Sequence record: SRR31156797_4650
Strand: one strand, 5' to 3'
Length of the DNA: 64,000 nucleotides
Shown: one piece after another, positions 1-64,000 of the stretch
How the letters are laid out: each line of letters starts with the position of its first letter
How positions within the stretch are numbered: position 1 is the first letter of the stretch
Position numbers and translations under genes: made by a program
The notes under the pieces: model-generated
What the model saw: only the letters and a program-made list of their open reading frames with translations
Told to the model about the DNA's origin: nothing
Databases searched by the model: none

Positions 1-1
1 T

Positions 2-1234
2 GGCGTCATCAACAACAATACCGATGGCCAGCACAAGACCGAACAACGTCAACGTGTTGATGGAAAAACCAAGCACCGGGAAAAGCGCAAAGGTACCGAT
101 AAGCGAGACGGGTACACAAACCATGGGAATAATGGTCGTCCGCCAGTTTTGCAGGAAGATGAAGACCACCAAAAACACGAGAATCAATGCCTCGTACAAG
201 GTCACCATAACTTCGTCGATGGAGGACGAAACGAACAGAGTCGTGTCGTAAGGAATCTCATAATTAATGCCATGCGGGAAAGCGACGGACAATTCATTCA
301 TGGTCGAACGAATCTGAGCCGCTACATCCAGAGCGTTGGCGCCGGGAAGCTGATAAATAAGCATGGAAGCGGTAGGGCCACCATTCAGACGAGCAAAGGT
401 GAAGTAGTTCTTGGCACCAAGTTCTACCCGTGCGACGTCCTGAATCTTGACGGAACTGCCATCTTCGTTTGCCTTGAGGATGATGTTGCCGAATTCACTC
501 GGCTCAACCAGACGACCTTTGACGCGCAATGCCATCTGGAACTGTTGTCCCTGAGGCGCTGGCGGCATGCCTATCTGTCCCGCAGGAGCCTGAACATTCT
601 GCTCCTTAACCGCATTGATAACATCCGAGACCGTCAGGCCGTAGGTCGTCAACTTGTCAGGGTCGAGCCAGAGACGCATGCCGTAATCCTGATCACCGAA
701 CAACATGACATCGCCAACACCGGGAATACGCTTAAGCGCATCGTACAGGTTAATCTTCGCGTAGTTGTTAAGGAAAAGCGTATCATAGGCCGGATTATCC
801 GAGGTCAAGTTAATGATCAAGACGATATCCGGCGACCGCTTGTCAACGCTGATACCCGAGTTACGAACTTCCTGCGGCAACTGGGCCGTGGCAAGGTTCA
901 CACGGTTCTGCACGTCAACGGTTGCGAGTTCGAGATCACGCCCTAACTCGAAGGTTACGGTCAAAGCCATGGAGCCGTCATTGGCCGAAATGGAAGACAT
1001 ATAGAGCATGTCCTGCGCACCGTTGACTTGCTCCTCGATAGGTGTGGCAACGGATTCCATGACGGTCTGCGCGTCAGCACCGGTATATGAGGCGCTGACC
1101 TGCACCGATGGCGGCGCAATTTCCGGGTACTGGGCGATAGGTAGGGCGAAAATGGACAGCCCGCCCACCAACAAAATGATAATGGCTAAGACCGACGAAA
1201 AGATTGGCCGATCAATAAAGAATCTGACGAACAT
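2..1234 (-). CDS. RND efflux permease (AcrB/HAE1 family), 5' part; runs off the window edge
   Basis: Not in the ORF track. Manual translation from the ATG at 1234 gives MFVRFFIDRPIF...LPIAQYPEIAPP...NTLTLFGLVLAIGIVVDDA, all AcrB signatures. Starts 3 bp after the MFP stop. Confidence 0.95.
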   Translation of the reverse strand, partial: MFVRFFIDRPIFSSVLAIIILLVGGLSIFALPIAQYPEIAPPSVQVSASYTGADAQTVMESVATPIEEQVNGAQDMLYMSSISANDGSMALTVTFELGRDLELATVDVQNRVNLATAQLPQEVRNSGISVDKRSPDIVLIINLTSDNPAYDTLFLNNYAKINLYDALKRIPGVGDVMLFGDQDYGMRLWLDPDKLTTYGLTVSDVINAVKEQNVQAPAGQIGMPPAPQGQQFQMALRVKGRLVEPSEFGNIILKANEDGSSVKIQDVARVELGAKNYFTFARLNGGPTASMLIYQLPGANALDVAAQIRSTMNELSVAFPHGINYEIPYDTTLFVSSSIDEVMVTLYEALILVFLVVFIFLQNWRTTIIPMVCVPVSLIGTFALFPVLGFSINTLTLFGLVLAIGIVVDDA

Positions 1235-1237
1235 GAT

Positions 1238-2470
1238 CTAGCTGTCCTTCTTTTCAGTATCCTGAGCTTCGGCAGCAGGCGCAGCTTCGGGTGCGGGCTG
1301 GGAACCATCATCAGTCATAGGAACGACGATTGGCTTGAGGTCCATCCCCGGACGCACTCGACGAATACCGTCAACAACAACCATGTCGCCGACTTTCAAT
1401 CCCTCGCTGACAACAATCAAATGGTTGACTTCGAAACCGAGCTTCACGGGCTGACTCTTGACTTTGCCGTCTTCGCCGACCACGTAGAGAGATTTCATTC
1501 CCTGCACGTCCATGACTGCGCGGGCCGGGACGACCACTGCATCATCGATGTTCGTAATAAGCACTCGAACCTTGGCGTACTGACCAGGCCTGAGCATATT
1601 CTCTGGATTGGGGAAGACGACACGAATACCCAATGTACCGGTCTGAGGGTCAATCGTCGGATCGACCATACTGACCTGACCGTCGTGATCATATTCGCTG
1701 CCATCGGAAAGAAGTAACCGAATCTGACGGTCTGTATCCTTTTCCATACGGCTACGGGTAGCCCGCACATAGTCATTTTCACTAATACTGAAACTAACAT
1801 AAACCGGGTCCTGTGTAGAAATAGTGGCAAGCAACGTATTTTCACCCTGACCAACAAGGTTGCCAACGTCTACTTTCACACGACCAATAAGACCGTCAGT
1901 GGAAGCATAAATTTTAGTATATCCGAGTTGAATCCTCGCATTTTCAACCTTAGCCTGATTGTCGCCAATCTGTGCCTGATAGGTCGCAACCTGCGTCTGA
2001 TAGCTTTCATACTCATCGCGGCTGACTACACCTTCATCATAGAGTTTCTTAAACCGCTCAAAATCCTTTTTCGCTTTGGTGTACAAGGCTTGATTATATT
2101 GCAGACCGGACTGAGCCTGTTTCAAATCCTCTTCAAAAGGCTTGGGATCGATGACGAACAACAGGTCGCCCTTCTTAACACTCCCACCTTCCTCGAAATT
2201 CCGCTTGATCAAGAATCCGGCCACGCGTGCCCGAACCTCAACGGTTTCGACAGCACTGATCTGCCCTACGAACTCACCCCATTGCGGCATCGTTCGAGTT
2301 TCGGCCTTGACGACCTTCATCGGTACGGGCCCCTGAGGAGCCTGAGCCGCTTTATCTTCATCGCTGCCACAACCGGCAGCCATCAAAACGAGTACAACCA
2401 AAGACAGGAGGAGAGCTCCGCGCAGACCTTTCTTCACCATGACAAAAACCTTATTGGAGGGTTTATTCAC
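1238..2470 (-). CDS. RND periplasmic adaptor (MFP) lipoprotein
   Basis: Lipobox LMAAGC; EVRARVAG and LRPGQY motifs; directly upstream of the RND permease. The start may be a later Met. Confidence 0.93.
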   Translation of the reverse strand: MNKPSNKVFVMVKKGLRGALLLSLVVLVLMAAGCGSDEDKAAQAPQGPVPMKVVKAETRTMPQWGEFVGQISAVETVEVRARVAGFLIKRNFEEGGSVKKGDLLFVIDPKPFEEDLKQAQSGLQYNQALYTKAKKDFERFKKLYDEGVVSRDEYESYQTQVATYQAQIGDNQAKVENARIQLGYTKIYASTDGLIGRVKVDVGNLVGQGENTLLATISTQDPVYVSFSISENDYVRATRSRMEKDTDRQIRLLLSDGSEYDHDGQVSMVDPTIDPQTGTLGIRVVFPNPENMLRPGQYAKVRVLITNIDDAVVVPARAVMDVQGMKSLYVVGEDGKVKSQPVKLGFEVNHLIVVSEGLKVGDMVVVDGIRRVRPGMDLKPIVVPMTDDGSQPAPEAAPAAEAQDTEKKDS

Positions 2471-2656
2471 ATCAATCCCAAAGACCCTATGTTCAATTCA
2501 AGGCATCTTAAACGGAAAATGTACGTATGTACACCGTGTTTTACACTAAAATACATACCTATAGACACTCTTTACATCTTCCCGGTTATTGACTCCGAAG
2601 ACGCCAGACCGTATCTAATGGCGAGTGACAACGCATCCGTCAAAATGGAGAGGAAC

Positions 2657-2947
2657 ATGGCTGACGACAATACATGCAAAGACAACCCCATGAAGGGTGT
2701 CCCCATCGACATTAATTTTACCACTTTCATCTATTCCCTTTCTTCTTCGGCCATGGTTGCCTTGGGCGAAGCTCCTGAACCGGGAACAGGCAAAGTGGAA
2801 TTCCAACCGCAACTCGCGAAGCATACCATCGACATGCTGGGCATGCTCAAAGAAAAATTCGATAACGGCTTGGATGACGAAGAACAAAAACTGCTCTGCG
2901 ACATCGTGTATAATCTGCGCATGTCCTATGTGAACAAGACAAAATAA
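2657..2947 (+). CDS. DUF1844 family small protein
   Basis: RBS GAGAGG, ATG at 2657. Sequence INFTTFIYSLSSSAMVALGE...AKHTIDMLGML...LRMSYV fits DUF1844. The upstream part of track ORF 1928..2947 is an antisense shadow. Confidence 0.8.
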   Translation: MADDNTCKDNPMKGVPIDINFTTFIYSLSSSAMVALGEAPEPGTGKVEFQPQLAKHTIDMLGMLKEKFDNGLDDEEQKLLCDIVYNLRMSYVNKTK

Positions 2948-2959
2948 TCGGAGAGGCAC

Positions 2960-4015
2960 ATGTCTCAGACTATCAAAGCAGGATTGGTCGGTGTAACCGG
3001 CTATACCGGCATGGAATTGGCACGTCTCATGATCCATCACTCCTCCATGGAGCTGGTTCGGGTCACTTCGCGCTCGGAAGCAGGCAAAACACTTGCCGAC
3101 ATATACCCTTTTCTGAGCCGGTTGCCGCTGGGTGATCTGATCATCACCCAGCCTGATCCCAAGGATTTAGCCGAAGAGTGCGACGTGGTTTTTCTGGCCG
3201 TACCGCACAAGACCGCCATGGAAATCGCAGCCACCCTGCTGGACGAAGGCGTCAAAGTCGTCGATCTATCCGCAGATTTCCGCATCAATGACAAGGCGAC
3301 TTATGAGCAATGGTACGATGTGGAACACACCCGTTCGGAGCTGCTTACCGAAGCCGTTTATGGGTTGCCTGAACTTTATCTCGAGCAAATCATGGGCGCT
3401 CGACTCATTGCCAACCCCGGTTGTTATCCGACATCAAGCATTCTGGGACTGGCCCCGGCTCTTACAAATGGGTTCATTGAGACCGACGATATCGTTATTG
3501 ATGCCAAATCCGGTGCATCTGGTGCAGGACGAGGAGCCAAAGTCGGATCTCTGTTCTGTGAAGTGGCAGACTCCTTCAAGGCATATGGTCTCCCCTCGCA
3601 CCGACACACCCCTGAAATCGAACAGGAAATTTCCAAGTTGGGCAAGACCGACATAACGGTCTCCTTCAACACCCACCTGCTGCCCATCGATCGTGGCATC
3701 CTGTCCACCATCTACACCAAGTTGACAGATGACACTTCATTGAACGACATCCATGCGGCGTACACTGAATTTTATGCGGACAAGCCCATGGTACGAGTTT
3801 TACCCAAGGGCCAACTCCCTGAAACCCGCTTCGTGCGCGGCACGGTATTCTGCGACATCGGGTTGGTAGTCGATCCTCGCACCAACCGACTGGTCATTCT
3901 GTCCGCCATCGACAACCTGTGTCGCGGAGCATCCGGTCAGGCGCTCATGAACGCCAACTTGATCTGTGGACTCGACATTGACGAAGGGCTGCCCATGGCC
4001 CCCATGATGCCATAA
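2960..4015 (+). CDS. argC: N-acetyl-gamma-glutamyl-phosphate reductase
   Basis: GVTGYTG, DLSADFR, IANPGCYPT (catalytic Cys), SGASGAGR and DNLCRGASGQA motifs. Confidence 0.97.
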   Translation: MSQTIKAGLVGVTGYTGMELARLMIHHSSMELVRVTSRSEAGKTLADIYPFLSRLPLGDLIITQPDPKDLAEECDVVFLAVPHKTAMEIAATLLDEGVKVVDLSADFRINDKATYEQWYDVEHTRSELLTEAVYGLPELYLEQIMGARLIANPGCYPTSSILGLAPALTNGFIETDDIVIDAKSGASGAGRGAKVGSLFCEVADSFKAYGLPSHRHTPEIEQEISKLGKTDITVSFNTHLLPIDRGILSTIYTKLTDDTSLNDIHAAYTEFYADKPMVRVLPKGQLPETRFVRGTVFCDIGLVVDPRTNRLVILSAIDNLCRGASGQALMNANLICGLDIDEGLPMAPMMP

Positions 4016-4041
4016 ATTCTCCCACCTATTCTCATGATTTT

Positions 4042-4076
4042 AAAGGCCGCTTAAAAAAGCGGCCTTTTCTTTTTTT
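4042..4076 (+). terminator. Rho-independent terminator after argC
   Basis: AAAGGCCGCT-N6-AGCGGCCTTT followed by a T-run. Confidence 0.85.
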
Positions 4077-4131
4077 CAAGAATAGTTATCATGTAGAGAA
4101 GTCGTCAACCAGCTACAGGAAGGGTACTCTT

Positions 4132-4743
4132 ATGGATTTCGCCAACATTCTTATTAAAAGACGGGCAATTAACTTTTTTGATCCAACACGTGATGTATCT
4201 GATGACCAGATCAAGATGCTACTCGAGGAAGCGGTCAAGGCACCATCAAGCTTCAATTTACAACCTTGGAAGATCAAAATTGTGCGCGACACTGAACGTA
4301 AAACCGCTTTACGTTCGCTGGCCTTTGACCAGCCCAAAGTAACCGAGGCTCCGGTAATCCTGATGGTGCTTGCCGACCGGGATGGCTGGAAAGAAGGGTG
4401 CGACACATTGGAAAAACATTTTACCAACAATCTCCAGCCTGAACAGCGTGAGTGGTTCATCAACACGACAAGTGCGCTTTATGGCAATAGCGAGGCGGCC
4501 AGTCAGGCCTTTGCCAACAAAAACGCAGGACTGTTTGCCATGTCACTCATGTTTGCAGCGACCCACCACGGCCTGCATACACATCCCATGGATGGATTTG
4601 ACCACGAAGCGGTCAAAAAAGAATTCACCATCCCGGACAATTACTGGATTCCCATGCTCATCGCGGTCGGACATCTCAATCCCGGTACGGAAATCCACCC
4701 CAAGGCATGGCGACAGTCTGCAAATGAAATGATTTTGGAATAA
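4132..4743 (+). CDS. Nitroreductase family protein
   Basis: RRAINFF, APSSFNLQPW and THPMDGFD motifs. Confidence 0.92.
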   Translation: MDFANILIKRRAINFFDPTRDVSDDQIKMLLEEAVKAPSSFNLQPWKIKIVRDTERKTALRSLAFDQPKVTEAPVILMVLADRDGWKEGCDTLEKHFTNNLQPEQREWFINTTSALYGNSEAASQAFANKNAGLFAMSLMFAATHHGLHTHPMDGFDHEAVKKEFTIPDNYWIPMLIAVGHLNPGTEIHPKAWRQSANEMILE

Positions 4744-4755
4744 GAACAAAAATAT

Positions 4756-4822
4756 GCCGCTACGCGGTTATTATGGAGAAGTTCGCCTCCGACGACCAAA
4801 GGTCGAGGGCCTTTGAAATCCC
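4756..4822. repeat. Putative REP-like intergenic palindromic element
   Basis: Small hairpin GCCGC-TAC-GCGGT, then GCCTCCGACGACCAAAGGTC-GAG-GGCCTTTGAAATCCC containing a second hairpin. It resembles intergenic repeats I recall from Desulfovibrionaceae. Only one copy in this window. Confidence 0.4.
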
Positions 4823-4893
4823 ATCCTTTGACAAGGACAAAAAAAGGGAAGCCCAAAGCCCCCCCCTTGTAATATTTACTGCAAAATTATGCA

Positions 4894-5355
4894 TCATCGC
4901 CATACGGCATACGCTGAAGCCTTCCTAAAGAGTGCAATCAAAGCGACCAATCCCATCATGGCTGCCAGCCCAAGATGCATCCATTCAATGGTGACAATGG
5001 CCATCGGGTCCAATGTTACGCTCGGCATATTACGGTAGACCCGCAGCAAGCCACTCACCAAGAGCCCTCCCAGAATAACGGACCGGACCACGCCGAATCG
5101 AGTGAGAACCAGCCGTTCCTTCCATTCCAACAGCCAATTCATGACCGCCAACGCAACCACGAACAACAAAAGAGCAGCCAGCACATAGTGCAATTTATGC
5201 ACAAAGAAAAAATCACCGGTCCAGGCCATACCCGGAACCTCGGTCAAATAGTATCGTTTCGCCAACGGCATCTGGAGCAAACCGGTAACACCAAGACTCG
5301 TCATGGCAAAAAGGAACAATCTCGATATCCATATGGAATACGGTCTAGCTTTCAT
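4894..5355 (-). CDS. 4-TM membrane protein, partner of the 4Fe-4S protein (cytochrome b-like His residues)
   Basis: Four hydrophobic segments; His in HKLHY and WMHL; overlaps the stop of the upstream gene. Confidence 0.7.
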   Translation of the reverse strand: MKARPYSIWISRLFLFAMTSLGVTGLLQMPLAKRYYLTEVPGMAWTGDFFFVHKLHYVLAALLLFVVALAVMNWLLEWKERLVLTRFGVVRSVILGGLLVSGLLRVYRNMPSVTLDPMAIVTIEWMHLGLAAMMGLVALIALFRKASAYAVWR

Positions 5356-6355
5356 TGCCGCCCTCCTCTTCAGAGCTTTTCAGGAGTTTGGCTCCCACAC
5401 CAAGAAACCCGGCAACAACACCGGCCATAGGGGCCAAAATTGTCGCTGTCGCAAGATTGGTTTCATCTTTCATGACATCCTCGACCTTTGCCATATGTGG
5501 CTTGCCCTTACCCTTTTCAACGCCCTTATTGAGCAAATCGAACGGAACCGGAGAAACATACAGGGTATTAGTCCCCCCATTCTCGTTCAGACCGTAAATG
5601 AATCCATTCATACTCTTGGCCAAGGCTTTGGCCTTGGCCAAGATCTCCCGGCGCGGCCCGATGGTCTGCACGTCCTCGGGACAAGCCGAAATACATGCCG
5701 GCAATTCGCCCTTGTCCAACAACTGATAACAACGGTCACACTTATACATAACCCCATTACCTGCGAAACGTGGCATGAGATCCAGGTACAACCCTACGCC
5801 CGACTGTCGTTGCGGGATGTGCCACGGACAGACCGCCCGACACTTGGCTCCTCCCATGCATAACTGATCGCTGATCTTGGTAATGCCATTGAGTTCCTTA
5901 TTGGCCGCACCAAATGGACACAAGTTGGCGCACGGTGGATTCTGACAATGCATACACCGTCGAGGTATATAAATATCATACTCCTCACCATTATACTCAC
6001 CTGTAGCATTCTGCAAAAACAACCAATTGTAGGGGGTCAACCTGTCATCCACATCACGCTTTTCCGACCAATCCTCGGGCTTTGCCCGCTTGGCAGGTAC
6101 GATATTCGGAAAAGGCTTGGTGGGCTCAGGAAATTTAGCAGCATTGAATTCACGACATGCAGACACACACTCGCCACACCCGATACACTTGGATAAATCA
6201 AGCAGGGTAGCCAATTCTCCATCCGACGGTTTAGGGACTCTCAATTCAGAGGCAACGGTAACGGACGGGATAAGCACCCCAGCCCCTCCCACGCCAAGAG
6301 CTTTCAAAAATCCACGACGGCTAACGCGAGCAGAAGATCCTTTTTTTGTACCCAT
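5345..6355 (-). CDS. Tat-exported 4Fe-4S dicluster protein (HybA/FdnH/NrfC-like) with C-terminal TM anchor
   Basis: SRRGFLK twin-arginine motif; four Cys groups (CIGCGECVSAC, CMHCQNPPCANLCP, CMGGAKCRAVCP, CDRC...CISACP); C-terminal hydrophobic helix. Confidence 0.88.
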   Translation of the reverse strand: MGTKKGSSARVSRRGFLKALGVGGAGVLIPSVTVASELRVPKPSDGELATLLDLSKCIGCGECVSACREFNAAKFPEPTKPFPNIVPAKRAKPEDWSEKRDVDDRLTPYNWLFLQNATGEYNGEEYDIYIPRRCMHCQNPPCANLCPFGAANKELNGITKISDQLCMGGAKCRAVCPWHIPQRQSGVGLYLDLMPRFAGNGVMYKCDRCYQLLDKGELPACISACPEDVQTIGPRREILAKAKALAKSMNGFIYGLNENGGTNTLYVSPVPFDLLNKGVEKGKGKPHMAKVEDVMKDETNLATATILAPMAGVVAGFLGVGAKLLKSSEEEGGNES

Positions 6356-6418
6356 ATCAATATACACCTCATATTTAGTGTGCAGGCTGATCTAATATGC
6401 ATTCAAGACAACATCCAC

Positions 6419-6450
6419 ATACCCTATAGGGGTATATTTACACATGTCAA
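6419..6450 (-). promoter_or_regulatory. Sigma70 promoter with overlapping CsoR/RcnR-family operator
   Basis: Minus strand TTGACA (6450-6445)-N18-TAGGGT (6426-6421). Pseudo-palindrome ATACCCTATAGGGGTAT at 6419-6435. Confidence 0.7.
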
Positions 6451-6571
6451 GATGGACATAATTCTATCAAAATATCTTTTTTTAGGGAAAAACAACGTCA
6501 AATAAACATTATATATCATCACTAACCATCCTAAATAACACGCTTTTAACAACATTCCTCATTCTGAACAA

Positions 6572-6599
6572 TTGACACAATTCATACCTCTGTTGTAAT
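6572..6599 (+). promoter_or_regulatory. Candidate sigma70 promoter of gltA
   Basis: TTGACA-N16-TGTAAT in AT-rich intergenic DNA. Confidence 0.45.
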
Positions 6600-6759
6600 A
6601 GCAGATGAATAACAAACGAGTCCATAAATCAAGACAGCGCATCGACCGCAACTATCGGCCAAAATCATCGGCCACCTGGCCCAGTCCAGCAAACGAATAT
6701 CATTCTGCCTCCGACATGATCGGAGTCGCTAGGTCGACGGCAAAAGACAAGGAAATGAC

Positions 6760-8067
6760 ATGGGAAAAGAGAACACAACGACATCGGATCAGAAAGCAAA
6801 GCTGACCATAGGTGATGCAACCTATGAGCTCCCCATTATCGTAGGCACGGAAAACGAACACGCAATCGACATCACGAACCTTCGCTCCGAAACCGGCTTC
6901 ATCTCCTATGATCCAGGCTACGCCAACACAGGATCATGCTCCAGCAACATAACCTTTGTTGATGGTGAAAAGGGCATACTTCGATACCGAGGATATCCCA
7001 TTGAAGAACTCGCGGCCCAAGGCACTTTCATAGAGACCGCATATTTGTTGATTTTCGGAGAATTGCCGACCCGCGCCCAACGTCAAGAATTTCGCCAGCT
7101 TCTCGACGAACAGGAACTGCTGCATGAAGACCTGCGTCACCATTTCGAAGGGTTCCCGTCCAACGGTCATCCCATGGCAATCCTGTCTGCGGTTATTAAC
7201 GCACTCGGCTGCTATCATCCTGACCTGCTGCAAATCAATACCGAAGAGGAATTTCTCCGCGCTGCGGCCAAAATCATTTCCAAAGTACGCACCATCGCGG
7301 CATGGTCATATCGCAAGGCACACGGCCTGCCGTTCATGTACCCGGACCCCAAGTTGACATATTGCCGCAACTTCCTGCACATGATGCACTCTCTCCCGCA
7401 CAGACCGTTTGAGCCGACCGACGCTCAGGTACGAGCACTGTCCTTGTTCTTTCTGCTCCATGCAGACCATGAACAAAATTGTTCATGCTCTACGGTACGC
7501 ATGGTTCAGTCAACGGAAGCTAACATGTTCGCTTCGGTTTCCGCCGGTATCTGCGCCCTTTGGGGGCGTCTGCATGGCGGGGCCAACGCAGGCGTAATCG
7601 CCATGCTCGAACAGATCAATGAAGGAGATCTGTCCGTCAAACAATGCATTGAGCGGGTCAAACAAAAGGAATTCCGGCTCATGGGCTTCGGTCACCGCAT
7701 ATACAAGTCATTCGACCCACGCGCCAAGATATTGCGCGAAGCAGCCCATAACATGCTCGAATCGACGGGATACAGTGATCCGTTACTCGACATTGCACTG
7801 GAACTGGCAGATACTGCCTTGAATGATGAATATTTCACCGAACGAAAACTCTATCCAAACGTGGACTTCTACTCCGGTATTATCCTGCGTGCGCTCGGCA
7901 TTCCAGTAAACATGTTCCCCGTGATGTTCGCCATTGGACGCATGCCAGGTTGGATTGCCCACTGGAACGAGGCCAACACTGACGGTGTCACTAAAATCCA
8001 CCGTCCGCGCCAGATTTACACAGGCCTTGCACCGCGCAAATATGTGCCGTTGGATTCACGACTGTAG
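6760..8067 (+). CDS. gltA: Citrate synthase (Si-type, type II-like)
   Basis: GILRYRGYPIE, LHADHEQN, LHGGAN, LMGFGHRIY and YPNVDFYSG motifs. Confidence 0.96.
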   Translation: MGKENTTTSDQKAKLTIGDATYELPIIVGTENEHAIDITNLRSETGFISYDPGYANTGSCSSNITFVDGEKGILRYRGYPIEELAAQGTFIETAYLLIFGELPTRAQRQEFRQLLDEQELLHEDLRHHFEGFPSNGHPMAILSAVINALGCYHPDLLQINTEEEFLRAAAKIISKVRTIAAWSYRKAHGLPFMYPDPKLTYCRNFLHMMHSLPHRPFEPTDAQVRALSLFFLLHADHEQNCSCSTVRMVQSTEANMFASVSAGICALWGRLHGGANAGVIAMLEQINEGDLSVKQCIERVKQKEFRLMGFGHRIYKSFDPRAKILREAAHNMLESTGYSDPLLDIALELADTALNDEYFTERKLYPNVDFYSGIILRALGIPVNMFPVMFAIGRMPGWIAHWNEANTDGVTKIHRPRQIYTGLAPRKYVPLDSRL

Positions 8068-8073
8068 GCTGTT

Positions 8074-8850
8074 ATGATAGAAAAAGAGATCAGGAAGATC
8101 GCCTGTGTGGCGTCAGAAACTCCTAAAGCACAGGAGGGACTCACCATTCTGGCTGAACGCTACCCATTAGCGAACATAGCCGATGCTGATGTCCTGGTTG
8201 CTTTGGGTGGTGACGGATTCATGCTCCAGACGATCCACGAACACATGGATACCGGCCTGCCCATTTATGGCATGAACCGAGGTACCATAGGCTTCCTGCT
8301 CAATCAGTTCAATCCTGACAACCTGCTGGAACGACTCAACACAGCACAGGTACACGCTCTCAACCCGTTGGTCATGTCTGCTTTCACAGTGGACGGCCAA
8401 CAGGTCTCAGCGCTGGCCTTTAATGAAGTCGCCCTGCTTCGCTATTCCCAGCAGTCCGCCAACATCCGAGTCTCAATCAACGGTAAACAACGTCTTGAGA
8501 ATCTGGTCTGTGATGGAATTATGGTAGCGACACCAGCCGGCTCCACCGCATATAATCTGTCTGCAAGAGGACCAATAATCCCACTTGGGTCCAATGTCCT
8601 TGCCCTGACACCGGTCAGTCCATTTCGGCCCCGCCGCTGGAACGGCGCACTCCTGCCCCATTCCGCCAGCGTAGAATTCGAGATACTGGATGCTAAACGC
8701 CGCCCAGTTGGCGCATCGGCAGATTCTTTCGAAGTCCGGGATGTCGCGCATATCACGATCAAAGAAGACCATTCCCGTCCGGCCTGTATCCTTTTCGACC
8801 CGGACCACTCACTTGAGGAGCGCATTTTTAACGAACAATTTGTCCATTAG
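8074..8850 (+). CDS. nadK: NAD kinase
   Basis: GGDG, NE and DGIMVATPAGSTAYNLSARGP motifs. Confidence 0.93.
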   Translation: MIEKEIRKIACVASETPKAQEGLTILAERYPLANIADADVLVALGGDGFMLQTIHEHMDTGLPIYGMNRGTIGFLLNQFNPDNLLERLNTAQVHALNPLVMSAFTVDGQQVSALAFNEVALLRYSQQSANIRVSINGKQRLENLVCDGIMVATPAGSTAYNLSARGPIIPLGSNVLALTPVSPFRPRRWNGALLPHSASVEFEILDAKRRPVGASADSFEVRDVAHITIKEDHSRPACILFDPDHSLEERIFNEQFVH

Positions 8851-9038
8851 CGCCCATCGCCTAAAAATAATTCGAATCACGTTCCTGTGGCAAACAAATT
8901 CCAAGAAATGGATTTTGCCGTTATTGTACAAATAGGGGATTAAGGTATACTGTGCGCGAGCTTTAAACGAATTTCTCACTCCGGCCCCATTTATACGACT
9001 GACTCGACCGGAGTTCACATCATACATTGTAGGTACTT

Positions 9039-10706
9039 ATGGAAAATGAAAATCACAATCCCGACACCGGGAACGACGATGGGATAGATGAAACAGGCAT
9101 CCCTGGAATAACTTTTGAGGAGCTGCCAGAAAGAATGGCAGAAGCATGTGCTCGCGCAGGCTGGGACAAACTCATGCCGGTACAGCAGAAGGCTCTGCCG
9201 TATCTGTTGAAAGGACAAGATGTCATGGTCCAGGCCCGGACAGGTTCCGGCAAAACTGGAGCATTTGTACTTCCGCTCATAGAAAAACTCGATCCCAACA
9301 GCCCAAAATGTCAAACTTTGGTTATGGTTCCGACCCGAGAACTGGCCAAACAGGTCGCACAGGAAGCACGTATGCTGGCTGGTGACGATGGTATCAAAGT
9401 CGTGGCAGTGTACGGTGGTGTGGGCTACAAGGAACAGCTCGATGCATTCCGTGAGGGAGCCCAACTCGTGGTCGGTACTCCCGGTCGCATCCTGGACCAT
9501 CTCATGCGTCGCAACCTCCTCCTTGACGACCTCAAAGTCCTTATTTTTGATGAAGCAGACCGCATGCTGTCGGTCGGTTTCTACCCGGATATGGTGGAAG
9601 TAAAACGATATATGCCGCGCAACCTGATCGGCTCTTTCATGTTCTCCGCAACTTTCCCTCCCTCGGTTTTACGACTGGCCAAAGAATTCATGGTCAAACC
9701 GGAATTCCTGAGCCTTTCCTCCGACGAAACCAACGTCTCGGCCATATCCCATCAATTTGTGGAAGTGCAGGCCATGGGTAAGGAACGCAAGCTTATCAAA
9801 CTCATTGAGCTGGAAAACCCTTCCTCTGCCATCATCTTTGCCAACACCAAACGTAATGTGGAATTTACCGCAGCCCTGCTGTCCCAGTTCGGATTTGACG
9901 CTGAAGGACTTACCTCGGATTTGACACAGAACAAACGCGAACGCCTCATGACACGAATCAAGGAAGGTAAATTGCGCTTCCTCGTTGCCACGGACGTTGC
10001 TGCACGCGGTATCGACATCCCGGAACTTTCCCACGTCTTCATGATGGAACCGCCGGAAGACCCTGAATCCTACGTGCACCGTGCAGGCCGAACAGGTCGT
10101 GCCGGAGCCACAGGCACCGCCATCACGATGGTTGACGTCATCCAAAAGATGGAATTGGAACGCATCGCCACCCGATTCAAGATCACTTTTGAAGAGATCA
10201 AAGATCCCACCGAAGAAGATGTCACCGCTATCATCGAAGAACGACTTACTGCCATTCTTGAAAAACGTTTCCGCAAATTGACCAATATCCAGCAGGAACG
10301 GGTTTCCCGTTTTCTACCTTTGGCAAAAAAATACAGCGAAGACGAAGAATCTCTGGCCTTGCTGGCAATGTTGCTCGACGAACTCTACCAACCCACGTTG
10401 CACGGCAAGCCCGCTGAACCGACTGTTGCCAAAGAACAGTCCAATAAAGCGCGTTCCCCAAAGGGCAAAACAGCCCAAAAGCCCAAAAAGCGTGAGGTAA
10501 GGCCTGCTCCACAAGGACGCTCCGAAGCAAAACGCGCTCCCAAACCCAAGAGAACAAAACAGCCGATTAAAGAGACATCTGTCAACGAACCAAAACGTGA
10601 ATCCGCTCCCAAGGAGCAGCAACAGGTAGAGGGAGAAAGTACTCCCAAAGCCAGACCAAAGCCCAGACGGCGCCGTCGTCGCAGGAAGAAACCTTCCAGC
10701 AGCTAA
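9039..10706 (+). CDS. DEAD-box RNA helicase with basic C-terminal tail
   Basis: ARTGSGKT, PTRELA, TPGR, DEAD, SAT, ARGID and HRAGRTGRAG motifs; Arg/Lys-rich tail. Confidence 0.96.
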   Translation: MENENHNPDTGNDDGIDETGIPGITFEELPERMAEACARAGWDKLMPVQQKALPYLLKGQDVMVQARTGSGKTGAFVLPLIEKLDPNSPKCQTLVMVPTRELAKQVAQEARMLAGDDGIKVVAVYGGVGYKEQLDAFREGAQLVVGTPGRILDHLMRRNLLLDDLKVLIFDEADRMLSVGFYPDMVEVKRYMPRNLIGSFMFSATFPPSVLRLAKEFMVKPEFLSLSSDETNVSAISHQFVEVQAMGKERKLIKLIELENPSSAIIFANTKRNVEFTAALLSQFGFDAEGLTSDLTQNKRERLMTRIKEGKLRFLVATDVAARGIDIPELSHVFMMEPPEDPESYVHRAGRTGRAGATGTAITMVDVIQKMELERIATRFKITFEEIKDPTEEDVTAIIEERLTAILEKRFRKLTNIQQERVSRFLPLAKKYSEDEESLALLAMLLDELYQPTLHGKPAEPTVAKEQSNKARSPKGKTAQKPKKREVRPAPQGRSEAKRAPKPKRTKQPIKETSVNEPKRESAPKEQQQVEGESTPKARPKPRRRRRRRKKPSSS

Positions 10707-10709
10707 ATC

Positions 10710-11510
10710 GTGCCAGAAAAAACACTTATTCTTGGACTGGCCGCAGGTTACCATTACGGTGATGTGCGGCCTTTTTTCGCATCACTTGATCAGGTCGGAT
10801 ATTCCGGCGATCGGGTGCTCTTCGTATCCGATACGACCCGCAATCTGAATCGGATACAATCACACTCAGTGACCACCATTCCCATAGAACGGGCTACTGG
10901 GTGTGAAAACGTTCCCTACAACGGCCTGCGTTATTTTTCGTATCTGAACTATCTGGAATCTTCAGAAAGATATGACCGCATACTTATTGCAGATGTACGC
11001 GATGTCATCTTTCAACAAGACCCATTTTCCTTCCCATGGTCCAAAGGACTCAATTGCACACTGGAAGATCGCAGCGCGACCATTGGTGGATGTCCATATA
11101 ATGCCCACTGGGTTCGTGAACATCTCGGCCCCGAAATGCTCACAACTCTCACGGACAAACCAGTGTCCTGTTCCGGCACGACAGTTGGTGATCAGGACGC
11201 CATGGTCGACTATTTGCGTACCATGACCAGCCACCTTACACCGCCCCCCACGGCTAAACGCATGGCGGGATATGATCAGGCCATCCACAACATGCTTGTT
11301 CACACCGGACAGATTGAAACCCTAACCCTGCTCGACAACAGCGGCCCTATTCTCACACTTGGCCAAACACAGGGAGAACCCGCAGCCGATGACACAGGAA
11401 ACGTGCTCAACGAAGCAGGAACCCCAGCGCACATAGTCCACCAGTATGACCGCAAGCCGATTCTTTTCAAAACAATCCGAGGCTTGTACGCCGCAACGAC
11501 CTCCTTCTAA
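10710..11510 (+). CDS. Hypothetical protein, glycosyltransferase (GT-A)-like
   Basis: ADVRDVIFQQDPF (DxD-like), CSGT, DQAIHN and HQYDR motifs; 3 bp after the helicase. Confidence 0.55.
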   Translation: MPEKTLILGLAAGYHYGDVRPFFASLDQVGYSGDRVLFVSDTTRNLNRIQSHSVTTIPIERATGCENVPYNGLRYFSYLNYLESSERYDRILIADVRDVIFQQDPFSFPWSKGLNCTLEDRSATIGGCPYNAHWVREHLGPEMLTTLTDKPVSCSGTTVGDQDAMVDYLRTMTSHLTPPPTAKRMAGYDQAIHNMLVHTGQIETLTLLDNSGPILTLGQTQGEPAADDTGNVLNEAGTPAHIVHQYDRKPILFKTIRGLYAATTSF

Positions 11511-11532
11511 GCCCCCCCCTGCACAGTAAAAA

Positions 11533-11934
11533 CTACTTGAAGTACTGCTGAAATTCTGCACTAGGTTCGATGTCTGCGTAAATATAAAGCGCAACTCCAT
11601 ACGGATCGAGAGTCGCAAATCCTCGGTCACCCCATGGATGATCCTCAAGCGGCATAATAATCGGCAGTCCGGCCTCGACCAGTCGATCATGCGTTGCATC
11701 GACCAAAGAACAAGACTCCAATGCTATATTATATGTAAGTCCCCCCTTAAAAACTTCCTGCTCAGGAGATTGAGGCTCCATGAACTGTAGCGTGGGACCA
11801 TCTTCTCCAAACTTAAAATTGACATACCACCCACTATCAAACCAGATAGTTGCATTAAAATGAGTACAGTAAAAATCTCGGGCAAGCCCCGCATCGGCAA
11901 CAATGATGCAGGGTGAAACAGTCGATGGATTCAT
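11533..11934 (-). CDS. VOC/glyoxalase family protein
   Basis: RBS GGAGG before the ATG at 11934; ARDFY..F and DHPWGDRGF...DPYG motifs. Confidence 0.85.
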   Translation of the reverse strand: MNPSTVSPCIIVADAGLARDFYCTHFNATIWFDSGWYVNFKFGEDGPTLQFMEPQSPEQEVFKGGLTYNIALESCSLVDATHDRLVEAGLPIIMPLEDHPWGDRGFATLDPYGVALYIYADIEPSAEFQQYFK

Positions 11935-12053
11935 GGTTCCTCCGTTTTTTACAGAACTATCACAAACCCTGGCATCTGCCACGCTGTCATTTCTTCCCCA
12001 AAAACCACTCAACTATCACTTCTCCATCCAGACAAAACACCACGACATTGATG

Positions 12054-12078
12054 TTGACAAAGACTAATCAAGCGATTA
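12054..12078 (+). promoter_or_regulatory. tetR promoter with palindromic operator 1
   Basis: TTGACA at 12054-12059, then TAATCAAGCGATTA at 12065-12078. No RBS before the ATG at 12089, so probably leaderless. Confidence 0.65.
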
Positions 12079-12088
12079 ATTAATAGAC

Positions 12089-12670
12089 ATGAACAAGAAG
12101 GAACACATACTCAAAACTGCAGCAAGACTCTTTGCCATGCGCACGTATGACACTGTAGGCATCCGCGATATTGCCAGAGAAGCGGACGTCAATAGCGCCA
12201 TGGTTTCCTACTATTTCGGAAGCAAGGCAGGTCTACTACGGGAAATCTTCTCTCAATTCTCCGATTTATTCATGAGCGAGGCCAAACGTTGCATGAATAA
12301 CTCTCTCAATCCTCATGAATTAATTGGGAATTTTGTACCAACAGTCTTAAAAAATGCTCGTGCAAATCGCGATCTTTATCTCATTGGTCTGCGCGAATTG
12401 AATCACGATTCCGAAGAATTGCAGGATCTTCGCGACAATCTTATCAACGACTCTTTGGAAAACTACAAAGAAAACTACGAACGTCTGGGAATCAACAGAC
12501 CACGGTTGGATGGTATCCCGGGATTGGGTTTCACCGTTATTATTGGTGCTGTTTTTTCTGATTATCTGCTCGGCGGAGGCAGTTGTATCGACGATGAAGA
12601 AATGGTCGAAGAATATGCTGATGCGATCGTAGAAATTCTCCAAAAAGGTCTCACTGGATACTGGGCGTAA
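12089..12670 (+). CDS. TetR/AcrR family regulator
   Basis: N-terminal HTH: ILKTAARLF...IRDIAREADVNSAMVSYYFGSK. Confidence 0.93.
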   Translation: MNKKEHILKTAARLFAMRTYDTVGIRDIAREADVNSAMVSYYFGSKAGLLREIFSQFSDLFMSEAKRCMNNSLNPHELIGNFVPTVLKNARANRDLYLIGLRELNHDSEELQDLRDNLINDSLENYKENYERLGINRPRLDGIPGLGFTVIIGAVFSDYLLGGGSCIDDEEMVEEYADAIVEILQKGLTGYWA

Positions 12671-12688
12671 TTTTTTTTAACCTAGAAT

Positions 12689-12702
12689 TAATCAAGTGAT
12701 TA
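12689..12702. promoter_or_regulatory. Operator 2 of the TetR regulator, upstream of the RND operon
   Basis: TAATCAAGTGATTA, 13/14 identical to 12065-12078. Confidence 0.7.
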
Positions 12703-12730
12703 GTTTTTTATAGTCCTCCGAGGAAAAATA

Positions 12731-13840
12731 ATGAGAAAAGTCATCGTATTCTGCCTGTTGCTGACCATTGCACTGGCAGGCTGCAAAGAAGAAATCAAAA
12801 AAGTAGAATCTATCCGACCAGTCCGCGTCTTCACCGTTGAAAGTGCGACTGCACAGGAGTCACGAACGTTTCCCGGCAAAGTAAAAGCGACCCGGGAAGC
12901 CAGCCTCGCATTTCGCGTCGCAGGGCAAATTGTAAAATTGAATGTAAAAGAAGGCGACCCCGTCAAACAGGGCCAACTCATTGCCATGCTCGACCAACGT
13001 GACTTTCAAGCTGCTGTGGCTGATCTCCAAGCCCGCCTTGTTGGAGCAAAATCGGTCCTGAACGAAGCCAAACTCAACATTGACCGTAACCGCAAACTTC
13101 TGGCCGATAAAATTATCGCCCAGTCAGCCTTTGACTCCGCCCAATCCAAGTATGAAACCAGTCGCTCAGAAGTTCTCTCCCTTGAACAATCACTGCGACG
13201 AGCGCGGTTGAATCTGCAATATACCAGACTGGAAGCGCCATTCAGCGGGATCATTGCCGAAAAGATTCCATCCAATCATGAATATGTCCAAGCCAAGGAA
13301 GTCATTGTCCAGTTGGCCGACACTTCTGCATTGGATGTTGTAATTGATATCCCGGAAAACATCTGGATCAAGGCCTTCAAAACAGGTGACGTTAACCTGC
13401 AAGGATTCAAGGCTCGCTTCGAATCATACCCAGACAAACTTTTCCCCGTCCGTATTAAGGAATATCAAACTAACGCCAATCCACAGACCCAAACCTATGA
13501 AGTGACGCTGACTATGAATAATGCGCAAGGATTGGGAATCCATCCCGGCATGACCGTAGAAATCGTGGGAAGTGTCCCTGAAGAAATAAGTGCCGCTTCC
13601 GTTACTGTTCCATTCTCATCAGTAATAGGTGAAGTCGAAGGCGATAAGTATGTCTGGGTCCTCGACAGCAACAGTTCCGTTGAAAAGCGTAAAATTGAAG
13701 TTGAAAAAATCATTCAGGATATGTTTCGCGTTACCGGTGACATCCACCCCGGCGACTTACTCGTCGTCGCTGGAGTCAACTACTTGCGAGAAGGCCAAAA
13801 AGTGAAGGTACTTGAAGGTCGAATCGGAGGCCGAGATTAA
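12731..13840 (+). CDS. RND periplasmic adaptor (MFP) lipoprotein
   Basis: Lipobox LAGC; LAFRVAG and LEAPFSG motifs. Confidence 0.92.
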   Translation: MRKVIVFCLLLTIALAGCKEEIKKVESIRPVRVFTVESATAQESRTFPGKVKATREASLAFRVAGQIVKLNVKEGDPVKQGQLIAMLDQRDFQAAVADLQARLVGAKSVLNEAKLNIDRNRKLLADKIIAQSAFDSAQSKYETSRSEVLSLEQSLRRARLNLQYTRLEAPFSGIIAEKIPSNHEYVQAKEVIVQLADTSALDVVIDIPENIWIKAFKTGDVNLQGFKARFESYPDKLFPVRIKEYQTNANPQTQTYEVTLTMNNAQGLGIHPGMTVEIVGSVPEEISAASVTVPFSSVIGEVEGDKYVWVLDSNSSVEKRKIEVEKIIQDMFRVTGDIHPGDLLVVAGVNYLREGQKVKVLEGRIGGRD

Positions 13841-16800
13841 TGAATCTGGCAGAACTCTCGATCCGCAAAAAGACCATTACTCTGGTTCTTACGGCCTGTT
13901 TCCTTGTAGGCGGCGCGCTCTCCTTCCTGAATATGTCCAGATTGGAAGACCCCGAATTCACTATCAAAGAAGCCCTCATCATCACCAACTACCCCGGAGC
14001 AACACCGGAAGAAGTGACCAATGAAGTCACTGACGTCATTGAAAGTGCGGCCCAAGAACTGGGACAACTTGAAACTGTCGAATCAGTTAACAACCCGGGT
14101 CAATCCATTGTCACTGTCGAAGTACAGGACAAATACGGCCAGGAAAAACTTCAGCAAGTCTGGGATGAACTCCGCCGTAAGGTCAATGACGCACAGGTTC
14201 AACTGCCTCCTGGAGCCGAAACATCCATGGTCATCGATGACTTTGGCGATGTATACGGAATTCTACTCTCCGTCACAGGTGAAGGATATCCGCAACAGGA
14301 TATTCAGGATTTTGCCGATTATCTGCGAAAACAACTGCTCCTCGTTGACGGTGTAGCAAAGATCACTATCTGGGGCAGTCATCCCGAGAAAGTTTATGTG
14401 GAAATATCCCGTGCACGCATGAGTCGAATGGGACTTTCACTGGATTCAGTCTATAACGCATTGTCACAACGCAACCTTGTGGTCCCCGCCGGTAATGTCC
14501 GTGTTGACAGGGAATACATCAAGATATCCCCGACCGGCACCATTGATTCCGTCAAAAGTCTCGGAGATCTGCTTATCAAGGATAACGCCAGCGGCAGACT
14601 TGTTCCACTTCGGGATATTGCTGAAATCAGCCGGGGTTACTCAGACACTCCGACACAGATCATGCGATATAACGGCAACAATTCCGTATCGCTCGGCATC
14701 TCTACAATTTCGGGCGGCAACGTGGTCGACCTCGGCTCTGCCGTCGACGCCAAGCTGGATGAACTCCAAGGGCAAACGCCAGTTGGAATGAAAATCGACA
14801 AAATATACTATCAGCCAAAACGAGTAGAAGAAGCTGTCAGTTCTTTTGCCTTGAACCTCGCCGAGGCTGTGGCTATCGTTATTGTCGTACTGCTCCTGTT
14901 CATGGGAATGCAATCCGGTCTGCTCATCGGAATTATCCTGCTCATCACGATTTGTGGTTCTTTTATATTCATCAAAATGGCTGGCGTCGCTCTGGAACGC
15001 ATTTCACTTGGAGCACTTATTATCGCACTGGGCATGTTGGTCGACAATGCCATCGTGGTCGTGGAAGGTTTACTCATCCGCTATCAACAGGGAGTAAATC
15101 GTCTTCAAGCAGCCGTGGAAGTCGTCAATCAAAACAAATGGCCTTTGCTCGGCGCAACCATCGTAGCCATCATGGCCTTTGCCGGAATCGGTCTCAGTGA
15201 AGACAGCGTCGGTGAATTCTGCCGCTCTCTGTTTATCGTCCTGTGCATTTCGCTCTCCATGAGCTGGATTACTGCCGTCACGGTCACCCCCCTGCTGTGT
15301 CACATGTTCCTGCATCCAAAAGTCGCATCGGACGAAGACCCATACGCCGGCAGACTCTATCGCATATACAAAAAGTTTCTTGTGTTATGCATGCATCATC
15401 GAACGATGACCGTGCTGAGCCTGGCCGTTATGCTATCCATGGCCATTTACGGATTTGGCTTTGTCAAACAAAGCTTCTTTCCGGCCTCCACACAACCGCG
15501 CTTCCTGATCCACTATTGGATGCCACAAGGAACGGATATTAGAACCACCAGCGATGACATTCATCAAATCGAAAAAATGCTGATGGAAGATGATGAAATC
15601 GTTTCTGTGACTTCCTTTGTGGGACAAGGTGGCCCACGTTTCATCCTCACCTACAGCCCTGAAAAGACAAACGCGTCATATGGCCTGCTGCTTGTTGAAG
15701 TAAAAGACTACCATCAAATTGAATCCATCATGGCAAAGTATCAGGGAAGAGTTGAAGCATCATTTCCTGATGCAGAACCGAAATTCAAAAAATTCCGTCT
15801 CGGTCCAGGCCGTGACGCCTCCATTGAAGTCCGATTCAGCGGCCCAGACACAAAGATACTCAAGGGGCTCTCCAATCAAGCTCAGGATATCATGTATGCC
15901 AGCGGAAATGCTCAAGGCATCCGAGACAACTGGCGACAAGAAGTCAAGATTATCCATCCGGTCATGGCGGAAGCCCAAGCCCGGCTGGCTGGTATCACTC
16001 GCCCAGGTCTGTCCAAGGCATTAAACATGTTCTTTGACGGTACAACTGTCGGAGTCTATCGAGAAGGCGACAAATTGCTGCCTATCGTGGTCCGACCGCC
16101 TGAAAACGAACGTATGGAAGTCAAGGAACTCGGTAATGTGCGCGTCTTCAGTCCCACTGCCGGCCAAATGATTCCGGTTGAAGAAGTGGTTTCAGAATTC
16201 AAGACTGAAATGGCCTTCGGAACTCTCAAGACGCGGAATCGATTGCTGACCATAACCGCATCCTGTGATCCGGCAAAAGGCCTGCCTTCCGTTTTATTCA
16301 ACACCCTCAGGCCGCAGATTGAAGACATCGAACTGCCACCGGGATATATCATGGAATGGGGTGGTGAATACGAGGATTCCACAGATGCCCAGACAAGTCT
16401 TGGCGGCTCACTCCTCGTCCCCACTATCATCATGGTGCTTGTCACCATCATGTTGTTCAACAACCTGCGTAATCCACTCATCATCTGGTTGACTGTGCCG
16501 CTGGCCATCATCGGTGTCACCGTCGGATTACTCATTACAGGTGAACCCTTTGGGTTCATGGCCCTGCTCGGATTCCTCAGTCTGTCAGGTATGCTTATAA
16601 AAAACGCGGTCGTGCTACTGGATCAGATCAAAATGGAACTGGAAAGCGGCAAAGAACCCTACCATGCCATCGTGGATTCAGCTGTCAGTCGTATCCGACC
16701 AGTGGCTATGGCTGCCGCAACAACAATCCTTGGTATGCTTCCATTGATGCTTGACCCGTTCTTCTCGTCAATGGCGGTAACCATCATGTCCGGGTTGGCC

Positions 16801-16875
16801 TTTGCAACAGTCCTGACCCTGATAGTCGTGCCGGTCTTTTTCGCCATGTTCCACAAGGTGAAAAACCCGGTATAA
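13840..16875 (+). CDS. RND efflux permease (AcrB/AcrD/AcrF family)
   Basis: 1011 aa; EDPEFTIK, GMLVDNAIVV and RIRPV motifs; TAATG overlap with the MFP gene. Confidence 0.95.
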   Translation: MNLAELSIRKKTITLVLTACFLVGGALSFLNMSRLEDPEFTIKEALIITNYPGATPEEVTNEVTDVIESAAQELGQLETVESVNNPGQSIVTVEVQDKYGQEKLQQVWDELRRKVNDAQVQLPPGAETSMVIDDFGDVYGILLSVTGEGYPQQDIQDFADYLRKQLLLVDGVAKITIWGSHPEKVYVEISRARMSRMGLSLDSVYNALSQRNLVVPAGNVRVDREYIKISPTGTIDSVKSLGDLLIKDNASGRLVPLRDIAEISRGYSDTPTQIMRYNGNNSVSLGISTISGGNVVDLGSAVDAKLDELQGQTPVGMKIDKIYYQPKRVEEAVSSFALNLAEAVAIVIVVLLLFMGMQSGLLIGIILLITICGSFIFIKMAGVALERISLGALIIALGMLVDNAIVVVEGLLIRYQQGVNRLQAAVEVVNQNKWPLLGATIVAIMAFAGIGLSEDSVGEFCRSLFIVLCISLSMSWITAVTVTPLLCHMFLHPKVASDEDPYAGRLYRIYKKFLVLCMHHRTMTVLSLAVMLSMAIYGFGFVKQSFFPASTQPRFLIHYWMPQGTDIRTTSDDIHQIEKMLMEDDEIVSVTSFVGQGGPRFILTYSPEKTNASYGLLLVEVKDYHQIESIMAKYQGRVEASFPDAEPKFKKFRLGPGRDASIEVRFSGPDTKILKGLSNQAQDIMYASGNAQGIRDNWRQEVKIIHPVMAEAQARLAGITRPGLSKALNMFFDGTTVGVYREGDKLLPIVVRPPENERMEVKELGNVRVFSPTAGQMIPVEEVVSEFKTEMAFGTLKTRNRLLTITASCDPAKGLPSVLFNTLRPQIEDIELPPGYIMEWGGEYEDSTDAQTSLGGSLLVPTIIMVLVTIMLFNNLRNPLIIWLTVPLAIIGVTVGLLITGEPFGFMALLGFLSLSGMLIKNAVVLLDQIKMELESGKEPYHAIVDSAVSRIRPVAMAAATTILGMLPLMLDPFFSSMAVTIMSGLAFATVLTLIVVPVFFAMFHKVKNPV

Positions 16876-16920
16876 TCATATTCCCCCTCAAATGTTTGGC
16901 AGCTCACATGCCAAACTCTA

Positions 16921-16957
16921 AAAGGGCCGGGAAGCACAAACCCCGGCCTTTTTTTTA
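16921..16957 (+). terminator. Rho-independent terminator
   Basis: GGCCGGG...CCCGGCC stem followed by a T-run. Confidence 0.8.
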
Positions 16958-17022
16958 TCCCCAGACTGTATAGTCGCCAAGGGCATAAACAACACTCCAA
17001 CACTCTAATTTCATGCTCCCTC

Positions 17023-17083
17023 TTGACGAATTGATTTGATTCACCTACCTTGCTTCGTGCTACGAATAACCATTTCGTAGCAT
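17023..17083 (+). promoter_or_regulatory. Sigma70 promoter plus NikR-like operator
   Basis: TTGACG-N17-TACCTT at 17023-17051. GTGCTA-N15-TAGCAT at 17057-17083, with perfect 9-bp arms TGCTACGAA/TTCGTAGCA. Confidence 0.65.
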
Positions 17084-17129
17084 AAAAAAATTAAACAATG
17101 ATAAATCGTGCACAAAAAGGGGCTTACAA

Positions 17130-18239
17130 GTGAAAAAATGTATCTTCGTTGCTCTATTCATCCTGACTCTTGTCACATCGGCAATGGCCTCTTCAGACAC
17201 TCGATCCATCACTGACAATGCCAACCGAACCGTCCAAGTGCCACAAGACGTCCAGCGCGTCATTTGTTCCGGTCCCGGATGTCTTCGCCTTCTGACGTAT
17301 CTTCAAGCACAATCAATGGTCGTAGCCGTTGACGACATCGAATCAGAAACAAGTCCATACGATGCGCGCCCCTATGCCATGGCCAATCCTCAATTCATTG
17401 GCATGCCGATGTTTGGAGAATTTCGCGGCCACGACAATCCCGAATTGATACTGACCCTTGAGCCTCAACCTCAGGTCATTTTCAAAACGTATGCAAACAA
17501 AATGGGATACGACCCGATAGAACTCCAGCAAAAGACCGGAATTCCGGTGGTAACACTCACCTACGGTAATCTTGGTAAACTCCGCCCGCAATTGTATCAG
17601 GCACTCCGCACCATGGCCGAAGTCATCGGCAAACAAGAAAGAGCAGAAGAAGTAATCGCCTACTTTGAAGCAGAAATTGCCGAACTTAAAAAAAGAACGG
17701 CAGACATCCCTGAAAACGACCGTCCCGGCGTTTTCATCGGCGGCGTCGCCTTCAAGGGACCGCACGGATTCCAATCCACTGAGCCAGCCTATCCACCATT
17801 CTCTTTCATCAATGCAAACAACCTCGCATACAACAAAGGGCTTTCCGGCAAAGAACTGAGCCACTCCGATGTGTCCAAGGAAATGATCGTAGCCTGGAAC
17901 CCGGACATTCTATTCCTTGACCTCATGACCATGCAATTGGGTAATGATGCAGGAGGATTGTACGAACTGAGAAATGATCCAGCTTACCGCAGCTTAACTG
18001 CTGTCTCCGAAGGAAAAGTTTATGGAGTTCTGCCTTATAACTGCTATTCCAAAAACTATGGTTCCATTCTGGCCAACGCTTTCTACATCGGCAAGTTACT
18101 TTACCCAGATCGATTTACAGACATTGACCCGATAAAAAAGGCTGACGAAATTTATCAATTCCTCGTGGGTAAACCTGTCTTTGAATTAGTCAATCAACTT
18201 TTTCAGGGATATGCATTCACCCCGGTTCCGGTAAACTAA
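17130..18239 (+). CDS. FecB/BtuF-type ABC substrate-binding protein
   Basis: Signal peptide; ITDNANRTV.VP..VQRVI, NPE.I and AVSEGKVY motifs. Confidence 0.9.
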   Translation: MKKCIFVALFILTLVTSAMASSDTRSITDNANRTVQVPQDVQRVICSGPGCLRLLTYLQAQSMVVAVDDIESETSPYDARPYAMANPQFIGMPMFGEFRGHDNPELILTLEPQPQVIFKTYANKMGYDPIELQQKTGIPVVTLTYGNLGKLRPQLYQALRTMAEVIGKQERAEEVIAYFEAEIAELKKRTADIPENDRPGVFIGGVAFKGPHGFQSTEPAYPPFSFINANNLAYNKGLSGKELSHSDVSKEMIVAWNPDILFLDLMTMQLGNDAGGLYELRNDPAYRSLTAVSEGKVYGVLPYNCYSKNYGSILANAFYIGKLLYPDRFTDIDPIKKADEIYQFLVGKPVFELVNQLFQGYAFTPVPVN

Positions 18240-18240
18240 T

Positions 18241-19311
18241 ATGCACTTCTCAGATGGACAAATTCCTGCCGAATATCGTCGGTATATAGGCTGGAAGACC
18301 ACGTTCCTTATCACCTCCATGGGACTTTTGGCGATCACTCTGGTGATCGCCATATCCCTGGGAGCGGCTCAAATTCCACTGATCGACGTCATATCCTCAC
18401 TATTGGACTTCCCGGTTTCAAGACGCGTGAATGTCATCATCTGGAATATCCGCCTGCCCCAAGCGCTCGCGGCCGTGGTGGCCGGGGCCGGACTCTCCAT
18501 ATCCGGCACAGCCATGCAATCCATCCTGCGAAACCCACTAGGGTCACCTTTCACGCTTGGCATTTCTCATGCTGCAGCATTCGGTGCGGCTTTTTCTGTT
18601 ATGATGTTGGGCGGTGGCGTCATGACCTCAACCAATGCGGGGGCTGTCAGCATTACCAGTCCGTATATGACGACTGCAGCGGCCTTCGTCGCCAGCCTCA
18701 TCGCGGCCGGCGTCATCGTGGGTATTTCACGCACACGCGGCGCAACACCTGAAGTAATGGTTTTGACCGGCGTTGCTCTTGGCGCTCTCTTCACGGCCGG
18801 AACCATGTTTCTGCAATTTTTTGCGGATGATATTCAACTGGCTGCCATGGTCTTTTGGACCTTCGGCGACACAGCTCGCGCATCCTGGTCTGAGTTGGGA
18901 GTCATCACGGCAGTTGTTACGGTGTCATCACTTTACTTCCTCACCAACAGTTGGAACTACAACGCCATTGATGCCGGAGATGAAACAGCCAAAGGACTCG
19001 GCGTCCGAGTGGAACGGGTCCGTTTAATCGGCATGTTGTTGGCATCTTTGGTAACAGCGACGATCATCGCCTTTCTCGGCATTATCGGATTCGTTGGCTT
19101 GGTCGTGCCGCACATGGCCCGCCGCATCATCGGCTCTGACCATCGTTTTCTTTTGCCCGCGTCCATTCTGGGTGGCAGTATCCTGCTACTCATTTCAGAT
19201 ACAGCGGCTCGCCTAATACTGGCCCCGCATATTTTACCGGTTTCCGTGCTCACGGCCTTTATGGGCGCACCAATTTTCATTTATCTCATAATACGGGGGC
19301 AACGCCGATGA
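18241..19311 (+). CDS. FecCD/BtuC-type permease
   Basis: IRLP, QSILRNPLGSPFTLGIS and GIIGFVGLVVPH motifs. Confidence 0.93.
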   Translation: MHFSDGQIPAEYRRYIGWKTTFLITSMGLLAITLVIAISLGAAQIPLIDVISSLLDFPVSRRVNVIIWNIRLPQALAAVVAGAGLSISGTAMQSILRNPLGSPFTLGISHAAAFGAAFSVMMLGGGVMTSTNAGAVSITSPYMTTAAAFVASLIAAGVIVGISRTRGATPEVMVLTGVALGALFTAGTMFLQFFADDIQLAAMVFWTFGDTARASWSELGVITAVVTVSSLYFLTNSWNYNAIDAGDETAKGLGVRVERVRLIGMLLASLVTATIIAFLGIIGFVGLVVPHMARRIIGSDHRFLLPASILGGSILLLISDTAARLILAPHILPVSVLTAFMGAPIFIYLIIRGQRR

Positions 19312-20063
19312 TTCTATCCATCTCCGACGTTGAATTCACCTATGGAGCGACTCCGGTCCTTTCCGATGTCAACTTCCAACTTGACGGTGGCGAACTGCTC
19401 GCAATCCTCGGCCCTAATGGTGTCGGCAAAACCACCCTGTTAAAATGTATTAACGCCATTCACCGTCCGTCCGCAGGGGCTGTCATGGTCGAAGGACGGG
19501 ACATCCTGACCATGCCGCCCCACGAAATAGCTTTGGGGGTCGGTTATGTTGCCCAGCAAAGTGAAGCTGCACGCATGACGGTCTTTGATGCGATATTAAT
19601 GGGTCGAAAACCCCACATTCAATGGCGCCCCACGGAAAACGACCTGAAGATAGTGGACTCAGCCATAAAAAGACTCAACCTGAAAAAACTGACTCTACGC
19701 CACATTGACTGTCTAAGTGGCGGCGAATTGCAAAAAGTTGCCATTGCACGTGCCATGGTTCAGGAACCAAAGTTGATGCTCCTTGACGAGCCAACAAGTT
19801 CTCTTGACCTTAAAAGTCAGGTGGACATCCTGACAATGCTCCGCCGCGTGGTCGATGAACACCGCATCAGTGCTATCATGACTATGCACGACCTCAACAC
19901 GGCCCTTCGCTATGCGGATAAAGTCCTCTTTCTCAAAGATGGCCGCATTCATTCAACCGGCCCGGCCTGCGCAGTCACCGCTGATGTTGTGGAAGAGGTC
20001 TACGACCTTCCGGTCCACATTCATACAATACAGGGGCATCCCATGATCGTCCCTGCCATTTGA
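19308..20063 (+). CDS. ABC ATPase (FecE/BtuD-like)
   Basis: GPNGVGKT, LSGGE, LLDEPT and MHDLN motifs. Confidence 0.94.
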   Translation: MILSISDVEFTYGATPVLSDVNFQLDGGELLAILGPNGVGKTTLLKCINAIHRPSAGAVMVEGRDILTMPPHEIALGVGYVAQQSEAARMTVFDAILMGRKPHIQWRPTENDLKIVDSAIKRLNLKKLTLRHIDCLSGGELQKVAIARAMVQEPKLMLLDEPTSSLDLKSQVDILTMLRRVVDEHRISAIMTMHDLNTALRYADKVLFLKDGRIHSTGPACAVTADVVEEVYDLPVHIHTIQGHPMIVPAI

Positions 20064-20084
20064 CCTCATTCAAAGGAGAATTCA

Positions 20085-20696
20085 ATGTCCTGTAATTTTT
20101 CATCTGATACTATTGATAAAACAATAGAATTCCACGGCCACAGCTGCCCAGGGCTTGCCGTTGGCATCCGTGCTGCAGAACTTGCTCTACGCGAGCTGGG
20201 CGATTCCCCTGATGTCGACATGGTAGCTGTTTCCGAAACCGACATGTGTGGCGTGGATGCAATCCAATTCCTTACCACCTGCACGTACGGCAAAGGAAAT
20301 TTCCTCCACCGCGATCACGGAAAGATGGCTTTTTCATTCTATGACAGGAACAACGGAAAAGGCTTCCGAGCTTTCATCAAACCCGGGATCAAAGATGAAA
20401 TAGACAACGAACTCGCAGTTCTCATGCGCAAAGACAGCGATGGCACAATCACCTCCGCCGAAAAAGATCGTATAACGGTCCTCCGCAAAATGCTGCAGGA
20501 ACTTTTCATGGCACTGGAATTAGATGACATGTTCGTCATCACTCAGCCCAAAGAGCCTGTCCCGACTCCTGCTCGAATTCTGGAAAGTCTGGTTTGTGAG
20601 TGCTGCAATGAATCCGTCATGGAATCCCGCACACGCAGATTGGGTGGCAAAACCCTCTGCATCCCCTGCTTTAATGAACGCGAACAGAAAATCTAA
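20085..20696 (+). CDS. FmdE family protein with C-terminal zinc finger
   Basis: FHGHSCPGLAVG, CGVDAIQ and TCTYGKGN motifs; C-terminal CECC...CIPC. Confidence 0.88.
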   Translation: MSCNFSSDTIDKTIEFHGHSCPGLAVGIRAAELALRELGDSPDVDMVAVSETDMCGVDAIQFLTTCTYGKGNFLHRDHGKMAFSFYDRNNGKGFRAFIKPGIKDEIDNELAVLMRKDSDGTITSAEKDRITVLRKMLQELFMALELDDMFVITQPKEPVPTPARILESLVCECCNESVMESRTRRLGGKTLCIPCFNEREQKI

Positions 20697-20719
20697 CGAT
20701 CATAAGAATCTAAAATAAG

Positions 20720-21571
20720 TTAGTGCGAGGATTGCGTTGAAAGTCGATGACGAAGCTTGTGAACAAAGTCCGTAATAATCCCGAAACAACCGGCATTAAT
20801 CAACGACACAGCTTGGTCCATGTCATTGACAGTATATGGATTGACCTTGATACCGCGACTAGCAAGGTCTCTCACCAATTCTGGATCGATAATGTCCTTG
20901 TCTGGGTGGTAGCCAATCGCGCCAAGCAGTTTAAGATATCCCGGGATATCGTCTGGATGCTCTTCTTCTGCCAAAACGGCTAAGGGCATATCCGGGGCAA
21001 GATAATGCATTCGAGTTAAATAGTCATGGTTGAAGGAAGAAAGCAGGATAAGATCTTCGGTTTCAGTTTCATGCGCCATTTTCAAAACATCATCAACGAT
21101 GGACAAATCGCCTGGAGACTGAAGCTGATCCTTGATTTCAACGTTCACGGGGAGATTATGCCGACGAGAGAATTCCAATGCTTCCCTAAGTGTAGGAATC
21201 TGTAGACCGACCATTCTATCAAGAGTCTCGGTTGAAACTTCTCCACTGGCAATAGTACCAAATGGATCTTCCTCAATAAACCAGGAGCCGGCATCAAGTT
21301 GTTGCAACTCTTCGCAAGAATATTCATGCGTCGCCCACGGCGCAACCCCGGTAAAGCCAACATTCGAGGCAACATCCGTGGTACGCGACAAAACGTCATC
21401 ATGGAACACCATAAGGGTTCCGTCCGCCACCTTGTTGACATCAAGTTCCCAAAAATTGGCCCCCATCTTCACAGCCAACTCAGCCGCAAGCATAGTATTC
21501 TCAGGCGCAAGAGTACGTGCACCTCGATGAGCACCAACGTGCCCTACTCCGGGTAAAAAATCGAAAAACAC
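20720..21571 (-). CDS. Glycerophosphodiester phosphodiesterase
   Basis: AHRGA...PENT, ELDV, FHD, NVEIK, SSF and IITDF motifs; GTG start abuts the potC stop. Confidence 0.92.
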   Translation of the reverse strand: MFFDFLPGVGHVGAHRGARTLAPENTMLAAELAVKMGANFWELDVNKVADGTLMVFHDDVLSRTTDVASNVGFTGVAPWATHEYSCEELQQLDAGSWFIEEDPFGTIASGEVSTETLDRMVGLQIPTLREALEFSRRHNLPVNVEIKDQLQSPGDLSIVDDVLKMAHETETEDLILLSSFNHDYLTRMHYLAPDMPLAVLAEEEHPDDIPGYLKLLGAIGYHPDKDIIDPELVRDLASRGIKVNPYTVNDMDQAVSLINAGCFGIITDFVHKLRHRLSTQSSH

Positions 21572-22426
21572 TTACTCTTCCTTCTTCGTGAAATAAAGAT
21601 TGACCATGGCCAACAACGACGTTCCAACAATGAGCATCAAGGATATCGCATTAATAACCGGCGTACTACCGTCTCGAACCTGCAAGTAAAGGTTGATGGG
21701 CAAAGTCGGTTCCGATCCTACGAGAAACAACGTGGTATTGAAGTTCTCGAAGCTCATGAGAAAGGCCACAGCTCCCGCGCCGATAATGGCCGGACGCAAG
21801 AATTTCAAGGTGATATGCCAAATAACGCCAAGTTGAGTGGCTCCCAAGTTCAGGGCTGCTTCCTCCAGCGACTTGTCAAACTTACGCAATCGAGCCGAAA
21901 CAACGAGTGTTACAAAAGTCGTAATAAACGAAAACTGACCAAGCACGACAAGCCAAAAACTGGGACGAAACAGGTCAAAATCCAGTCCGAAGCGCTCATC
22001 AAAAAACGTTCCGGCAGTATTCGCTGCAAGCAACAGAGAAATACCGAGAATCACACCCGGAATAACCAACGGGGCCAGCATGAGGAAATAGAGGACACCC
22101 TTAAAACGAAAGTCCTCTTTTTCAAATAGAAAGCTCGCACAGGTCCCAACCACTACGCTCAAAATAGCAACAAAAAAAGCGGTCTGAAAACTCGTCAAAA
22201 TGGACCGCAAATTCTGGTCATCAAAAAAAAGACCGACTCTTTCTGGCCCAGAAGAGACAAACCAGTCAAGACTAAATCCCTGCCACGGCAAGGACGGATA
22301 GTTGGAGTCATTAAACGCCAGAACGCAGGTAACGAGAAGCGGCGCGAATAAAAAGGTAAAATACGCAATAATAAACAGAGTGAACGACCAGTTGTAGGTA
22401 CGGCTTCTTGGCAAGGAACGAATCAT
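21572..22426 (-). CDS. ABC permease (PotC-like)
   Basis: EEAALNLGAT (EAA loop); ATGA overlap with the upstream permease. Confidence 0.9.
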   Translation of the reverse strand: MIRSLPRSRTYNWSFTLFIIAYFTFLFAPLLVTCVLAFNDSNYPSLPWQGFSLDWFVSSGPERVGLFFDDQNLRSILTSFQTAFFVAILSVVVGTCASFLFEKEDFRFKGVLYFLMLAPLVIPGVILGISLLLAANTAGTFFDERFGLDFDLFRPSFWLVVLGQFSFITTFVTLVVSARLRKFDKSLEEAALNLGATQLGVIWHITLKFLRPAIIGAGAVAFLMSFENFNTTLFLVGSEPTLPINLYLQVRDGSTPVINAISLMLIVGTSLLAMVNLYFTKKEE

Positions 22427-23277
22427 GATGCCACCTCCCCAAGCTTCTGGCCCGTAACCTTTAAACCTGCCCAAATAATAAGAGAACTGAGAATAAGCAA
22501 CAGGAAGCCGAAAGCCGAGCCCTGATTCCAGTTGAAGCTGGCAATAAATTGATTATAGATTTGTTCGGTAAACCAGAGCGAATTCTTGCCGCCCATGAGA
22601 TTCGGCGTCAAATAGTTACCCAATGCCAACATGAAGACCACAATGGAACCGGAAGTTATACCGGGCTTGCAATGTGGAATAATAATAGTCCGCCAGATGG
22701 TGAAATGCCCCGCTCCAAGATCGTGCGCGGCCTCAATGAGGCTATCATCAAGGCTGTCCATAACGGAAATCAACGGCACAACCATGAACAGCATGGAAGT
22801 ATAAACCAATCCCATGATCATTGTCGCATCATTGTAAAGCATTTCGATAGGAGTATCGATAACACCCAATTTAAGCATAAAGAAATTCAGCACGCCGGAT
22901 TCCCGCAACAAGATCATCCATCCATAAATACGGACAAGCTCGCTGACCCAAAACGGAAGCAACAACAGGATCATGAGTGCACCCTGCACCCGCGTCCTTG
23001 CCAGTTTGGCGATATAAAACGATACCGGCATGGCAAGCAGGAATGTAACAAACGTCGTGATGATTGCATAGAGTGCAGTGCGGACAAACGTCAGCCAATA
23101 GACTGGTTCCGTAAAGAAATTCATGTAGTTCTGCATGGTCCAAACAACATCGCCATAGTCATTTTCACCCCGGAAGCTCATGGTCAGGAGATCAAGATGC
23201 GGCAACACTATTAATAGCAACAACCACATGATGACCGGTGCGAAAAATATCCAAAAACCAAGGCGGGAGCGTTTCAT
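22423..23277 (-). CDS. ABC permease (PotB-like)
   Basis: LPFWVSELVRIYGW and LIEAAHDLGA motifs. Confidence 0.9.
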   Translation of the reverse strand: MKRSRLGFWIFFAPVIMWLLLLIVLPHLDLLTMSFRGENDYGDVVWTMQNYMNFFTEPVYWLTFVRTALYAIITTFVTFLLAMPVSFYIAKLARTRVQGALMILLLLPFWVSELVRIYGWMILLRESGVLNFFMLKLGVIDTPIEMLYNDATMIMGLVYTSMLFMVVPLISVMDSLDDSLIEAAHDLGAGHFTIWRTIIIPHCKPGITSGSIVVFMLALGNYLTPNLMGGKNSLWFTEQIYNQFIASFNWNQGSAFGFLLLILSSLIIWAGLKVTGQKLGEVAS

Positions 23278-23278
23278 T

Positions 23279-24361
23279 CTACGCCTCCGCCTCAAAACAG
23301 ATACCGGACTCAGGATGCCAGCCAATGGCAATTTCATTCCCCGGTTCAATATAGTCGAATTTCCGATTCTGGGGGAGCGTGACCAACAGTTCGTGATCTT
23401 CTTTGGTCACCGTCAAAAGACGGCTGTTGGCCCCATCAAACAAAATACTTTTCACCGTGACATTAAAGGTGTTCAAACCGTCTTTGTTCCGAGGCTCAAT
23501 ACGTATTGCTTCGGGTCTGAGAAACAGGTCCACCCTCTTTCCATCACCACAAAATCCGTGCGACTTGGTACGGAAAGAATACCCCTCATCAGTGGAGATA
23601 AGGACGTGTCCATCAATCTGCTGAGTTACATGCCCACTCCAGATATTGTTGTCCCCAACGAACTTTGCCACGAATGGCGTTGCAGGTTTGCCATAAAGTT
23701 CCTGCGGCGTACCCACCTGTTCAAATCGACCATTATTCATCACGGCCACTCGATCGGACATGACAAGAGCTTCGGACTGGTCGTGGGTAATATAGATAAA
23801 AGTCGTCCCGACCTTGGCCTGCAACTTCTTTAACTCCACTTTCATCTGTTCGCGAAGTTTGAGATCAAGCGCACCAAGCGGCTCATCAAGAAGCAACACC
23901 GAGGGTTCCAGCACCAGACATCGGGCAATGGCCACCCGCTGTTTCTGACCACCGGAAAGCTGCCCTATCTGTTTGCTACCGAACCCCGGCAGGCCAACAC
24001 GTTCAAGCATGGTTTCAGTTTTCTGTTTAATTTCAGCAGCACCAAAACCCCGCCGTTTAAGCCCAAAGGCTATATTCCCGGCCACGTCCATCATGGGAAA
24101 CAAGGCAAGATGCTGAAACACAAGATTGACCGGACGCAAGTTGGGCGGCACACCAAGCATGTCCTTCCCGCGAATCTCGATCGCACCGGAAGTAGGGCCT
24201 TCAAAACCGGCAATCATGCGCAAGAGCGTTGTCTTGCCGCAACCAGACGGCCCGAGAATAGAAAAAAAAGAACCGGTGGGGACATCAAATGTCACATCAT
24301 CTACAGCGGTAAAATCACCAAACTGCTTTACCATATTTCGAACGGATAGGTCGTTGGTCAT
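23279..24361 (-). CDS. ABC ATPase (PotA-like)
   Basis: GPSGCGKT, LSGGQKQR, LLDEPLGALD and THDQSEA motifs; TOBE tail. Confidence 0.93.
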   Translation of the reverse strand: MTNDLSVRNMVKQFGDFTAVDDVTFDVPTGSFFSILGPSGCGKTTLLRMIAGFEGPTSGAIEIRGKDMLGVPPNLRPVNLVFQHLALFPMMDVAGNIAFGLKRRGFGAAEIKQKTETMLERVGLPGFGSKQIGQLSGGQKQRVAIARCLVLEPSVLLLDEPLGALDLKLREQMKVELKKLQAKVGTTFIYITHDQSEALVMSDRVAVMNNGRFEQVGTPQELYGKPATPFVAKFVGDNNIWSGHVTQQIDGHVLISTDEGYSFRTKSHGFCGDGKRVDLFLRPEAIRIEPRNKDGLNTFNVTVKSILFDGANSRLLTVTKEDHELLVTLPQNRKFDYIEPGNEIAIGWHPESGICFEAEA

Positions 24362-24389
24362 AGCTCTTCGTGGAATTAAAGATTAAATA

Positions 24390-24419
24390 AGGCGGGGAGT
24401 CCCATCGGACACCCCGCCT
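24390..24419 (-). terminator. Intercistronic stem-loop after the binding-protein gene
   Basis: AGGCGGGG...CCCCGCCT with an inner GTCC/GGAC pair; AT-rich tail on the minus strand. Confidence 0.6.
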
Positions 24420-24445
24420 CCAATACCTTGGATGCGTAACTTTGG

Positions 24446-25510
24446 CTAGTTGGCAGCCTTGATCTTATCCAAAACCTTACCTTCGATGCTCTCCAGCTTG
24501 GCCGGGACCGGCGGGTACCACTTGATATTATCAATGGTAGCCTGCGGGAAGGAACGAGCAAAGTTGTCAGCCACAGCCTTGTCAGTGAACTTCAGTGCAC
24601 CCTGAGAAGCGGTGGCGTACTTTTCCTGAGAGGAGAAGTAGCCAGCATTTTCAGGCTTCATGATGAAATTGATCCACTTGTATGCGGCGTCAACATTCTT
24701 GGCCTTGGCAGGAATGGCAAAGGTGTCAATCCAGCCCAATGCGCCCTCGGAAGGAGCCTTGAAATCAATGGCCTTGTTATCAAGATGCAGCTTCCATCCG
24801 CCTGCATCCCAAGCCATGGCTACGAAGACTTCTTCGGAACGCATGGATTCAAGCAAAGAATCACCATTGGCCCAGTAGTTCTTCACAACAGGCTTGGCAT
24901 CAATCAGGGTCTGAGCGATCTTGTCGAGCATGGCCTTGTAGGCTGTGACATCACCATACAAAGAGAAAGGATCGTAGCCGAGGGCAAAACCCATGGCGAT
25001 CAAAGTAGGTCTCTTCAGACGGTAGCTGACGCGACCTTCATATTTGGAATCAATCAACACCTTGAAGGAAGTTGCCTCTGGAGCCTTGTCACTGTTGACG
25101 ATCAGGCCGGAGGTCCCCCAACAGAACGGGACAGCGTGAGAATTGCCGCCAACGAGAGTATTTTTCTTCACCGCATCCAGCATGGACGGAATGAACAAAG
25201 CAGCGTCAATCTTCGAATAATCAAGCGGCTGGTAAAGCTTGAATTTTTCCTGCACGGAGGAAATACGATCCTGAGAAGGTTGCGCCAGATCAAAACCAGC
25301 ACCGCGTGTAGCACGCAATTTGGCGATCATTTCTTCGTTGTTGGAAAAAGTAACTTCAACCTTGATTCCGGTTTCCTTTTCAAAAGTATCAATCAACTTT
25401 TGAGGGGCATACCCTTTCCATGTCAGCAATTTCAGCGTTTCCGCATGGGCTGTTCCGGCAAAAGCAAACATTGCCAGAAGAGCGAACACGATAATCTTCT
25501 TCACGGTCAT
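24446..25510 (-). CDS. ABC substrate-binding protein (PotD/PotF-like)
   Basis: Signal peptide; LLTWKGY, FEKETGIKV, SNNEEMIAKL and PSEGALGWID motifs; RBS AAGGAG. Confidence 0.9.
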   Translation of the reverse strand: MTVKKIIVFALLAMFAFAGTAHAETLKLLTWKGYAPQKLIDTFEKETGIKVEVTFSNNEEMIAKLRATRGAGFDLAQPSQDRISSVQEKFKLYQPLDYSKIDAALFIPSMLDAVKKNTLVGGNSHAVPFCWGTSGLIVNSDKAPEATSFKVLIDSKYEGRVSYRLKRPTLIAMGFALGYDPFSLYGDVTAYKAMLDKIAQTLIDAKPVVKNYWANGDSLLESMRSEEVFVAMAWDAGGWKLHLDNKAIDFKAPSEGALGWIDTFAIPAKAKNVDAAYKWINFIMKPENAGYFSSQEKYATASQGALKFTDKAVADNFARSFPQATIDNIKWYPPVPAKLESIEGKVLDKIKAAN

Positions 25511-25766
25511 ACTCCTTATTAAAAATAACAACTGAACGAATTATCTCATTTTTAATACAACCATGTAAGATTTTATACAACCGAGAAATGTTACAACTTG
25601 GTGTACTCTGAATCGTTGCAAAGATTTTTCTCCCGAAAATTCAATACAAAATAGCTATCATAAGCACTTTTTAAATCACAAAAAAAGGCCGCCCAGTTTT
25701 CTGGACAACCTCTTATTTCCTTTAAAAAAACAGCCCTCATTCAGGCAAGTCACATTGAACACTCAA

Positions 25767-26786
25767 TCACATGGCCTTTCTTGCAGCAACCATCAACCCA
25801 CGATTGGTGTCGGAAACAGGTTGGCACCGGATATCCTCAAACCCCAGCGTTTCAAGAATCCCGGTTAACTTCTCCTGCTCAATAAAATGCGAGGAATAAC
25901 CGCACAGATGAGTCAGCAATTCAAGTGACGCTTTGCTCATTTCATATCCGGGCTTTGCATCCTCAGAATAATGCTGAGAAACATACCATCCTCCTGGCTT
26001 CAAACCTTCGGCAATCCTTTCCAATGCACCTACAAGATTATCTTCAAAAATGTACAAAACATGTGAGGTGAGAATCAAATCAAATTCACCGGCAGGCAAA
26101 TGGTCCTTTTTAAAATCTATCCCCTGCGTTGTAATCCGATCACCAAAACCAAACCCGTCGCATCGGACCTGCGACTTCTCGGCCACAGGGGGCAAATCAA
26201 AGATAACCCCGTGCATATTCTTATTCCGCTCAAGTACCCCCATGGTGAACATACCATGATTGCCACCGACATCTCCCATGACCTTGAAATCCGCGAATCC
26301 AGGCAAAGAAGCCGTAAAATCAATCACAGGGGACAACGGTCCAGCCATGGCACTCTGCGCCGTTCCATCCATCCCTTCATCGCCCCCCCAGTCCTTCGCG
26401 GTCTCTCTGACATTGACTTCACCGCCACGGACAAGCTCCGAGATATCATCTTCCACCATCGCATTAAAATGCATGGTCAAACGCATGTTGCTCCCCTGAT
26501 AAAGCGGCGCACTACTCACCAAAAATTCAGACGCACGCGGAGTATTCCGGTACATATCGTTTTCTTGAACAAGCAATTCTGCTGCCACCAAAACATTCAG
26601 AAGCGGCTCCAATCTCTCAATTTTGGCTCCCATCTCATCGGCAAGCTCTGATGCTTTTCGCGCCGAGCCATCGAGCAAATCAAAAATTTTCAATTCCACT
26701 GCACTCATGATGACCTTGGCAGTGAAAGATTGCATCAGCATGGCATGTATAGGTTCAAAATGGTTCTGAGGTTTTGTGACAAGCAT
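25767..26786 (-). CDS. SAM-dependent O-methyltransferase with N-terminal dimerisation domain
   Basis: AVELKIFD, DVGGNHG, FDLP and GxDF motifs; RBS GGAGA. Confidence 0.88.
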   Translation of the reverse strand: MLVTKPQNHFEPIHAMLMQSFTAKVIMSAVELKIFDLLDGSARKASELADEMGAKIERLEPLLNVLVAAELLVQENDMYRNTPRASEFLVSSAPLYQGSNMRLTMHFNAMVEDDISELVRGGEVNVRETAKDWGGDEGMDGTAQSAMAGPLSPVIDFTASLPGFADFKVMGDVGGNHGMFTMGVLERNKNMHGVIFDLPPVAEKSQVRCDGFGFGDRITTQGIDFKKDHLPAGEFDLILTSHVLYIFEDNLVGALERIAEGLKPGGWYVSQHYSEDAKPGYEMSKASLELLTHLCGYSSHFIEQEKLTGILETLGFEDIRCQPVSDTNRGLMVAARKAM

Positions 26787-26800
26787 ATGTTCTCCCATGT

Positions 26801-26815
26801 GTTTAGGTGCTAAAC
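26801..26815. promoter_or_regulatory. MarR operator 2
   Basis: GTTTAG-GTG-CTAAAC, the same core as 27298-27312. Confidence 0.65.
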
Positions 26816-26831
26816 TTATTTGTTAAAAATT

Positions 26832-27290
26832 TTATTTCAAATAATTGTCCATCCACAAATTCATCTGTTTGCCAAAATCACGAATCGTTTCATATGAGGC
26901 ATCATCAAGTTGACTCAAATATTCTACAAAACCCTTGTCATGCTCTCGATGGAAGGCCATATGATTATCACTGGCCGTCTTTCCAAGATCTGTTGTCCTA
27001 ATAATCACCCGTGCTCCATGTTCAGGATCGACTTCCTTCATAAGCAACACTTTTTTAACAAGTTTACCAACCAATTGGGAAACAGCCCCTTTGGTGGTAC
27101 CAAGCTCTTCGGCCAACTCGGTCACTCCGATCCCATCATGTAAATTCACAGTGGTTACCATGTGGATTTCTGCTGAATACAACGGCATACCCACACCAAA
27201 ATCATACGATTTTCTGTCAACAAGGGAGTGCTTCGTCATGGCTCGACTAAACTGCCTAAGCATTGGCATCATCTCTTCAAAGGTTCTCAT
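26832..27290 (-). CDS. MarR family regulator
   Basis: Winged helix: VTELAEELGTTKGAVSQLVGKL...LTDLGK. Confidence 0.9.
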   Translation of the reverse strand: MRTFEEMMPMLRQFSRAMTKHSLVDRKSYDFGVGMPLYSAEIHMVTTVNLHDGIGVTELAEELGTTKGAVSQLVGKLVKKVLLMKEVDPEHGARVIIRTTDLGKTASDNHMAFHREHDKGFVEYLSQLDDASYETIRDFGKQMNLWMDNYLK

Positions 27291-27292
27291 AA

Positions 27293-27317
27293 ACTGTGTT
27301 TAGCAGCTAAACACAGT
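27293..27317. promoter_or_regulatory. MarR operator 1 (autoregulatory)
   Basis: Perfect 12-bp inverted repeat ACTGTGTTTAGC-A-GCTAAACACAGT, 2 bp from the marR ATG. Confidence 0.75.
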
Positions 27318-27356
27318 AACATCAAGGTTTGATTCAAAAGTACAAAACACGCACTA

Positions 27357-28889
27357 TTAAACAGACAAATCCGAAGCAATCTCAGCGCGTTTAGTGTGTT
27401 CTTTAAAAAGTATGGTAATAAATGTACCCGTGTCAGGCTGTGTTTTCATGGAAATATCTGCTCCATGTGTCCGCGCAATAAGAGCCGCAAAATAGGTCCC
27501 AAGACCGGTTCCATTTTCCTTGCCATGCGTCACATATTTATCAAAAAAACGCCGCCGCACATCTTCATGAACAACTTTCGAATTGCCAATGGCAATGCTC
27601 TTCCTTCCATCATCACTAAAATAAACGGACACATGATCGCCTCGACAAGAGGCCTCAATACCATTCTGTATTAGATTTCGGAACATGGCACGCAAGAGAG
27701 GCCCTTCTCCTGGGACAACAAACATTTCGCTCCCGTCGACATCCAGACCATTCAATTGCATCTTAATGGTCACCCCCATACTCTCCAGCATCGGACGAAA
27801 TTCTTCCTCAAGCCCACACATGATTTCCACTAAGTCAACCGAACTTCGGCTGAGTGAATATATCCCCTTTTCCATCTTGAAGATATTGAGCTGATTCCGA
27901 ATCATGTCGAGCATCCGATATCCGGCGGCACGGACCCGCTTGATATGTTTTTCCTGACGCGAGTTGAGATCCCCTTCACTCAAAAGCAGTTCAGGATATC
28001 CGATAACAAGACTCAGCCCGGATTTAAGATCATGACGATTAATGCGTTCCACTTCCTCCCGAATCATCTCGGCTTGAGCACGCTTCTTTATCTCAGAAAG
28101 AAGTAGGCGGTTATTCTGCAACAATTCAAGCTCATTGCGTTTCAATTGCATAGTCCGTTCTTCAACGGTTTCTTCCAACATTTCCTGATGATTGCTCAAT
28201 TGTTGATCGCGACTCTGAATCTTACCCAACATGGAATTAAACTCCGCAACAAGCACACCGAGTTCATCATCGCTATCGTAATCAACACGTCGGGAATAAT
28301 CCTTGTTTGCCGAAATCTCCCGCACCGTATCAGTCATTTGCTCCAGCGGATCGCCAAGCCTGCGGCGAAAATGAATGGCAACTCTGTAGCAACAAAACAA
28401 AATCACTGGGCACGACAAAAATGCAATAAGAATATACCCTTGCATCATGCTCCATTGATCTTCCAAAGAGAGGGTGACGACCAACACGCTGCCATGCAAA
28501 TCAGAAGGAATAGGCATAGCAACCGTCACAGACGATACCCCTAACTCAGACAGGGATTCTTCGGCCTCGATTCGCTGCGGAGCATGCCCATACGCAGCAA
28601 ACGGAGTAACATTATCTACATAGACTGCAGCTCCCATGACATCTGGAATGAAGGAAAGGGTTTCAAGACTCTCCTGTGCTGCAGAGGCATCATCAAAATC
28701 AACAGCTGCAACCAACGACGCAGCCATCAACTCAGCCTGTGCAATGGTCCTGTTGACTGCCGCCTGCCGAAACTGAATAATCATGGGCATGAGATTCAAC
28801 ACGAAAGCCAATACCAACGCGATGCTTGTAGTGCCAAGGATAGCAGCAACTATTTTCCGTCCAAGCGGGGTCAGCTGTTTACTGCTCAT
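27357..28889 (-). CDS. Membrane sensor histidine kinase (periplasmic CHASE8-like, HAMP, HisKA, HATPase)
   Basis: Two TMs; AAVDFDD periplasmic motif; HAMP DYSRRV...DELGVLVAEFNSML; H-box RHDLK; NLIQNGIEA; GKENGTGLG. Confidence 0.9.
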   Translation of the reverse strand: MSSKQLTPLGRKIVAAILGTTSIALVLAFVLNLMPMIIQFRQAAVNRTIAQAELMAASLVAAVDFDDASAAQESLETLSFIPDVMGAAVYVDNVTPFAAYGHAPQRIEAEESLSELGVSSVTVAMPIPSDLHGSVLVVTLSLEDQWSMMQGYILIAFLSCPVILFCCYRVAIHFRRRLGDPLEQMTDTVREISANKDYSRRVDYDSDDELGVLVAEFNSMLGKIQSRDQQLSNHQEMLEETVEERTMQLKRNELELLQNNRLLLSEIKKRAQAEMIREEVERINRHDLKSGLSLVIGYPELLLSEGDLNSRQEKHIKRVRAAGYRMLDMIRNQLNIFKMEKGIYSLSRSSVDLVEIMCGLEEEFRPMLESMGVTIKMQLNGLDVDGSEMFVVPGEGPLLRAMFRNLIQNGIEASCRGDHVSVYFSDDGRKSIAIGNSKVVHEDVRRRFFDKYVTHGKENGTGLGTYFAALIARTHGADISMKTQPDTGTFITILFKEHTKRAEIASDLSV

Positions 28890-29415
28890 GGGCTTCTCCC
28901 CGATATATTGTAGCTATTCGAAGTAATCTTGAACTAATGTTCAACCCCGCCACTTCGCCTGCATGCGGATTGACCTGCAACTTAAGTTTACCGCCAACCA
29001 TACGAAAATTAATGACCACTCCCTGACGAAGATTCGCAGGACTTTGCCCGATAGTCAGCACAGGCATTTCTGCTGTCCGCTTCAAAATTGCGGCAGCCTC
29101 TCTTTTGGGCGCGCCATTGATAACAAGAATATGAACACCATCCGCAGGCCATTGCACCAACCGAAACTGCGATGATGAGTCATTGAAATATGGCTTGAAC
29201 TTTTTGGAATCAGTTGCAGCGATGACATACGGTTCGCCCGGTTCCGGGCCTGCCCCTACAGGCCATTTCACATACTTGACCAACCGCTGCACATACAGGG
29301 CCTGAAGTTGTTCACTGGTCGCGGTCAAAGGTTTGTCACCGCCAAGGACTGACACTGGACACAAAAACACTGTCAAAAGAAGAAGCGTTATGATCAAAAA
29401 ATAATCACGCTTCAT
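28879..29415 (-). CDS. YfiR/HmsC (DUF4154) periplasmic protein
   Basis: Signal peptide; YVKWP, PVLTIG, INF, VNP and GLNISSRLLRIA motifs typical of the YfiR family; TAATG overlap with the receptor gene. Confidence 0.85.
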   Translation of the reverse strand: MKRDYFLIITLLLLTVFLCPVSVLGGDKPLTATSEQLQALYVQRLVKYVKWPVGAGPEPGEPYVIAATDSKKFKPYFNDSSSQFRLVQWPADGVHILVINGAPKREAAAILKRTAEMPVLTIGQSPANLRQGVVINFRMVGGKLKLQVNPHAGEVAGLNISSRLLRIATIYRGEAHEQ

Positions 29416-31337
29416 TAGAAGTCCCATGTCATACGTAAATCAACACTCGGGCCGATATGCAACGGAGAATATTGGTTCGTCGCTTCGCCAAGATTTCGAC
29501 CAATCAATTCGAGCATAAGGGTTTCCGAAGCTTTCCATGAGGCATGAGCTTCCAGAGAAAAATAACCGGGCATGAAACGCTCGTCCGGACTAATGGAATA
29601 TCCTGCCAACACATCAAACCCGACATCCTGCATGGGCTTCATGAACGCGTGAAGTTTATATTCACTCGACAATCCTTCCTCCGGCATGGAATCACCTGAC
29701 GGGAAAAAATCGATATTCCGAAGATCTTGATAAACAAGACCAATTGAAGGACTAAGACGCAACCACCTATTCACCGTCCAATCGAGAATAGCTTCAACTC
29801 CATACGCTGAACCTTCAAGTGAATTTGTCAAAGTGGCGGTCCGAGTCGCTCTATCAAAATCGATCATGGCAAGTTGATCGTAATCATTGATATAAAATGA
29901 AATGTCTCCATGGATATCCGAAGTGAAACGCTGACGATATCCGGCTTCATAGGCAATGAGTTTTTCTGTCGTCAGTGAATCCGGTGCATGAACGACGTAC
30001 TCTTTGCCACCATGCTCAATAGAATAACTTCCACTCCGTTGAAACCGTGTATCGGCCCGAACAGCCTTGGATACAGCCAACCAGTATTCCGAATCCTCCC
30101 GAGTATGCAGCAATCGGATCGTGGGTTGAACTTCCACAGGAGTCTGTCCGAAATAATCCAATTTAATTCCAAAAAAAAGAAACAAACTATCTTCAAGGAG
30201 TGTTACTCGATCTTGAACAAACCCATTTGAAGTAAATGTATACCGTCTTTCTTTATCGATAGTAGCCCTGTCTCCGCTTTTGATATCGTCCCAAAAGTAG
30301 CGACTTCCCACTCCCCATGTCAGTCGATGCCGACCGTATTGCTCGGCTGCATATTGTAATTCAGCGTCCAACGTATTAGTCCCGCCGGTCAAATCAGCCA
30401 CGCTAACGAGTTCGCGGGTAAACGAAGTCCTAAGACCCATCCCGGCATCCAACCCTGTCGCCCTATGCCAGGAAAATTGCCCATATCCACCAAATTCATT
30501 TCGAACATGCGGCCTGTAAATTTTTTGTGAACCAGAAGCACCATCATTGATGCTTGATGCCGCAAAGTCCCCTTGTAACGACAACGAATCAGTAAAAGCG
30601 TTCTCCCAATCGACCCGAAAACCACCCTGCTGTTTGACCCAATCCTGAGAGCTTCGATCATCACCCTCACCCGTAATCCAGTCACCGGTCCTGTAACCGC
30701 CGCTGAGATAGCCTCTGTAGGCCACGTCATCAACGGTGTCGCCATACCGAAACAACTGCTCTACGCCGGTTGATCCGGCAAGAGTCACACTCTGCCCGCC
30801 CTGCGTCTCAGCGGCACTTTTAGTAATAATATTGATAACGCCAGTAAAAGAATCTGCACCCCATAAATGGGTCCACACACCGCGCACGACTTCGATACGT
30901 TTCACCATACTGACCGGGATTGTGTTTCCCCAAACCACCCCTGCTGTTGTCGGTGAAGTAATAGGCCGACCATCAAGCAACACCAAATGCTTGTTGCTTA
31001 AAATCCCGTTGAAACCACGAATACCTATGGCCCACTTGTCTGTATCCATCTGAACAACATGCAGGCCAGGGACAAGTTTAAGTGCTTCTGCGATGGTAGT
31101 AGCCCCTGAGCGAAAGATGTCATCTTCGTCCAAAACGGTCACAGCTCCTGCGACCTGCGACAAAGGCTCGGCACGACGAGAGGAGGTAACCACGTCTACA
31201 TCCATCAACTCTTCAAGGCTCAATGAGGCCAAAGGATCGTCTGTATCGGCCCATGCACTGCCAACACAGCATAAAAAAAGACAAATAAGACACAGGCACT
31301 GGACCCGAAAAGCGGACAGCCACCCTCGCACCATCAT
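29415..31337 (-). CDS. TonB-dependent receptor-like outer-membrane protein
   Basis: Signal peptide; LSLEELMDVDV, IRGFN, LVLLDGR and IEVVRG plug motifs; C-terminal Phe (WDF). Confidence 0.88.
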   Translation of the reverse strand: MMVRGWLSAFRVQCLCLICLFLCCVGSAWADTDDPLASLSLEELMDVDVVTSSRRAEPLSQVAGAVTVLDEDDIFRSGATTIAEALKLVPGLHVVQMDTDKWAIGIRGFNGILSNKHLVLLDGRPITSPTTAGVVWGNTIPVSMVKRIEVVRGVWTHLWGADSFTGVINIITKSAAETQGGQSVTLAGSTGVEQLFRYGDTVDDVAYRGYLSGGYRTGDWITGEGDDRSSQDWVKQQGGFRVDWENAFTDSLSLQGDFAASSINDGASGSQKIYRPHVRNEFGGYGQFSWHRATGLDAGMGLRTSFTRELVSVADLTGGTNTLDAELQYAAEQYGRHRLTWGVGSRYFWDDIKSGDRATIDKERRYTFTSNGFVQDRVTLLEDSLFLFFGIKLDYFGQTPVEVQPTIRLLHTREDSEYWLAVSKAVRADTRFQRSGSYSIEHGGKEYVVHAPDSLTTEKLIAYEAGYRQRFTSDIHGDISFYINDYDQLAMIDFDRATRTATLTNSLEGSAYGVEAILDWTVNRWLRLSPSIGLVYQDLRNIDFFPSGDSMPEEGLSSEYKLHAFMKPMQDVGFDVLAGYSISPDERFMPGYFSLEAHASWKASETLMLELIGRNLGEATNQYSPLHIGPSVDLRMTWDF

Positions 31338-32044
31338 TAGACAGCCGCTCCCTGTGAAGTGGCGAGTAGATATCCTCTTCCTCGAATAGTCTTGATGCTG
31401 ACGTGTGCCCCCAGCTTTTTCCGCAGATTACTCATATGAACATTAAGGACGTAATCATCAAACTCAACACCCCGACCAAGCGCCTGCTCCATAAGATCAT
31501 TTCGTTCAACCACGGCCCCCATATTCAAGGCTAACTGTTCAACGATATCATACTCCGTTGAAGTCAAATGCACGGGATTGTCATCAAGGGTCATGTTGCG
31601 GGTATTTCTATCAATGACCACATTACCAAATTCAATGCTCTTCTTCCTGAGCATCTTCACGGTCCCGCCTTCTGATCGACTGGTGTCATACCGGCGAAGC
31701 ACGGCCCGAATTCTCGCCAGCAACTCACGAAGCGGAAAAGGTTTGGCGATGTAATCATCAGCCCCCATTTCCAATCCTACCACCCGGTCAATCTCTTCTC
31801 CGCGCCCGGTCAGCATGATCACCGGAATATTTGAATTAGATCTCAAGGCAGAAAGAACATTGAATCCACTCAGGTCAGGCAACATGACATCAAGCAGAAT
31901 CAGCTCATACGACTTTTTCTCGGCAGCCTGAATACCAGACTCACCTGTATACATTGAATCAAGGGTAAACCCTTCGCTTTGAAGATAGCTGGACAAAAGC
32001 TCCGCAACCTCAGGATCGTCATCTATCAACAACAGATCACTCAT
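31337..32044 (-). CDS. OmpR/CpxR-family response regulator
   Basis: LIDDD, LLDVMLP, GADDYIAKPF, VHMSNLRKKL and TIRGRGY motifs. Confidence 0.95.
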   Translation of the reverse strand: MSDLLLIDDDPEVAELLSSYLQSEGFTLDSMYTGESGIQAAEKKSYELILLDVMLPDLSGFNVLSALRSNSNIPVIMLTGRGEEIDRVVGLEMGADDYIAKPFPLRELLARIRAVLRRYDTSRSEGGTVKMLRKKSIEFGNVVIDRNTRNMTLDDNPVHLTSTEYDIVEQLALNMGAVVERNDLMEQALGRGVEFDDYVLNVHMSNLRKKLGAHVSIKTIRGRGYLLATSQGAAV

Positions 32045-32229
32045 ACCGCCCCCTTTTCATTTGATTATATAGCTTTAGAAGAAACGCTGAAACTCATATA
32101 ATGTTAATTTATATAAAGAAGGTTAAGACACATTAATAATCACTGTATTTTTCTCAATATCTCATGCAATTTTTATGCAGGGAAAAATTTTCCCATGTAA
32201 ACGGATTGCCCACCCTCCTCCGTATAGAG

Positions 32230-32245
32230 GGGCATTGAATGTGCG
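32230..32245 (+). promoter_or_regulatory. Candidate sigma54 promoter of the flagellin gene
   Basis: GGGCATTGAATGTGCG has GG-N10-GC spacing. Perfect palindrome GGGAAAA-A-TTTTCCC upstream at 32180-32194. Confidence 0.45.
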
Positions 32246-32271
32246 TTTTGCTCACCGTGAACAAAACCACC

Positions 32272-32298
32272 GCATGGATGCACCCACTTTCAAGGAGG
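32272..32298 (+). promoter_or_regulatory. CsrA-binding hairpin plus RBS in the flagellin leader
   Basis: GCA-TGGA-TGC (GGA in the loop), with a second GGA in the RBS AAGGAGG. Confidence 0.6.
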
Positions 32299-32303
32299 AA
32301 AGT

Positions 32304-33158
32304 ATGTCTCTGGTCGTTAACAACAACTTAATGGCAAACTCGGCAGCCCGGTATCTGAACAACGCATACAGTGCTTTGGGCACCTCAACGGAACGCCTGT
32401 CTTCTGGTCTGCGCGTCAACAGCGCAGCGGATGATGCCGCTGGACTGGCAGTCCGCGAGCTTATGCGCTCCGACATCTCAACCCTCAACCAAGGGGTCAG
32501 GAACGCCAATGACGGCATTTCCATGATCCAGACAGCAGACGGAGCGCTTTCCGTCATTGATGAAAAGCTCATCCGTATGAAGGAACTGGCCGAGCAGGCC
32601 GCCACCGGTACGTACACCGACAGTCAGCGTGAACTTATCGACGATGAGTATCAGGCCATGGCTTCGGAAATTACCCGTATCGCCAATGCTACTGACTTCA
32701 ACGGCATTTACTTGCTCAACGGCAATCTGTCCGGCGACGGACTGACAGTTCACTTCGGTACTGGCAACGATGCCACTGAGGACAAGTACGCCATTACCAT
32801 CGACAATTGCACAGCATCAGCTCTCGGGGTGGGCTCAAACAGCACTACCGGAGTCGGCGCTGCCGTTTCTACTCAGGAACTCGCCCAGAATTCTCTGGAC
32901 GCACTCAACTCGGCCATCGTGTCCAAGGACAAAGTCCGAGCCAACCTGGGTTCAATGCAAAACAGACTCTCGGCAACCATTTCCAATCTGGAAGTCCAGG
33001 CGGAAAACCTTCAGGCTGCCGAATCCCGCATCTCCGATGTGGACGTGGCAACTGAGATGACCGAGTACACCAAGCAGCAGATCATAACCCAATCTGCCGT
33101 GGCCATGCTCTCACAGGCCAACTCACTCCCGCAGATGGCCTTGTCACTCATCGGCTAG
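32304..33158 (+). CDS. fliC: Flagellin (284 aa, minimal D0/D1 type)
   Basis: ERLSSGLRVNSAADDAAGLA, NANDGISMIQTADGAL and AESRISDVDVATEM motifs. RBS AAGGAGG places the start at 32304. Confidence 0.96.
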   Translation: MSLVVNNNLMANSAARYLNNAYSALGTSTERLSSGLRVNSAADDAAGLAVRELMRSDISTLNQGVRNANDGISMIQTADGALSVIDEKLIRMKELAEQAATGTYTDSQRELIDDEYQAMASEITRIANATDFNGIYLLNGNLSGDGLTVHFGTGNDATEDKYAITIDNCTASALGVGSNSTTGVGAAVSTQELAQNSLDALNSAIVSKDKVRANLGSMQNRLSATISNLEVQAENLQAAESRISDVDVATEMTEYTKQQIITQSAVAMLSQANSLPQMALSLIG

Positions 33159-33176
33159 TCCACTCCTTCTCCAACA

Positions 33177-33213
33177 TGAGGACCGACTCGGAACCAATCC
33201 GGGCCGGTCCTCA
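33177..33213 (+). terminator. Long stem-loop after fliC
   Basis: TGAGGACCG...CGGTCCTCA with an inner TCGGA/TCCGG pair; weak U-tract. Confidence 0.6.
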
Positions 33214-33451
33214 CTCTTTACATCGTCCAAACTCCCGACGCGGTTACATCTTTTTTCCCATCGGCGTTTTTTTCCGGCCTGCACTTTCCCTCACGGAGAA
33301 CAAATGGTTTTACCCCACTCTCAACTATCTTTTTTTATTAAGAATTATTTATTTTCATTTCATCAGAACGGATTCATCAAAATAAAACAGATCAATTCTT
33401 CATTTTTTAAAAATATTTACTAACATATTTTTTATATAAGTAAATATTAAA

Positions 33452-33467
33452 CGGTATTCATATTGCT
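33452..33467 (+). promoter_or_regulatory. Sigma54 (-24/-12) promoter of the sigma-flgDEKL-fliD operon
   Basis: CGGTATTCATATTGCT (GG-N10-GC with TTGCT). Predicted +1 near 33478, just before RBS AGGAGG; preceded by a very AT-rich tract. Confidence 0.6.
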
Positions 33468-33491
33468 CATTTTGTAGTCAGGAGGCGAACA

Positions 33492-34073
33492 ATGAGTAGT
33501 ACACTAGTTGAAATAGAAAAGAGTTTTGGCGAGATATCATATGATAATCTCTTTAAAAAGCACTCTAAACTCATATTCAAACTCATTTATAACTTCATTA
33601 ATGCAAAAAATATTAAACTTCATAGCAGTGAAGTGGATGACATCTTTCAAGAAATTGCATTAAAAATTTTTAAAAATGACTATCTTTCTAAATACAATAA
33701 AGAAAAAAGCTCATTTATTACATGGCTTAATATCATATGTAGAACAACTACAATTGATTACTACAGAAAGAAAATTCGTTGGACAGAGTCTGTACTCACC
33801 GAATCACACAACAGCTCCGAAGCGACAAGTGTGGACGCAGCCATATTCAGTCTCCCGGCGGGAGTTCTTACAGCCCGACAAACGGAAGTCATAACACTCC
33901 TCTTTAAGGAAGGAATGGTGGCCTGCGAAGTCGCAACAGCATTGGGAATCACAACCAGAACCGTCAGAAGCATCAAATTCCAAGCCCTAAATAGACTTCG
34001 TGATTACTACGGCGCCACGCCAGCACTTCACGAAATAGGCATCACGGAAACACACAGGAGGAAGGTCTCATGA
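33492..34073 (+). CDS. ECF-type RNA polymerase sigma factor
   Basis: Region 2 DDIFQE...FITWLNIICRTTTIDYYRK; region 4 LTARQTEVI...EVATALGITTRTVRS...ALNRLR; 193 aa; ATGA overlap with flgD. Confidence 0.85.
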   Translation: MSSTLVEIEKSFGEISYDNLFKKHSKLIFKLIYNFINAKNIKLHSSEVDDIFQEIALKIFKNDYLSKYNKEKSSFITWLNIICRTTTIDYYRKKIRWTESVLTESHNSSEATSVDAAIFSLPAGVLTARQTEVITLLFKEGMVACEVATALGITTRTVRSIKFQALNRLRDYYGATPALHEIGITETHRRKVS

Positions 34074-34756
34074 GTATCGACACCACAAGTTATTACGACT
34101 CACTGGTGCAGTCTTCTGCGCCTGATCCGGTCACCATCACCACTGATACTGAAGCCAGCTCCCTCTCCTCGGATGATTTCATCACGTTGTTGCTGGCCGA
34201 GTTACAATATCAGGACCCAACAGAGCCTGTGGACAACGCACAGATGGTCGACCAGATGACCCAATACTCCCAGCTCGAACAGATGACGGAGATGAATGAA
34301 AAAATGGATGCCCTGACCGAAAGTCTTGGTTCCATGACCGCCGCCAACGGCTTGGACTACCTCGGCAAACAGGTCGAAGCGGATGGATCAACCATCAGCG
34401 TATCGGGTGACTCCATTTCCTCTCTTTATTTCGAACTGCCCGAAGACGCCGCCTCAGTGACCTGCAACGTCTACGACAGCAATGGTTCCATTGTGGACAC
34501 CGAAACCTACTCCGAACTGAATGCCGGAATCAGTGCATTCACGTGGGACGGCACCGATTACAACGGCGACACAGCGAGCAACGGCATATACTACGTGGTC
34601 GTTTCCGCACAAGACAGCAATGGAGCGGATATCGACGTATCCACCACAACCACGGGCACCGTTATCGGCATCAGCAATACCGATGATGGCGTCATCCTTT
34701 CTCTCGACGACGGACGCACCGTGAACATGCTGGACGTCACATACGCCACTTCTTGA
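34070..34756 (+). CDS. flgD: Flagellar hook-capping protein FlgD (acidic paralog)
   Basis: DDFITLLLAELQYQDPTEPVDN...QYSQLEQ and FTWDG motifs. Confidence 0.93.
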   Translation: MSIDTTSYYDSLVQSSAPDPVTITTDTEASSLSSDDFITLLLAELQYQDPTEPVDNAQMVDQMTQYSQLEQMTEMNEKMDALTESLGSMTAANGLDYLGKQVEADGSTISVSGDSISSLYFELPEDAASVTCNVYDSNGSIVDTETYSELNAGISAFTWDGTDYNGDTASNGIYYVVVSAQDSNGADIDVSTTTTGTVIGISNTDDGVILSLDDGRTVNMLDVTYATS

Positions 34757-34796
34757 TCAAAATTAATCAACTTTCTGTCAATACAAGGAGATAGAC

Positions 34797-36347
34797 ATGA
34801 GTATCACAGGATCAATGTACGCAGGGATTTCCGGTCTTCAGGCACAAAGTCAGGCGACTTCGGTGGTCAGCAGCAACCTCGCGAACTCCACAACCACTGG
34901 CTACAAAAGTTCATCCATAGCTTTTGAAGACGTTTTCTACAGCACGGTCTACGCAGGCAACAGCGCTGACCAGGTCGGTAACGGTGTATCCGTGGCCTCC
35001 ATCAATACTGATTTCTCTCAGGGTGCATACCAATCCACCAACTCAGTCACTGACGTTGCCATCAACGGTGATGGATTCTACATGCTCGTGGACCCAGACA
35101 CAGACAATACCTATTACACCCGCGCCGGCAACTTCACCTTTGACACGAATGGCTACCTCGTAGATGCCCACGGCAATCGTGTTCAGGGATGGGAAATGGC
35201 AGACGATTCCATCTCCGGCGGGTTGACCGATATCCAACTGGACAACTCTCAGTCCCCGCCCAACGCCACCAGCGAAATCAGCTTCTCGTTGAACCTCGAT
35301 TCTACATCCACGGACAACAGCACATCCACCACCAGCCCATACACAGCACTGTTTGATGCCTATGACGGTACGGCAGAACCACCCATGGACGACTCCCGTT
35401 ATGCATATCAGACAACCATCTCGACATATGACGAGAATGGTGCCGCCCATGACATGACCATATATTTCGACCCCGTGGAAACCACTGACGGCGATCTGGT
35501 TTGGGAATACGTCCTCACCTGTGATGCCAGTGAAGACATGCGCGATTTCAACGGCACTGAAATGAGCACCACAAGCGGTGCGGGCGCACTCATGACCGGC
35601 ACCATGACGTTCTCCTCTTCCGGTGATCTGCAAAGCATGACTGCGTTCACTCTCTCGGACACACCGACGGACCCGACCGATCCCATGGCTGCCGAGAACT
35701 GGGAACTGGCGGAATTCGACACCAACGGGCTACCCATCTTCGACACCAATTTCACCGGCTCCGACGAAAATCAGGAAATCACACTGGACCTCGGCATCTC
35801 GAACTCGGATTACAGCACAGGCACCGGTTGGGACACCACCGGCGGCATTGACTCACTGGATGACTTGAACGCGGCAACCGTTACCGATGACCTACCTTCA
35901 TTCAATACGGGCGTTCTTGCCACAGGCGCCACCACCAGCACGACCTCCGGGTCCGCTACATTCAGCCTGAATCAGGACGGTTATGCTCCCGGCGTGCTCA
36001 TCGATGTTTCCATCAGCGAAAACGGCGTGCTTTCAGGTCGATATACCAATGGGCAGACACAAGAACTGTACACTCTCGGACTGGCTGACTTCACCAACAC
36101 ACAGGGTCTCTATTCTGAAGGAAGCAATCTGTACTCGGCGACCACGGAATCCGGACAGGCCTATATCGGCACTCCCGGCTCCGCAGGCTTCGGCTCCATA
36201 GCCTCCAACGTTCTGGAACAATCCAACGTGGACACAGCCACGGAACTGACCAACCTCATCATTATCCAAGCCGCATATCAGGCCAACTCCAAGGTCGTCA
36301 CTACGGCAGACACTCTGCTCCAGACAGCCATTGGTATGAAGCGATAA
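34797..36347 (+). CDS. flgE: Flagellar hook protein FlgE (acidic paralog)
   Basis: NLANSTTTGYK, DVAINGDGF, YTRAGNF, QDGY and LEQSNVD...YQANSKV motifs. Confidence 0.95.
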   Translation: MSITGSMYAGISGLQAQSQATSVVSSNLANSTTTGYKSSSIAFEDVFYSTVYAGNSADQVGNGVSVASINTDFSQGAYQSTNSVTDVAINGDGFYMLVDPDTDNTYYTRAGNFTFDTNGYLVDAHGNRVQGWEMADDSISGGLTDIQLDNSQSPPNATSEISFSLNLDSTSTDNSTSTTSPYTALFDAYDGTAEPPMDDSRYAYQTTISTYDENGAAHDMTIYFDPVETTDGDLVWEYVLTCDASEDMRDFNGTEMSTTSGAGALMTGTMTFSSSGDLQSMTAFTLSDTPTDPTDPMAAENWELAEFDTNGLPIFDTNFTGSDENQEITLDLGISNSDYSTGTGWDTTGGIDSLDDLNAATVTDDLPSFNTGVLATGATTSTTSGSATFSLNQDGYAPGVLIDVSISENGVLSGRYTNGQTQELYTLGLADFTNTQGLYSEGSNLYSATTESGQAYIGTPGSAGFGSIASNVLEQSNVDTATELTNLIIIQAAYQANSKVVTTADTLLQTAIGMKR

Positions 36348-36371
36348 CGGTCACGATATCGGGAGGGCGAC

Positions 36372-38384
36372 ATGATCAACAATCTGTATAATATCGGACT
36401 GAAGTCACTGCAAAATGCGCAAGTGTCCATCGACAACGCGTCGAACAACATCGCCAATGCAGACACGCCCGGATACCAACAGACAGAGGCCGTTTACGAA
36501 ACCGGCGATTCCATCACCATACAAGGTCTCACTGTCGGCACTGGTGCGGACGTGGTGGCCATCCAGTCGGCATTCGATGAATTTGTGGAAGCGCAATATC
36601 TCGACGCCTCCGCAGATTTGGCCTGTCAAAACGCCGCCTATCAGTACCTGTATCAACTCGACTCACTGCTAAACCAAACGGACGGTGGACTCAGTACATC
36701 GCTGGATGATTTCTTCCTGGCCTGGAATGAATTGAGCACTGATCCGGACTCTCTGTCCGCACGTGAAGCCCTATTGGGTGAAACGCAATCATTAATCTAC
36801 GGTCTCAATTCCACAGCAGAACAACTTGAAGGTGTGGAAGAAAGCATCAACACGGAAATCCAGAACGAAATAAGCGAAGCCAATCAACTCATTGAAGACA
36901 TAGCCCTGTCGAATGCGGCCATTGCAGCCAATCCAAATGATCTTCAGGCCATTGCCGAACGCGATCAGATGATCCGTAATCTCGATGCGATCATCGGAGT
37001 CAACGCGCTTTACAAATCCAATGGGGAAGTCACGATCATGACCGAAGAGGGATATACCATGGTGGACGGAACTGAAACGCACAGCCTTGTCTATGGAGAT
37101 CCGAATGCTACGGCTTCACTGATTCGTGACTCTGATTATGATGGAACTATCGAGTTCTCCGGGTCATCAAGTGAAGAACTCCTTCTTGAATTCGTTTCTA
37201 CCGGCCCGGACGGAACAGCGGAATTCAAAGTCTCCACCGACGGCGGCAATACCTGGTTGGAAGACGAAAACGGCGACACCATGCTCTACACGGCGGGCGA
37301 CGAGAATTCCCCAGTTGAAATCGAAGGGGTAGAGATATGGTTTGAGGGCAGCACCACAGACCATACAACAGGTGATCGATACGCCGTTACCCCCAAAAGC
37401 GGCCTGTATTGGGAAACCGGTGATGGTTCATTACAAAACATCACCCCCATGACCGATGCATCGGGGCAGGGAGTCTCCGGACGCACTTCAGGAGGAAGTC
37501 TGGCAGGGCTTTACACAGCACGAGATGACACAGTTCTCCCCACCCTTGACGCACTGGATGACATAGCCAATGCCCTCATCTGGGAAGTCAACGCCGAACA
37601 TGCGCAGGGGGCCGGACTGGAACATCACACAGGACTGACTGGCAGCTACAGCATGGAGGATTCCAGCGCCCTGCTCAGCAACAGTGGTCTCACATATGCC
37701 GACAATATTCAGGCAGGAGAGCTTGAATTGGTGACATACAACGCAGAAGGAACGGTCTCCACTTCGGCTGTCATATCCGTTGATCCGGCCACGAATTCCA
37801 TGGATGACATCATCAATTCCATCAACACACTCTATGCAGGAGAACTCACGGCATCCGTCAACGGTGACGGGCAACTGCAAATCGCAGCAGCCTCGGACGT
37901 AAGTTTCGAGATTGCAGGAGACTCATCAAACCTTCTTGCCGCGACAGGCATGAATACCTTTTTCACGGGTTCGGATGCTTCGACCATTGCAATAGACAGT
38001 TACATCGCAACCGACACCGCACACATCAACAGCGGAGTCGTTGGTGACGACGGTCTGGTTTCATCTGGAAACAACGATGTAGCCAACGCAATGATGACTC
38101 TTTCAAGCGAGAACGTCTCTGTAGGGTCTATGACCACGACTCTCAGTGCTGCCCTTTCAACGCTTGTATCTGACGTTGGTTCAGCAACCTATTCCACAGA
38201 ACTCAAGCTGACCTATGCCCAGACTTCAGCCCAGTATCTTTACGACCAACAGGCCTCTGTCAGTGAAGTAAATGTTGACGAAGAGCTTCTCGATCTCACC
38301 AAATATCAACAACAATACCAAGCTGCTGCAGAAATAATCTCTGTCACGCGAACCATGATGGATACCATTTTGGACATGGTCTAA
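36372..38384 (+). CDS. flgK: Hook-associated protein FlgK (acidic paralog)
   Basis: NNIANADTPGY, GGSLAGL and VNVDEE...YQQQYQAAA motifs. Confidence 0.92.
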   Translation: MINNLYNIGLKSLQNAQVSIDNASNNIANADTPGYQQTEAVYETGDSITIQGLTVGTGADVVAIQSAFDEFVEAQYLDASADLACQNAAYQYLYQLDSLLNQTDGGLSTSLDDFFLAWNELSTDPDSLSAREALLGETQSLIYGLNSTAEQLEGVEESINTEIQNEISEANQLIEDIALSNAAIAANPNDLQAIAERDQMIRNLDAIIGVNALYKSNGEVTIMTEEGYTMVDGTETHSLVYGDPNATASLIRDSDYDGTIEFSGSSSEELLLEFVSTGPDGTAEFKVSTDGGNTWLEDENGDTMLYTAGDENSPVEIEGVEIWFEGSTTDHTTGDRYAVTPKSGLYWETGDGSLQNITPMTDASGQGVSGRTSGGSLAGLYTARDDTVLPTLDALDDIANALIWEVNAEHAQGAGLEHHTGLTGSYSMEDSSALLSNSGLTYADNIQAGELELVTYNAEGTVSTSAVISVDPATNSMDDIINSINTLYAGELTASVNGDGQLQIAAASDVSFEIAGDSSNLLAATGMNTFFTGSDASTIAIDSYIATDTAHINSGVVGDDGLVSSGNNDVANAMMTLSSENVSVGSMTTTLSAALSTLVSDVGSATYSTELKLTYAQTSAQYLYDQQASVSEVNVDEELLDLTKYQQQYQAAAEIISVTRTMMDTILDMV

Positions 38385-38400
38385 CCTCAAAGGAACAGTC

Positions 38401-39594
38401 ATGCGTATCAGCACATCACAAATATTTTCCCAGTCTCTCAACCAGATGAATACCGCGCTCAATGATGTAGCGGAACTCAACATGATGGAATCCACTCAAA
38501 AAAAAATCAACAGGCCGTCAGATGATCCCGCCGGAATGGCGAATATCATGAACCTGAACGCTTACGATCAATCCCTGAGTGGCTACATGGATAACTGCGG
38601 TACTGCCACGGACAGTCTTGATTTGGCAGATCAAGCATTAATGCAGGTCAGTGAAAATATCATAGCTGCCATGGAACTGGCCGAACAGGGATCGACCGAA
38701 ACATACACTGATGAACAGCTCCAGATGATGGCTCTGGAAATGGAAAGCTACCTCGACAGTATACTCGCCATTTCCAACACCCAAATGGGGGCGGACTCTC
38801 TCTTTGCAGGAGACGATCTCGGCAACAATGCATACGAAATGGGCCTTGGAGTCACGTTGCCAAATGACTCATTGAACGACGCGGACTTTGCTTCCATGAC
38901 CGGTGAAATCGACAGCACGGTCCACGTCCAATTCAGTGAACCAGGTGTCATCGGAACTGATGAAATCGACTACCAATATTCCACCGATAACGGTCAGACA
39001 TGGACAACCGCCACACTTGCGGCTGGCGACACGACCATTGATGTCGGGACCGCCCAGATTGATTTTACCACAGGTACCTCGGTAACACCGGCTGACGGCA
39101 ACGGGAATGGTACGGAATTCTATCTGCGAGAAACGGCCCATTACACCGGAAGTGACACAGCCATGTCCGTTGCCATTTCCGAAAACACCAATGTGGATAT
39201 GACCACCGTGGGCAGTACTGTCTTCGGCGGTGTCGACCCGGCAACCAACATGCCTTACACAGAACCCAATCTCTTCGAGACCTTAAGCGACTGCATCGTC
39301 TACATGGAAAACGGCGATCAGGATGCAGTGGCCGCATGCCTCGACGATCTGCGCGACGCTCATGAAAATGTCGAAACGGGTTCAGCCAACGTCGGCGCGA
39401 GAGAAAACAAGATTTCCTACACTGAGCAATCCTTGGGGCTGATCCGGGAAGTGACCACAAACAGTATCAGCCGCGAGGAAGACGCCAACGCAACTCAACT
39501 GATTGTCGAGCTTGAACAGGCCAATTACGTCTATGAAGCTGTGCTCAGATCGACTGCTGATATCATGAAAATGAGCATACTCAATTATATTTAA
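38401..39594 (+). CDS. flgL: Hook-associated protein FlgL (acidic paralog)
   Basis: MRIST, KKINRPSDDP, LFAG, VGAREN motifs; C-terminal SILNYI. Confidence 0.93.
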   Translation: MRISTSQIFSQSLNQMNTALNDVAELNMMESTQKKINRPSDDPAGMANIMNLNAYDQSLSGYMDNCGTATDSLDLADQALMQVSENIIAAMELAEQGSTETYTDEQLQMMALEMESYLDSILAISNTQMGADSLFAGDDLGNNAYEMGLGVTLPNDSLNDADFASMTGEIDSTVHVQFSEPGVIGTDEIDYQYSTDNGQTWTTATLAAGDTTIDVGTAQIDFTTGTSVTPADGNGNGTEFYLRETAHYTGSDTAMSVAISENTNVDMTTVGSTVFGGVDPATNMPYTEPNLFETLSDCIVYMENGDQDAVAACLDDLRDAHENVETGSANVGARENKISYTEQSLGLIREVTTNSISREEDANATQLIVELEQANYVYEAVLRSTADIMKMSILNYI

Positions 39595-39604
39595 GGAGGA
39601 AGTC

Positions 39605-41326
39605 ATGGGATACGTCTCTTCTGTTTCCAGTAATGTCATTGCATACGAGCCTGTTACGACCTCTGGTGAAGTCTCATTCTCAGGACTGGGTAACGGGACG
39701 GACTTCCAGGAAATCATCGACGTCACCATTGATTCCGAAAGCTATCAAAAAGAAGAGTACGAAGCCCAAAAGACTGAAACAGAATACATAATCAGCCTTT
39801 TGGAACAGTTGGAAAGCGAAATGGATGAACTCAACACCTCGCTGAAAGACTTGGACGAACCTGACGAATTCTACACCATGGAAGGAACCAGCAGCGGCGA
39901 TGAGGTCGATGTGGAAGTCACTGGCGAAGCGGATGTTGGCGTACACACTGTCATTGTTGACCAGTTGGCCCAAAATGACATCTGGATAAACAGCGCACAA
40001 GGATACGATGCGGAAACTACTGTTGTCGCAGATACGGCCACAACTCTGGATATAACATTTCAGGGAGACACCATTTCCATTGATGTAGCCGCCGGGACCA
40101 CTCTTCAGGGACTTGTGGACACCATCAACGGCAGCGTGGCCGCACGCGACAAGGTCGAGGCCGACCTCATGTTTGACGGCGACAGTTATTACTTCGTCCT
40201 GAAAAGCACCGACTCCGGCGAAAATAACGCCATCACCATCGACAGCACGGGTTCACTGAACGGCATGGACCCGACTGGGTTCGCCCACACCCAGACAGCG
40301 CAAAACTCAAAAATCAAGGTAGATGGATTCCCGGATAATCCAAACCAATGGATAGAACGCGACACCAATTCCATAGATGACGTAATAAACGGCATGACCC
40401 TTGATCTCAAAGAGACAACTGGAAGTGATGGAGTCAAGATATCGGTGGATTACGACACTGACGGGATGCTCGACACCATCATGGATGTGGTAGCCGACAT
40501 GAACCAGATCATTCTCGACATTCAGGTTCTGACAGGTCGCGTCACTGAGGAGGAAGACCCGGAAACGGAAGCCTATACAATCGACAACTACGCCATGGAC
40601 ATCATGTACAACGAACTCAAAAGCATCCTGTCATCAGGCGCACTCGGGTTCACACGATATGACGAAGATGAAGGTGGAGATTATTACAACGCTCTGTCAC
40701 AAATTGGATTTTATACTGACACGGATGAAGGATCTGACACATTCGGTCAATTGCTCGTGGAAGAAGACGAATTACAGGAAGCCTTGGACACCGATCCCGA
40801 AGCTGTGGCCGCATTATTTTCCGAAAGCGGTGTTGGCGAATCAGACAGTGACGACTTCCAAGTCATCTCTGTCATCGATTCCGTAACGCCTCCGGGTGAT
40901 CATTCGGTTGAATATACCATTTCCGGTGGAGCGATCACCTCGGCAACTATTGACGGCAAAGAAGCTGAAATTGACGGCTGGACCATTCTCGGCACCGATT
41001 CGACCTCAACCGGTTTATTTATCTCGGTGGGAGACCATAGCGACGGGGACTATTCTGGCACGGCACGGGTAAAGCAGGGCAAAATCGGTGAAATATCAGA
41101 CGCCCTTGATGCCATGTCAGATGAAGATACTGGAACCCTGTCCATTCTCATCAAAAACTATGAAGAAAGCGTCACTAGTCTGGACAATCAGATATACAAT
41201 GAAGAAAAACGACTCGACACATTGGAAACATCACTGACACGCAAGTACGCTGCTCTCGATGCGACTTTAAGCACTTACGAAAACCTCAGCGCCATGCTCA
41301 CGAGTCAATTGGCACAGCTTGATTAA
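39605..41326 (+). CDS. fliD: Flagellar filament cap FliD (acidic paralog)
   Basis: FSGLGNGTDF, VDQLAQ, AQNSKIKVDG, LSQIG motifs; C-terminal coiled coil KYAALD. Confidence 0.92.
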   Translation: MGYVSSVSSNVIAYEPVTTSGEVSFSGLGNGTDFQEIIDVTIDSESYQKEEYEAQKTETEYIISLLEQLESEMDELNTSLKDLDEPDEFYTMEGTSSGDEVDVEVTGEADVGVHTVIVDQLAQNDIWINSAQGYDAETTVVADTATTLDITFQGDTISIDVAAGTTLQGLVDTINGSVAARDKVEADLMFDGDSYYFVLKSTDSGENNAITIDSTGSLNGMDPTGFAHTQTAQNSKIKVDGFPDNPNQWIERDTNSIDDVINGMTLDLKETTGSDGVKISVDYDTDGMLDTIMDVVADMNQIILDIQVLTGRVTEEEDPETEAYTIDNYAMDIMYNELKSILSSGALGFTRYDEDEGGDYYNALSQIGFYTDTDEGSDTFGQLLVEEDELQEALDTDPEAVAALFSESGVGESDSDDFQVISVIDSVTPPGDHSVEYTISGGAITSATIDGKEAEIDGWTILGTDSTSTGLFISVGDHSDGDYSGTARVKQGKIGEISDALDAMSDEDTGTLSILIKNYEESVTSLDNQIYNEEKRLDTLETSLTRKYAALDATLSTYENLSAMLTSQLAQLD

Positions 41327-41580
41327 TTCCGGGGACGATCTCTCTTTTCCGACGATATGAACCTCAATCTCCGACTCCCAACTTCACGAGAGTCGGACGT
41401 GTGCTCAGATTTTCTGCACTCATCGCCAGTAGATGCATTCGTAGCATTCTTGCGCATTATCCGCCTCAACACATCCACAGGAATTTCGACCGGCAATATC
41501 ATGGCAACCCACCATTTTCATTTCATTAAAAAAGGGCCGCATCTGTTGACACAGCCCTGATTTCAGTCTTGCCAAAACGT

Positions 41581-42042
41581 TTAGGCACTTACATCCAATC
41601 CAGTTGATAAGGATTGATTATAGTCACCGCCAAACATGGCGTCCTGCATTCGGCCATACTGTTCAATGCCTTGGGCTTGATTATCGCCGGAGTTACCTCC
41701 GGTCATATCCATCAACTGTTGGAAAGCCTGAGAGCCTCCGTTAAGTTTAATACCACCCAAGCCATTGCCCCCACGTCCCGCGTCAAGTTCTTCCTGCGAC
41801 ACAAAACCATCTTCATCGGTATCCAATGGGTCAAGTTCTTCGGTACTGTCCGAAGAATCTGAGGCTTCAGAAGAGGATGCGCCAATCTGACTCAAAAGGT
41901 CATCACTATCGGCATCCAACGCATCCGCAAAATCCGAACTTTCTGACGACGCTTCGGGCGGGGGCGGAGGCGACTGCATGCCACCCTGCATTCCCATCAT
42001 TCCGGCCATGGAACTCATCGAACTCATAGAGCCAATTTCCAT
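41581..42042 (-). CDS. Low-complexity acidic EF-hand protein (153 aa)
   Basis: RBS AAGGAG, ATG at 42042. Met/Ser/Gly-rich N-terminus, poly-Pro, degenerate loop DADSDDLLSQIG and canonical loop DTDEDGFVSQEE. No signal peptide. Confidence 0.8.
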   Translation of the reverse strand: MEIGSMSSMSSMAGMMGMQGGMQSPPPPPEASSESSDFADALDADSDDLLSQIGASSSEASDSSDSTEELDPLDTDEDGFVSQEELDAGRGGNGLGGIKLNGGSQAFQQLMDMTGGNSGDNQAQGIEQYGRMQDAMFGGDYNQSLSTGLDVSA

Positions 42043-42233
42043 AAGGCATCTCCTTGAATCATCCACTCCCGTTTTCACGGCCCGGCAACAGCCGATATGA
42101 CTGTCTCCCCTCTCCAAAGGCGGGCGTGCGAAAAGGAAGCGAGGTACTTGATACTATTATCGCATACCCCACCCAGAACGTTACTAGGATTTTATTAAGA
42201 AGTGTTCAGAAAACCGGAAGGTCGAACCTGCCA

Positions 42234-43295
42234 TTACAGTTGAACAGTATTCAAAACCACGGAAAGAGCCTTGAACCAGAACTCAACATCATCGCCGTGT
42301 TGCAAGTCAAGATTCCTGGCACTCTGTTCAGAAATAAGCGCACACACGTCAGAACCATCCGGTAGGCGCCCCAACACTTCTGAGAGCACGGGAGAATCGG
42401 TCACACGAATAACAGTCCCCTTGAATCGATTCCTCGCACTGCCAACCGGTGTTTTACGGCACGAAATGACGTTGACCAGCGGGGCCTTGACTGTAGCAAT
42501 GACAGGCGCACCTTTCACGAGCTTCAAATTCCGAAGACTGTCTGCGGTAATAACGGCGGAAAGTATCATGCCCGATCTTGTTTCCATCGTCACTTCCGCC
42601 ATGACCGAATCCTCGACAACACCGACAACATGACCAACAAAAGAGTTCCGCGCACTGGTCCGTTTACGCATGACATTATGGGCTGTCCGCACAATGGACT
42701 GCATATCACCTGTCGAAAACTGTTGGAAATTCGCCGTCAAATCGAGCGAAGACTGACCAAGGACTTCCTTAACAATCGTGATGGGGACACCGCTGCGAAG
42801 CATCTCCACGGCCCGTGTGTTGCGCAAAGATTTTGGACAAACATGGTCTTTGGTCAATCCGCATTCCTTCCCGCGAGCATAACAGATACGCCGAAAGTAC
42901 CCAGGGTCAACTTGAAAAAACGTCCCTCGCAAGCCACATCCCAACGGCCCTTCAAGAGCTGCCATTACCTCGGTAAACAACTCGTTTGAAAGTGGCACTT
43001 CCCGAATTCTTCCTTCCCGTCCCAAACGAACAAACGGTCCTTCAGCATCAAAGGCGGTTGTATCATCAAGAGAAAGTATCTCTCCTAAGCGCGCACCTGT
43101 ATGCCTGAGCATCAAAAAGATGAGCCACATGCGCTCCCTTGCCTGCACACTGTCCGCACGAACTGCCGCGATCTTCCACTCCTTGAACGCCTGTTCAAAA
43201 TCACGCATTTCAGACGGTTCCAGATAATTCACATGCTCCGACACATTAAAAAAGTCTCGGGGGTAGGCCTTGCTGGATGATTTGACACTGCTCAT
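42234..43295 (-). CDS. tunR: TunR-family Mo/W-responsive regulator (inactive tyrosine-recombinase fold plus 2 TOBE domains)
   Basis: TGARLGE and a degenerate box II, followed by two SARN TOBE/Mop repeats; divergent from modCAB. Confidence 0.85.
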   Translation of the reverse strand: MSSVKSSSKAYPRDFFNVSEHVNYLEPSEMRDFEQAFKEWKIAAVRADSVQARERMWLIFLMLRHTGARLGEILSLDDTTAFDAEGPFVRLGREGRIREVPLSNELFTEVMAALEGPLGCGLRGTFFQVDPGYFRRICYARGKECGLTKDHVCPKSLRNTRAVEMLRSGVPITIVKEVLGQSSLDLTANFQQFSTGDMQSIVRTAHNVMRKRTSARNSFVGHVVGVVEDSVMAEVTMETRSGMILSAVITADSLRNLKLVKGAPVIATVKAPLVNVISCRKTPVGSARNRFKGTVIRVTDSPVLSEVLGRLPDGSDVCALISEQSARNLDLQHGDDVEFWFKALSVVLNTVQL

Positions 43296-43313
43296 TGATG
43301 GTATCCCTTAAAG

Positions 43314-43388
43314 AGTCACGTTTTACACTGTTCGCGTGACTTGGTTGCCGAATAACAGAACAGAACATAGGAAAATTGTGAACGTGAC
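43314..43388. promoter_or_regulatory. TunR-binding sites
   Basis: AGTCACG-N14-CGTGACT at 43314-43341 and a degenerate GAACAT-N14-CGTGAC at 43363-43388. Confidence 0.72.
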
Positions 43389-43433
43389 ACAACCCCGCAG
43401 GCCACCCCAATGACCGAAAGGATACGAACAACC

Positions 43434-44126
43434 ATGAGTCTGACCGTTAATATCCATAAAAAGCTTCCACATTTCGATCTGCAAACCAAATTTTCTTGTG
43501 CTGCAGGAGAACTGACAGCCATTGTCGGTCCTTCAGGAGCAGGAAAAACTACACTTGTCCGCATCATCGCAGGACTTGAAAGGCCCGATGATGGAGCCAT
43601 CAAACTGAATGGGCATACATGGATAGATTCAACGACGGGGAGCTTTATTCCCACATGTAAACGTAAAATAGGATTGGTCTTTCAGGAATACACCCTTTTC
43701 CCACACATGACGATTCGACAAAACATCGCCTTTGGAGCCATTACGCCGACATCGGTTGCCCCTTTGATGGATACCTTTGGAATAGGACATCTCAAAGATC
43801 AACGGCCAGCCTCCATCTCGGGCGGAGAACGCCAGCGTGCAGCCTTTTGTCAGGCACTTGCCAGAGAACCGGATCTACTTCTGCTCGACGAACCATTCTC
43901 CGCTCTAGATACGGCCACGCGCACCTTTCTGTGCTCTCTGCTGTCTGATCTCAAAAAGGATCTCGACATTCCCATTCTTCATGTGACCCACGATCTCAGA
44001 GAAGCAGATCACCTTGGAGATAATGTTATTGCCGTGGAAAGTGGCCGTATCGCTCCAGACTGGTTCAACCGCCATCAACATGTACCACACGGATCGGCCC
44101 AGCTGACCGTCCCCTCATACTCATAA
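43434..44126 (+). CDS. modC: Molybdate ABC ATPase
   Basis: GPSGAGKT, ISGGERQR and LLDEPFSALD motifs; context. The start could be 43410. Confidence 0.88.
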   Translation: MSLTVNIHKKLPHFDLQTKFSCAAGELTAIVGPSGAGKTTLVRIIAGLERPDDGAIKLNGHTWIDSTTGSFIPTCKRKIGLVFQEYTLFPHMTIRQNIAFGAITPTSVAPLMDTFGIGHLKDQRPASISGGERQRAAFCQALAREPDLLLLDEPFSALDTATRTFLCSLLSDLKKDLDIPILHVTHDLREADHLGDNVIAVESGRIAPDWFNRHQHVPHGSAQLTVPSYS

Positions 44127-44131
44127 AAGGA

Positions 44132-44860
44132 ATGCATATGCGCTCAACTCGCACTCTCATCATCACGACTTTTCTTATCCTCTGCATGGCCACCGTTGCG
44201 TCGGCAGGAAACGCTGTCCTCGCATCCGGTGCAGGCTACAAGAAAATGGTCAACGCCCTGAACACAGCCTACACGAAAAACACCGGACAAACCGTGGACC
44301 TCCTCTTCGGCAACATGGCCCGCGTGACTACTTTGGCAAAAAAGAGCGGCAACGTGGACATCGTCCTTGGTGACGCATCTTTCCTGAGAAAGGCACAACT
44401 CACTTTTTCACAAAAACAAAAACTGGGTCATGGAAAACTGGTTCTCGCATTTGCCAAGAACCGCCCATATTCTTCGATTGCTGACTTGGACAAGGCCGGT
44501 CGCATCGCCCTGCCTGACACACACAAAGCCATTTATGGAAAGGCTGCACGGGAATTTCTTGAGTCTAACGGCAACCTTCCCGGCATTAAACCACGATTGC
44601 TGGAAGTATCCACCATTCCGCAAGTCTTCTCCTATTTGACGACTAATGAAGTGGACATGGGCTTCCTGAACCTCACACACGCACTGAACGTGGCCGACAA
44701 ACTTGGCGGCTATGTCATAGTTGATCAAAAAGGATACTCTCCCATCGTGATTCTCGCTGCCCTGCTCAAAGACAGTCGGCATATGAAACAGGCCAAAGAT
44801 TTTCTCCGTTTCCTCAAAACGCCCGAAGCCCAAACCATTTTGCGAGAAAACGGGCTGTAG
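44132..44860 (+). CDS. modA: Molybdate-binding periplasmic protein
   Basis: Signal peptide; GKLVL, IALPD...AIYGKAA and EVDMGF motifs; context. Confidence 0.85.
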   Translation: MHMRSTRTLIITTFLILCMATVASAGNAVLASGAGYKKMVNALNTAYTKNTGQTVDLLFGNMARVTTLAKKSGNVDIVLGDASFLRKAQLTFSQKQKLGHGKLVLAFAKNRPYSSIADLDKAGRIALPDTHKAIYGKAAREFLESNGNLPGIKPRLLEVSTIPQVFSYLTTNEVDMGFLNLTHALNVADKLGGYVIVDQKGYSPIVILAALLKDSRHMKQAKDFLRFLKTPEAQTILRENGL

Positions 44861-44865
44861 ACCGC

Positions 44866-45534
44866 ATGAACTTCCTTGATATTCTGGCACAACCGGAAAC
44901 CACCGGACCACTCGTCCTCACTCTCAAGGTGCTGGCAGTATCCGGTCTGCTCCATTTGGTGAGCAGTATCCTACTCGGCTATTATCTGACCTCAGGGAAA
45001 AGCACGATGCGTTCAGTGGTGGACTTTCTGGTCACCTTGCCGTTAGTCTTTCCGCCCATAGCCACAGGTTTCATTCTGCTCATCCTGCTCGGCAGAGCCG
45101 GGCTCATCGGGCAGGTCCTGCCAGTGGATATCGTGTTCAGCTTTCCGGGCGTGGTCATCGCCGCGTTTGTGGCCGGACTTCCATTGGTGGTCAAACCCGT
45201 GGAAGCCGCACTTCGGGGCAATGTCAAACAGCTGGCCGAAGCCTCACGGGTGCTTGGCAAGAGCGAATGGCAAACCTTCTGGTTCGTGTTGTTGCCCAAC
45301 GTCAAACGCAATGTCGCCTCAGGTTGGTTTCTGGCTCTGGGACGCTCTCTTGGAGAGGTGGGCATCACGCTGATGCTCGGCGGCAACATCATCGGCAGGA
45401 CCAACACCCTGTCCCTTGAGATTTATAACGCCGTATTCAGCGGCGAATTCGAGCGGGCACTGGTCCTGTCCGCTATCATCGGCATATTCTCACTGACCAT
45501 ATTCATCGCACTCAAAAAACTTTCCGCTGTCTAG
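44866..45534 (+). CDS. modB: Molybdate ABC permease
   Basis: LPLVFPPIATG and RSLGEVGITLMLGGNI.GRT.TL motifs. Confidence 0.92.
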   Translation: MNFLDILAQPETTGPLVLTLKVLAVSGLLHLVSSILLGYYLTSGKSTMRSVVDFLVTLPLVFPPIATGFILLILLGRAGLIGQVLPVDIVFSFPGVVIAAFVAGLPLVVKPVEAALRGNVKQLAEASRVLGKSEWQTFWFVLLPNVKRNVASGWFLALGRSLGEVGITLMLGGNIIGRTNTLSLEIYNAVFSGEFERALVLSAIIGIFSLTIFIALKKLSAV

Positions 45535-45542
45535 GAGCACAT

Positions 45543-46268
45543 ATGAAAACCACATTGGAAACCGTCCGCGACAAGGCCCTTGTTCTCTGGGGCAAAGAAG
45601 ATATCCTTAATGAAAGCATCACGGTTTCAGCCGGTCCCCTGACCGTCGAGGAAGCTATTGGCACCCCTGAAGAAAACGACTTTCCCATTCAGCAAGGTAA
45701 AGAAAAATTGATGGAGGCCGTCTTTCGCGGAGAACGCGGGCAAGCTTTTACAGATAACTACGGCAACTACACCGGCACCTTGAGCGATGTAGCCGCCTTG
45801 ACGCTGGACAACAACTTCAACCGTGCCGTGTTTGTCGCCACACTCAATGCCGTTTCCCGCTCGCTCGGCCTGGCAAAAGGCACAGTTCATTGCAAGGATT
45901 GCGGCCCCAAGGACTGTTCGAAGAAGATATTTGATCACATCAAGGAAAATTACGGGAAATGCCGCATCACCATCATCGGATTTCAGCCAGCACTGGCCGA
46001 AGCACTCAATAAGGAAACCGAAGTACGGCTCATTGACCTCGACCCGGACAACATCGGAGAGACAAAACGCGGAGTGCTTGTAGAAGGAGGCGAAGCCACA
46101 GCAGAAGCGATTGACTGGTGCGATCTATTGCTTGTCACCGGCACCACGCTTGCCAACAGCACCATCGATCTGTTCCTGACCAAAAAACCGGTGCTTTTCT
46201 ATGGCACCACCATCTCCGGCGGGGCCGCTCTCATGGAGTGGGACCGATTCTGCCCGCAGAGCTCCTAA
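45543..46268 (+). CDS. DUF364 (Rossmann-like) protein
   Basis: ATLNAV, IIGF.P, VTGTTLANSTI and FYGTT motifs; follows modB. Confidence 0.72.
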   Translation: MKTTLETVRDKALVLWGKEDILNESITVSAGPLTVEEAIGTPEENDFPIQQGKEKLMEAVFRGERGQAFTDNYGNYTGTLSDVAALTLDNNFNRAVFVATLNAVSRSLGLAKGTVHCKDCGPKDCSKKIFDHIKENYGKCRITIIGFQPALAEALNKETEVRLIDLDPDNIGETKRGVLVEGGEATAEAIDWCDLLLVTGTTLANSTIDLFLTKKPVLFYGTTISGGAALMEWDRFCPQSS

Positions 46269-46277
46269 GAAGTCGAT

Positions 46278-46880
46278 TCAAAAAAAAGATGACAAATCGT
46301 CAGGGGAAACGTTGTCCGCAACCAACTCCAACCCATTATTCCCTGACCGAAACAATGTGCAATGGGCATAGTCGGGTTTGAAATGAAACAGGTCATCCAA
46401 AGGGTGACCTGTTACCCGACAAAGCACTGATCGAAGGACTCCCGCGTGCGTCACGGCCAAGACAGGACTCGCACTGTGCGCCAGTTCTTCTAGAGCAATC
46501 ATAGCTCGGTCAGCCACATCCGAAAAACTTTCACCGGACGGAGCGCGAAATGAACCAAATCGATCACCGCGTTCAGCATACTTCGCAAAATATTCTCGAC
46601 GGATCTGATCAAAGGGAAGACCATCCCATATCCCCATATCGATCTCATCCAGCGCAGGGATGGTGTCCACCGACATACCCAACTTCTGAGACAGTGGACC
46701 GATAGTATCCAAAGCCCGCTGCGCCGGACTCGCACAAAGTCGTTTGAACCCTATATCACACACTGAATCGACAAGAGATTCTGCCTGCTCGCGTCCGACA
46801 TTTGACAACGGCAACGGGGTTCTGCCGATGCATCGCCCTTTGGAATCTTCTTTCTGCGCATGGCGCATCAATACGATCAT
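46278..46880 (-). CDS. Histidine phosphatase family protein
   Basis: LMRHA, SP..RA..T, EIDMGIWDG, GES and THAG motifs. Confidence 0.88.
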   Translation of the reverse strand: MIVLMRHAQKEDSKGRCIGRTPLPLSNVGREQAESLVDSVCDIGFKRLCASPAQRALDTIGPLSQKLGMSVDTIPALDEIDMGIWDGLPFDQIRREYFAKYAERGDRFGSFRAPSGESFSDVADRAMIALEELAHSASPVLAVTHAGVLRSVLCRVTGHPLDDLFHFKPDYAHCTLFRSGNNGLELVADNVSPDDLSSFF

Positions 46881-48001
46881 GCCAAAACCTCCTGCGCCAA
46901 TTGCTCGGCGGAAACACCCATTTCCCGGTCAAAACGGGCCATGATATTCGTAGCTCGTTCCAATCGGCCAAGTATGGCCTCTTCCACGCCCGGTTCGTGG
47001 CGATATTGCTCTATCTTGTTCATGTAACGGACTTTGAGGGGAACAGGTTTCTCTCCGAACACCAATTTATCCGCAAGGAACACAACTTCTTTTTCCGTAA
47101 TCGGTTCCTCTGATGGAAGCAACAAATCGAAATGTTCCAAGGCAATATCCGCAGCAACATGAAAACCATGCGCATGCAGCCGCTCGGCTCCCACTATCTC
47201 ATGCCGCTTGGTTCCCTTGCCGATATCATGAGTCAAAGCCGCCCCCCGAACAAGTGCGACATCAAGGCCATTGCCGTTGCGCTGAAAGTTCAACCGCTTG
47301 CACAGGGCTTCGGCCACACGCGATACAGCCTGACAATGCCGGACTATATTCGAAGGAATAGAATACATTTCCCACAACTGACAGCACTCTTCATGGCTCG
47401 GATACGGGGAATCTACTAAAGATTGGGCCAACGTATAATCTGCCGGATAATCCAAATCGTGCACAGTTCCAAAATCAGCCACGTCCAAATCGCGCGCCCC
47501 GGTTTCATTTTGATCCAACACGGTCCGCAATCCTCCTGTTCCATCGTGGTTCACAATTGCAGGAATCAAATCACGGCTGATCAACGGAGGATGACCTCGT
47601 TCTCCCATAAAACGAGGATACAAAATGGAGGGAGAGGCCTGTTCAAATTCATTAATAAGACGGCCAACAGTTTCCAAACGGACCAACGGGATATCTACCG
47701 GAAGCATAAAAAACGCCGAAAAGTCATCTCCCAAGGCCTGAACGCCTGTCAGCACCGAGGAGTACATTCCCTGCTCAAAATCAGCATTATGCACCGCAAT
47801 AGCACCGGCCTGCTGTGCGGCCTCGGCCACTTCTCCGCTCCGTCTTCCCGTGACCACAATAACTTGCTCAACACCATTTTCTCGGAATACGTCAACGCAC
47901 CGAGACAACACTGTTCCGTCTCCCAACGGTAACAGGGGTTTGAAATCACCCATACGAGAAGAAAAACCAGCCGCCGGTATTATTGCGGCCAGGGCTTTCA
48001 T
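46877..48001 (-). CDS. MocA/MobA-like NTP transferase fused to an HD domain (DVU1551-like)
   Basis: AAGFSSRMGDFKPLL, PVDIP, GHPP and DLD motifs; then H...HDIGK...H...H...LADK. Confidence 0.88.
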   Translation of the reverse strand: MKALAAIIPAAGFSSRMGDFKPLLPLGDGTVLSRCVDVFRENGVEQVIVVTGRRSGEVAEAAQQAGAIAVHNADFEQGMYSSVLTGVQALGDDFSAFFMLPVDIPLVRLETVGRLINEFEQASPSILYPRFMGERGHPPLISRDLIPAIVNHDGTGGLRTVLDQNETGARDLDVADFGTVHDLDYPADYTLAQSLVDSPYPSHEECCQLWEMYSIPSNIVRHCQAVSRVAEALCKRLNFQRNGNGLDVALVRGAALTHDIGKGTKRHEIVGAERLHAHGFHVAADIALEHFDLLLPSEEPITEKEVVFLADKLVFGEKPVPLKVRYMNKIEQYRHEPGVEEAILGRLERATNIMARFDREMGVSAEQLAQEVLA

Positions 48002-48984
48002 GCGACCCCCGAACGCACCTGAATCAGTTCGCCACAAATGGAAACAGCTATCTCCTCAGGTGTCTGCGCACCGATCGTCAGTCCAATAGGACAATGACAA
48101 CGATCAATATCCTTCTGCGTGAACCCATCAGCCAGCAGGGAATCGTAAATCTTATCGCGTTTCTTCTTGCTCCCGATCATGCCCACGTATCGGGCCTTGG
48201 TCCGCAGTACTTCGGCCAACACATTACGATCGTGCAAATGCCCTCTGGTCACAATGATGACGAATGAATTTTCATCCATATTCAGACCGTCGCAGCATCC
48301 GGCAAAAGAAGGCAAAACAACCACTTCATCGGCCTCCGGAAAACGGGCTTCATTGGCAAAATCCTCCCGGTCATCAAGGACCACTGTCCTGAATCCAATC
48401 ATGGACGCCGTGCGGGCTGTAAACAGGGAGACATGTCCTGCCCCAAAAATATAAAGAGATGCTGGAGGAATAAACGGCTCAGTTAGTTCCATGCCGTTCG
48501 AATTCTTTTCAAAAACAGGCGTATCACCATCGGCTTGCTCTTTAAGGACCTGATGCTCCACAGCACAAAAATCGGTAGTCCCCTCAAATTTCGAAGCGAG
48601 AGACGACCGCACGCCACGCCGCAACAATTCGTTTACTTCAAGGTATGCCTGAGCACACGGGCCACTCGGTTCAACAACTTCAAGCAACACGCTCAGACCT
48701 CCACCGCAAATCATGTCCGAATTGGCAGCGAGTTCCTGTGTCATATCGACAAACGTCAGACTGACCCTACCATCTCCGGTGTCGATCATGGCCCGACCAT
48801 CCTTGCAGGCCTTGGCCTCCACCAGTCCACCACCCACGGTGCCGAGGATGGACCCGTCACCGCGCACAGCCATTTTTGCCCCGGACGAACGAGGTGTGGA
48901 CCCGGAGCTTTCCACCACCGTTGCCATGACAAAAGTTTCATCCTGTCCAATAAGTTCACATATGGAACGCACAAAAGCTTTCAT
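47998..48984 (-). CDS. xdhC: XdhC/CoxI Moco maturation factor
   Basis: GSTPR..GAKM, CGG, GAGHVS, GMIGSKKK and PIGL.IGAQTPEEIAVS motifs. Confidence 0.92.
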   Translation of the reverse strand: MKAFVRSICELIGQDETFVMATVVESSGSTPRSSGAKMAVRGDGSILGTVGGGLVEAKACKDGRAMIDTGDGRVSLTFVDMTQELAANSDMICGGGLSVLLEVVEPSGPCAQAYLEVNELLRRGVRSSLASKFEGTTDFCAVEHQVLKEQADGDTPVFEKNSNGMELTEPFIPPASLYIFGAGHVSLFTARTASMIGFRTVVLDDREDFANEARFPEADEVVVLPSFAGCCDGLNMDENSFVIIVTRGHLHDRNVLAEVLRTKARYVGMIGSKKKRDKIYDSLLADGFTQKDIDRCHCPIGLTIGAQTPEEIAVSICGELIQVRSGVA

Positions 48985-48987
48985 GAT

Positions 48988-50295
48988 TCAATTCTCCAGT
49001 TCTCTCAGTATGGATCGTTTTCCCAGTCCCGGAACAGCCGGGGTCCCATCATCTTTGATTATGACATCCAACGAGAGCAGTCCCTCTTCAATCCCCTGCT
49101 CAACGACCGGCATGGAGCCAAGGGCCGTGCGTATCAAATAGGGCAATGCGGTTTGATCCCCGCACGCCACAACACGCAATTGCCCATCTACACACCATGC
49201 ACCAAAATCTTCCAGCCCCGGCACTCCGTATAGAACTTCATTCAATTCCCGCAGAGTCAACCGACCTGAACCAACAGATAATCCGTCTTCCTTTCGAAAT
49301 ACCTGTGTATCAAGTCGGCGCAAAGGACTTTTACATTCACACCTGTCAGGGAGGATTCTCCCCATGTCGCCGGTCCGGTAGCGAATAAGCGGCATCCCGT
49401 AACGAAGCGGCGTGGAAACAACCATCTCGCCAAATTCTCCGTCTGACAACAACGTGCCTGTATCCGGGTCAACGATTTCCATAAATACGTCGGTTTCCCG
49501 CAGGTGCATTCCAGAATGAGGGAAGCACTCCACTGCCCCACCAAGGCCCGTCTCAATCATGCCCCAATGACGCAACACAGAACATCCAAAAATACGTTCG
49601 ACATTGTGCACCACAGCATTTGGAGCCGCATCCCAACATAAAAGAACTGACTGAATTTTACCCAAAGGCAACCCGCGCTTTTCCCATGCACTGGCAAACA
49701 TATTCACATGGGCCGATGATCCGACAATACACTGGGCATCTTCCTTAAGGCATTGATCGAGCGCAATGTTCACATCATGCATCACACCATGCGTAACGGC
49801 TCGTGCCCCGGTCCGATCAAGTGCATCGACCAAGAGACGTCCTACTCCCCCGGGTCTTTCTCCCGGCATAAGTACGAGTGCGGTCTGGCCTGACTCAACC
49901 AAATTGGTCATCCCCCAACTGAAATAATCAACTGTGGCCTCAAGGTCATCAGCCGTATGAAAAATTCGCTTGGGTTGTCCCGTAGTACCGGACGTAGTCA
50001 ACGTCACCACCCGTGCAATCTCGTCCTGTGACACGCATAAAAGTTGCTCGCCACCGCTACAAATATCTTCGGGCGTCATCATGGGCAAACGAGAATACGC
50101 CTCCGCAGACTGTATGGCCGAAGCTTCAACGCCCCCAAGATGGCGCGCATAAAACGGACTGTTGTCCTGAGCATGCACCACAATGTTACGCAATCGAGCA
50201 AGTTGCCACTGGCGAACATCACGGACAGTCGGCGGAACGGCTCCCTGCCACCCCATTCGGCGAATAAGCCATTGATCAAGCGCTGGCAGGCCCAT
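48988..50295 (-). CDS. PaaK-like AMP-dependent ligase (DVU1553-like)
   Basis: TTSGTTGQPK, WGMIE and PLIRYRTGD motifs. Confidence 0.85.
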   Translation of the reverse strand: MGLPALDQWLIRRMGWQGAVPPTVRDVRQWQLARLRNIVVHAQDNSPFYARHLGGVEASAIQSAEAYSRLPMMTPEDICSGGEQLLCVSQDEIARVVTLTTSGTTGQPKRIFHTADDLEATVDYFSWGMTNLVESGQTALVLMPGERPGGVGRLLVDALDRTGARAVTHGVMHDVNIALDQCLKEDAQCIVGSSAHVNMFASAWEKRGLPLGKIQSVLLCWDAAPNAVVHNVERIFGCSVLRHWGMIETGLGGAVECFPHSGMHLRETDVFMEIVDPDTGTLLSDGEFGEMVVSTPLRYGMPLIRYRTGDMGRILPDRCECKSPLRRLDTQVFRKEDGLSVGSGRLTLRELNEVLYGVPGLEDFGAWCVDGQLRVVACGDQTALPYLIRTALGSMPVVEQGIEEGLLSLDVIIKDDGTPAVPGLGKRSILRELEN

Positions 50296-51622
50296 GACAT
50301 TTGCCTCTGTACAAGGTTTCTCCGTCCATGGAGGTTAAATTGTAGGCACAAAATGGAATCAATCTCCCATCCGGGGAAACTTCATGGATACAACACCCTT
50401 TGAGGCGCTCCAAATCCAAAGTCCAGGCATCCTGAAACGCCATGGCGGATACCGCAAGAGTATGTGTTGCCGCACGGCTGATAAAAGCATCAAGAGCATC
50501 TGGCGCGTCAGCCATGGGCAATATCTTTTCTGGTGCTGCCCATTGACGTTTTACAAAAGCCTTGGCCTTGTCCGCTCCTTCCGAAGCTGGACGGGGCTGA
50601 CATCCGCACTTGCCTTCAGCGGAAAGCTTCTGCAACCGTCCGTCCTCTCTCACCATGTAATTGGCGTGAAAAGAGCAATGTGAATGTTCACACCCCGGCG
50701 GCATGAAATGGGTTGCCTGAAGAGCACCGTCTGTCTGTTCTTCAAGGCGGCGCATGAGTTCAGGCAAAGTGATCCGCTCTGCATCTGTCGGCGATTCTGC
50801 GTATCGCCCAAAATAACTCACAGGCTGAAAATGCACACCACGAACATGGGGTGAATTCTCGGCTGCCAGTTTAATAATGGCACCCAATGAATGATCGTTG
50901 ACCCCCGGTATGATTGTGGGGACGAGCACCACGCCGATACCAGCTTCAGCCAAGGCTCGGAGCGCGGCCAACTTAAGATCAACTAGGGGACGACCACGCA
51001 AGGCCTGATACACATCGTCACTCAACCCATCGAATTGCAAAAAGACGGAATCAAGCCCGGCTTCGGCCAACGACATCGCGTAGCCTTTTTCGCGGCCGAT
51101 GCGTAACCCATTGGTATTGAGCTGAACAAAAGGAAATCCCTTGGACTTGGCAAGCCGAATCACATCCGGCAGATCTTCACGCACCGTGGGTTCACCGCCA
51201 GAAAGTTGAATATTGCAATACCCGGATGCTTCCTTGACCCGATCAAACAAAAAGCCAAGTTCAGCATGAGTCGGATCTGGTGGTGCACTCTTGCCGGATG
51301 AAGCAAAGCAAACCGGACAGCCTAAGTCGCAACGCCACGTTACTTCAATAACCGCTGTACAAGTGTGCTGTCGGTGGGCATCACACAACCCGCAATCAAG
51401 CGGGCACCCTTTATCAACACGGGTAAAAGGCTTTTTCGGAGGAGAAGGGATCTTCACCCGAGACCAATCCGAAAACGCAGGTTCACCACGCCAGACAACA
51501 GTCCTGAATTCGCCATGTTCAGGACATATTTTTACGAGAAAAGTCTCTTCACCTACGGTTTCATGCTCTGCCGGAATAGGCTTCAAACACACAGGGCAGA
51601 CGCTTCGCGGAATACGACTCAT
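50276..51622 (-). CDS. Radical SAM protein (TrsS/DVU1554-like)
   Basis: CDLGCPVC (CxxxCxxC); SGGEPT; extra Cys clusters CPVC...CPEH, CPLDCGLC and CC...IPFCAYN; ATGA overlap. Confidence 0.88.
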   Translation of the reverse strand: MSRIPRSVCPVCLKPIPAEHETVGEETFLVKICPEHGEFRTVVWRGEPAFSDWSRVKIPSPPKKPFTRVDKGCPLDCGLCDAHRQHTCTAVIEVTWRCDLGCPVCFASSGKSAPPDPTHAELGFLFDRVKEASGYCNIQLSGGEPTVREDLPDVIRLAKSKGFPFVQLNTNGLRIGREKGYAMSLAEAGLDSVFLQFDGLSDDVYQALRGRPLVDLKLAALRALAEAGIGVVLVPTIIPGVNDHSLGAIIKLAAENSPHVRGVHFQPVSYFGRYAESPTDAERITLPELMRRLEEQTDGALQATHFMPPGCEHSHCSFHANYMVREDGRLQKLSAEGKCGCQPRPASEGADKAKAFVKRQWAAPEKILPMADAPDALDAFISRAATHTLAVSAMAFQDAWTLDLERLKGCCIHEVSPDGRLIPFCAYNLTSMDGETLYRGKCHGPASA

Positions 51623-52074
51623 GACAAGGAACGCCCTTCGGACGGGTCCAGTCCGTTGTCCACCAAAATTTCGCGTATCCGGGCATACGTCGCAGCCACC
51701 AATCCACCACAACGAGTCGTATCAGGCTGGCCGCACTGACCATCCAGAATATCCTTACATGCCGTGCCGCCATAGTGTGTCGTGGTGTCGACAAACCAAT
51801 CACGTAACTCTTCGAGCATCAATGGCAAGACATCCGCAGGTTCCTCCATGTCTTCACCTTTACCGCCATACAATCCAAGCAACACCGCTGCCCCGGTGTA
51901 GACGCCGCACACACCGGAACAATCGCCCAAGCCATTACACAGCCCGGAAGCAGCCCGAATCAAGTCAGGGTTGTCGCGGCCCATTTCATCAAGAGCCAAC
52001 ATGACCATAATCTGACTGCAACAATACCCTTTGCCGCCCAATTCCATCATCTTGAGACCTGTATCATCCAACAT
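51619..52074 (-). CDS. C-GCAxxG-C-C family redox protein (DVU1555-like)
   Basis: GYCCSQ, VCGVYTG, TAC and RCGGLV motifs. Confidence 0.85.
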   Translation of the reverse strand: MLDDTGLKMMELGGKGYCCSQIMVMLALDEMGRDNPDLIRAASGLCNGLGDCSGVCGVYTGAAVLLGLYGGKGEDMEEPADVLPLMLEELRDWFVDTTTHYGGTACKDILDGQCGQPDTTRCGGLVAATYARIREILVDNGLDPSEGRSLS

Positions 52075-52723
52075 GAGGCTCACTCCCTTTTTGCGCAATC
52101 ATCAAATAATACCCGAGATCGCCATCACATGTCCCGGTTGTTTCCCCTCCGGCGAACAATAATTTAGCCGCCAAATCCTTCAACTGTCGGGAATGATCCT
52201 CAACCAAACGCACCGTAAAGCCACACGCCTCCACCCGTTCCCGTGTGACAGCAAGCGGCACAGCGCGTCCGGCACAGGAACTCCCATCCGGCAGGCTCGG
52301 CCGCTCTGCATGCAAATCAGCAAGGACAAGATACCCTTGCGGTTGAAGTACTCGATAAAACTCTGCAAGTCCCTTCTGAGGATCAACAAACAGTGACAGC
52401 ACACACTCACAAAAAACAGCCTTAAAATTCTCATCATAAAAGGGCAGGGCATCTCCCTGCGCCTGAACAACGTTCGCTCCTCCACCACGTTTAATCTGCG
52501 CACTTGACGATTCCACACCCCAGGCATCTGCTCCGAAACGAGAGCGTAATCGTTCAACCGTAGCTCCCAGCCCACTGCCCACATCAAGTATCCGCCAACC
52601 GGGAACTACCCCGACAAGTTCAGCAGCTCGGTCCGTCAAAGAAAAACCACCGGGCCGCAAAGTCTCTCCCGCGGCAACACGCAATGACTGTTTTTCCCAA
52701 AGAGGTACACACGGTTCAGGCAC
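52064..52723 (-). CDS. Class I SAM methyltransferase (DVU1556-like)
   Basis: LRPGG, LDVGSGLG and ECVLS motifs; RBS GGAGG with GTG start. Confidence 0.85.
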   Translation of the reverse strand: MPEPCVPLWEKQSLRVAAGETLRPGGFSLTDRAAELVGVVPGWRILDVGSGLGATVERLRSRFGADAWGVESSSAQIKRGGGANVVQAQGDALPFYDENFKAVFCECVLSLFVDPQKGLAEFYRVLQPQGYLVLADLHAERPSLPDGSSCAGRAVPLAVTRERVEACGFTVRLVEDHSRQLKDLAAKLLFAGGETTGTCDGDLGYYLMIAQKGSEPHVG

Positions 52724-52725
52724 GA

Positions 52726-52941
52726 TTACTTGTCCTCCAACAAATGCTCGACCTGATTCATCTTGCCGAGCGCCAACCCTTCCGGAATAAACACAAACCC
52801 ACATGAGGGACAGGTTGGCAATTCCACATTGAACAATGAATCGAGATACTCCAACTCAACCGGAGCCAGAACCAATTCTTTGTCGCAGGCCGCACATTTC
52901 CACCCTGAAACTTCCGCTTCCGGTACTCTAATCACACTCAT
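52726..52941 (-). CDS. Small CxxC...CPxC protein (DVU1557-like)
   Basis: 71 aa; WKCAAC, CPSCG, C-terminal LLEDK; ATGA overlap. Confidence 0.8.
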   Translation of the reverse strand: MSVIRVPEAEVSGWKCAACDKELVLAPVELEYLDSLFNVELPTCPSCGFVFIPEGLALGKMNQVEHLLEDK

Positions 52942-55190
52942 GACTGCGCCCCTTTTATCTTCATCCGGTGACACCATGCGTTATGCACGAGATACCCGTT
53001 TTCAGTGGATTCATATTCAACCCAATAGGTCACAACCACCGGCCTGAATGATGTGAGGAAATGTCCGGTTTCGTTGTTCACCAACTGTTTGCCGGACTGA
53101 TCCAACTGAAGCAGAACTTTCTGGATATCGCTCTTCAAGATACGCCGCTCTTCCATGATACGTGCAGCATGATCCGTCACAGCGAACTCGATTGATTCAT
53201 ACGGTTCGGCCACATGTGTTTCATCCTGCCTCCACACATCTCGCAATAATTTTTCACGAAGGTGAACACGATTTTCACGTCGTGCAGAATAACCGGGGGA
53301 AGGACGTGCGCCGGGATCATCACGCCGTGGATACAACAGGTCATACAGGTGCATGGCCCGCTTACCGGTCTTGGCGATCATATCACGACACATAATACAG
53401 TAGGTAACAAAATCCTCATCCGCCCCCTTGGCGCGCACTTCCGCCACAGCCATACCAAGTTCCGGGTTGGCCTCGGATAACAAACCGCCGTAGCCACAAC
53501 ATTGGGCAAATTCACCATTATATTCCGGCTCGGTCATATCCACATGTAACTGGTCCAGCAAAACCCGAACATCTTCACGCAATATGGTGTCATATCGAGC
53601 AGCACACGGATCGTTAACGGCCAAGGTACATTCTTTGGATGCCACCCCTGAAGGTAACCCGACCGCTCGAAGAATGGACCAATGAGACACTATTTCAGCA
53701 TCAGGCAGTCCCTGACGCAGGGTTTTAAGACATGTGGGACAGGCCGCTATAATTCTGGGGCTGCCGAGGCTTTCCCACTTTTCCTTAAGCACGGCCATGG
53801 ATTCCTCAAACATGGCATGTCGCCCGGACCATTCAGCGGGTGCACCACAGCAATGCAGCATCAAGCCGACACTACCAAGCCGGTCACGCAGGTCTGCATA
53901 GGCTGCTTCCACACCTTCAGGATCAGATGCCGTCAACTGACAGCCGGGAAAAAACAGGTATTCGCTGGTGGACTCACCGGGCGCATGGCGATGCAACACA
54001 CATTTTTCGCCATCGGCAAAAGCCATGTCTCGCAAGGCGAACTCATGAGCGGACGGCGGCATTTTACCTCGCTCGACCATATTCTGTCGCGCGGCAAGAC
54101 AGACGTCGGCCATGGAAAAATCTTCGGGGCAAAGGACCTCACACTGACCGCACAACGTGCAGGAATTGATCATGGTGTTTGCCTGACGCGTTCCCATGAC
54201 AATGGATTCATTGTTGTAAATTTGTCGGGCGTATACCTTGGGATAATATTTGTAATGCCGCAGGTATTCACACCCTTTCACACATTCAAGGCACTCGCAC
54301 TGGATGCAGCGCTTCGCCTCATCACGCGCATTTTCTTCGGAATATCCATCTTCGCTTTCAACAGGTGGCAAGGAATCGATCTTTTCCAGACTGGTAAACA
54401 ACCTACTCTCATACGGCCCTTCCAGTTCCCGTCCCGTAACCATGGAAACGCCCTGTGTGAATCGCTCAATGGAATTGGCAGCCCGACGACCGGCAGCGGC
54501 CTGCAAGACAGCGGAGTTCTCATCGAGACGGCTGGCAAAAACACCGATTTTGGTTGTCCCCAATGTCAGGGAATCCGGTTTGCCAAGATCAGAAAGACAA
54601 TCGGAAGGCACACATGTTGAATCTATAAAAACAGCATCCCTGTCATTAACGAATGAACTCAGAACATCAGGAGTTAATGTTTCTCCGCTGTTGACGACAA
54701 CCCCCAGCTTTTCAAGACTCGCCAGTTCGTTATCCAATACGCCTTCCGGGAGTTCGGGCAGCCCTTCACCTAAAATTGCACAATGCAAGGTGACATCGAA
54801 CCCTCTACGCGCCATTTCCCATGCGCCGCACAATCCGGTCATACCGCCACCACAAATGACAACGGATTTACCGCGAGACGGCAGGGGGCGCGGCGGAGCC
54901 ACGGGCTTGGCATTCTCGGCACAGAACCGTTCAAGCAGTCCCATTTCAATAGAGCCACCGGCATCCTTGCGGACACAATCGACTTTGCACAGGCCTTCGC
55001 ACAACCGAGCCAACACACCGGGAATCGGCATGGTTTTGGCGAGCACTTGCCACGCCTTGTCCCATCGGCGTTGCGCCATCAACGAACAAAAAGTGCGTGC
55101 ATCAACGTGCAAAGGACAGGCGGCAACACATTTGGGCGCTTCCTCCTGAATACATTTGCTTTCCAATTCTCTCAGATCAGCTTGTTCCAT
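52938..55190 (-). CDS. Fe-S/flavin oxidoreductase with GltD-like N-terminus and CCG domains (DVU1558-like)
   Basis: C...ACP, GGGMTG, CIQCECLEC, CTLCGQCEVLCP, FPGC, CCG, DPC and CCGYGG motifs. Confidence 0.85.
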   Translation of the reverse strand: MEQADLRELESKCIQEEAPKCVAACPLHVDARTFCSLMAQRRWDKAWQVLAKTMPIPGVLARLCEGLCKVDCVRKDAGGSIEMGLLERFCAENAKPVAPPRPLPSRGKSVVICGGGMTGLCGAWEMARRGFDVTLHCAILGEGLPELPEGVLDNELASLEKLGVVVNSGETLTPDVLSSFVNDRDAVFIDSTCVPSDCLSDLGKPDSLTLGTTKIGVFASRLDENSAVLQAAAGRRAANSIERFTQGVSMVTGRELEGPYESRLFTSLEKIDSLPPVESEDGYSEENARDEAKRCIQCECLECVKGCEYLRHYKYYPKVYARQIYNNESIVMGTRQANTMINSCTLCGQCEVLCPEDFSMADVCLAARQNMVERGKMPPSAHEFALRDMAFADGEKCVLHRHAPGESTSEYLFFPGCQLTASDPEGVEAAYADLRDRLGSVGLMLHCCGAPAEWSGRHAMFEESMAVLKEKWESLGSPRIIAACPTCLKTLRQGLPDAEIVSHWSILRAVGLPSGVASKECTLAVNDPCAARYDTILREDVRVLLDQLHVDMTEPEYNGEFAQCCGYGGLLSEANPELGMAVAEVRAKGADEDFVTYCIMCRDMIAKTGKRAMHLYDLLYPRRDDPGARPSPGYSARRENRVHLREKLLRDVWRQDETHVAEPYESIEFAVTDHAARIMEERRILKSDIQKVLLQLDQSGKQLVNNETGHFLTSFRPVVVTYWVEYESTENGYLVHNAWCHRMKIKGAQS

Positions 55191-55214
55191 GATCGCCCTG
55201 CTCTATTTCAATTG

Positions 55215-55246
55215 AAAAAGCGGTCTATGCCGAAGCACAGACCGCT
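55215..55246 (-). terminator. Terminator-like hairpin between mop and the accessory genes
   Basis: AGCGGTCT...AGACCGCT followed by TTTTT on the minus strand. Confidence 0.7.
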
Positions 55247-55264
55247 CCTGTTACGTGTTATAAA

Positions 55265-57982
55265 TTAACCTTTGAGTCCAGCCAGGACCTTTTCAGGCAA
55301 GGCAGGCAGCGTACGGATGCGAACACCGCATGCATTATAGATACCGTTGAGAATCGCCGGGTGCGGGGAGCACAGCGGGACTTCGCCAACGCCGGATGCA
55401 CCATGCGGGCCGTCGGGACGCGGAGTCTCGACGTAGATGATCTCGATATCGTCCGGAATCTGTTTGATGTACGGGAATCCGGCACCCTTCATGGTTGAGT
55501 GCTTCTTGATGTCCTCATAATCTTCAGACAGAGCCAGACCGATACCCTGAGCAACACCACCATAAATCTGACCGTCAACGACCAAAACGTTGTTGACCTT
55601 GCCGATGTCGGCAATGAAGGTGATCTTCTCAACCGTAGTCTTACCTGTGGCAATTTCCACGGCCACTTCAGCCATGCACAAACCGTACATGTAACAGGCA
55701 AAAGGTTTACCCTGACCATTCTCATCACAATCGTTGGCCGGTGCGCTCCACTTGCCGTGCTGGACAACGTCGATGTTCTCATCAATCATTTCCTGATAGG
55801 TGCGATAAGAACCGTCAGACTTGAGCATGGCGCTCATCAACATCTCGCAGCCGACCTTGATGGAGTTACCCACAACAACCTGAGAACGAGAACCACCAGC
55901 CGGACCGCCGTTAGGGCAGTAACGGGTGTCGTTCAAGGTCAAGTGAATCTGATCGGGAGAAAGCCCCAAAGGACGCAGGGTTTCATGAGCAGTACCCAGC
56001 ACACCCATATCGGCGCCCTGTCCGTGGTCATGCCAGCAGGTCAGGACCGTCACAGTGCCGTCTTCGTTCAGACGGACATCCGCTTCAGCGGTGTCCGGGC
56101 CATCAAGACCTGAACCGTATACGCCAAGAGCGATACCAACACCGCGTTTGATTTCATCGGTGGAATTGGCGGCAACTTTCTTCTTGGCTTCCTCGTACTT
56201 GGGACGGAGGATGTCGAACATTTCAGGCAGTGAATAAACTTCAGGATCACAACCTGTTGGAGTTGTAGAACCTTCGCGGTAGATATTCTTGTAACGAAGT
56301 TCCAAAGGATCCATACCGAGTTTTTCAGCCAGCTCATCCATCAGGGTTTCAGAGGGGAACTCGGCTTCGGGTCCGCCGTAACCACGGAAAGCAGCACCCC
56401 ATGCGTGGTTGGTGCAGACAGTCCGACCTTCGCCGCGAATGTTGTCGATATTGTAACCGGCACCGATGAACTGAGCACCGCGCAGGGTCAGCAGATCACC
56501 GAACTCAGAGTACGGGCCATGGTCAACAGTCCAGTCGGTTTCCATACCGAGCAGCTTGCCGTCCTTGCTGGCAGCCATACGCACGGAGGTAAACTGAGGT
56601 GAACGCTTACCGGTGTAAGTCTGCTGCTGATACCAGTCGTAACACAAGAAAACAGGCTTGCCGGTTGCCAAACAGGCAGCACCAACAAGGGCTTCCATGG
56701 TCGGGGAGAACTTGTAGCCAAAGGTACCACCCGTGGGATTCTGAACCATGACCAGATTCTCAGGCTCAACACCGAGACCGGGAGCAATCATGTACAGGTG
56801 CAGATGCAAACCAATGGATTTGGAATGGATGCACAATTTGCCTTCGTCATCCAGATAAGCGAATCCAACATCCGGCTCGATGGGCATGTGCGGCTGACGA
56901 GTTGTGAAGTAATCACCCTCGATAACCACGTCGGCCTTATCGAAAATGGGAGCGGTCTCTTCGCCCTTGGCAACTTTCTGAGTGTAATAAACGTTGGGAG
57001 TGCCGGGATGAATTTCAATGGCGTCGTCAGCCATGGCTGCAGGAGCACTCATGTACTCGGGCAGACGTTCCAGCTCGACTTTGACCTTGGCGGCAGCGGC
57101 CTTGGCATTCTTCTCGGAGTCGGCGCAGACGATGGCAATGGCGTCACCATACTGGAAAACCTTCTCGTCGCACAGGATAGGACGATCCCAACCATCACCC
57201 TTGTTGGTGGGGAAAGTGATCAGGCCAGTAATACGGTTTTTGCCTTTGACGTCCTTATGCGTAACGACCTTTTCCACGCCGGGCATGGCTTCGGCCTCGC
57301 TCGTGTCAATGGAGATAATCTTCGCATGGGAGACTTCAGCCTGAACCAAAGCGCATTTAAGGGTTTCCTTGGGCATCTTGATGCCGAGGTCTGCACCATA
57401 GTCCAACGTACCCGTGACTTTGGCCACAGCGGTGGGACGGGGATACTTGGTGCCCCAGATACGACCGTCTTCGGGAATCTGAAATGCCAGCTCGTCCATG
57501 GTCATATCACCGCGCATGACAGCAGCGGCATCCATGACGGAATCGACCAATTGCTTGTAGCCAGTACAACGACAGGCATTACGATATTTCTGGAACCAGT
57601 CACGAATATCTTCACGGGTCGGGCTGGGATTAGCCTGCAACAGAGCATACGAGGAAACGATGAAGCCCGGGGTGCAGAAACCGCACTGTGCACCACCGTT
57701 AGCGATCCAGGACATCTGAATGGGATGCAGATTGTCGGGAGTGCCAATACCTTCGGTTGTCAGGATAGTTGCGCCGTCCTTGATTCTGCTCATTTTCATG
57801 GAGCAGGAACGAACCAACTTGCCATCAACGATGACAGAACAGCTACCGCATTGGCCGGTGCTACAACCGACCTTCACGCTAGTCAGCCCAAGGCTTTCAC
57901 GCAGGATCGACGAAAGTTTGTCGTCCTTTTCGCAAATCACCTGTTTGGGCGCATTATTAACGGTAAGATTCAGTTTAATCAT
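55265..57982 (-). CDS. mop: Molybdopterin aldehyde oxidoreductase (Mop/AOR, xanthine oxidase family)
   Basis: 905 aa; 2Fe-2S motifs GCSTGQCGSC and QCGFCTPG...CRCTGY; GGTFGYK, AFRGYG and GVGE motifs. Confidence 0.96.
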   Translation of the reverse strand: MIKLNLTVNNAPKQVICEKDDKLSSILRESLGLTSVKVGCSTGQCGSCSVIVDGKLVRSCSMKMSRIKDGATILTTEGIGTPDNLHPIQMSWIANGGAQCGFCTPGFIVSSYALLQANPSPTREDIRDWFQKYRNACRCTGYKQLVDSVMDAAAVMRGDMTMDELAFQIPEDGRIWGTKYPRPTAVAKVTGTLDYGADLGIKMPKETLKCALVQAEVSHAKIISIDTSEAEAMPGVEKVVTHKDVKGKNRITGLITFPTNKGDGWDRPILCDEKVFQYGDAIAIVCADSEKNAKAAAAKVKVELERLPEYMSAPAAMADDAIEIHPGTPNVYYTQKVAKGEETAPIFDKADVVIEGDYFTTRQPHMPIEPDVGFAYLDDEGKLCIHSKSIGLHLHLYMIAPGLGVEPENLVMVQNPTGGTFGYKFSPTMEALVGAACLATGKPVFLCYDWYQQQTYTGKRSPQFTSVRMAASKDGKLLGMETDWTVDHGPYSEFGDLLTLRGAQFIGAGYNIDNIRGEGRTVCTNHAWGAAFRGYGGPEAEFPSETLMDELAEKLGMDPLELRYKNIYREGSTTPTGCDPEVYSLPEMFDILRPKYEEAKKKVAANSTDEIKRGVGIALGVYGSGLDGPDTAEADVRLNEDGTVTVLTCWHDHGQGADMGVLGTAHETLRPLGLSPDQIHLTLNDTRYCPNGGPAGGSRSQVVVGNSIKVGCEMLMSAMLKSDGSYRTYQEMIDENIDVVQHGKWSAPANDCDENGQGKPFACYMYGLCMAEVAVEIATGKTTVEKITFIADIGKVNNVLVVDGQIYGGVAQGIGLALSEDYEDIKKHSTMKGAGFPYIKQIPDDIEIIYVETPRPDGPHGASGVGEVPLCSPHPAILNGIYNACGVRIRTLPALPEKVLAGLKG

Positions 57983-58049
57983 GACAGTATTCCTCCTTGG
58001 TGTGTAACTGTCGCAGGTTCACGCCGCCTATTGGCGGAGGGAAAAAAGC

Positions 58050-59066
58050 CTATTTTCCAAAAGGACAGATAGGATAACGGCAAACATCACAGGATGCACA
58101 AAATCCACCATGTCCCAGGGCTACAATGTCTTCTCGGGTGATTTCTTCCCCGGCCAACAGACGGGGCACCACAAGATCAAAAATGGAAGCCCGGTAGTAC
58201 ATAACGCAACCGGGAAGCCCAAGAATGGGCACACCGTCCCTCATGGCAATCATGAACATGACGCCGGGGAAAGTGGGCGAACCATAGGTAATAACCTCAG
58301 CTCCGGTGGCACGGATGGCCGTGGGAGTCTGATCATCAGGGTCCACTGACATACCGCCCGTGACAACGACCATCTCGGCTCCTTCAGCGATGAAGGCCAA
58401 AATGGCATCACGGGTCATAGCCGGATCATCAGATGTCAGCCGTTGATCCATGACCATGGAACCGAGTTTGGAAAATTTCTGACGAATAACCGGACCGAAT
58501 TTGTCCGTGATACGCCCATGAAACACTTCGCTGCCAGTGGTCACAAGGCCAACGTTGTGATGGTTGAAAGGACGAACGCCGACCACATAGGGGTACTCGG
58601 CACAGATGGCTTCTACTTGCTCTATCTTTTTTTCGTCGATAACGAGCGGCACCACACGAGTACCAGCCACGGGACGAGGCTGTGTGACCTGCTGGCCGGT
58701 GTGCATAGTAGCCAGCACGACTTCTTCTATGGAATTAATACGATTCAGGGCTTCGACGTTGACATCAAGCAGGCCGGGGGAAGCTTCAAAATTAACGCGT
58801 CCTTCACTGACCTCGGACAAAGTTATTCCCGGTCCGACAGCGGCTTTCGAAATACGCTCTGCCGCCTCATTTTCATGAATGCTCCCCTTCTCCAAATTAA
58901 GCACATAAATGTGCTCCTTACCTATATCCAGCAATACCGGAATATCTTCTTCCGCAACGACATGTCCTTTTTTGAAGGCAGGGCCTTTGGTTTCTCCAGG
59001 AACAATCTTGGTCATATCGTGGCACAACACCATACCGACGGCATCATGAACGTGAACAGTTTTCAT
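58050..59066 (-). CDS. Molybdopterin-binding (MoeA/MogA-domain) protein
   Basis: GMVLCHD.T.I, TTGSEV, TGGMSVDPDD.TP and LGLPG motifs; C-terminal CxxCxxC...C. Confidence 0.85.
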   Translation of the reverse strand: MKTVHVHDAVGMVLCHDMTKIVPGETKGPAFKKGHVVAEEDIPVLLDIGKEHIYVLNLEKGSIHENEAAERISKAAVGPGITLSEVSEGRVNFEASPGLLDVNVEALNRINSIEEVVLATMHTGQQVTQPRPVAGTRVVPLVIDEKKIEQVEAICAEYPYVVGVRPFNHHNVGLVTTGSEVFHGRITDKFGPVIRQKFSKLGSMVMDQRLTSDDPAMTRDAILAFIAEGAEMVVVTGGMSVDPDDQTPTAIRATGAEVITYGSPTFPGVMFMIAMRDGVPILGLPGCVMYYRASIFDLVVPRLLAGEEITREDIVALGHGGFCASCDVCRYPICPFGK

Positions 59067-59673
59067 CAGTAGCAAACTCCGTATTCCGTCAAAGGCAAGC
59101 TTTACCCTTACCCTCAGGTACTCTTCTCAATAATATTATGTCAAAATCGGCCTAATACTTAATACAACATATCTCAAAAAGCGTGATGTTCTCCATATCG
59201 AACTCGACCCATTCGAGCTTTTCAGTACTTGCTTACGTACAATTATGCCACAATAAGCACAATGCAATAGACGACATTTCCAACATGATTATGCCCTCGT
59301 GCTTTCAGTGATATTAAAACACACAAGACGCAGTATTATGTCTAAACGGACACAACATACTCTTCCCCTCAAACTGCGTCAATATGAACGATCATTCATG
59401 CGATAAAGAACAAAAAAAAACTTTGCAAATTAAATGCCGCAATTCCATTTGTTTACGACAACTTCTCGATAACCCATATACGTCGGGATAAAAGAATCAT
59501 TGCACGCCTGCGATCAGGCAAAATTCGGCATTCATTTTCTGGCAAACGTTTCGCAAAATCGTGCGACAACGTAAAATTGCAAACATAATCAACATGCAAT
59601 GTTTTAATTTTTTTAAAACAATAGTCTATATTTTCAGGTAGATAAAAATGATTAAGACATGACCGGGGCGTGG

Positions 59674-59689
59674 AGGCACGGCCTATGCA
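59674..59689 (+). promoter_or_regulatory. Sigma54 promoter
   Basis: AGGCACGGCCTATGCA (GGCACG-N4-ATGC). Candidate enhancer TCGCA-N6-TGCGA at 59551-59566, with an AT-rich spacer between. Confidence 0.7.
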
Positions 59690-59740
59690 ATCTCTTGTGG
59701 CATTGCTGAGGAAGAAATCTATCAATAAGGAGAATTCATA

Positions 59741-60358
59741 ATGGAAATCAATTTTACCGTGCATGGACATTCCTGTGATCTCGCGCTGCATCCCATATCC
59801 GAAAAGACCGCACATATCATCAACGAGTACGGTTCTGACGTATACGCAATGAAGGCCCTTGAATGGTGGCGCAAGGGAAAGACCGCCACATGGGGAATGC
59901 GCATAGATGACGTTTGCCATGTTCAAGTGACAGTAGACGGTGATCCCGTTGAATTCGATACCAATCTGATCACGGCCGATCCTTTAAAGATCAGACGCAG
60001 AATGTACCTTGACAGCAAGGCGAAGTATGTTTGCGTCCTTGGTTTCGACAACGAACTCTGCAAGTTCTCCTGGCAGTGGAAGACTTCCAATGCTTTTGAT
60101 CCATCCAAGTTCGAATTCATGGTTCACCAATGGGATAGAATCATGGGTGAAACAGGCTACTTCATCCTTGATGAAATCCGTTACGACAATACCTTTGCCA
60201 ACAATCACGACTGGTGTGACGCTTCCGGCTATTCACTGGTCCCACCACGTATCATTGATCTTGATGAGGTAAGACGGGAGCTTTCTTTGGGAGCCCCCGA
60301 ACATGAAGGCCCGCCTTTCCCCTCACCGCATGTCATGGCACAAACAGCCTCGGAATAG
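59741..60358 (+). CDS. Hypothetical protein
   Basis: Strong RBS AAGGAG, its own promoter and terminator; no recognisable family. Confidence 0.75.
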   Translation: MEINFTVHGHSCDLALHPISEKTAHIINEYGSDVYAMKALEWWRKGKTATWGMRIDDVCHVQVTVDGDPVEFDTNLITADPLKIRRRMYLDSKAKYVCVLGFDNELCKFSWQWKTSNAFDPSKFEFMVHQWDRIMGETGYFILDEIRYDNTFANNHDWCDASGYSLVPPRIIDLDEVRRELSLGAPEHEGPPFPSPHVMAQTASE

Positions 60359-60401
60359 GTCCAACCGCCCTTCCTCTGGGGTTTTGCACAAACACCCCCA
60401 T

Positions 60402-60433
60402 AAAAGCCCCCGCACCATCATGATGCGGGGGCT
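60402..60433. terminator. Bidirectional terminator
   Basis: AGCCCCCGCA...TGCGGGGGCT between convergent genes. Confidence 0.75.
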
Positions 60434-60460
60434 GAATTATTCAAAAACATACTTTTTCAT

Positions 60461-62032
60461 TCAGTGAACATTGACGACTCCGGGCGGAGCAATCGCTTTT
60501 ACTTCTTCGGTTGTACCATTACTCTCGACATCAAGAACGGGCAAAAGATGCATGGAAACCGTTGTCCCATGCTCCGGTTTGCTGGCTATTTCCACAGTCC
60601 CGCCGAAATCTTCCACTATTTTCTTAATCATAGCCAAACCGAGACCGTTTCCATCTTCCTTGGTCGAATAAAAAGGATTGAAAACCTTTCCCAACTCCTG
60701 CTCGACCATCCCGACTCCCGAATCCTTCACCTTCAAAACGACTTCGCCATTTTCCAAACCCAGATCGAGAACAATTGCTCCACCATCAGGCATGGCCTCA
60801 ATGCTGTTCTTGATAAGATTGACGATACATTGTTTGAGCGCATCCGCCTCTCCTTTTACCGGGGGCAAAGAAGATGCCTTCACTTCAATGGAATACCCCT
60901 GTTTACCGTACCCGACGCACATAAGCTCCGCGACATCCCTGCAAACGGTTATAATATCGACATTTTCTTTCCCGGATCGTGTAGGGCGGGCAAAATTCAA
61001 CATATTGCTCAACATCCGATCCAGCCGTTGCGTTTCATCAACAATTATCTGTGCCTTTTCCCGATCCTTTGCATCAAGATTCGACGATTTCAGCAGGGAA
61101 TTGGCAAAACCACCCACAGCAAAAAGCGGATTACGGATTTCATGGGCCAGATACGTGGACATCTCGCCGATTATGGCAAACTTATCACGTTGATGTTGAA
61201 ATTTCTCTCGATGTGTCCGTTCCGTAATATCCCGGTGCATAACCATTATATGTGTCATATTCCCTCTGATGTCATAGATCGGATAGGCGTATAAACGATA
61301 ATATTGCAGCAGACCATTTCCATTGATCCGAGTAACCAATGACTCTTCCTTTTTTCCACTTTTCAATGTTGCATGAAACGGACAGGCGGGATCCAATTCA
61401 TTACAAAAAACCGAACCATCACGTAATCTGGCCGCATGCCAGCAGGGCTTACCCAAAAGCTCCTTTCTTGAGACACCCGCCCGCTGCCAGACCATGCGAT
61501 TCAAATCCGTAATAACACCGTTCTTGTCGAGCAGGAAAATATCCTCCCGGATTTCATCAATAATAGACTGAAGCAATGTGCGCTGATGATCCAAATGATT
61601 CATGTAGTTGCTCTTGACCAGAGCCATGTCGTGCAGACCACACAAAAACACAAACTCCCGGTGATCCATAAGGGACACCCTCTCAGGAAGTGACTGACGC
61701 AACCGACTGCGCGTACTGCGATTACCCGTGATCTCGACAACCAGATTTATCTCCGGGTGCATATCGAGCATTTCGGACCATGTTGCATAAACAGGACAGG
61801 ATATGCCGTCCAATTCCCGCAACACGGTTTCGGTCTCCCCTTCATGGCTGACTGCAAACAAACGAATCTCCGGCAAAAACTCCCTGAAGACCTCGTTGTA
61901 GATAATATTTACCAAAACCTTCAGTCCGGTCCCTACGCCGACGACGCCTATATTGAACGGTCCCAAGGCCCCATTCCAATAGCAAAAACCCATATTTTCA
62001 TAACTAAAATCACTCACGTTTAACTCCTGCAT
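60461..62032 (-). CDS. Cytoplasmic PAS histidine kinase with N-terminal Rossmann-like domain
   Basis: AHEIRNPL, NLIKNSIEA, DSGVG and FYSTK..GNGLGL motifs; PAS with Cys residues; no TM. Confidence 0.9.
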   Translation of the reverse strand: MQELNVSDFSYENMGFCYWNGALGPFNIGVVGVGTGLKVLVNIIYNEVFREFLPEIRLFAVSHEGETETVLRELDGISCPVYATWSEMLDMHPEINLVVEITGNRSTRSRLRQSLPERVSLMDHREFVFLCGLHDMALVKSNYMNHLDHQRTLLQSIIDEIREDIFLLDKNGVITDLNRMVWQRAGVSRKELLGKPCWHAARLRDGSVFCNELDPACPFHATLKSGKKEESLVTRINGNGLLQYYRLYAYPIYDIRGNMTHIMVMHRDITERTHREKFQHQRDKFAIIGEMSTYLAHEIRNPLFAVGGFANSLLKSSNLDAKDREKAQIIVDETQRLDRMLSNMLNFARPTRSGKENVDIITVCRDVAELMCVGYGKQGYSIEVKASSLPPVKGEADALKQCIVNLIKNSIEAMPDGGAIVLDLGLENGEVVLKVKDSGVGMVEQELGKVFNPFYSTKEDGNGLGLAMIKKIVEDFGGTVEIASKPEHGTTVSMHLLPVLDVESNGTTEEVKAIAPPGVVNVH

Positions 62033-62064
62033 ATTCCATCGCTTCTAAAAACTGTTGCATGCGA

Positions 62065-63711
62065 TTAGCCACAAAAGAAATGAATGATGTCATCAATATG
62101 CCACGCTGCGACAAAGCCGGTCAGGGACATTGTCACTGTGTAAGGCAATGCAAGAACAACCATTCGCCCATAGGACAATCGAATGACCGGTGCCAATGCG
62201 GAAGTAAGAAGGAAAAGAAACGCAGCCTGACCGTTAGGTGTAGCCACACTGGGAATATTCGTGCCGGTATTGATCGCCACGGCCAATTTATCAAAATTTT
62301 CCATGATGGCACTGACCTGTTGCGCAGCACTTGCCGGCAGACCGGCCAGGACCTCGGCTCTCGACAAAAGCGGGTCCGTCAACATGTCCATGAGCTGACT
62401 GCCCGCCATGGCAATACCGGGGACAGCGTCAAGCATCTGCGTAAAGTGCATCTTGGTTTCGGAAATATACACCGTCGCCACAAAGACGTTGTCGGAAATC
62501 ATCGAAAGCACACCATTAGCTGCATAATAAGCGGCCATTTGTGTCTGCCCTTCCAATCCCAGTACATAATCAATGACTGGCTTGAAGAGATGTTGATCGT
62601 GGATAACTGCAACAATCGAGAAGAAAACCACCAATAGTGCGGTAAAGGGCAAAGCCTCCTCAAAGGCATGACCCAACTGATGTTCATCCGTCACACCGTT
62701 GAGCGCCGTCAGCAAAACGATGACGGATAGACCGACGATACCAACAGCCGCCAAATGAAATGCCAAGGCAATGATCAGCCAAATCGCGGCGAGTCCCTGA
62801 GTGACAAGTTTGGCCCGACCAGTTTTACCTAGTTCAGCTTCACTCTCCATAGCTGTTTCCAACAAATGGGAACGAATATTTCCAGGAAGTAATGCGCCGT
62901 ATCCAAAAAGCTTGAATTTCTCGACCAGCACACATGTCAGCAACCCAACGACGAGCACAGGCATGGAGACTGGGGCGACCTTGATAAAAAAGGTACTGAA
63001 ATGCCAGCCCATCTCGGCTCCGATAAGCAAATTCTGAGGCTCGCCCACCAATGTACAAACGCCGCCAAGGGCCGTACCAACGGCACCATGCATCATCAAA
63101 TTCCGCAGGAAGGTTCTGAATTGATACAACTCTTCGCGAGCAGTCTCCTTAACGAGCTGATCACTGCATAGATCGTGCGTACAAAACCTATCCTTCCCGG
63201 AGGCGAAACGGTGATATACGTTGTAGAATCCATAAGCCACAGCGATAATGACCGCCGTAACAGTCAGGGCATCAAGAAACGCCGATAGAAACGCCCCTGC
63301 CAGACAAAAGAGAACTGAAATAAGAACTTTGGACTGAACCCTGACCAGTATCCGAGTAAAGGTAAATTGGAGCAAATCCTTCATGAAGTAGATACCTGCC
63401 ACCATGAAAATCAGCAGGAGTATCACTTCAAAATTGGCAAGCGTTTCATGATACACGCTCGCGGGATGAGTCAAACCGAGGAAGACCGCTTCAATAGCCA
63501 ACAAACCACCGGCAGGGAGGGGGTAACACTTCAAGGCCATGGCCAGCGTGAATATGAATTCGCCGATGAGCATCCATCCGGCGATGAAAGGCCCCGCGAC
63601 ATAAACCAGAACGGGGTTGAGGAGCAGAAAACCCAAAATGGTCATTTTGTACCATTTGGGCGCATTGCCAAGGAAATTGAGAGCAAAAGCTCTCGAAATT
63701 GAAGTGGTCAC
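62065..63711 (-). CDS. nhaB: Na+/H+ antiporter NhaB
   Basis: [42 protein letters not shown] and [21 protein letters not shown] motifs. Confidence 0.95.
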
Positions 63712-63752
63712 AACGGTTCTCCCTGTGTTGCGTTTGGGGTTAAAGGTTCACA

Positions 63753-64000
63753 TCAAATCATGGTCGAATTCTTGAAAAGCTGCGCAATTTCTATTTCATT
63801 ATTCCGAAGTTGTTTTTTCTCCATAGCTCTCTGTACAGTGCTGAGGATTTCCTCCACGGACGCAGGTTTCACGAGATAATCGAAAACCCCACGCTGAAGG
63901 AGTTTTGTCGCGTCATTGATCGAGACATGTCCTGTCAGACAAATGGTTTCGACATCAAAACCCTGTAAACGGATTTCATTATAGGTTTCCTCGCCAGAAA
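63753..64000 (-). CDS. Response regulator receiver protein, 3' part; start lies outside the window
   Basis: Manual translation: SGEETYNEIR...ICLTGHVS...GVFDYLVKP...; stop at 63753-63755. Confidence 0.85.
   Translation of the reverse strand, partial: SGEETYNEIRLQGFDVETICLTGHVSINDATKLLQRGVFDYLVKPASVEEILSTVQRAMEKKQLRNNEIEIAQLFKNSTMI

Follow-up and report, generated by a model that had tools for sequence, protein, structure and literature searches.

Gene content of the locus

The window analysed in this study is a stretch of 64,000 nucleotides (sequence record SRR31156797_4650), and between positions 27357 and 42042 it holds a sulfate-reducer locus in which a second copy of every outer flagellar part, that is hook, junctions, filament and both caps, is encoded. 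Genes for a response regulator (RR), a TonB-dependent receptor, a YfiR-like protein and a CHASE8-HAMP kinase are divergent from fliC, downstream of which an ECF sigma-flgD-flgE-flgK-flgL-fliD operon and a convergent EF-hand open reading frame (ORF) are situated. All gene calls and positions of the initial annotation were confirmed with Pfam and NCBIfam. Genes of this second set (set 2) are marked by the number 2, and loci with the full layout are referred to as tier 1, more distant ones as tier 2.

27357..28889, minus strand: sensor histidine kinase with CHASE8 periplasmic domain, HAMP, HisKA and HATPase_c (Pfam), syntenic in tier-1 loci
28879..29427, minus strand: YfiR-like periplasmic protein (DUF4154) with signal peptide (Pfam PF13689, 82 bits)
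29415..31337, minus strand: TonB-dependent receptor, plug and barrel (Pfam Plug domain; NCBIfam TOL_0244 family)
31337..32044, minus strand: OmpR/PhoB-type RR, first gene of the sensor operon (Pfam Response_reg and Trans_reg_C)
32104..32137, no strand assigned: four direct repeats T(T/A)AA(G/T), about 10 bp apart, putative OmpR-type RR binding array
32200..32226, plus strand: predicted ECF-type promoter of fliC2, (A/C)ACG-N16/17-CGTATA (motif conservation)
32272..32298, plus strand: fliC2 leader, GCATGGATGC (GGA in a short hairpin) and AAGGAGG, resembling CsrA-type sites
32304..33158, plus strand: fliC2, short flagellin of 284 aa, D0/D1 only (Pfam Flagellin_N and Flagellin_C)
33178..33212, plus strand: hairpin after fliC2, probable terminator (GC-rich hairpin and T-run conserved in relatives)
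33453..33466, plus strand: putative sigma-54-type promoter GG-N8-TTGC (-24/-12), its end lying 26 nt ahead of the start codon of sigma
33492..34073, plus strand: 193-aa sigma factor of ECF type, heading the structural operon (Pfam Sigma70_r2 and r4)
34070..34756, plus strand: flgD2, hook cap (Pfam FlgD, FlgD_ig and FlgD_tudor)
34797..36347, plus strand: flgE2, hook protein (Pfam Flg_bb_rod, D1, D2 and Flg_bbr_C)
36372..38384, plus strand: flgK2, first hook-filament junction protein (TIGR02492, 253.8 bits, above the cut-off of 170.75)
38401..39594, plus strand: flgL2, second junction protein (TIGR02550, 183.7 bits, above the cut-off of 127.2)
39605..41326, plus strand: fliD2, filament cap (Pfam FliD_N and FliD_C)
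41581..42042, minus strand: acidic ORF with DTDEDGFVSQEE EF-hand loop and good RBS, convergent to fliD2

The content, order and translational coupling described for the sensor operon were borne out by the Pfam and NCBIfam matches and by mutual overlaps of 1-13 nt between its four genes; sigma and flgD overlap by ATGA, and the RR-fliC spacer, put at about 260 bp before, measures 259 nt. The description of a set restricted to external parts also held, as no rod, ring, motor, export, fliK or chaperone genes were found by Pfam among the ORFs tested (23.3-44.9 kb). All true axial-protein domains are intact in the set-2 proteins (Pfam and NCBIfam), the family-specific terminal domains are present in all six (Pfam), and FlgE2 exceeds the cut-off of TIGR03506 (307.8 versus 70.25 bits). 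The fliC2 ORF spans 32175-33158, but the conserved start MSLVVNNN lies at 32304. The sigma factor consists of regions 2 and 4 only, lacking r3 (Pfam), and scored above the cut-off of TIGR02937 (sigma70-ECF; 64.2 versus 42.9 bits) and below that of the FliA/WhiG family (28.3 versus 189.6 bits).

Best-matching families of the other sensor proteins were TOL_0244 for the receptor (376.2 bits, cut-off 645, residues 36-620 covered), TOL_0243 for the YfiR-like protein (84.5 bits, cut-off 125) and 'HK_near_YfiR_like' NF053592 for the kinase (128.9 bits, cut-off 194), yet all three scores fall below the equivalog cut-offs and the proteins are thus, judged by these scores, distant relatives of that NCBIfam trio. 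A STN signalling domain was not detected in the receptor. Modelled together, receptor and YfiR-like protein reached a median ipSAE of 0.55 in three runs versus 0.01 for the best control, a value rated as 'weak support' by the tool, with passes up to 0.60 having come from five of 78 solved complexes and from all four mismatches that passed; pLDDT of the partners did not fall below 85, nor did the agreement between runs fall below 85% of contacts.

The acidic character ascribed to the paralogs was correct as a matter of degree: FlgD, FlgE, FlgK, FlgL and FliD of the window contain 1.3-4.0% K+R and 13-21% D+E, compared with 4.7-8.5% and 9-16% in the canonical copies of the nearest complete genome (G001, 96% identical across the locus). 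The membership of the EF-hand ORF in this system is doubtful. It had no Pfam match and a weak one to the XopAW family (38.6 bits, cut-off 120), and the gene, with a dN/dS of 0.55, occurs in one of 31 related loci. To the earlier question whether sensor, sigma, paralogs and EF-hand gene travel together, the answer was yes for sensor, sigma and structural genes (23 loci) and no for the EF-hand gene.

Promoters and regulatory elements

Putative promoters were assigned from motif resemblance and conservation. The ECF-type motif of fliC2 is the single match in the window, where 0.05 were expected, and footprinting placed it before fliC in 23/23 non-redundant tier-1 loci. It is unlike the sites of the two canonical flagellin genes of G001, one being a sigma-28 and the other a sigma-54 site. 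The AAC-to-CGT spacing amounts to 17-18 nt, classic ECF spacing being a little shorter, and the -10 element is not far from that of sigma-28. In one locus (L065), sigma and a fliC gene are preceded by one and the same motif. Genome-wide, the exact ECF motif was no commoner than the reversed control, so that no regulon is visible beyond fliC2. Between promoter and gene, the strict leader pattern was present in 20 of the 23 loci, with like elements in both canonical flagellin leaders, and CsrA may bind there. The hairpin behind fliC2, missed by a simple scan, probably separates this gene from the sigma operon.

The sigma-54-type pattern, with a background rate of 0.3 per kb per strand, was found before sigma in 23/23 tier-1 loci by footprinting and also in a complete genome of 1.9 Mb (G037), which retains both the ECF-type and the sigma-54-type motif although its flagellin is unlinked. 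RpoN was found in four of four genomes tested, and upstream of the canonical hook operon lies TGGCACGTCTTTTGA, likewise of sigma-54 type. Such a shared promoter class could mean joint production of both sets, without switching. Cognate anti-sigma genes alongside ECF sigma factors are typical, not universal; here none is adjacent, the sigma gene overlapping flgD and the fliC-sigma spacer being devoid of a conserved ORF (10 loci).

The four direct repeats, to which the RR may bind, occupy positions 59-93 nt ahead of the RR start codon; the fliC -35 element follows about 60 bp downstream of them. Similar repeats were recognised in tier-2 loci, both in the spacer between RR and sigma and ahead of fliC, and a like pair in the window at 33338-33352, upstream of the sigma-54 site. 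A promoter of sigma-54 type requires an AAA+ enhancer-binding protein (bEBP), which an OmpR-type RR is not, and no bEBP gene was present within the locus. The initial annotation had the sensor switching on the whole kit. This was not supported, because the structural operon carries a sigma-54-type promoter in 23/23 loci, not drivable by an OmpR-type RR alone, and the RR repeats adjoin the RR operon; the wiring would hence be at least two-tiered.

Copy numbers, distribution and descent

The set was supposed to exist in addition to canonical copies, and this proved correct in G001, where canonical fliK-flgD-flgE, flgK-flgL and fliC-fliD-fliS are located elsewhere. FlhA, FliK and FliS each occur once in this genome, FliS outside the set-2 cluster, together with two FlgD, three full-length FlgE-like genes, canonical FlgK, FlgL and FliD and two canonical flagellins. 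FlhA was single in G001 and in 5/5 other complete genomes with the cluster, FliK and FliS were single in 5/5, and four genomes (G121, G077, G060, G074) each displayed one FlhA, two FlgD and two FliD; extra rod paralogs were not found with a FlgE query. As there are two outer sets and only one basal body, flagella of two kinds can probably be built on a single motor. G037 possesses one FlhA, FlgD, FliD and FlgK and one full-length FlgE; FlgD, FliD, FlgK and FlgE all reside in the sigma-linked cluster, FlgL is present as the cluster copy only, and FlhA, FliK, FliS and FliA are kept. Compatibility of set 2 with one rod, one FliK and one chaperone set has its support in G037 alone, and in genomes with both sets it is assumed, since conservation between the paralogs is scarcely higher at the termini than in the middle (N50/middle/C50 identity of 42/45/52% in FlgE and 30/34/48% in FlgK).

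The whole layout of sensor operon, sigma and structural genes is shared by 23 non-redundant loci, from Pseudodesulfovibrio, Maridesulfovibrio and their allies, with all frames intact. It is present in 9/20 fetched loci and 16/31 sigma loci, and flgD-E-K adjoin sigma in 30/31 of the latter. Within the family, 45 of 151 genomes and 24 of 72 genera possess the sigma; four sigma matches have an in-frame stop, sigma stands away from the second FlgK in three genomes (G116, G066, G112), and three congeners (G005, G128, G099) gave a single FlgK match, which is canonical. The tree and synteny check proposed earlier was answered in part: RR, sigma, fliC and flgDEKL-fliD are retained in the more distant tier-2 clusters, with the RR beside the sigma or the fliC gene in both clades, but only one clade has the TonB receptor/YfiR/CHASE8 input. 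The one tier-2 cluster examined for it has a different kinase, and receptor and YfiR are absent; G037 keeps sigma and set without an adjacent RR.

In the FlgK tree, which contains no alphaproteobacterial rows, set 2 (support 99) is sister to the canonical clade (85), both together are separated from eight outgroups with a support of 100, and the topology of set 2 mirrors the canonical one. With respect to G001, dN/dS was 0.00 for fliC2, 0.04 for flgD2 and 0.03 for flgE2, and lay between 0.00 and 0.08 for all six structural genes. On the basis of these sequence comparisons, the module arose by duplication within the Desulfovibrionaceae lineage and is inherited vertically, with frequent loss and under purifying selection.

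Interpretation and comparison with known systems

We favour, with a probability of roughly 0.6, a self-contained second distal-flagellum module on a shared basal body, subject to two-tier control. Gene content, copy numbers, synteny, phylogeny, selection and conserved motifs are observed in this reading; factor-promoter pairing, RR binding, YfiR relay and physiological cue are inferred. The six axial parts of set 2 would be exported by the single flagellar type III apparatus and assembled on the ordinary rod and basal body, sharing one FliK ruler and one FliS chaperone. In a first tier, the sigma-54 promoter, of the class of the canonical fliK-flgD-flgE operon and dependent on an enhancer-binding activator, would transcribe the ECF sigma and flgD2-E2-K2-L2-fliD2; in a second, the ECF sigma would read the lone ECF-type promoter of fliC2. 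Environmental input could enter at the divergent RR/fliC2 region through the OmpR-type two-component system, the RR acting by autoregulation and probably also modulating fliC2. By analogy with YfiB-YfiR-YfiN, the YfiR-like protein may restrain the CHASE8 kinase in the tier-1 clade, with the TonB-dependent receptor as its presumed outer-membrane partner. New basal bodies would thus receive a more acidic, Lys/Arg-poor hook, junction and filament. The previous idea of 're-skinning' the housekeeping basal body had to be revised: hook proteins are exported before the substrate switch, so that an existing hook cannot be re-skinned and the alternative one could be fitted solely to basal bodies that are newly made.

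It appears unlikely, though worth weighing, that both sets are co-expressed from sigma-54 promoters and that set 2 provides minor, co-polymerising components which tune the composition of the flagellum without replacing it. Both hook operons do carry sigma-54-type promoters, the 72-73% identity of FliC2 to the two canonical flagellins of G001 renders co-polymerisation plausible, and FliC2 of Azospirillum is a minor component of the polar filament according to the available parts of that report (PMC12826043). However, between set 2 and the canonical copies the identity is no more than 29-46% for hook, junction proteins and caps (46% in FlgE; FlgL2 has 397 aa and its counterpart 551 aa), both caps (FlgD, FliD) and both junctions are what a full assembly line needs rather than a minor subunit, and G037 runs on set 2 alone.

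Direct activation of the whole kit by the phosphorylated RR upon an outer-membrane cue, with receptor, YfiR-like protein, kinase and RR as master switch, is quite unlikely. The strict synteny of the sensor operon in the 23 tier-1 loci, the position of the RR beside sigma in tier-2 loci and the repeats in RR-fliC and RR-sigma spacers, including the pair at 33338-33352, would suit it; against it stand the AAA+ requirement of the structural operon promoter (sigma-54-type in 23/23 loci), the distance of the array from the RR start codon, which suits autoregulation, the lack of an adjacent RR in G037 and the variation of the sensor input between clades.

FlgK has a net charge of -66 to -102 in tier 1, compared with -24 to -72 for the canonical protein and 0 to -110 in tier 2; the strongly negative tier-1 range could point to an appendage with a main role other than swimming, still exported by the flagellar apparatus, that would serve in adhesion, in binding cations or metals, or in escape from flagellotropic phages or grazers. 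The outer-membrane/periplasmic stress-type sensor adjoining set 2 is compatible with such a role, and so is the somewhat faster evolution of set 2 (median ratio of 1.2 in 78 non-independent pairs, 1.4-1.8 in most close pairs), but G037, where set 2 is the only set and is accompanied by FlhA, FliK, FliS and FliA, fits ordinary motility and the axial-protein domains are all intact, which leaves this function improbable. Redundant or decaying duplicates without a distinct role, as might be suspected from frequent loss (canonical FlgK only in G005, G128 and G099) and from the in-frame stop in four sigma matches, are close to refuted by the low dN/dS, the intact frames and conserved promoters and the retention across 24/72 genera. 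A complete second system of the lateral-flagella type with its basal body elsewhere, familiar as dual systems are in other bacteria, is refuted for the genomes searched by single FlhA, FliK and FliS and by the lack of extra rod paralogs in the search with the FlgE query, and is very unlikely overall.

Known dual polar and lateral systems, as in Vibrio parahaemolyticus, Aeromonas and Azospirillum, possess separate genes for export gate, basal body and motor. They resemble the module proposed here in comprising two hook, junction, filament and cap gene sets per genome, which in the known cases are separately regulated, and differ from it in that FlhA, FliK and FliS are single here. In Helicobacter and Campylobacter flaA is under sigma-28 and flaB under sigma-54; the canonical flagellin genes of G001 are similarly divided, but here they are joined by a third flagellin gene, whose promoter is of ECF type, and by a whole set of hook, junction and cap paralogs. 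As in the window (PF13689, PF17152), a DUF4154/YfiR-like protein is combined with a CHASE8 inner-membrane sensor and an outer-membrane partner in the YfiR-type systems YfiBNR (TpbB) of Pseudomonas aeruginosa and HmsCDE of Yersinia. In YfiBNR, however, the output is a GGDEF diguanylate cyclase and the partner the OmpA-like lipoprotein YfiB, whereas here a HisKA/HATPase kinase acts with an OmpR-type RR and the outer-membrane gene encodes a TonB-dependent receptor; a relay from receptor and YfiR-like protein to a CHASE8 kinase would be an uncharacterised architecture.

An ECF sigma expressed from a sigma-54-dependent promoter is found in HrpR/S-HrpL of Pseudomonas syringae, where it is reported to drive genes of type-III-secreted proteins (PMC5263251). 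HrpL belongs to an injectisome and to another sigma group, while the sigma factor here is co-transcribed with structural genes and appears to have one visible target. To our knowledge, no dedicated anti-sigma is encoded beside HrpL.

Closest in content is the RpoE6/Asf6 flagellar cluster of Azospirillum brasilense Sp7 (J Bacteriol, Dec 2025; PMC12826043), owing to which the earlier view that no such system had been described no longer holds. According to the available parts of that paper, the small flagellin of a flgD-E-K-L-fliC2-fliD cluster is expressed under the control of the ECF sigma RpoE6, and comparable synteny, with sigma as first gene, extends to Rhodopseudomonas, Bradyrhizobium and Magnetospirillum; one shared basal body is not discussed in these parts (PMC12826043). 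Both loci place an ECF sigma of about 190 aa amid flgD, flgE, flgK, flgL, a small D0/D1-only flagellin and fliD, and the sigma-driven flagellin promoter, established there, is predicted here from the motif, which differs (AACG-N16/17-CGTATA in the window versus CGCCAG-N16-CGTGAG; PMC12826043). Unlike the RpoE6 cluster, which is reported to include fliS and the anti-sigma gene asf6, that of the window is without fliS, flgN and anti-sigma, its sigma heads the structural operon behind a sigma-54-type promoter, and a two-component system is attached, in the tier-1 clade with TonB receptor and YfiR-like protein (PMC12826043). The likeness is probably convergent, since set 2 is sister to the family's canonical FlgK; no RpoE6 sequence was in the comparison, a tblastn search against plasmids having yielded no Azospirillum match.

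We tentatively consider it possible that Desulfovibrionaceae evolved a plug-in 'distal flagellum cassette', independently of the alphaproteobacterial RpoE6 cassette, so that a single basal body with its export gate could accept either of two complete assemblies from hook to cap. A sigma-54 to ECF cascade with envelope-sensing input from a two-component system would choose the set, and the cassette would be fully competent, given that it replaced the canonical set in one reduced genome (G037). If this is true, the outer half of the flagellum is a swappable module, and bacteria have reached this solution at least twice.

Gene layout of the locus

Gene calls from six-frame ORFs, Pfam and NCBIfam bore out the gene list and coordinates of the initial annotation, and the locus (27357-42042) comprises the following genes, with the source of each call in brackets:

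27357-28889, minus strand, CHASE8-HAMP-HisKA-HATPase histidine kinase (Pfam/NCBIfam)
28879-29427, minus strand, DUF4154/YfiR-like protein (Pfam/NCBIfam)
29415-31337, minus strand, TonB-dependent receptor (Pfam/NCBIfam)
31337-32044, minus strand, OmpR-type response regulator, RR (Pfam/NCBIfam)
32304 (conserved start) to 33158, plus strand, fliC2, a short flagellin (spacer alignment across relatives)
33492-34073, plus strand, sigma factor of 193 aa that has regions 2 and 4 alone (scores above the cut-off of the ECF superfamily model)
34070-34756, plus strand, flgD, overlapping the sigma gene as ATGA
34797-36347, plus strand, flgE (Pfam/NCBIfam)
36372-38384, plus strand, flgK (Pfam/NCBIfam)
38401-39594, plus strand, flgL (Pfam/NCBIfam)
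39605-41326, plus strand, fliD (Pfam/NCBIfam)
41581-42042, convergent to fliD, acidic ORF with one EF-hand loop (six-frame ORF)

The four minus-strand sensor genes overlap one another, and a spacer of 259 nt separates the RR gene from fliC2. A hairpin lies between fliC2 and the tightly packed operon sigma-flgD-flgE-flgK-flgL-fliD, in which gaps do not exceed 40 nt. The EF-hand ORF, at first counted as part of the system, was rejected because it is not conserved among related loci. The neighbouring genes tested by Pfam were unrelated (MarR, O-methyltransferase, ABC transport genes, a TOBE-domain protein). A 353-aa protein at 42234-43295 (minus strand), adjoining molybdate-type ABC transport genes, combines two C-terminal TOBE domains with a partial Phage_integrase match (residues 133-189), an odd mix for a ModE-like regulator.

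A second set of outer flagellar genes and a single basal body

Genome-wide counts were taken from relatives and not from the window's own assembly, the nearest complete genome, G001 (3.70 Mb; locus at 96% DNA identity), standing in for it. G001 possesses one FlhA, two FlgD and three full-length FlgE-like genes, which share 99%, 46% and 38% identity with the FlgE of the window. Six Flagellin_N matches turned up, of which three are flagellins, two are FlgL and the last is weak; a canonical FlgK and a canonical FliD are also present. Its canonical genes are arranged as fliK-flgD-flgE with a flagellin nearby, as fliC-fliD-fliS, and as flgK-flgL beside rod genes. Four further complete genomes with the cluster (G121, G077, G060, G074) each contain one FlhA, two FlgD and two FliD, and FliK and FliS were single in all five genomes tested. 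With FlhA, FliK and FliS single and axial genes in more than one copy, the window's flgD, flgE, flgK, flgL and fliD are therefore not sole copies, so that the initial reading, which sole copies would have refuted, withstands this check; only one export apparatus is present, and canonical copies lie elsewhere in G001. The third FlgE-like gene of G001 (L013:10226-11896, G001:C1:2994228-2995832), the copy at 38% identity, is an orphan of 556 aa with all FlgE domains, followed by a TPR protein and with no other flagellar gene nearby; it is present in G121 and G077 and absent from G037.

G037, a genome of one contig (1.9 Mb, 99% complete), has one each of FlhA, FliK, FliS and FliA and also only one FlgD, FliD, FlgK, full-length FlgE and FlgL, all five in the sigma-linked cluster, and its FlgK nests within the window's clade in the FlgK trees. 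As the window-type second set (set 2) is the only one in this genome, its proteins presumably suffice, in the G037 lineage, for a complete hook and filament with the ordinary basal body, ruler and chaperone.

Hook, junction and cap proteins of set 2 are 29-46% identical to their canonical counterparts, and FliC2 shares 72-73% identity with each of the two canonical flagellins. An argument from conserved termini and divergent middles was dropped, the termini being just slightly better conserved than the middles. Lys+Arg amounts to 1.3-4.0% and Asp+Glu to 13-21% in the window's FlgD, FlgE, FlgK, FlgL and FliD, compared with 4.7-8.5% and 9-16% in the canonical proteins. The acidic shift reported initially is real, as a difference of degree across genomes: the net charge of FlgK ranges from -66 to -102 in loci close to the window's layout (tier 1, n=12), from -24 to -72 in canonical copies (n=19) and from 0 to -110 in more distant clusters (tier 2, n=10).

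Matches to the window's FlgK were present in 136 of the 151 genomes sampled from G001's family, and 59 had at least two (hand count; where assemblies are fragmented, a second match may in some cases be a split gene). Regions of 20 kb surrounding 20 of the better-matching second copies were searched by tblastn with the window proteins, and the whole layout, HK-YfiR-TBDR-RR divergent from fliC-sigma-flgD-E-K-L-fliD, was recovered in nine loci from four genera. Seven loci combined flgD-E-K-L-fliD with a nearby flagellin, a sigma (26-31% identical to the window's) and an OmpR-type RR (43-48%), without receptor or YfiR; one locus had RR and kinase, likewise without receptor or YfiR, one (G037) sigma-flgD-E-K-L-fliD alone, and two the structural genes only. 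In one of the more distant loci the RR is followed by a HAMP kinase without CHASE8.

A scan of named genomes with the narrower of two sigma alignments returned 31 loci, titled Pseudodesulfovibrio (closest), Maridesulfovibrio, Fundidesulfovibrio, Desulfocurvus and several Desulfovibrio or Desulfovibrionaceae MAGs. Its reach was thus Desulfovibrionaceae-like loci plus four MAG contigs with other or order-level labels only (a Desulfovibrionales MAG and contigs labelled Acidobacteriota, Verrucomicrobiota and Proteobacteria). FlgD-E-K genes adjoin the sigma gene in 30 of these loci, the remaining one being a 1.8-kb contig, and the complete sensor layout is found in 16, plus one truncated contig. 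By profile, the sigma is present in 45 of the 151 family genomes (39 of the 124 of high quality; 24 of 72 genera), lying away from the second FlgK in G116, G066 and G112. The conserved core is a two-component system, the sigma, fliC and flgDEKL-fliD. Within the window's clade, where the full layout recurs, the sensor operon is syntenic with the flagellar genes; the earlier expectation that the sensor travels with them thus withstands this check in that clade. The TonB-receptor/YfiR/CHASE8 input is a clade-specific form of the sensor.

Some loci deviate. Contigs labelled outside the family carry the sigma (L100, Acidobacteriota; L111, Proteobacteria; L109, Verrucomicrobiota), in L100 and L111 along with a Desulfovibrionales-like flgD-E-K-L-fliD block, and may reflect mis-binning or transfer. 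Sigma matches in G075, G111, G012 and G022 have one in-frame stop codon each and may be pseudogenes, or the profile may overrun the true start. The genome G146 has three FlgK matches, two of them in the fetched loci L056 and L080: one belongs to the window's clade, and its cluster contains two flagellin genes and a kinase, receptor and YfiR being absent; another belongs to a more distant set-2 clade, and the third is presumed canonical.

In a maximum-likelihood tree of 41 FlgK sequences, canonical and set-2 copies were split at an SH-aLRT of 100, with a similar branching order of genomes within the two halves. After eight FlgK from other families of the phylum were added (spurious outgroup ORFs L127 and L128 left out), the rooted tree recovered the set-2 clade at 99 and the canonical clade at 85, both against the outgroups at 100. 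Because of this topology, and because FlgK matches beyond the family are single, shorter and partial, the sequences indicate a duplication inside the lineage as the origin of set 2, which was then inherited vertically and lost more than once; the congeners G005, G128 and G099 showed canonical FlgK only. Values of dN/dS against G001 were 0.00 (fliC2), 0.04 (flgD), 0.03 (flgE), 0.08 (flgK), 0.08 (flgL) and 0.05 (fliD), and purifying selection on set 2 is well supported. Set-2 FlgK evolved somewhat faster than canonical FlgK: the median path-length ratio was 1.2 in 78 pairs, which are not independent, and most close pairs gave 1.4-1.8.

The sigma gene (33492-34073) is a divergence hot spot between the window and G001, with 84% nucleotide identity (neighbours 96-99%), a dS of 0.70 and two compensating gaps, so that allelic replacement by recombination is possible; across genera it is the least conserved gene of the cluster. 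The kinase gene is next lowest (93%) and shows compensating single-base indels at 27602-27609 against both G001 and the related strain sequenced in four runs of one study (X1-X4). Even-depth contigs from these runs cover the whole locus; all break within fliC2 (window 32573-32722), which fits near-identical stretches common to the three flagellin genes.

Putative control of the second set

Regulatory signals were sought by aligning both spacers, first across 10 loci and then across 23 non-redundant tier-1 loci, and we infer every assignment of a factor to a motif (ECF sigma, sigma-54, RR, CsrA) from such patterns. Upstream of fliC2, (A/C)ACG-N16/17-CGTATA occurs in all 23 loci (window 32200-32226, the sole match in 64 kb against 0.05 expected), which resembles ECF promoters of the AAC...CGT kind. 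It differs from the promoters of the canonical G001 flagellin genes: a textbook sigma-28 site, TAAAGTTT-N11-GACGATGA, precedes one of these genes, and a sigma-54 site, TGGCACGCATACTGCT, precedes the other. The canonical genes are located at L015 (~G001:762.8 kb) and L011 (~G001:3676 kb); the three flagellin genes of G001 thus display three promoter types, with a GGA hairpin and AAGGAGG in all three leaders. Genome-wide, the exact ECF motif was no commoner in four genomes than a reversed control; fliC2 is therefore its only visible target and no further regulon is claimed.

Ending 26 nt before the sigma start codon, GG-N8-TTGC is conserved in 23 of 23 tier-1 loci (window 33453-33466; background 0.3 per kb per strand), a sequence pattern that is the -24/-12 signature of sigma-54. 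RpoN was present in the four genomes tested, and TGGCACGTCTTTTGA lies upstream of the canonical fliK-flgD-flgE operon. G037 keeps the sigma-54-type site before its sigma and has TAAACA-N16-CGTATA before an unlinked flagellin gene. In the tier-2 locus L065, CCATGGATGAAC-N14-CGTAT precedes both the sigma gene (motif region ~7400-7600) and one flagellin gene (the fliC at 17087-17980), which suggests an autoregulated ECF promoter in its clade where tier 1 has the sigma-54 site. At 32104-32137 the motif T(T/A)AA(G/T) occurs four times as direct repeats spaced by about 10 bp. The array is 59-93 nt away from the start codon of the RR gene, and the -35 element of fliC2 follows about 60 bp downstream of it. 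Arrays of this form are expected for OmpR/PhoB-type sites; like repeats occur in RR-sigma spacers and before fliC in tier 2. By a strict pattern, the fliC2 leader contains GCATGGATGC and AAGGAGG in 20 of 23 loci, elements with counterparts in both canonical leaders of G001 and reminiscent of CsrA sites.

All three sensor proteins score below NCBIfam equivalog cut-offs. Their best matches are families named for co-occurrence: TOL_0244 TonB-dependent receptor, TOL_0243 YfiR-like protein and, for the kinase, 'sensor histidine kinase, YfiR-like protein-associated'. In YfiBNR, YfiR restrains a CHASE8 sensor and an outer-membrane partner sequesters YfiR. By analogy, the YfiR-like protein would restrain the CHASE8 sensor, with the receptor as outer-membrane partner and the kinase as output. 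Complex prediction for receptor residues 31-640 with residues 30-182 of the YfiR-like protein (three runs, no custom alignments) gave a median ipSAE of 0.55 against 0.01 for the best control, which counts as weak support for the predicted contact. Passing predictions with values of at most 0.60 comprised only 5 of the 78 solved complexes but all four of the passing mismatches. Partner pLDDT reached 85 or more, and at least 85% of contacts were common to the runs. The outer-membrane sensor had been proposed to switch the flagellar genes on; such a role is conjectural and is complicated by the sigma-54-type promoter of the structural operon.

Significance and comparison with known systems

It is well supported that the module of the window is an alternative, complete distal flagellar set and that a single basal body and export apparatus serve it together with the canonical set. 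The initial interpretation is supported in this part; an outer-membrane sensor as the switch is a conjecture. Hook, junction and filament are regarded as fixed partners of one basal body, and the 'second flagella' known to us bring their own basal bodies. Here the extracellular half alone is duplicated, conserved and selected, and a single export gate, hook-length ruler and flagellin chaperone are shared, which raises the questions of how substrates are ordered and chosen between two sets, how a divergence of 29-46% identity is tolerated at rod-hook and chaperone interfaces, and which ecological cue could make another flagellum, of more acidic composition, worthwhile for marine sulfate reducers. 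The module further offers a testable cascade from sigma-54 to an ECF sigma, and a first output for the uncharacterised TonB-receptor/YfiR-like/kinase trio, which NCBI models recognise through gene neighbourhood only. In the main texts of the published literature, no description of the cluster in Desulfovibrionaceae or of the trio was found.

A lateral-type second flagellar system was ruled out for the genomes searched because the module has no export gate of its own. Closer is an Azospirillum cluster whose small flagellin FliC2 is driven by the ECF sigma RpoE6, itself opposed by Asf6, with synteny reported in three other alphaproteobacteria (PMC12826043). The gene content is the same, except that the window module has neither fliS nor an anti-sigma gene. 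Further differences from that cluster are that the window's sigma is the first gene of the structural operon and follows a sigma-54-type site, that the ECF-type site is at the flagellin gene only and that a two-component system is attached. Set-2 FlgK also groups as sister to the canonical FlgK of its own family, so that an independent origin of the window module is suggested; tblastn of the sigma and FlgE2 against a plasmid collection matched no Azospirillum record. The order from sigma-54 to ECF sigma resembles HrpR/S-HrpL (PMC5263251). The window module and the RpoE6 cluster have apparently converged, which suggests that their design follows a general principle.

Follow-up and report, generated by a model that had tools for sequence, protein, structure and literature searches.

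Why are the hook, junction and cap proteins of one flagellar gene set nearly devoid of lysine and arginine, even at positions that are basic in their relatives? The locus lies in the window, by which we mean the whole 64,000-nucleotide stretch of record SRR31156797_4650, from a sulfate-reducing bacterium. Positions 27357-41326 form an accessory island of the Desulfovibrionaceae flagellum. The cassette operon runs from an ECF-like sigma factor through FlgD, FlgE, FlgK, FlgL and FliD (Pfam and NCBIfam identities, with Pfam scores above the cut-offs for the five flagellar proteins). It is adjoined by a monocistronic flagellin gene with an ECF-like promoter and by a divergent operon for an OmpR-type regulator, an outer-membrane plug protein, a YfiR-like protein and a CHASE8 kinase. 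The genes are:

27357..28889, minus strand: sensor histidine kinase (Pfam CHASE8, HAMP, HisKA, HATPase), closing the divergent regulatory operon
28879..29427, minus strand: YfiR/HmsC-like (DUF4154) periplasmic protein (Pfam 82.2 bits, cut-off 24.9)
29415..31337, minus strand: outer-membrane TonB-dependent-receptor-like protein with a Plug domain (Pfam Plug; NCBIfam TOL_0244 family 376 bits, short of the 645 cut-off)
31337..32044, minus strand: OmpR/PhoB-type response regulator, divergent from the flagellin gene (every top NCBIfam match below its equivalog cut-off)
32304..33158, plus strand: flagellin, 284 aa, D0/D1 only (Pfam Flagellin_N and Flagellin_C; start set by alignment)
33492..34073, plus strand: ECF-like sigma factor, regions 2 and 4 only (Pfam Sigma70_r2, r4; TIGR02937 64.2, cut-off 42.9, vs FliA/WhiG 28.3, cut-off 189.6), first gene of the operon, its stop overlapping the flgD start
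34070..34756, plus strand: FlgD hook-cap protein (Pfam FlgD, FlgD_ig, FlgD_tudor; closest solved structure Salmonella FlgD 7bhq)
34797..36347, plus strand: FlgE hook protein (four Pfam domains; TIGR03506 307.8, cut-off 70.25)
36372..38384, plus strand: FlgK hook-filament junction protein 1 (Pfam FlgK_D1 143.8 bits, Flg_bb_rod, Flg_bbr_C)
38401..39594, plus strand: FlgL hook-filament junction protein 2 (TIGR02550 equivalog 183.7, cut-off 127.2; Pfam Flagellin_N)
39605..41326, plus strand: FliD filament cap (Pfam FliD_N, FliD_C, Flagellin_IN)

An EF-hand-like acidic ORF at 41581-42117 adjoins the cassette; among the 20 loci fetched for comparison, it occurs only in the window species.

The initial annotation had counted lysine plus arginine (K+R) by hand, and our recount returned exactly the same values: 3/228 in FlgD (two Lys and one Arg; 39 Asp+Glu, D+E; net charge -36), 9/516 in FlgE (net -59), 14/670 in FlgK (net -90) and 12/397 in FlgL (net -52). 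FliD, described there as strongly D/E-rich, indeed has 121 D+E (21.1%) and 23/573 K+R, with a net charge of -98. Among the 55 non-overlapping window ORFs of at least 150 aa, these proteins are the bottom five in K+R, the remaining 50 having a median of 9.8% and a minimum of 4.5%. The cassette flagellin stands at 6.3% (net -15). The sigma factor is ordinary (14%, pI 9.2), and so are the exported neighbours, periplasmic ModA (12.8%, pI 9.9) and the outer-membrane receptor (8.9%), in agreement with the earlier view that the composition is neither genome-wide nor halophilic.

Comparison with paralogs and orthologs, which the annotation had proposed, places this composition outside the family norm. 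Ordinary Desulfovibrionaceae proteins have median K+R contents of 6.0-7.1% (FlgD 6.7%, range 4.5-8.8, n=19; FlgE 6.0%, 4.5-6.9, n=19; FlgK 7.1%, 4.3-8.6, n=30; FlgL 7.1%, 3.7-8.5, n=30). At main-paralog frequencies, the window counts have binomial P values of 4e-4 to 5e-9. In the same-species genome G001, the ordinary set has 8.2% in FlgD, 5.7% and 4.7% in two FlgE, 7.7% in FlgK, 6.5% in FlgL and 8.5% in FliD. Flagellins encoded beside main FlgE have 7.3-8.8% when complete or near-complete, and two 104-residue fragments have 11.5 and 12.5%. However, E. coli FlgD is already as low as 3.0% and E. coli FlgE 4.5%, and 14/99 FlgD-sized representative clusters fall below 2%; the baseline of these protein families is therefore low, and the window lies at the extreme of a continuum. 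K/R-poor FlgD proteins are also known from other lineages, some of them non-acidic.

One could think of an acidic, halophile-style exterior for high ionic strength, kept beside an ordinary low-salinity set. The cassette combines high D+E with low K, as halophilic proteins classically do, and many of its holders bear the names of marine genera (Pseudodesulfovibrio, Maridesulfovibrio, Halodesulfovibrio, Oceanidesulfovibrio); switching would also suit two sets and a sensor system. Yet the other exported proteins of the window are non-acidic, main-set FlgE in the cassette-holding genomes is ordinary (4.5-6.2%), and depletion is equal in the non-marine Nitratidesulfovibrio and Megalodesulfovibrio (cassette FlgE K+R of 1.9 and 2.5% in records named for the former and 2.8% in the latter). 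Moreover, Arg is down as much as Lys, whereas typical halophilic proteins are not depleted in Arg as they are in Lys. Halophily is not favoured, and we regard salt adaptation as improbable.

The K/R-purged set is a conserved-cassette trait across many Desulfovibrionaceae genera and is not peculiar to the window genome. The order FlgD-E-K-L-FliD recurs in 19 of the 20 loci, and L055, fetched only to FlgL, agrees that far; none of the 20 has a broken reading frame (in L055 as far as FlgL). FlgE homologs with at least 60% identity occur in 19/201 family genomes, and with at least 50% in 46/201. The best 120 FlgE homologs have a median K+R of 2.2% (range 1.2-7.7). Across 18-19 genomes, K+R of the five proteins co-varies (Spearman rho 0.76-0.92, with P values inflated by kinship); the correlation of flagellin with the five is not significant (rho 0.21-0.45). 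Within the window's clade, cationic residues (K, R, H) were lost in concert along the whole chain in all five non-flagellin proteins. At L056, the cassette-type set is rich in K/R and carries a net positive charge (FlgD 13.5%, FliD 14.6%), so the lineage is able to go the opposite way.

Could such a composition be non-adaptive, the product of mutational bias, relaxed constraint or a foreign donor? The cassette has a G+C content about 3-7 points above its immediate flanks and is accessory within the genus (5/7 genomes). Against this, Lys, which has AT-rich codons, and Arg, which has GC-rich ones, drop together, dN/dS against G001 is 0.026-0.081, meaning strong purifying selection on the cassette genes, and gene order and frames are intact as described above. 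The co-transcribed cytoplasmic sigma factor keeps its 14% K+R, and cassette FlgE has its closest relatives among the FlgE proteins of its own family, with the next ones at 34-44% identity. A non-adaptive origin is largely refuted and retains very little probability.

Only 23/66 columns that are basic in ordinary paralogs are still basic in the window's clade (FlgE 6/19, FlgD 2/7, FlgK 8/21, FlgL 7/19). Two replacements singled out in the initial annotation are real. The Arg of FlgE Q-R-x-(F/Y)-Q-A-N, present in 19/19 main and 10/10 other cassette-type proteins as well as in E. coli, is A or S in 12/12 members of the window's clade. The Arg of FlgK G-Y-S-R, found in 29/30 main FlgK, is replaced by Q in the window and G001 alone, which amounts to 1/11 clade loci, the G001 locus standing for both. 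Window FlgE A492 aligns with E. coli R379; provided that the equal-length matched stretch is ungapped, it also corresponds to residue 380 of Salmonella chain 6jzt_A. According to PMC10936197, the C-terminal export signal of FlgE includes I376, R380 and Y382; compared with this Salmonella signal, window FlgE keeps I and Y but has lost the R380-aligned Arg.

The AlphaFold model of cassette FlgE (pLDDT 81-97, residues 81-470) has Salmonella hook chains as its top fold matches (E 1.5e-24). From main to clade FlgE, K+R declines from 7.0 to 2.7% in N-terminal D0, from 9.7 to 6.9% in C-terminal D0, from 3.2 to 0.6% in Dc, from 7.7 to 2.6% and from 7.6 to 1.0% in the two parts of D1, and from 4.0 to 1.4% in D2. 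D+E increases in D1a (10.5 to 15.9%) and D2 (8.9 to 16.5%) alone; the extra acidic residues lie mainly in the outward-facing D1/D2 domains. In established hook structures, D0 is buried in the assembled hook. The systematic change is that cationic residues disappear along the whole chain, inner D0 included, rather than that acidic sites become fixed: gains and losses of conserved acids number 4 and 3 in FlgD, 7 and 5 in FlgE, 16 and 13 in FlgK, and 6 and 7 in FlgL. The earlier proposal of selection for a polyanionic appendage is upheld in part. Purifying selection and the anionic outer D1/D2 of FlgE agree with it, but the signal is K/R removal and the flagellin, which would make up most of any appendage, retains 6.3% K+R.

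These few, balanced gains speak against specific Ca-, Fe- or mineral-binding sites. The leading idea of the initial annotation was a polyanionic appendage selected for the binding of minerals or of cations (Ca, Fe, lanthanides), or dependent on them for its assembly. Subunit net charges of -36 to -98, the acidic outer D2 and the adjoining EF-hand-like ORF would suit such a role. However, the acids are diffuse, with no fixed sites evident; the EF-hand ORF is confined to the window species; the filament, which is the largest surface, is not polyanionic; FlgD is only a transient cap; and K/R loss in buried D0 is left unexplained. Specific metal binding is not favoured, and we consider this kind of function quite unlikely.

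All side chains bearing nitrogen (K, R, H, N, Q, W) are reduced in the cassette set, and Tyr is up. Side-chain N per residue, cassette vs ordinary, is 0.105/0.231 in FlgD, 0.159/0.265 in FlgE, 0.183/0.323 in FlgK, 0.177/0.305 in FlgL and 0.150/0.268 in FliD, roughly halved in the five proteins, and is a quarter lower in flagellin. Mean synthetic cost is 20.1-20.7 vs 21.1-21.8 ATP/residue, i.e., about 1 ATP lower. These values, together with the K/R-poor, non-acidic FlgD of other lineages, fit economy or elemental sparing: the cell would spend less, and less nitrogen, on proteins that it does not get back. According to PMC2932507, flagellar proteins outside the cell are inexpensive whatever their abundance; the cassette would carry this tendency further. 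Nevertheless, the saving is small (about 5%), expensive Tyr increases, the outer-domain-specific rise in D+E is not predicted, and one lineage has gone back to a K/R-rich set. FlgD, FliD, FlgK and FlgL, with a handful of copies per flagellum, would save negligibly relative to flagellin, the least changed protein. Economy as the main cause appears unlikely.

Weak in flagellin, the effect is limited to parts that are each a single point of failure, which brings to mind defence of weak points. One cut in the hook, junction or caps loses the entire filament; K/R removal might abolish trypsin-like sites or receptor epitopes there, or the spare set might evade flagellotropic phages. The signal is indeed K/R loss rather than acid gain, and cassette proteins diverge faster than flagellin (44-77% vs 79-89% identity across nine clade loci, L039-L046). 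The window flagellin is 79-89% identical to eleven cassette flagellins from nine other clade loci, and 69-70% in a partial alignment with L047. But the losses reach D0 segments buried in the tube, beyond proteases and phages, and His, Asn and Gln fall too. We give a defensive origin a low probability.

The cassette and its flagellin constitute a second complete set of exported, externally assembled flagellar parts. G001, with 99% identical proteins, has three FlgE, two FlgK, two FlgD and two FliD, with a single FlhA and one canonical FliA. Because there is one FlhA, and an ordinary set elsewhere in G001, the most likely role of the cassette, judging from gene counts, is to furnish a shared basal body with an alternative exterior. 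G037 has a single copy each of FlgD, FlgE, FlgK and FliD, arranged as in the cassette and with its FlgE falling in the cassette clade, while FlhA, FliA and flagellins are present; from its gene content we count it as evidence that the cassette set may suffice.

Our best overall explanation, which we hold at somewhat less than even confidence, is that the cassette encodes an alternative exterior set selected for its electrostatics. The specific mechanism, selection at two stages, export and finished exterior, is more tentative. First, selection would act on the unfolded exported chain. As this chain has almost no cationic groups and is strongly negative overall, the membrane potential (inside negative) at the gate of the export apparatus would favour its exit rather than retain it, and it would be less prone to stick in the narrow channel. 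Such selection would account for the buried D0 positions and for the involvement of transient FlgD, and would make copy number irrelevant. Second, the finished hook, junction and caps would present a uniformly anionic outer surface near the cell surface. An electrophoretic idea for acidic residues has been stated for Sec-type translocation in the discussion of PMC3195256; for flagellar type III substrates we found no such description in the literature consulted. Three observations count against this explanation. Flagellin, by far the most exported subunit, keeps 6.3% K+R, modestly below 7.3-8.8%, and fits poorly with an export-driven explanation; the rod proteins, the passage for all exports, are ordinary (FlgF/G 7-8%); and the cassette-type set of L056 is K/R-rich.

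The regulatory features of the island are as follows:

32181..32193, plus strand: inverted repeat GGAAAAATTTTCC, fitting GG(A/C)A-N5-T(G/T)CC; a lead only
32199..32226, plus strand: promoter-like AAAC-N18-CGTATA, ECF-sigma-like, upstream of the cassette flagellin and conserved in alignment A2
32272..32281, plus strand: GCATGGATGC hairpin in the flagellin 5' leader, its loop containing GGA, about 20 nt ahead of the ribosome-binding site
33452..33467, plus strand: sigma-54-type promoter GG-N10-GC, ending TTGCT, about 25 nt ahead of the sigma gene's ribosome-binding site

The AAAC-N18-CGTATA element, which resembles the ECF consensus, has one match in the window against 0.05 expected. It precedes, in exact form, the cassette flagellins of L038-L040, L042, L043, L046, L068 and L071, whereas flagellins beside main FlgE carry TTGGCA-N7-TGC (sigma-54 type) instead. 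The core columns of the hairpin, presumably a CsrA-like site, are invariant in 10/10 sequences (A2). In the sigma-54-type promoter, GG is invariant in 9/9 sequences and TTGC is present in all 8 of the 9 that extend that far (alignment A1). The pattern of the inverted repeat is the motif for the flagellar enhancer-binding protein DVU1063 (supplement of PMC4641369). It has 13 window matches where 5.7 would be expected, so one site on its own carries little weight; a like repeat (GGGAA/GGAAA, T/A-rich spacer, TTCC/GCCC) stands at the same place in the window and 4/9 other orthologous sequences (A2). The sigma-54 promoter and this repeat fit plain co-expression with the remaining flagellar regulon equally well. 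We looked for an RNA run and found none.

The ECF-like sigma gene lies upstream of flgD in 11/11 clade loci. A full-length CHASE8 kinase ortholog (L047 has a partial match), a YfiR/HmsC-like gene and a syntenic receptor gene (Plug) each accompany the cassette in 9/11, and a response-regulator homolog lies beside it in 16/20 loci (38-99% identity). Searches of the two cassette-less genomes of the same genus and of G037 gave no full-length kinase ortholog. This linkage of a sensor system and a private sigma factor to the cassette suggests that the second flagellar set may be deployed conditionally.

Five consecutive ORFs on the plus strand of the window encode external flagellar proteins, all of them above the Pfam cut-offs for their families. 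They are preceded by a flagellin gene and a small sigma factor gene, with a regulatory operon on the opposite strand beyond the flagellin:

27357-32044, minus strand: regulatory operon
32304-33158, plus strand: cassette flagellin
33492-34073, plus strand: ECF-like sigma factor gene
34070-34756, plus strand: FlgD, hook cap (PF03963, 70.6; PF13860, 69.9; PF13861, 36.1; all above cut-off)
34797-36347, plus strand: FlgE, hook protein (Flg_bb_rod, 40.4; LlgE_F_G_D1, 52.4; FlgE_D2, 79.4; Flg_bbr_C, 59.0; above cut-off)
36372-38384, plus strand: FlgK, junction protein (FlgK_D1, 143.8; Flg_bb_rod, 23.9; Flg_bbr_C, 31.3)
38401-39594, plus strand: FlgL, junction protein (NCBIfam equivalog TIGR02550, 183.7 against a cut-off of 127.2)
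39605-41326, plus strand: FliD, filament cap (FliD_N, 54.6 bits; FliD_C, 108.4 bits; above cut-off)

The hook, junction and cap proteins of flagella belong to textbook families. The cassette FlgE scores 307.8 against a cut-off of 70.25 with the NCBIfam FlgE/F/G subfamily model TIGR03506, and does not reach the cut-offs of FlgE equivalog models at species level (310.6 against 400 in one case). The cassette FlgD matches Salmonella FlgD (7bhq) with an E value of 1.4e-20. An AlphaFold model of FlgE (38 sequences) has pLDDT values of 81-97 at residues 81-470, its termini being of low confidence or disordered, as expected in a monomer. In Foldseek, this model is closest to hook chains of Salmonella (E 1.5e-24 to 6e-23); it also matches the FlgE31 crystal structure 1wlg (TM 0.70 on the target). 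The cassette proteins therefore share Pfam and NCBIfam families, and the predicted FlgE fold, with their canonical Salmonella and E. coli counterparts (6jzt/3a69/6k9q, 7bhq). The proteins belong to known families; what is new is the cassette together with its composition, within a known general trend. No earlier description of the cassette or of its composition was found in open-access papers or bioRxiv.

The composition is extreme. The lysine and arginine counts that the initial annotation gave for FlgD, FlgE, FlgK and FlgL are exact, and FliD follows the same pattern. The appropriate reference is G001, a genome that carries both the cassette and an ordinary ("main") paralog set. Its proteins are 99% identical to those of the window, which places both in the same species, and the names on close homologs place it in Pseudodesulfovibrio.

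Lysine plus arginine (K+R) in the cassette proteins and their ordinary counterparts. Each line gives the protein; K+R count over length and net charge in the window; K+R of the ordinary G001 paralog; median K+R of ordinary family members (range, n); K+R in E. coli.
FlgD; 3/228, -36; 8.2%; 6.7% (4.5-8.8, n=19); 3.0%
FlgE; 9/516, -59; 5.7% (third FlgE, 4.7%); 6.0% (4.5-6.9, n=19); 4.5%
FlgK; 14/670, -90; 7.7%; 7.1% (4.3-8.6, n=30); 6.2%
FlgL; 12/397, -52; 6.5%; 7.1% (3.7-8.5, n=30, a few residues missing at locus ends); 8.2%
FliD; 23/573, -98; 8.5%; -; -

FlgD has 39 acidic residues, and Asp plus Glu (D+E) make up 21.1% of FliD. The K+R values of FlgD, FlgE, FlgK and FlgL lie below every ordinary value in the family, and the binomial probability of the window counts at main-paralog frequencies is 4e-4 to 5e-9. 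The initial annotation had recognized that canonical Desulfovibrionaceae FlgD, FlgE, FlgK and FlgL might prove to have the same composition. They do not (ordinary medians 6.0-7.1%), and the finding of K+R depletion therefore survives.

The shift could in principle be a salt adaptation of the exterior. This is unlikely, because no halophile-type acidic shift was found in the other window proteins, exported ones included. Among the window's 55 non-overlapping ORFs of 150 aa or more, the five cassette proteins have the lowest K+R, and the remaining 50 have a median of 9.8%. The sigma factor co-transcribed with the cassette (K+R 14%, pI 9.2), the neighboring periplasmic ModA (pI 9.9) and a neighboring outer-membrane receptor (K+R 8.9%) are all ordinary. 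Thus, the shift is neither genome-wide nor common to exported proteins, in agreement with the initial annotation, which had rejected a genome-wide halophilic adaptation.

The FlgD, FlgE, FlgK and FlgL families are K+R-poor from the outset. Canonical Salmonella and E. coli proteins are likewise acidic and poor in these residues, the cassette K+R being a further 2-3 times lower, and two Planctomycetota FlgE proteins have K+R of 3.3-3.6%. In a full HMMER search of 1.84 billion representatives with FlgD as the query, composition was taken from the best 150 of 13,425 matches. Among these, 99 are FlgD-sized, with a median K+R of 5.1% (range 0.4-12.9%). Fourteen of the 99 fall below 2%, three of them non-acidic (D+E 5-8%), which means that near-absence of lysine and arginine in FlgD arose more than once. 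What sets the cassette apart is that five proteins encoded together have all shifted in this way, in a cell that also has ordinary paralogs. The best FlgD matches also include giant proteins of 1,292-4,065 aa (P0122-P0124, P0127, P0146, P0148, P0162, P0170 and P0196), which contain 9-17 tandem FlgD Ig-like domains and have an ordinary K+R of 6-12%.

The loss affects even conserved basic columns, defined as those with Lys or Arg in at least 70% of ordinary paralogs. FlgE keeps 6 of 19 such columns, FlgD 2 of 7, FlgK 8 of 21 and FlgL 7 of 19, or 23 of 66 in total, and of the 9 Lys/Arg residues surviving in FlgE, 6 show no variation in any group. The two replacements singled out in the initial annotation are real and differ in extent. 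The arginine of the FlgE QR.(F/Y)QAN motif is Ala or Ser in 12/12 clade sequences and Arg in 19/19 main and 10/10 other cassette-type sequences and in E. coli, whereas the change of the FlgK G-Y-S-R arginine to Gln is confined to the window's species. Window FlgE A492 aligns with E. coli R379. In phmmer, window FlgE residues 383-514 match residues 271-402 of Salmonella chain 6jzt_A; the two stretches are equal in length and were therefore taken as ungapped, which equates A492 with Salmonella residue 380. The C-terminal export-signal residues of FlgE named in PMC10936197 are I376, R380 and Y382 (Salmonella numbering). On the ungapped mapping, the window FlgE lacks the full signal: Ile and Tyr are kept, and Arg is replaced by Ala.

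When FlgE charge is compared by domain segments, K+R falls from the main paralogs to the clade in every one of them: from 7.0 to 2.7% in N-terminal D0, from 3.2 to 0.6% in residues 41-87, from 7.7 to 2.6% and from 7.6 to 1.0% in the first and second parts of D1, from 4.0 to 1.4% in D2, and from 9.7 to 6.9% in C-terminal D0. In contrast, an increase in D+E is limited to the outer D1a (from 10.5 to 15.9%) and D2 (from 8.9 to 16.5%). In solved hooks, D0 is the inner and D2 the outer domain. The signal thus has two parts, a chain-wide cationic purge and a diffuse acidification of the outward-facing hook parts. Other residues also shift, with His, Asn, Gln and Trp down and Ser, Thr, Ala, Asp, Glu and Tyr up. 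Specific binding of cations or minerals by the cassette proteins seems less likely; there are only 4-16 conserved acidic gains per protein, and these are balanced by 3-13 losses (gains/losses against paralogs: FlgD 4/3, FlgE 7/5, FlgK 16/13, FlgL 6/7). Of the polyanionic appendage proposed in the initial annotation, selection and an anionic exterior are retained, and specific mineral binding seems less likely. Downstream of the cassette, an ORF at 41581-42117 (minus strand) encodes an acidic protein of 178 aa (K+R 4.5%, D+E 18%) with an EF-hand-like D-x-D-x-D-G loop. It matches the XopAW calcium-binding effector family weakly and below cut-off (38.6 bits against 120), occurs only in the window's species among 20 loci, and has a dN/dS of 0.36 on 7 differences.

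The cassette is not confined to one genome. A search of 201 family genomes with FlgE, read from the matches listed (216 weaker matches lie outside the list), found relatives at least 60% identical in at least 19 genomes and at least 50% identical in at least 46. We took 20 kb around 20 of the best matches. The order FlgD-FlgE-FlgK-FlgL-FliD is present in 19 of these 20 loci and, in the remaining one (L055), up to FlgL. In a tree from a quick search only, whose rooting is unsure given the very long E. coli branch, the window's FlgE belongs to a clade of 11 loci (100% SH-aLRT), and main FlgE forms a separate clade (99% SH-aLRT). The small sigma gene lies immediately upstream of the cassette in all 11 loci. 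One or two flagellin genes precede it in 10 of them, none being found in the stretch fetched for L048. The cassette flagellins of nine clade loci are 79-89% identical to that of the window (G001's own and L047 apart). Near-identical cassettes are present on long contigs of the sequencing runs X2, X3, X15 and X6. Within the genus, the cassette is accessory, being present in 5 of 7 genomes. In the remaining two genus members, G174 (a complete genome on one contig) and G005 (complete to 99%), the FlgE matches are of main type only, and G005 has a single FlgK. In L047, a cassette locus at 3837-7675 from G146, the flagellins ahead of the cassette are two long ones (594 and 572 aa), in place of the 284-aa D0/D1-only type.

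The depletion is not peculiar to the window's genome; it is a trait of the whole clade. Clade K+R is 2.2-5.0% in FlgK, 2.0-5.5% in FlgL, 2.6-5.9% in FliD and, with starts trimmed to the first Met near the alignment start, 0.5-2.6% in FlgD and 1.4-3.8% in FlgE. L075 was excluded, its reading being out of frame. The best 120 FlgE homologs in a large protein collection have a median K+R of 2.2% (1.2-7.7). The record names among them include Maridesulfovibrio, Halodesulfovibrio and Paucidesulfovibrio, as well as Nitratidesulfovibrio (1.9 and 2.5%) and Megalodesulfovibrio (2.8%).

Comparison of the five cassette genes with those of G001 gives dN/dS of 0.026-0.081 at dS of 0.08-0.19. Over 18-19 genomes, K+R of the five proteins covaries (Spearman rho 0.76-0.92, with P values inflated by kinship). 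One extreme is L054, with 0.9, 1.7, 2.6, 3.4 and 3.1% in FlgD, FlgE, FlgK, FlgL and FliD. The other is L056, with 13.5, 8.7, 9.8, 9.3 and 14.6% and a net basic set in the same gene order. L056 (from G024, at 4343-11958) and L084 (from G146, at 1591-5603), a cassette-like FlgD-E-K cluster rich in Lys and Arg (FlgD 13.0%, FlgE 9.7%), show this gene arrangement at its opposite extreme, with a charge that is close to neutral or net basic. Neutral causes, such as foreign origin or mutational bias, are unlikely. Lysine has AT-rich and arginine GC-rich codons; since the two residues fall together, base composition is not the cause. These comparisons show a clade-wide, concerted and selectively maintained loss of cationic residues, the export-signal arginine included.

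The adjacent flagellin has a K+R of 4.9-7.1% that does not track the five proteins (rho 0.21-0.45). This bears on a further explanation, economy or nitrogen sparing. Extracellular flagellar proteins are described by Smith and Chapman (2010, PMC2932507) as cheap irrespective of abundance, Lys and Arg being among the dearer residues. By amino-acid synthesis cost, the cassette saves about 1 ATP per residue over the already cheap main paralogs. However, the low-copy parts changed most and flagellin least, and nitrogen sparing is downgraded for this reason; in addition, the cassette shows a directional charge shift in outer domains that economy does not predict.

The cassette does not seem to come with a second motor. 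In G001, there are three FlgE, two FlgD, two FlgK and two FliD genes, and a flagellin search gave three strong matches, two FlgL and one weak match. By contrast, the same genome has one FlhA (FHIPEP match) and one canonical FliA (245 bits), and the FlgE query matched FlgF/G-type rod genes once. A second export apparatus or basal body, as in a lateral-type system, was not found: G001 and G037 have one FHIPEP match each. G037 (1.9 Mb, one contig) has one each of FlgD, FlgE, FlgK and FliD, in cassette order behind a small sigma gene, and its single FlgE falls inside the cassette clade. It also encodes FlhA, FliA and flagellins. This suggests that cassette proteins can serve as the sole exterior on the family's basal body. 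In G001, the cassette would then be an alternative exterior rather than part of a second flagellar system, and presumably both sets share one basal body. The two sets are 35-46% identical and nearly equal in length. The main genes of G001 are dispersed at three places, with K+R of 5.7-8.5% against 1.3-4.0% in the cassette. Canonical genes lie in flg/fli operons, whereas the cassette genes are grouped with a private sigma factor.

In Vibrio and Aeromonas, polar and lateral systems have two differently regulated hook, junction, cap and filament sets, with motor, rod and export apparatus duplicated too. The two exterior sets in our case are similar to these, but G001 has one FlhA. G146 differs, with two FlhA and an extra Lys/Arg-rich FlgD-E-K cluster. 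Open-access papers and bioRxiv yielded no description of an additional exterior that has no motor of its own and is tied to an envelope sensor.

The upstream region has several candidate regulatory elements:

32181-32193: GGAAAAATTTTCC repeat
32199-32226, plus strand: putative flagellin promoter, AAAC-N18-CGTATA
32272-32281, flagellin 5' leader: GCATGGATGC hairpin with GGA in the loop
33452-33467, plus strand: sigma-54-type promoter

In the sigma-54-type promoter, GG is invariant in 9/9 orthologous regions and TTGC(T) follows ten bases on in the 8/8 that reach it. The sigma gene stop overlaps the flgD start and the subsequent intergenic gaps are 10-40 bp, from which it follows that the sigma gene and the five flagellar genes form one operon of six. 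The product of the sigma gene contains Sigma70_r2 and r4 only (Pfam) and belongs to the ECF superfamily by TIGR02937 (64.2 against 42.9). It is not recognized as FliA/WhiG (sigma-28), scoring 28.3 against a cut-off of 189.6 in region 4 only. The sigma gene of the window has 84% DNA identity to that of G001 (dS 0.83) between neighbors of 96-99% (dS 0.04-0.19), and from these alignments it looks like an allele swapped in by recombination. The 140 bp upstream (33330-33470) are extremely AT-rich, and contigs of run X6 end within the sigma gene or this upstream stretch (33330-34073).

The putative flagellin promoter is matched once in the window, where 0.05 matches would be expected, and in eight loci cassette flagellins have the exact motif upstream. 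Its AAC/CGT pair resembles ECF consensus sequences. Flagellins downstream of main flgE (L077, L080, L081, L083 and L090-L092) have instead a conserved sigma-54 motif, TTGGCA-N7-TGC, not of sigma-28 type; a promoter of sigma-54 type is thus common to the flagellin beside main FlgE and the cassette operon. Since cassette and main flagellin promoters differ, the genome uses at least two flagellin promoter classes. The simplest arrangement would be a cascade from sigma-54 to the ECF-like sigma factor to the cassette flagellin, the last link being suggested by the promoter motif. Such a cascade would be similar to that of RpoE6 and FliC2 in Azospirillum (PMC12826043). The GCATGGATGC hairpin is conserved in the alignment upstream of the cassette flagellin and adjoins a ribosome-binding site containing GGA; presumably this resembles flagellin mRNA control of the CsrA/FliW type. 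The GGAAAAATTTTCC repeat fits the DVU1063 motif in the supplement of PMC4641369. This pattern is common and the site is therefore only a lead. In the supplement of the same paper, DVU0316-DVU0310, considered as a possible D. vulgaris Hildenborough cassette, is flgB-fliI and was rejected. No cassette is present among the Hildenborough flagellar operons listed there, and that strain's functional genomics is accordingly not transferable.

The opposite-strand operon consists of genes for a regulator of the OmpR type, an outer-membrane protein with a Plug domain, a YfiR-like protein and a histidine kinase with a CHASE8 domain. It is complete beyond the flagellin in 9 of 11 clade loci; L047 is without a Plug or YfiR gene and retains the regulator and a partial kinase match. 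The YfiBNR system of Pseudomonas consists of periplasmic YfiR, a CHASE8 sensor with diguanylate cyclase (GGDEF) output and the OmpA-like lipoprotein YfiB. The window similarly encodes a YfiR-like protein, a CHASE8 periplasmic sensor and an outer-membrane protein together. It does not contain the full YfiBNR-like module, as the output is HisKA/HATPase with an OmpR-type regulator and a Plug-domain barrel serves as outer-membrane partner. No full-length ortholog of the kinase was found in the two cassette-less genus members or in G037, which has the cassette set only. The kinase therefore co-occurs with the presence of two sets, suggesting that it governs the choice between them. On the other side of the cassette, the product of an ORF at 42234-43295 (minus strand) partially matches the phage-integrase family at residues 133-189 and ends in two TOBE domains. 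This ORF adjoins a molybdate-type ABC transporter and would be an odd fusion for a ModE-like regulator.

A partial parallel exists in another phylum. The RpoE6 cluster of Azospirillum brasilense combines an ECF sigma factor with FlgK, FlgL, FliD and FliS as well as FliC2 and controls a small flagellin (PMC12826043, in the part accessible), so that here, too, an ECF-type sigma gene is embedded among late external flagellar genes. In the same part of that paper, no FlgD or FlgE and no compositional anomaly are reported, and an anti-sigma gene lies beside rpoE6; none is evident beside the sigma gene of the window.

Our best inference is that the selective pressure may be electrostatic and act on both the unfolded exported chain and the finished cell-proximal surface. 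In the chain, charge would be selected at export, with Lys and Arg lost chain-wide; in the finished assembly, the cell-proximal surface would be acidified in D1/D2. The chain-level part is suggested by the chain-wide loss itself, the changes at buried D0 positions, the most extreme values in the transient FlgD and the involvement of low-copy parts, and the surface part by the acid gain in D1/D2. An electrophoretic idea has been stated for Sec-type translocation (PMC3195256). Two observations speak against the electrostatic explanation: flagellin, the main cargo and the main surface, is little changed, and one lineage turned basic. Protease or phage defense of the hook, junction and caps is a rival to it.

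A more far-reaching and, in our estimate, rather improbable reading is that of a swappable exterior on a single motor in Desulfovibrionaceae. Under the control of an envelope-sensing two-component system and the private ECF-type sigma factor, the ordinary hook, junction, caps and flagellin would give way to a polyanionic set almost free of cationic residues, tuned in export and assembly for a compromised membrane potential or envelope, and altering hook surface and mechanics. If this is true, charge content of type III substrates would be an evolved parameter of export and assembly, and exterior swapping would be a new mode of flagellar plasticity, unlike dual systems or multiple flagellins. 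If economy alone is the cause, the cassette would be a strong yet ordinary example of a known trend.

In a sense, the cassette is a natural experiment: one cell has the five proteins in two full versions, an ordinary one and one in which the cationic residues are reduced to nearly the invariant positions alone, and related genomes span the entire K+R range up to a net-basic set. The system bears on the charge limits for substrates that pass unfolded through a gate driven by proton-motive force and a 2-nm channel. In culturable, non-pathogenic bacteria, three questions are open to direct test: charge in relation to export energetics, the mechanics and surface chemistry of the hook, and the role of an R380-type export signal. 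As a clean natural system, the cassette lends itself to asking what part substrate charge plays in flagellar export and in the working of the hook.
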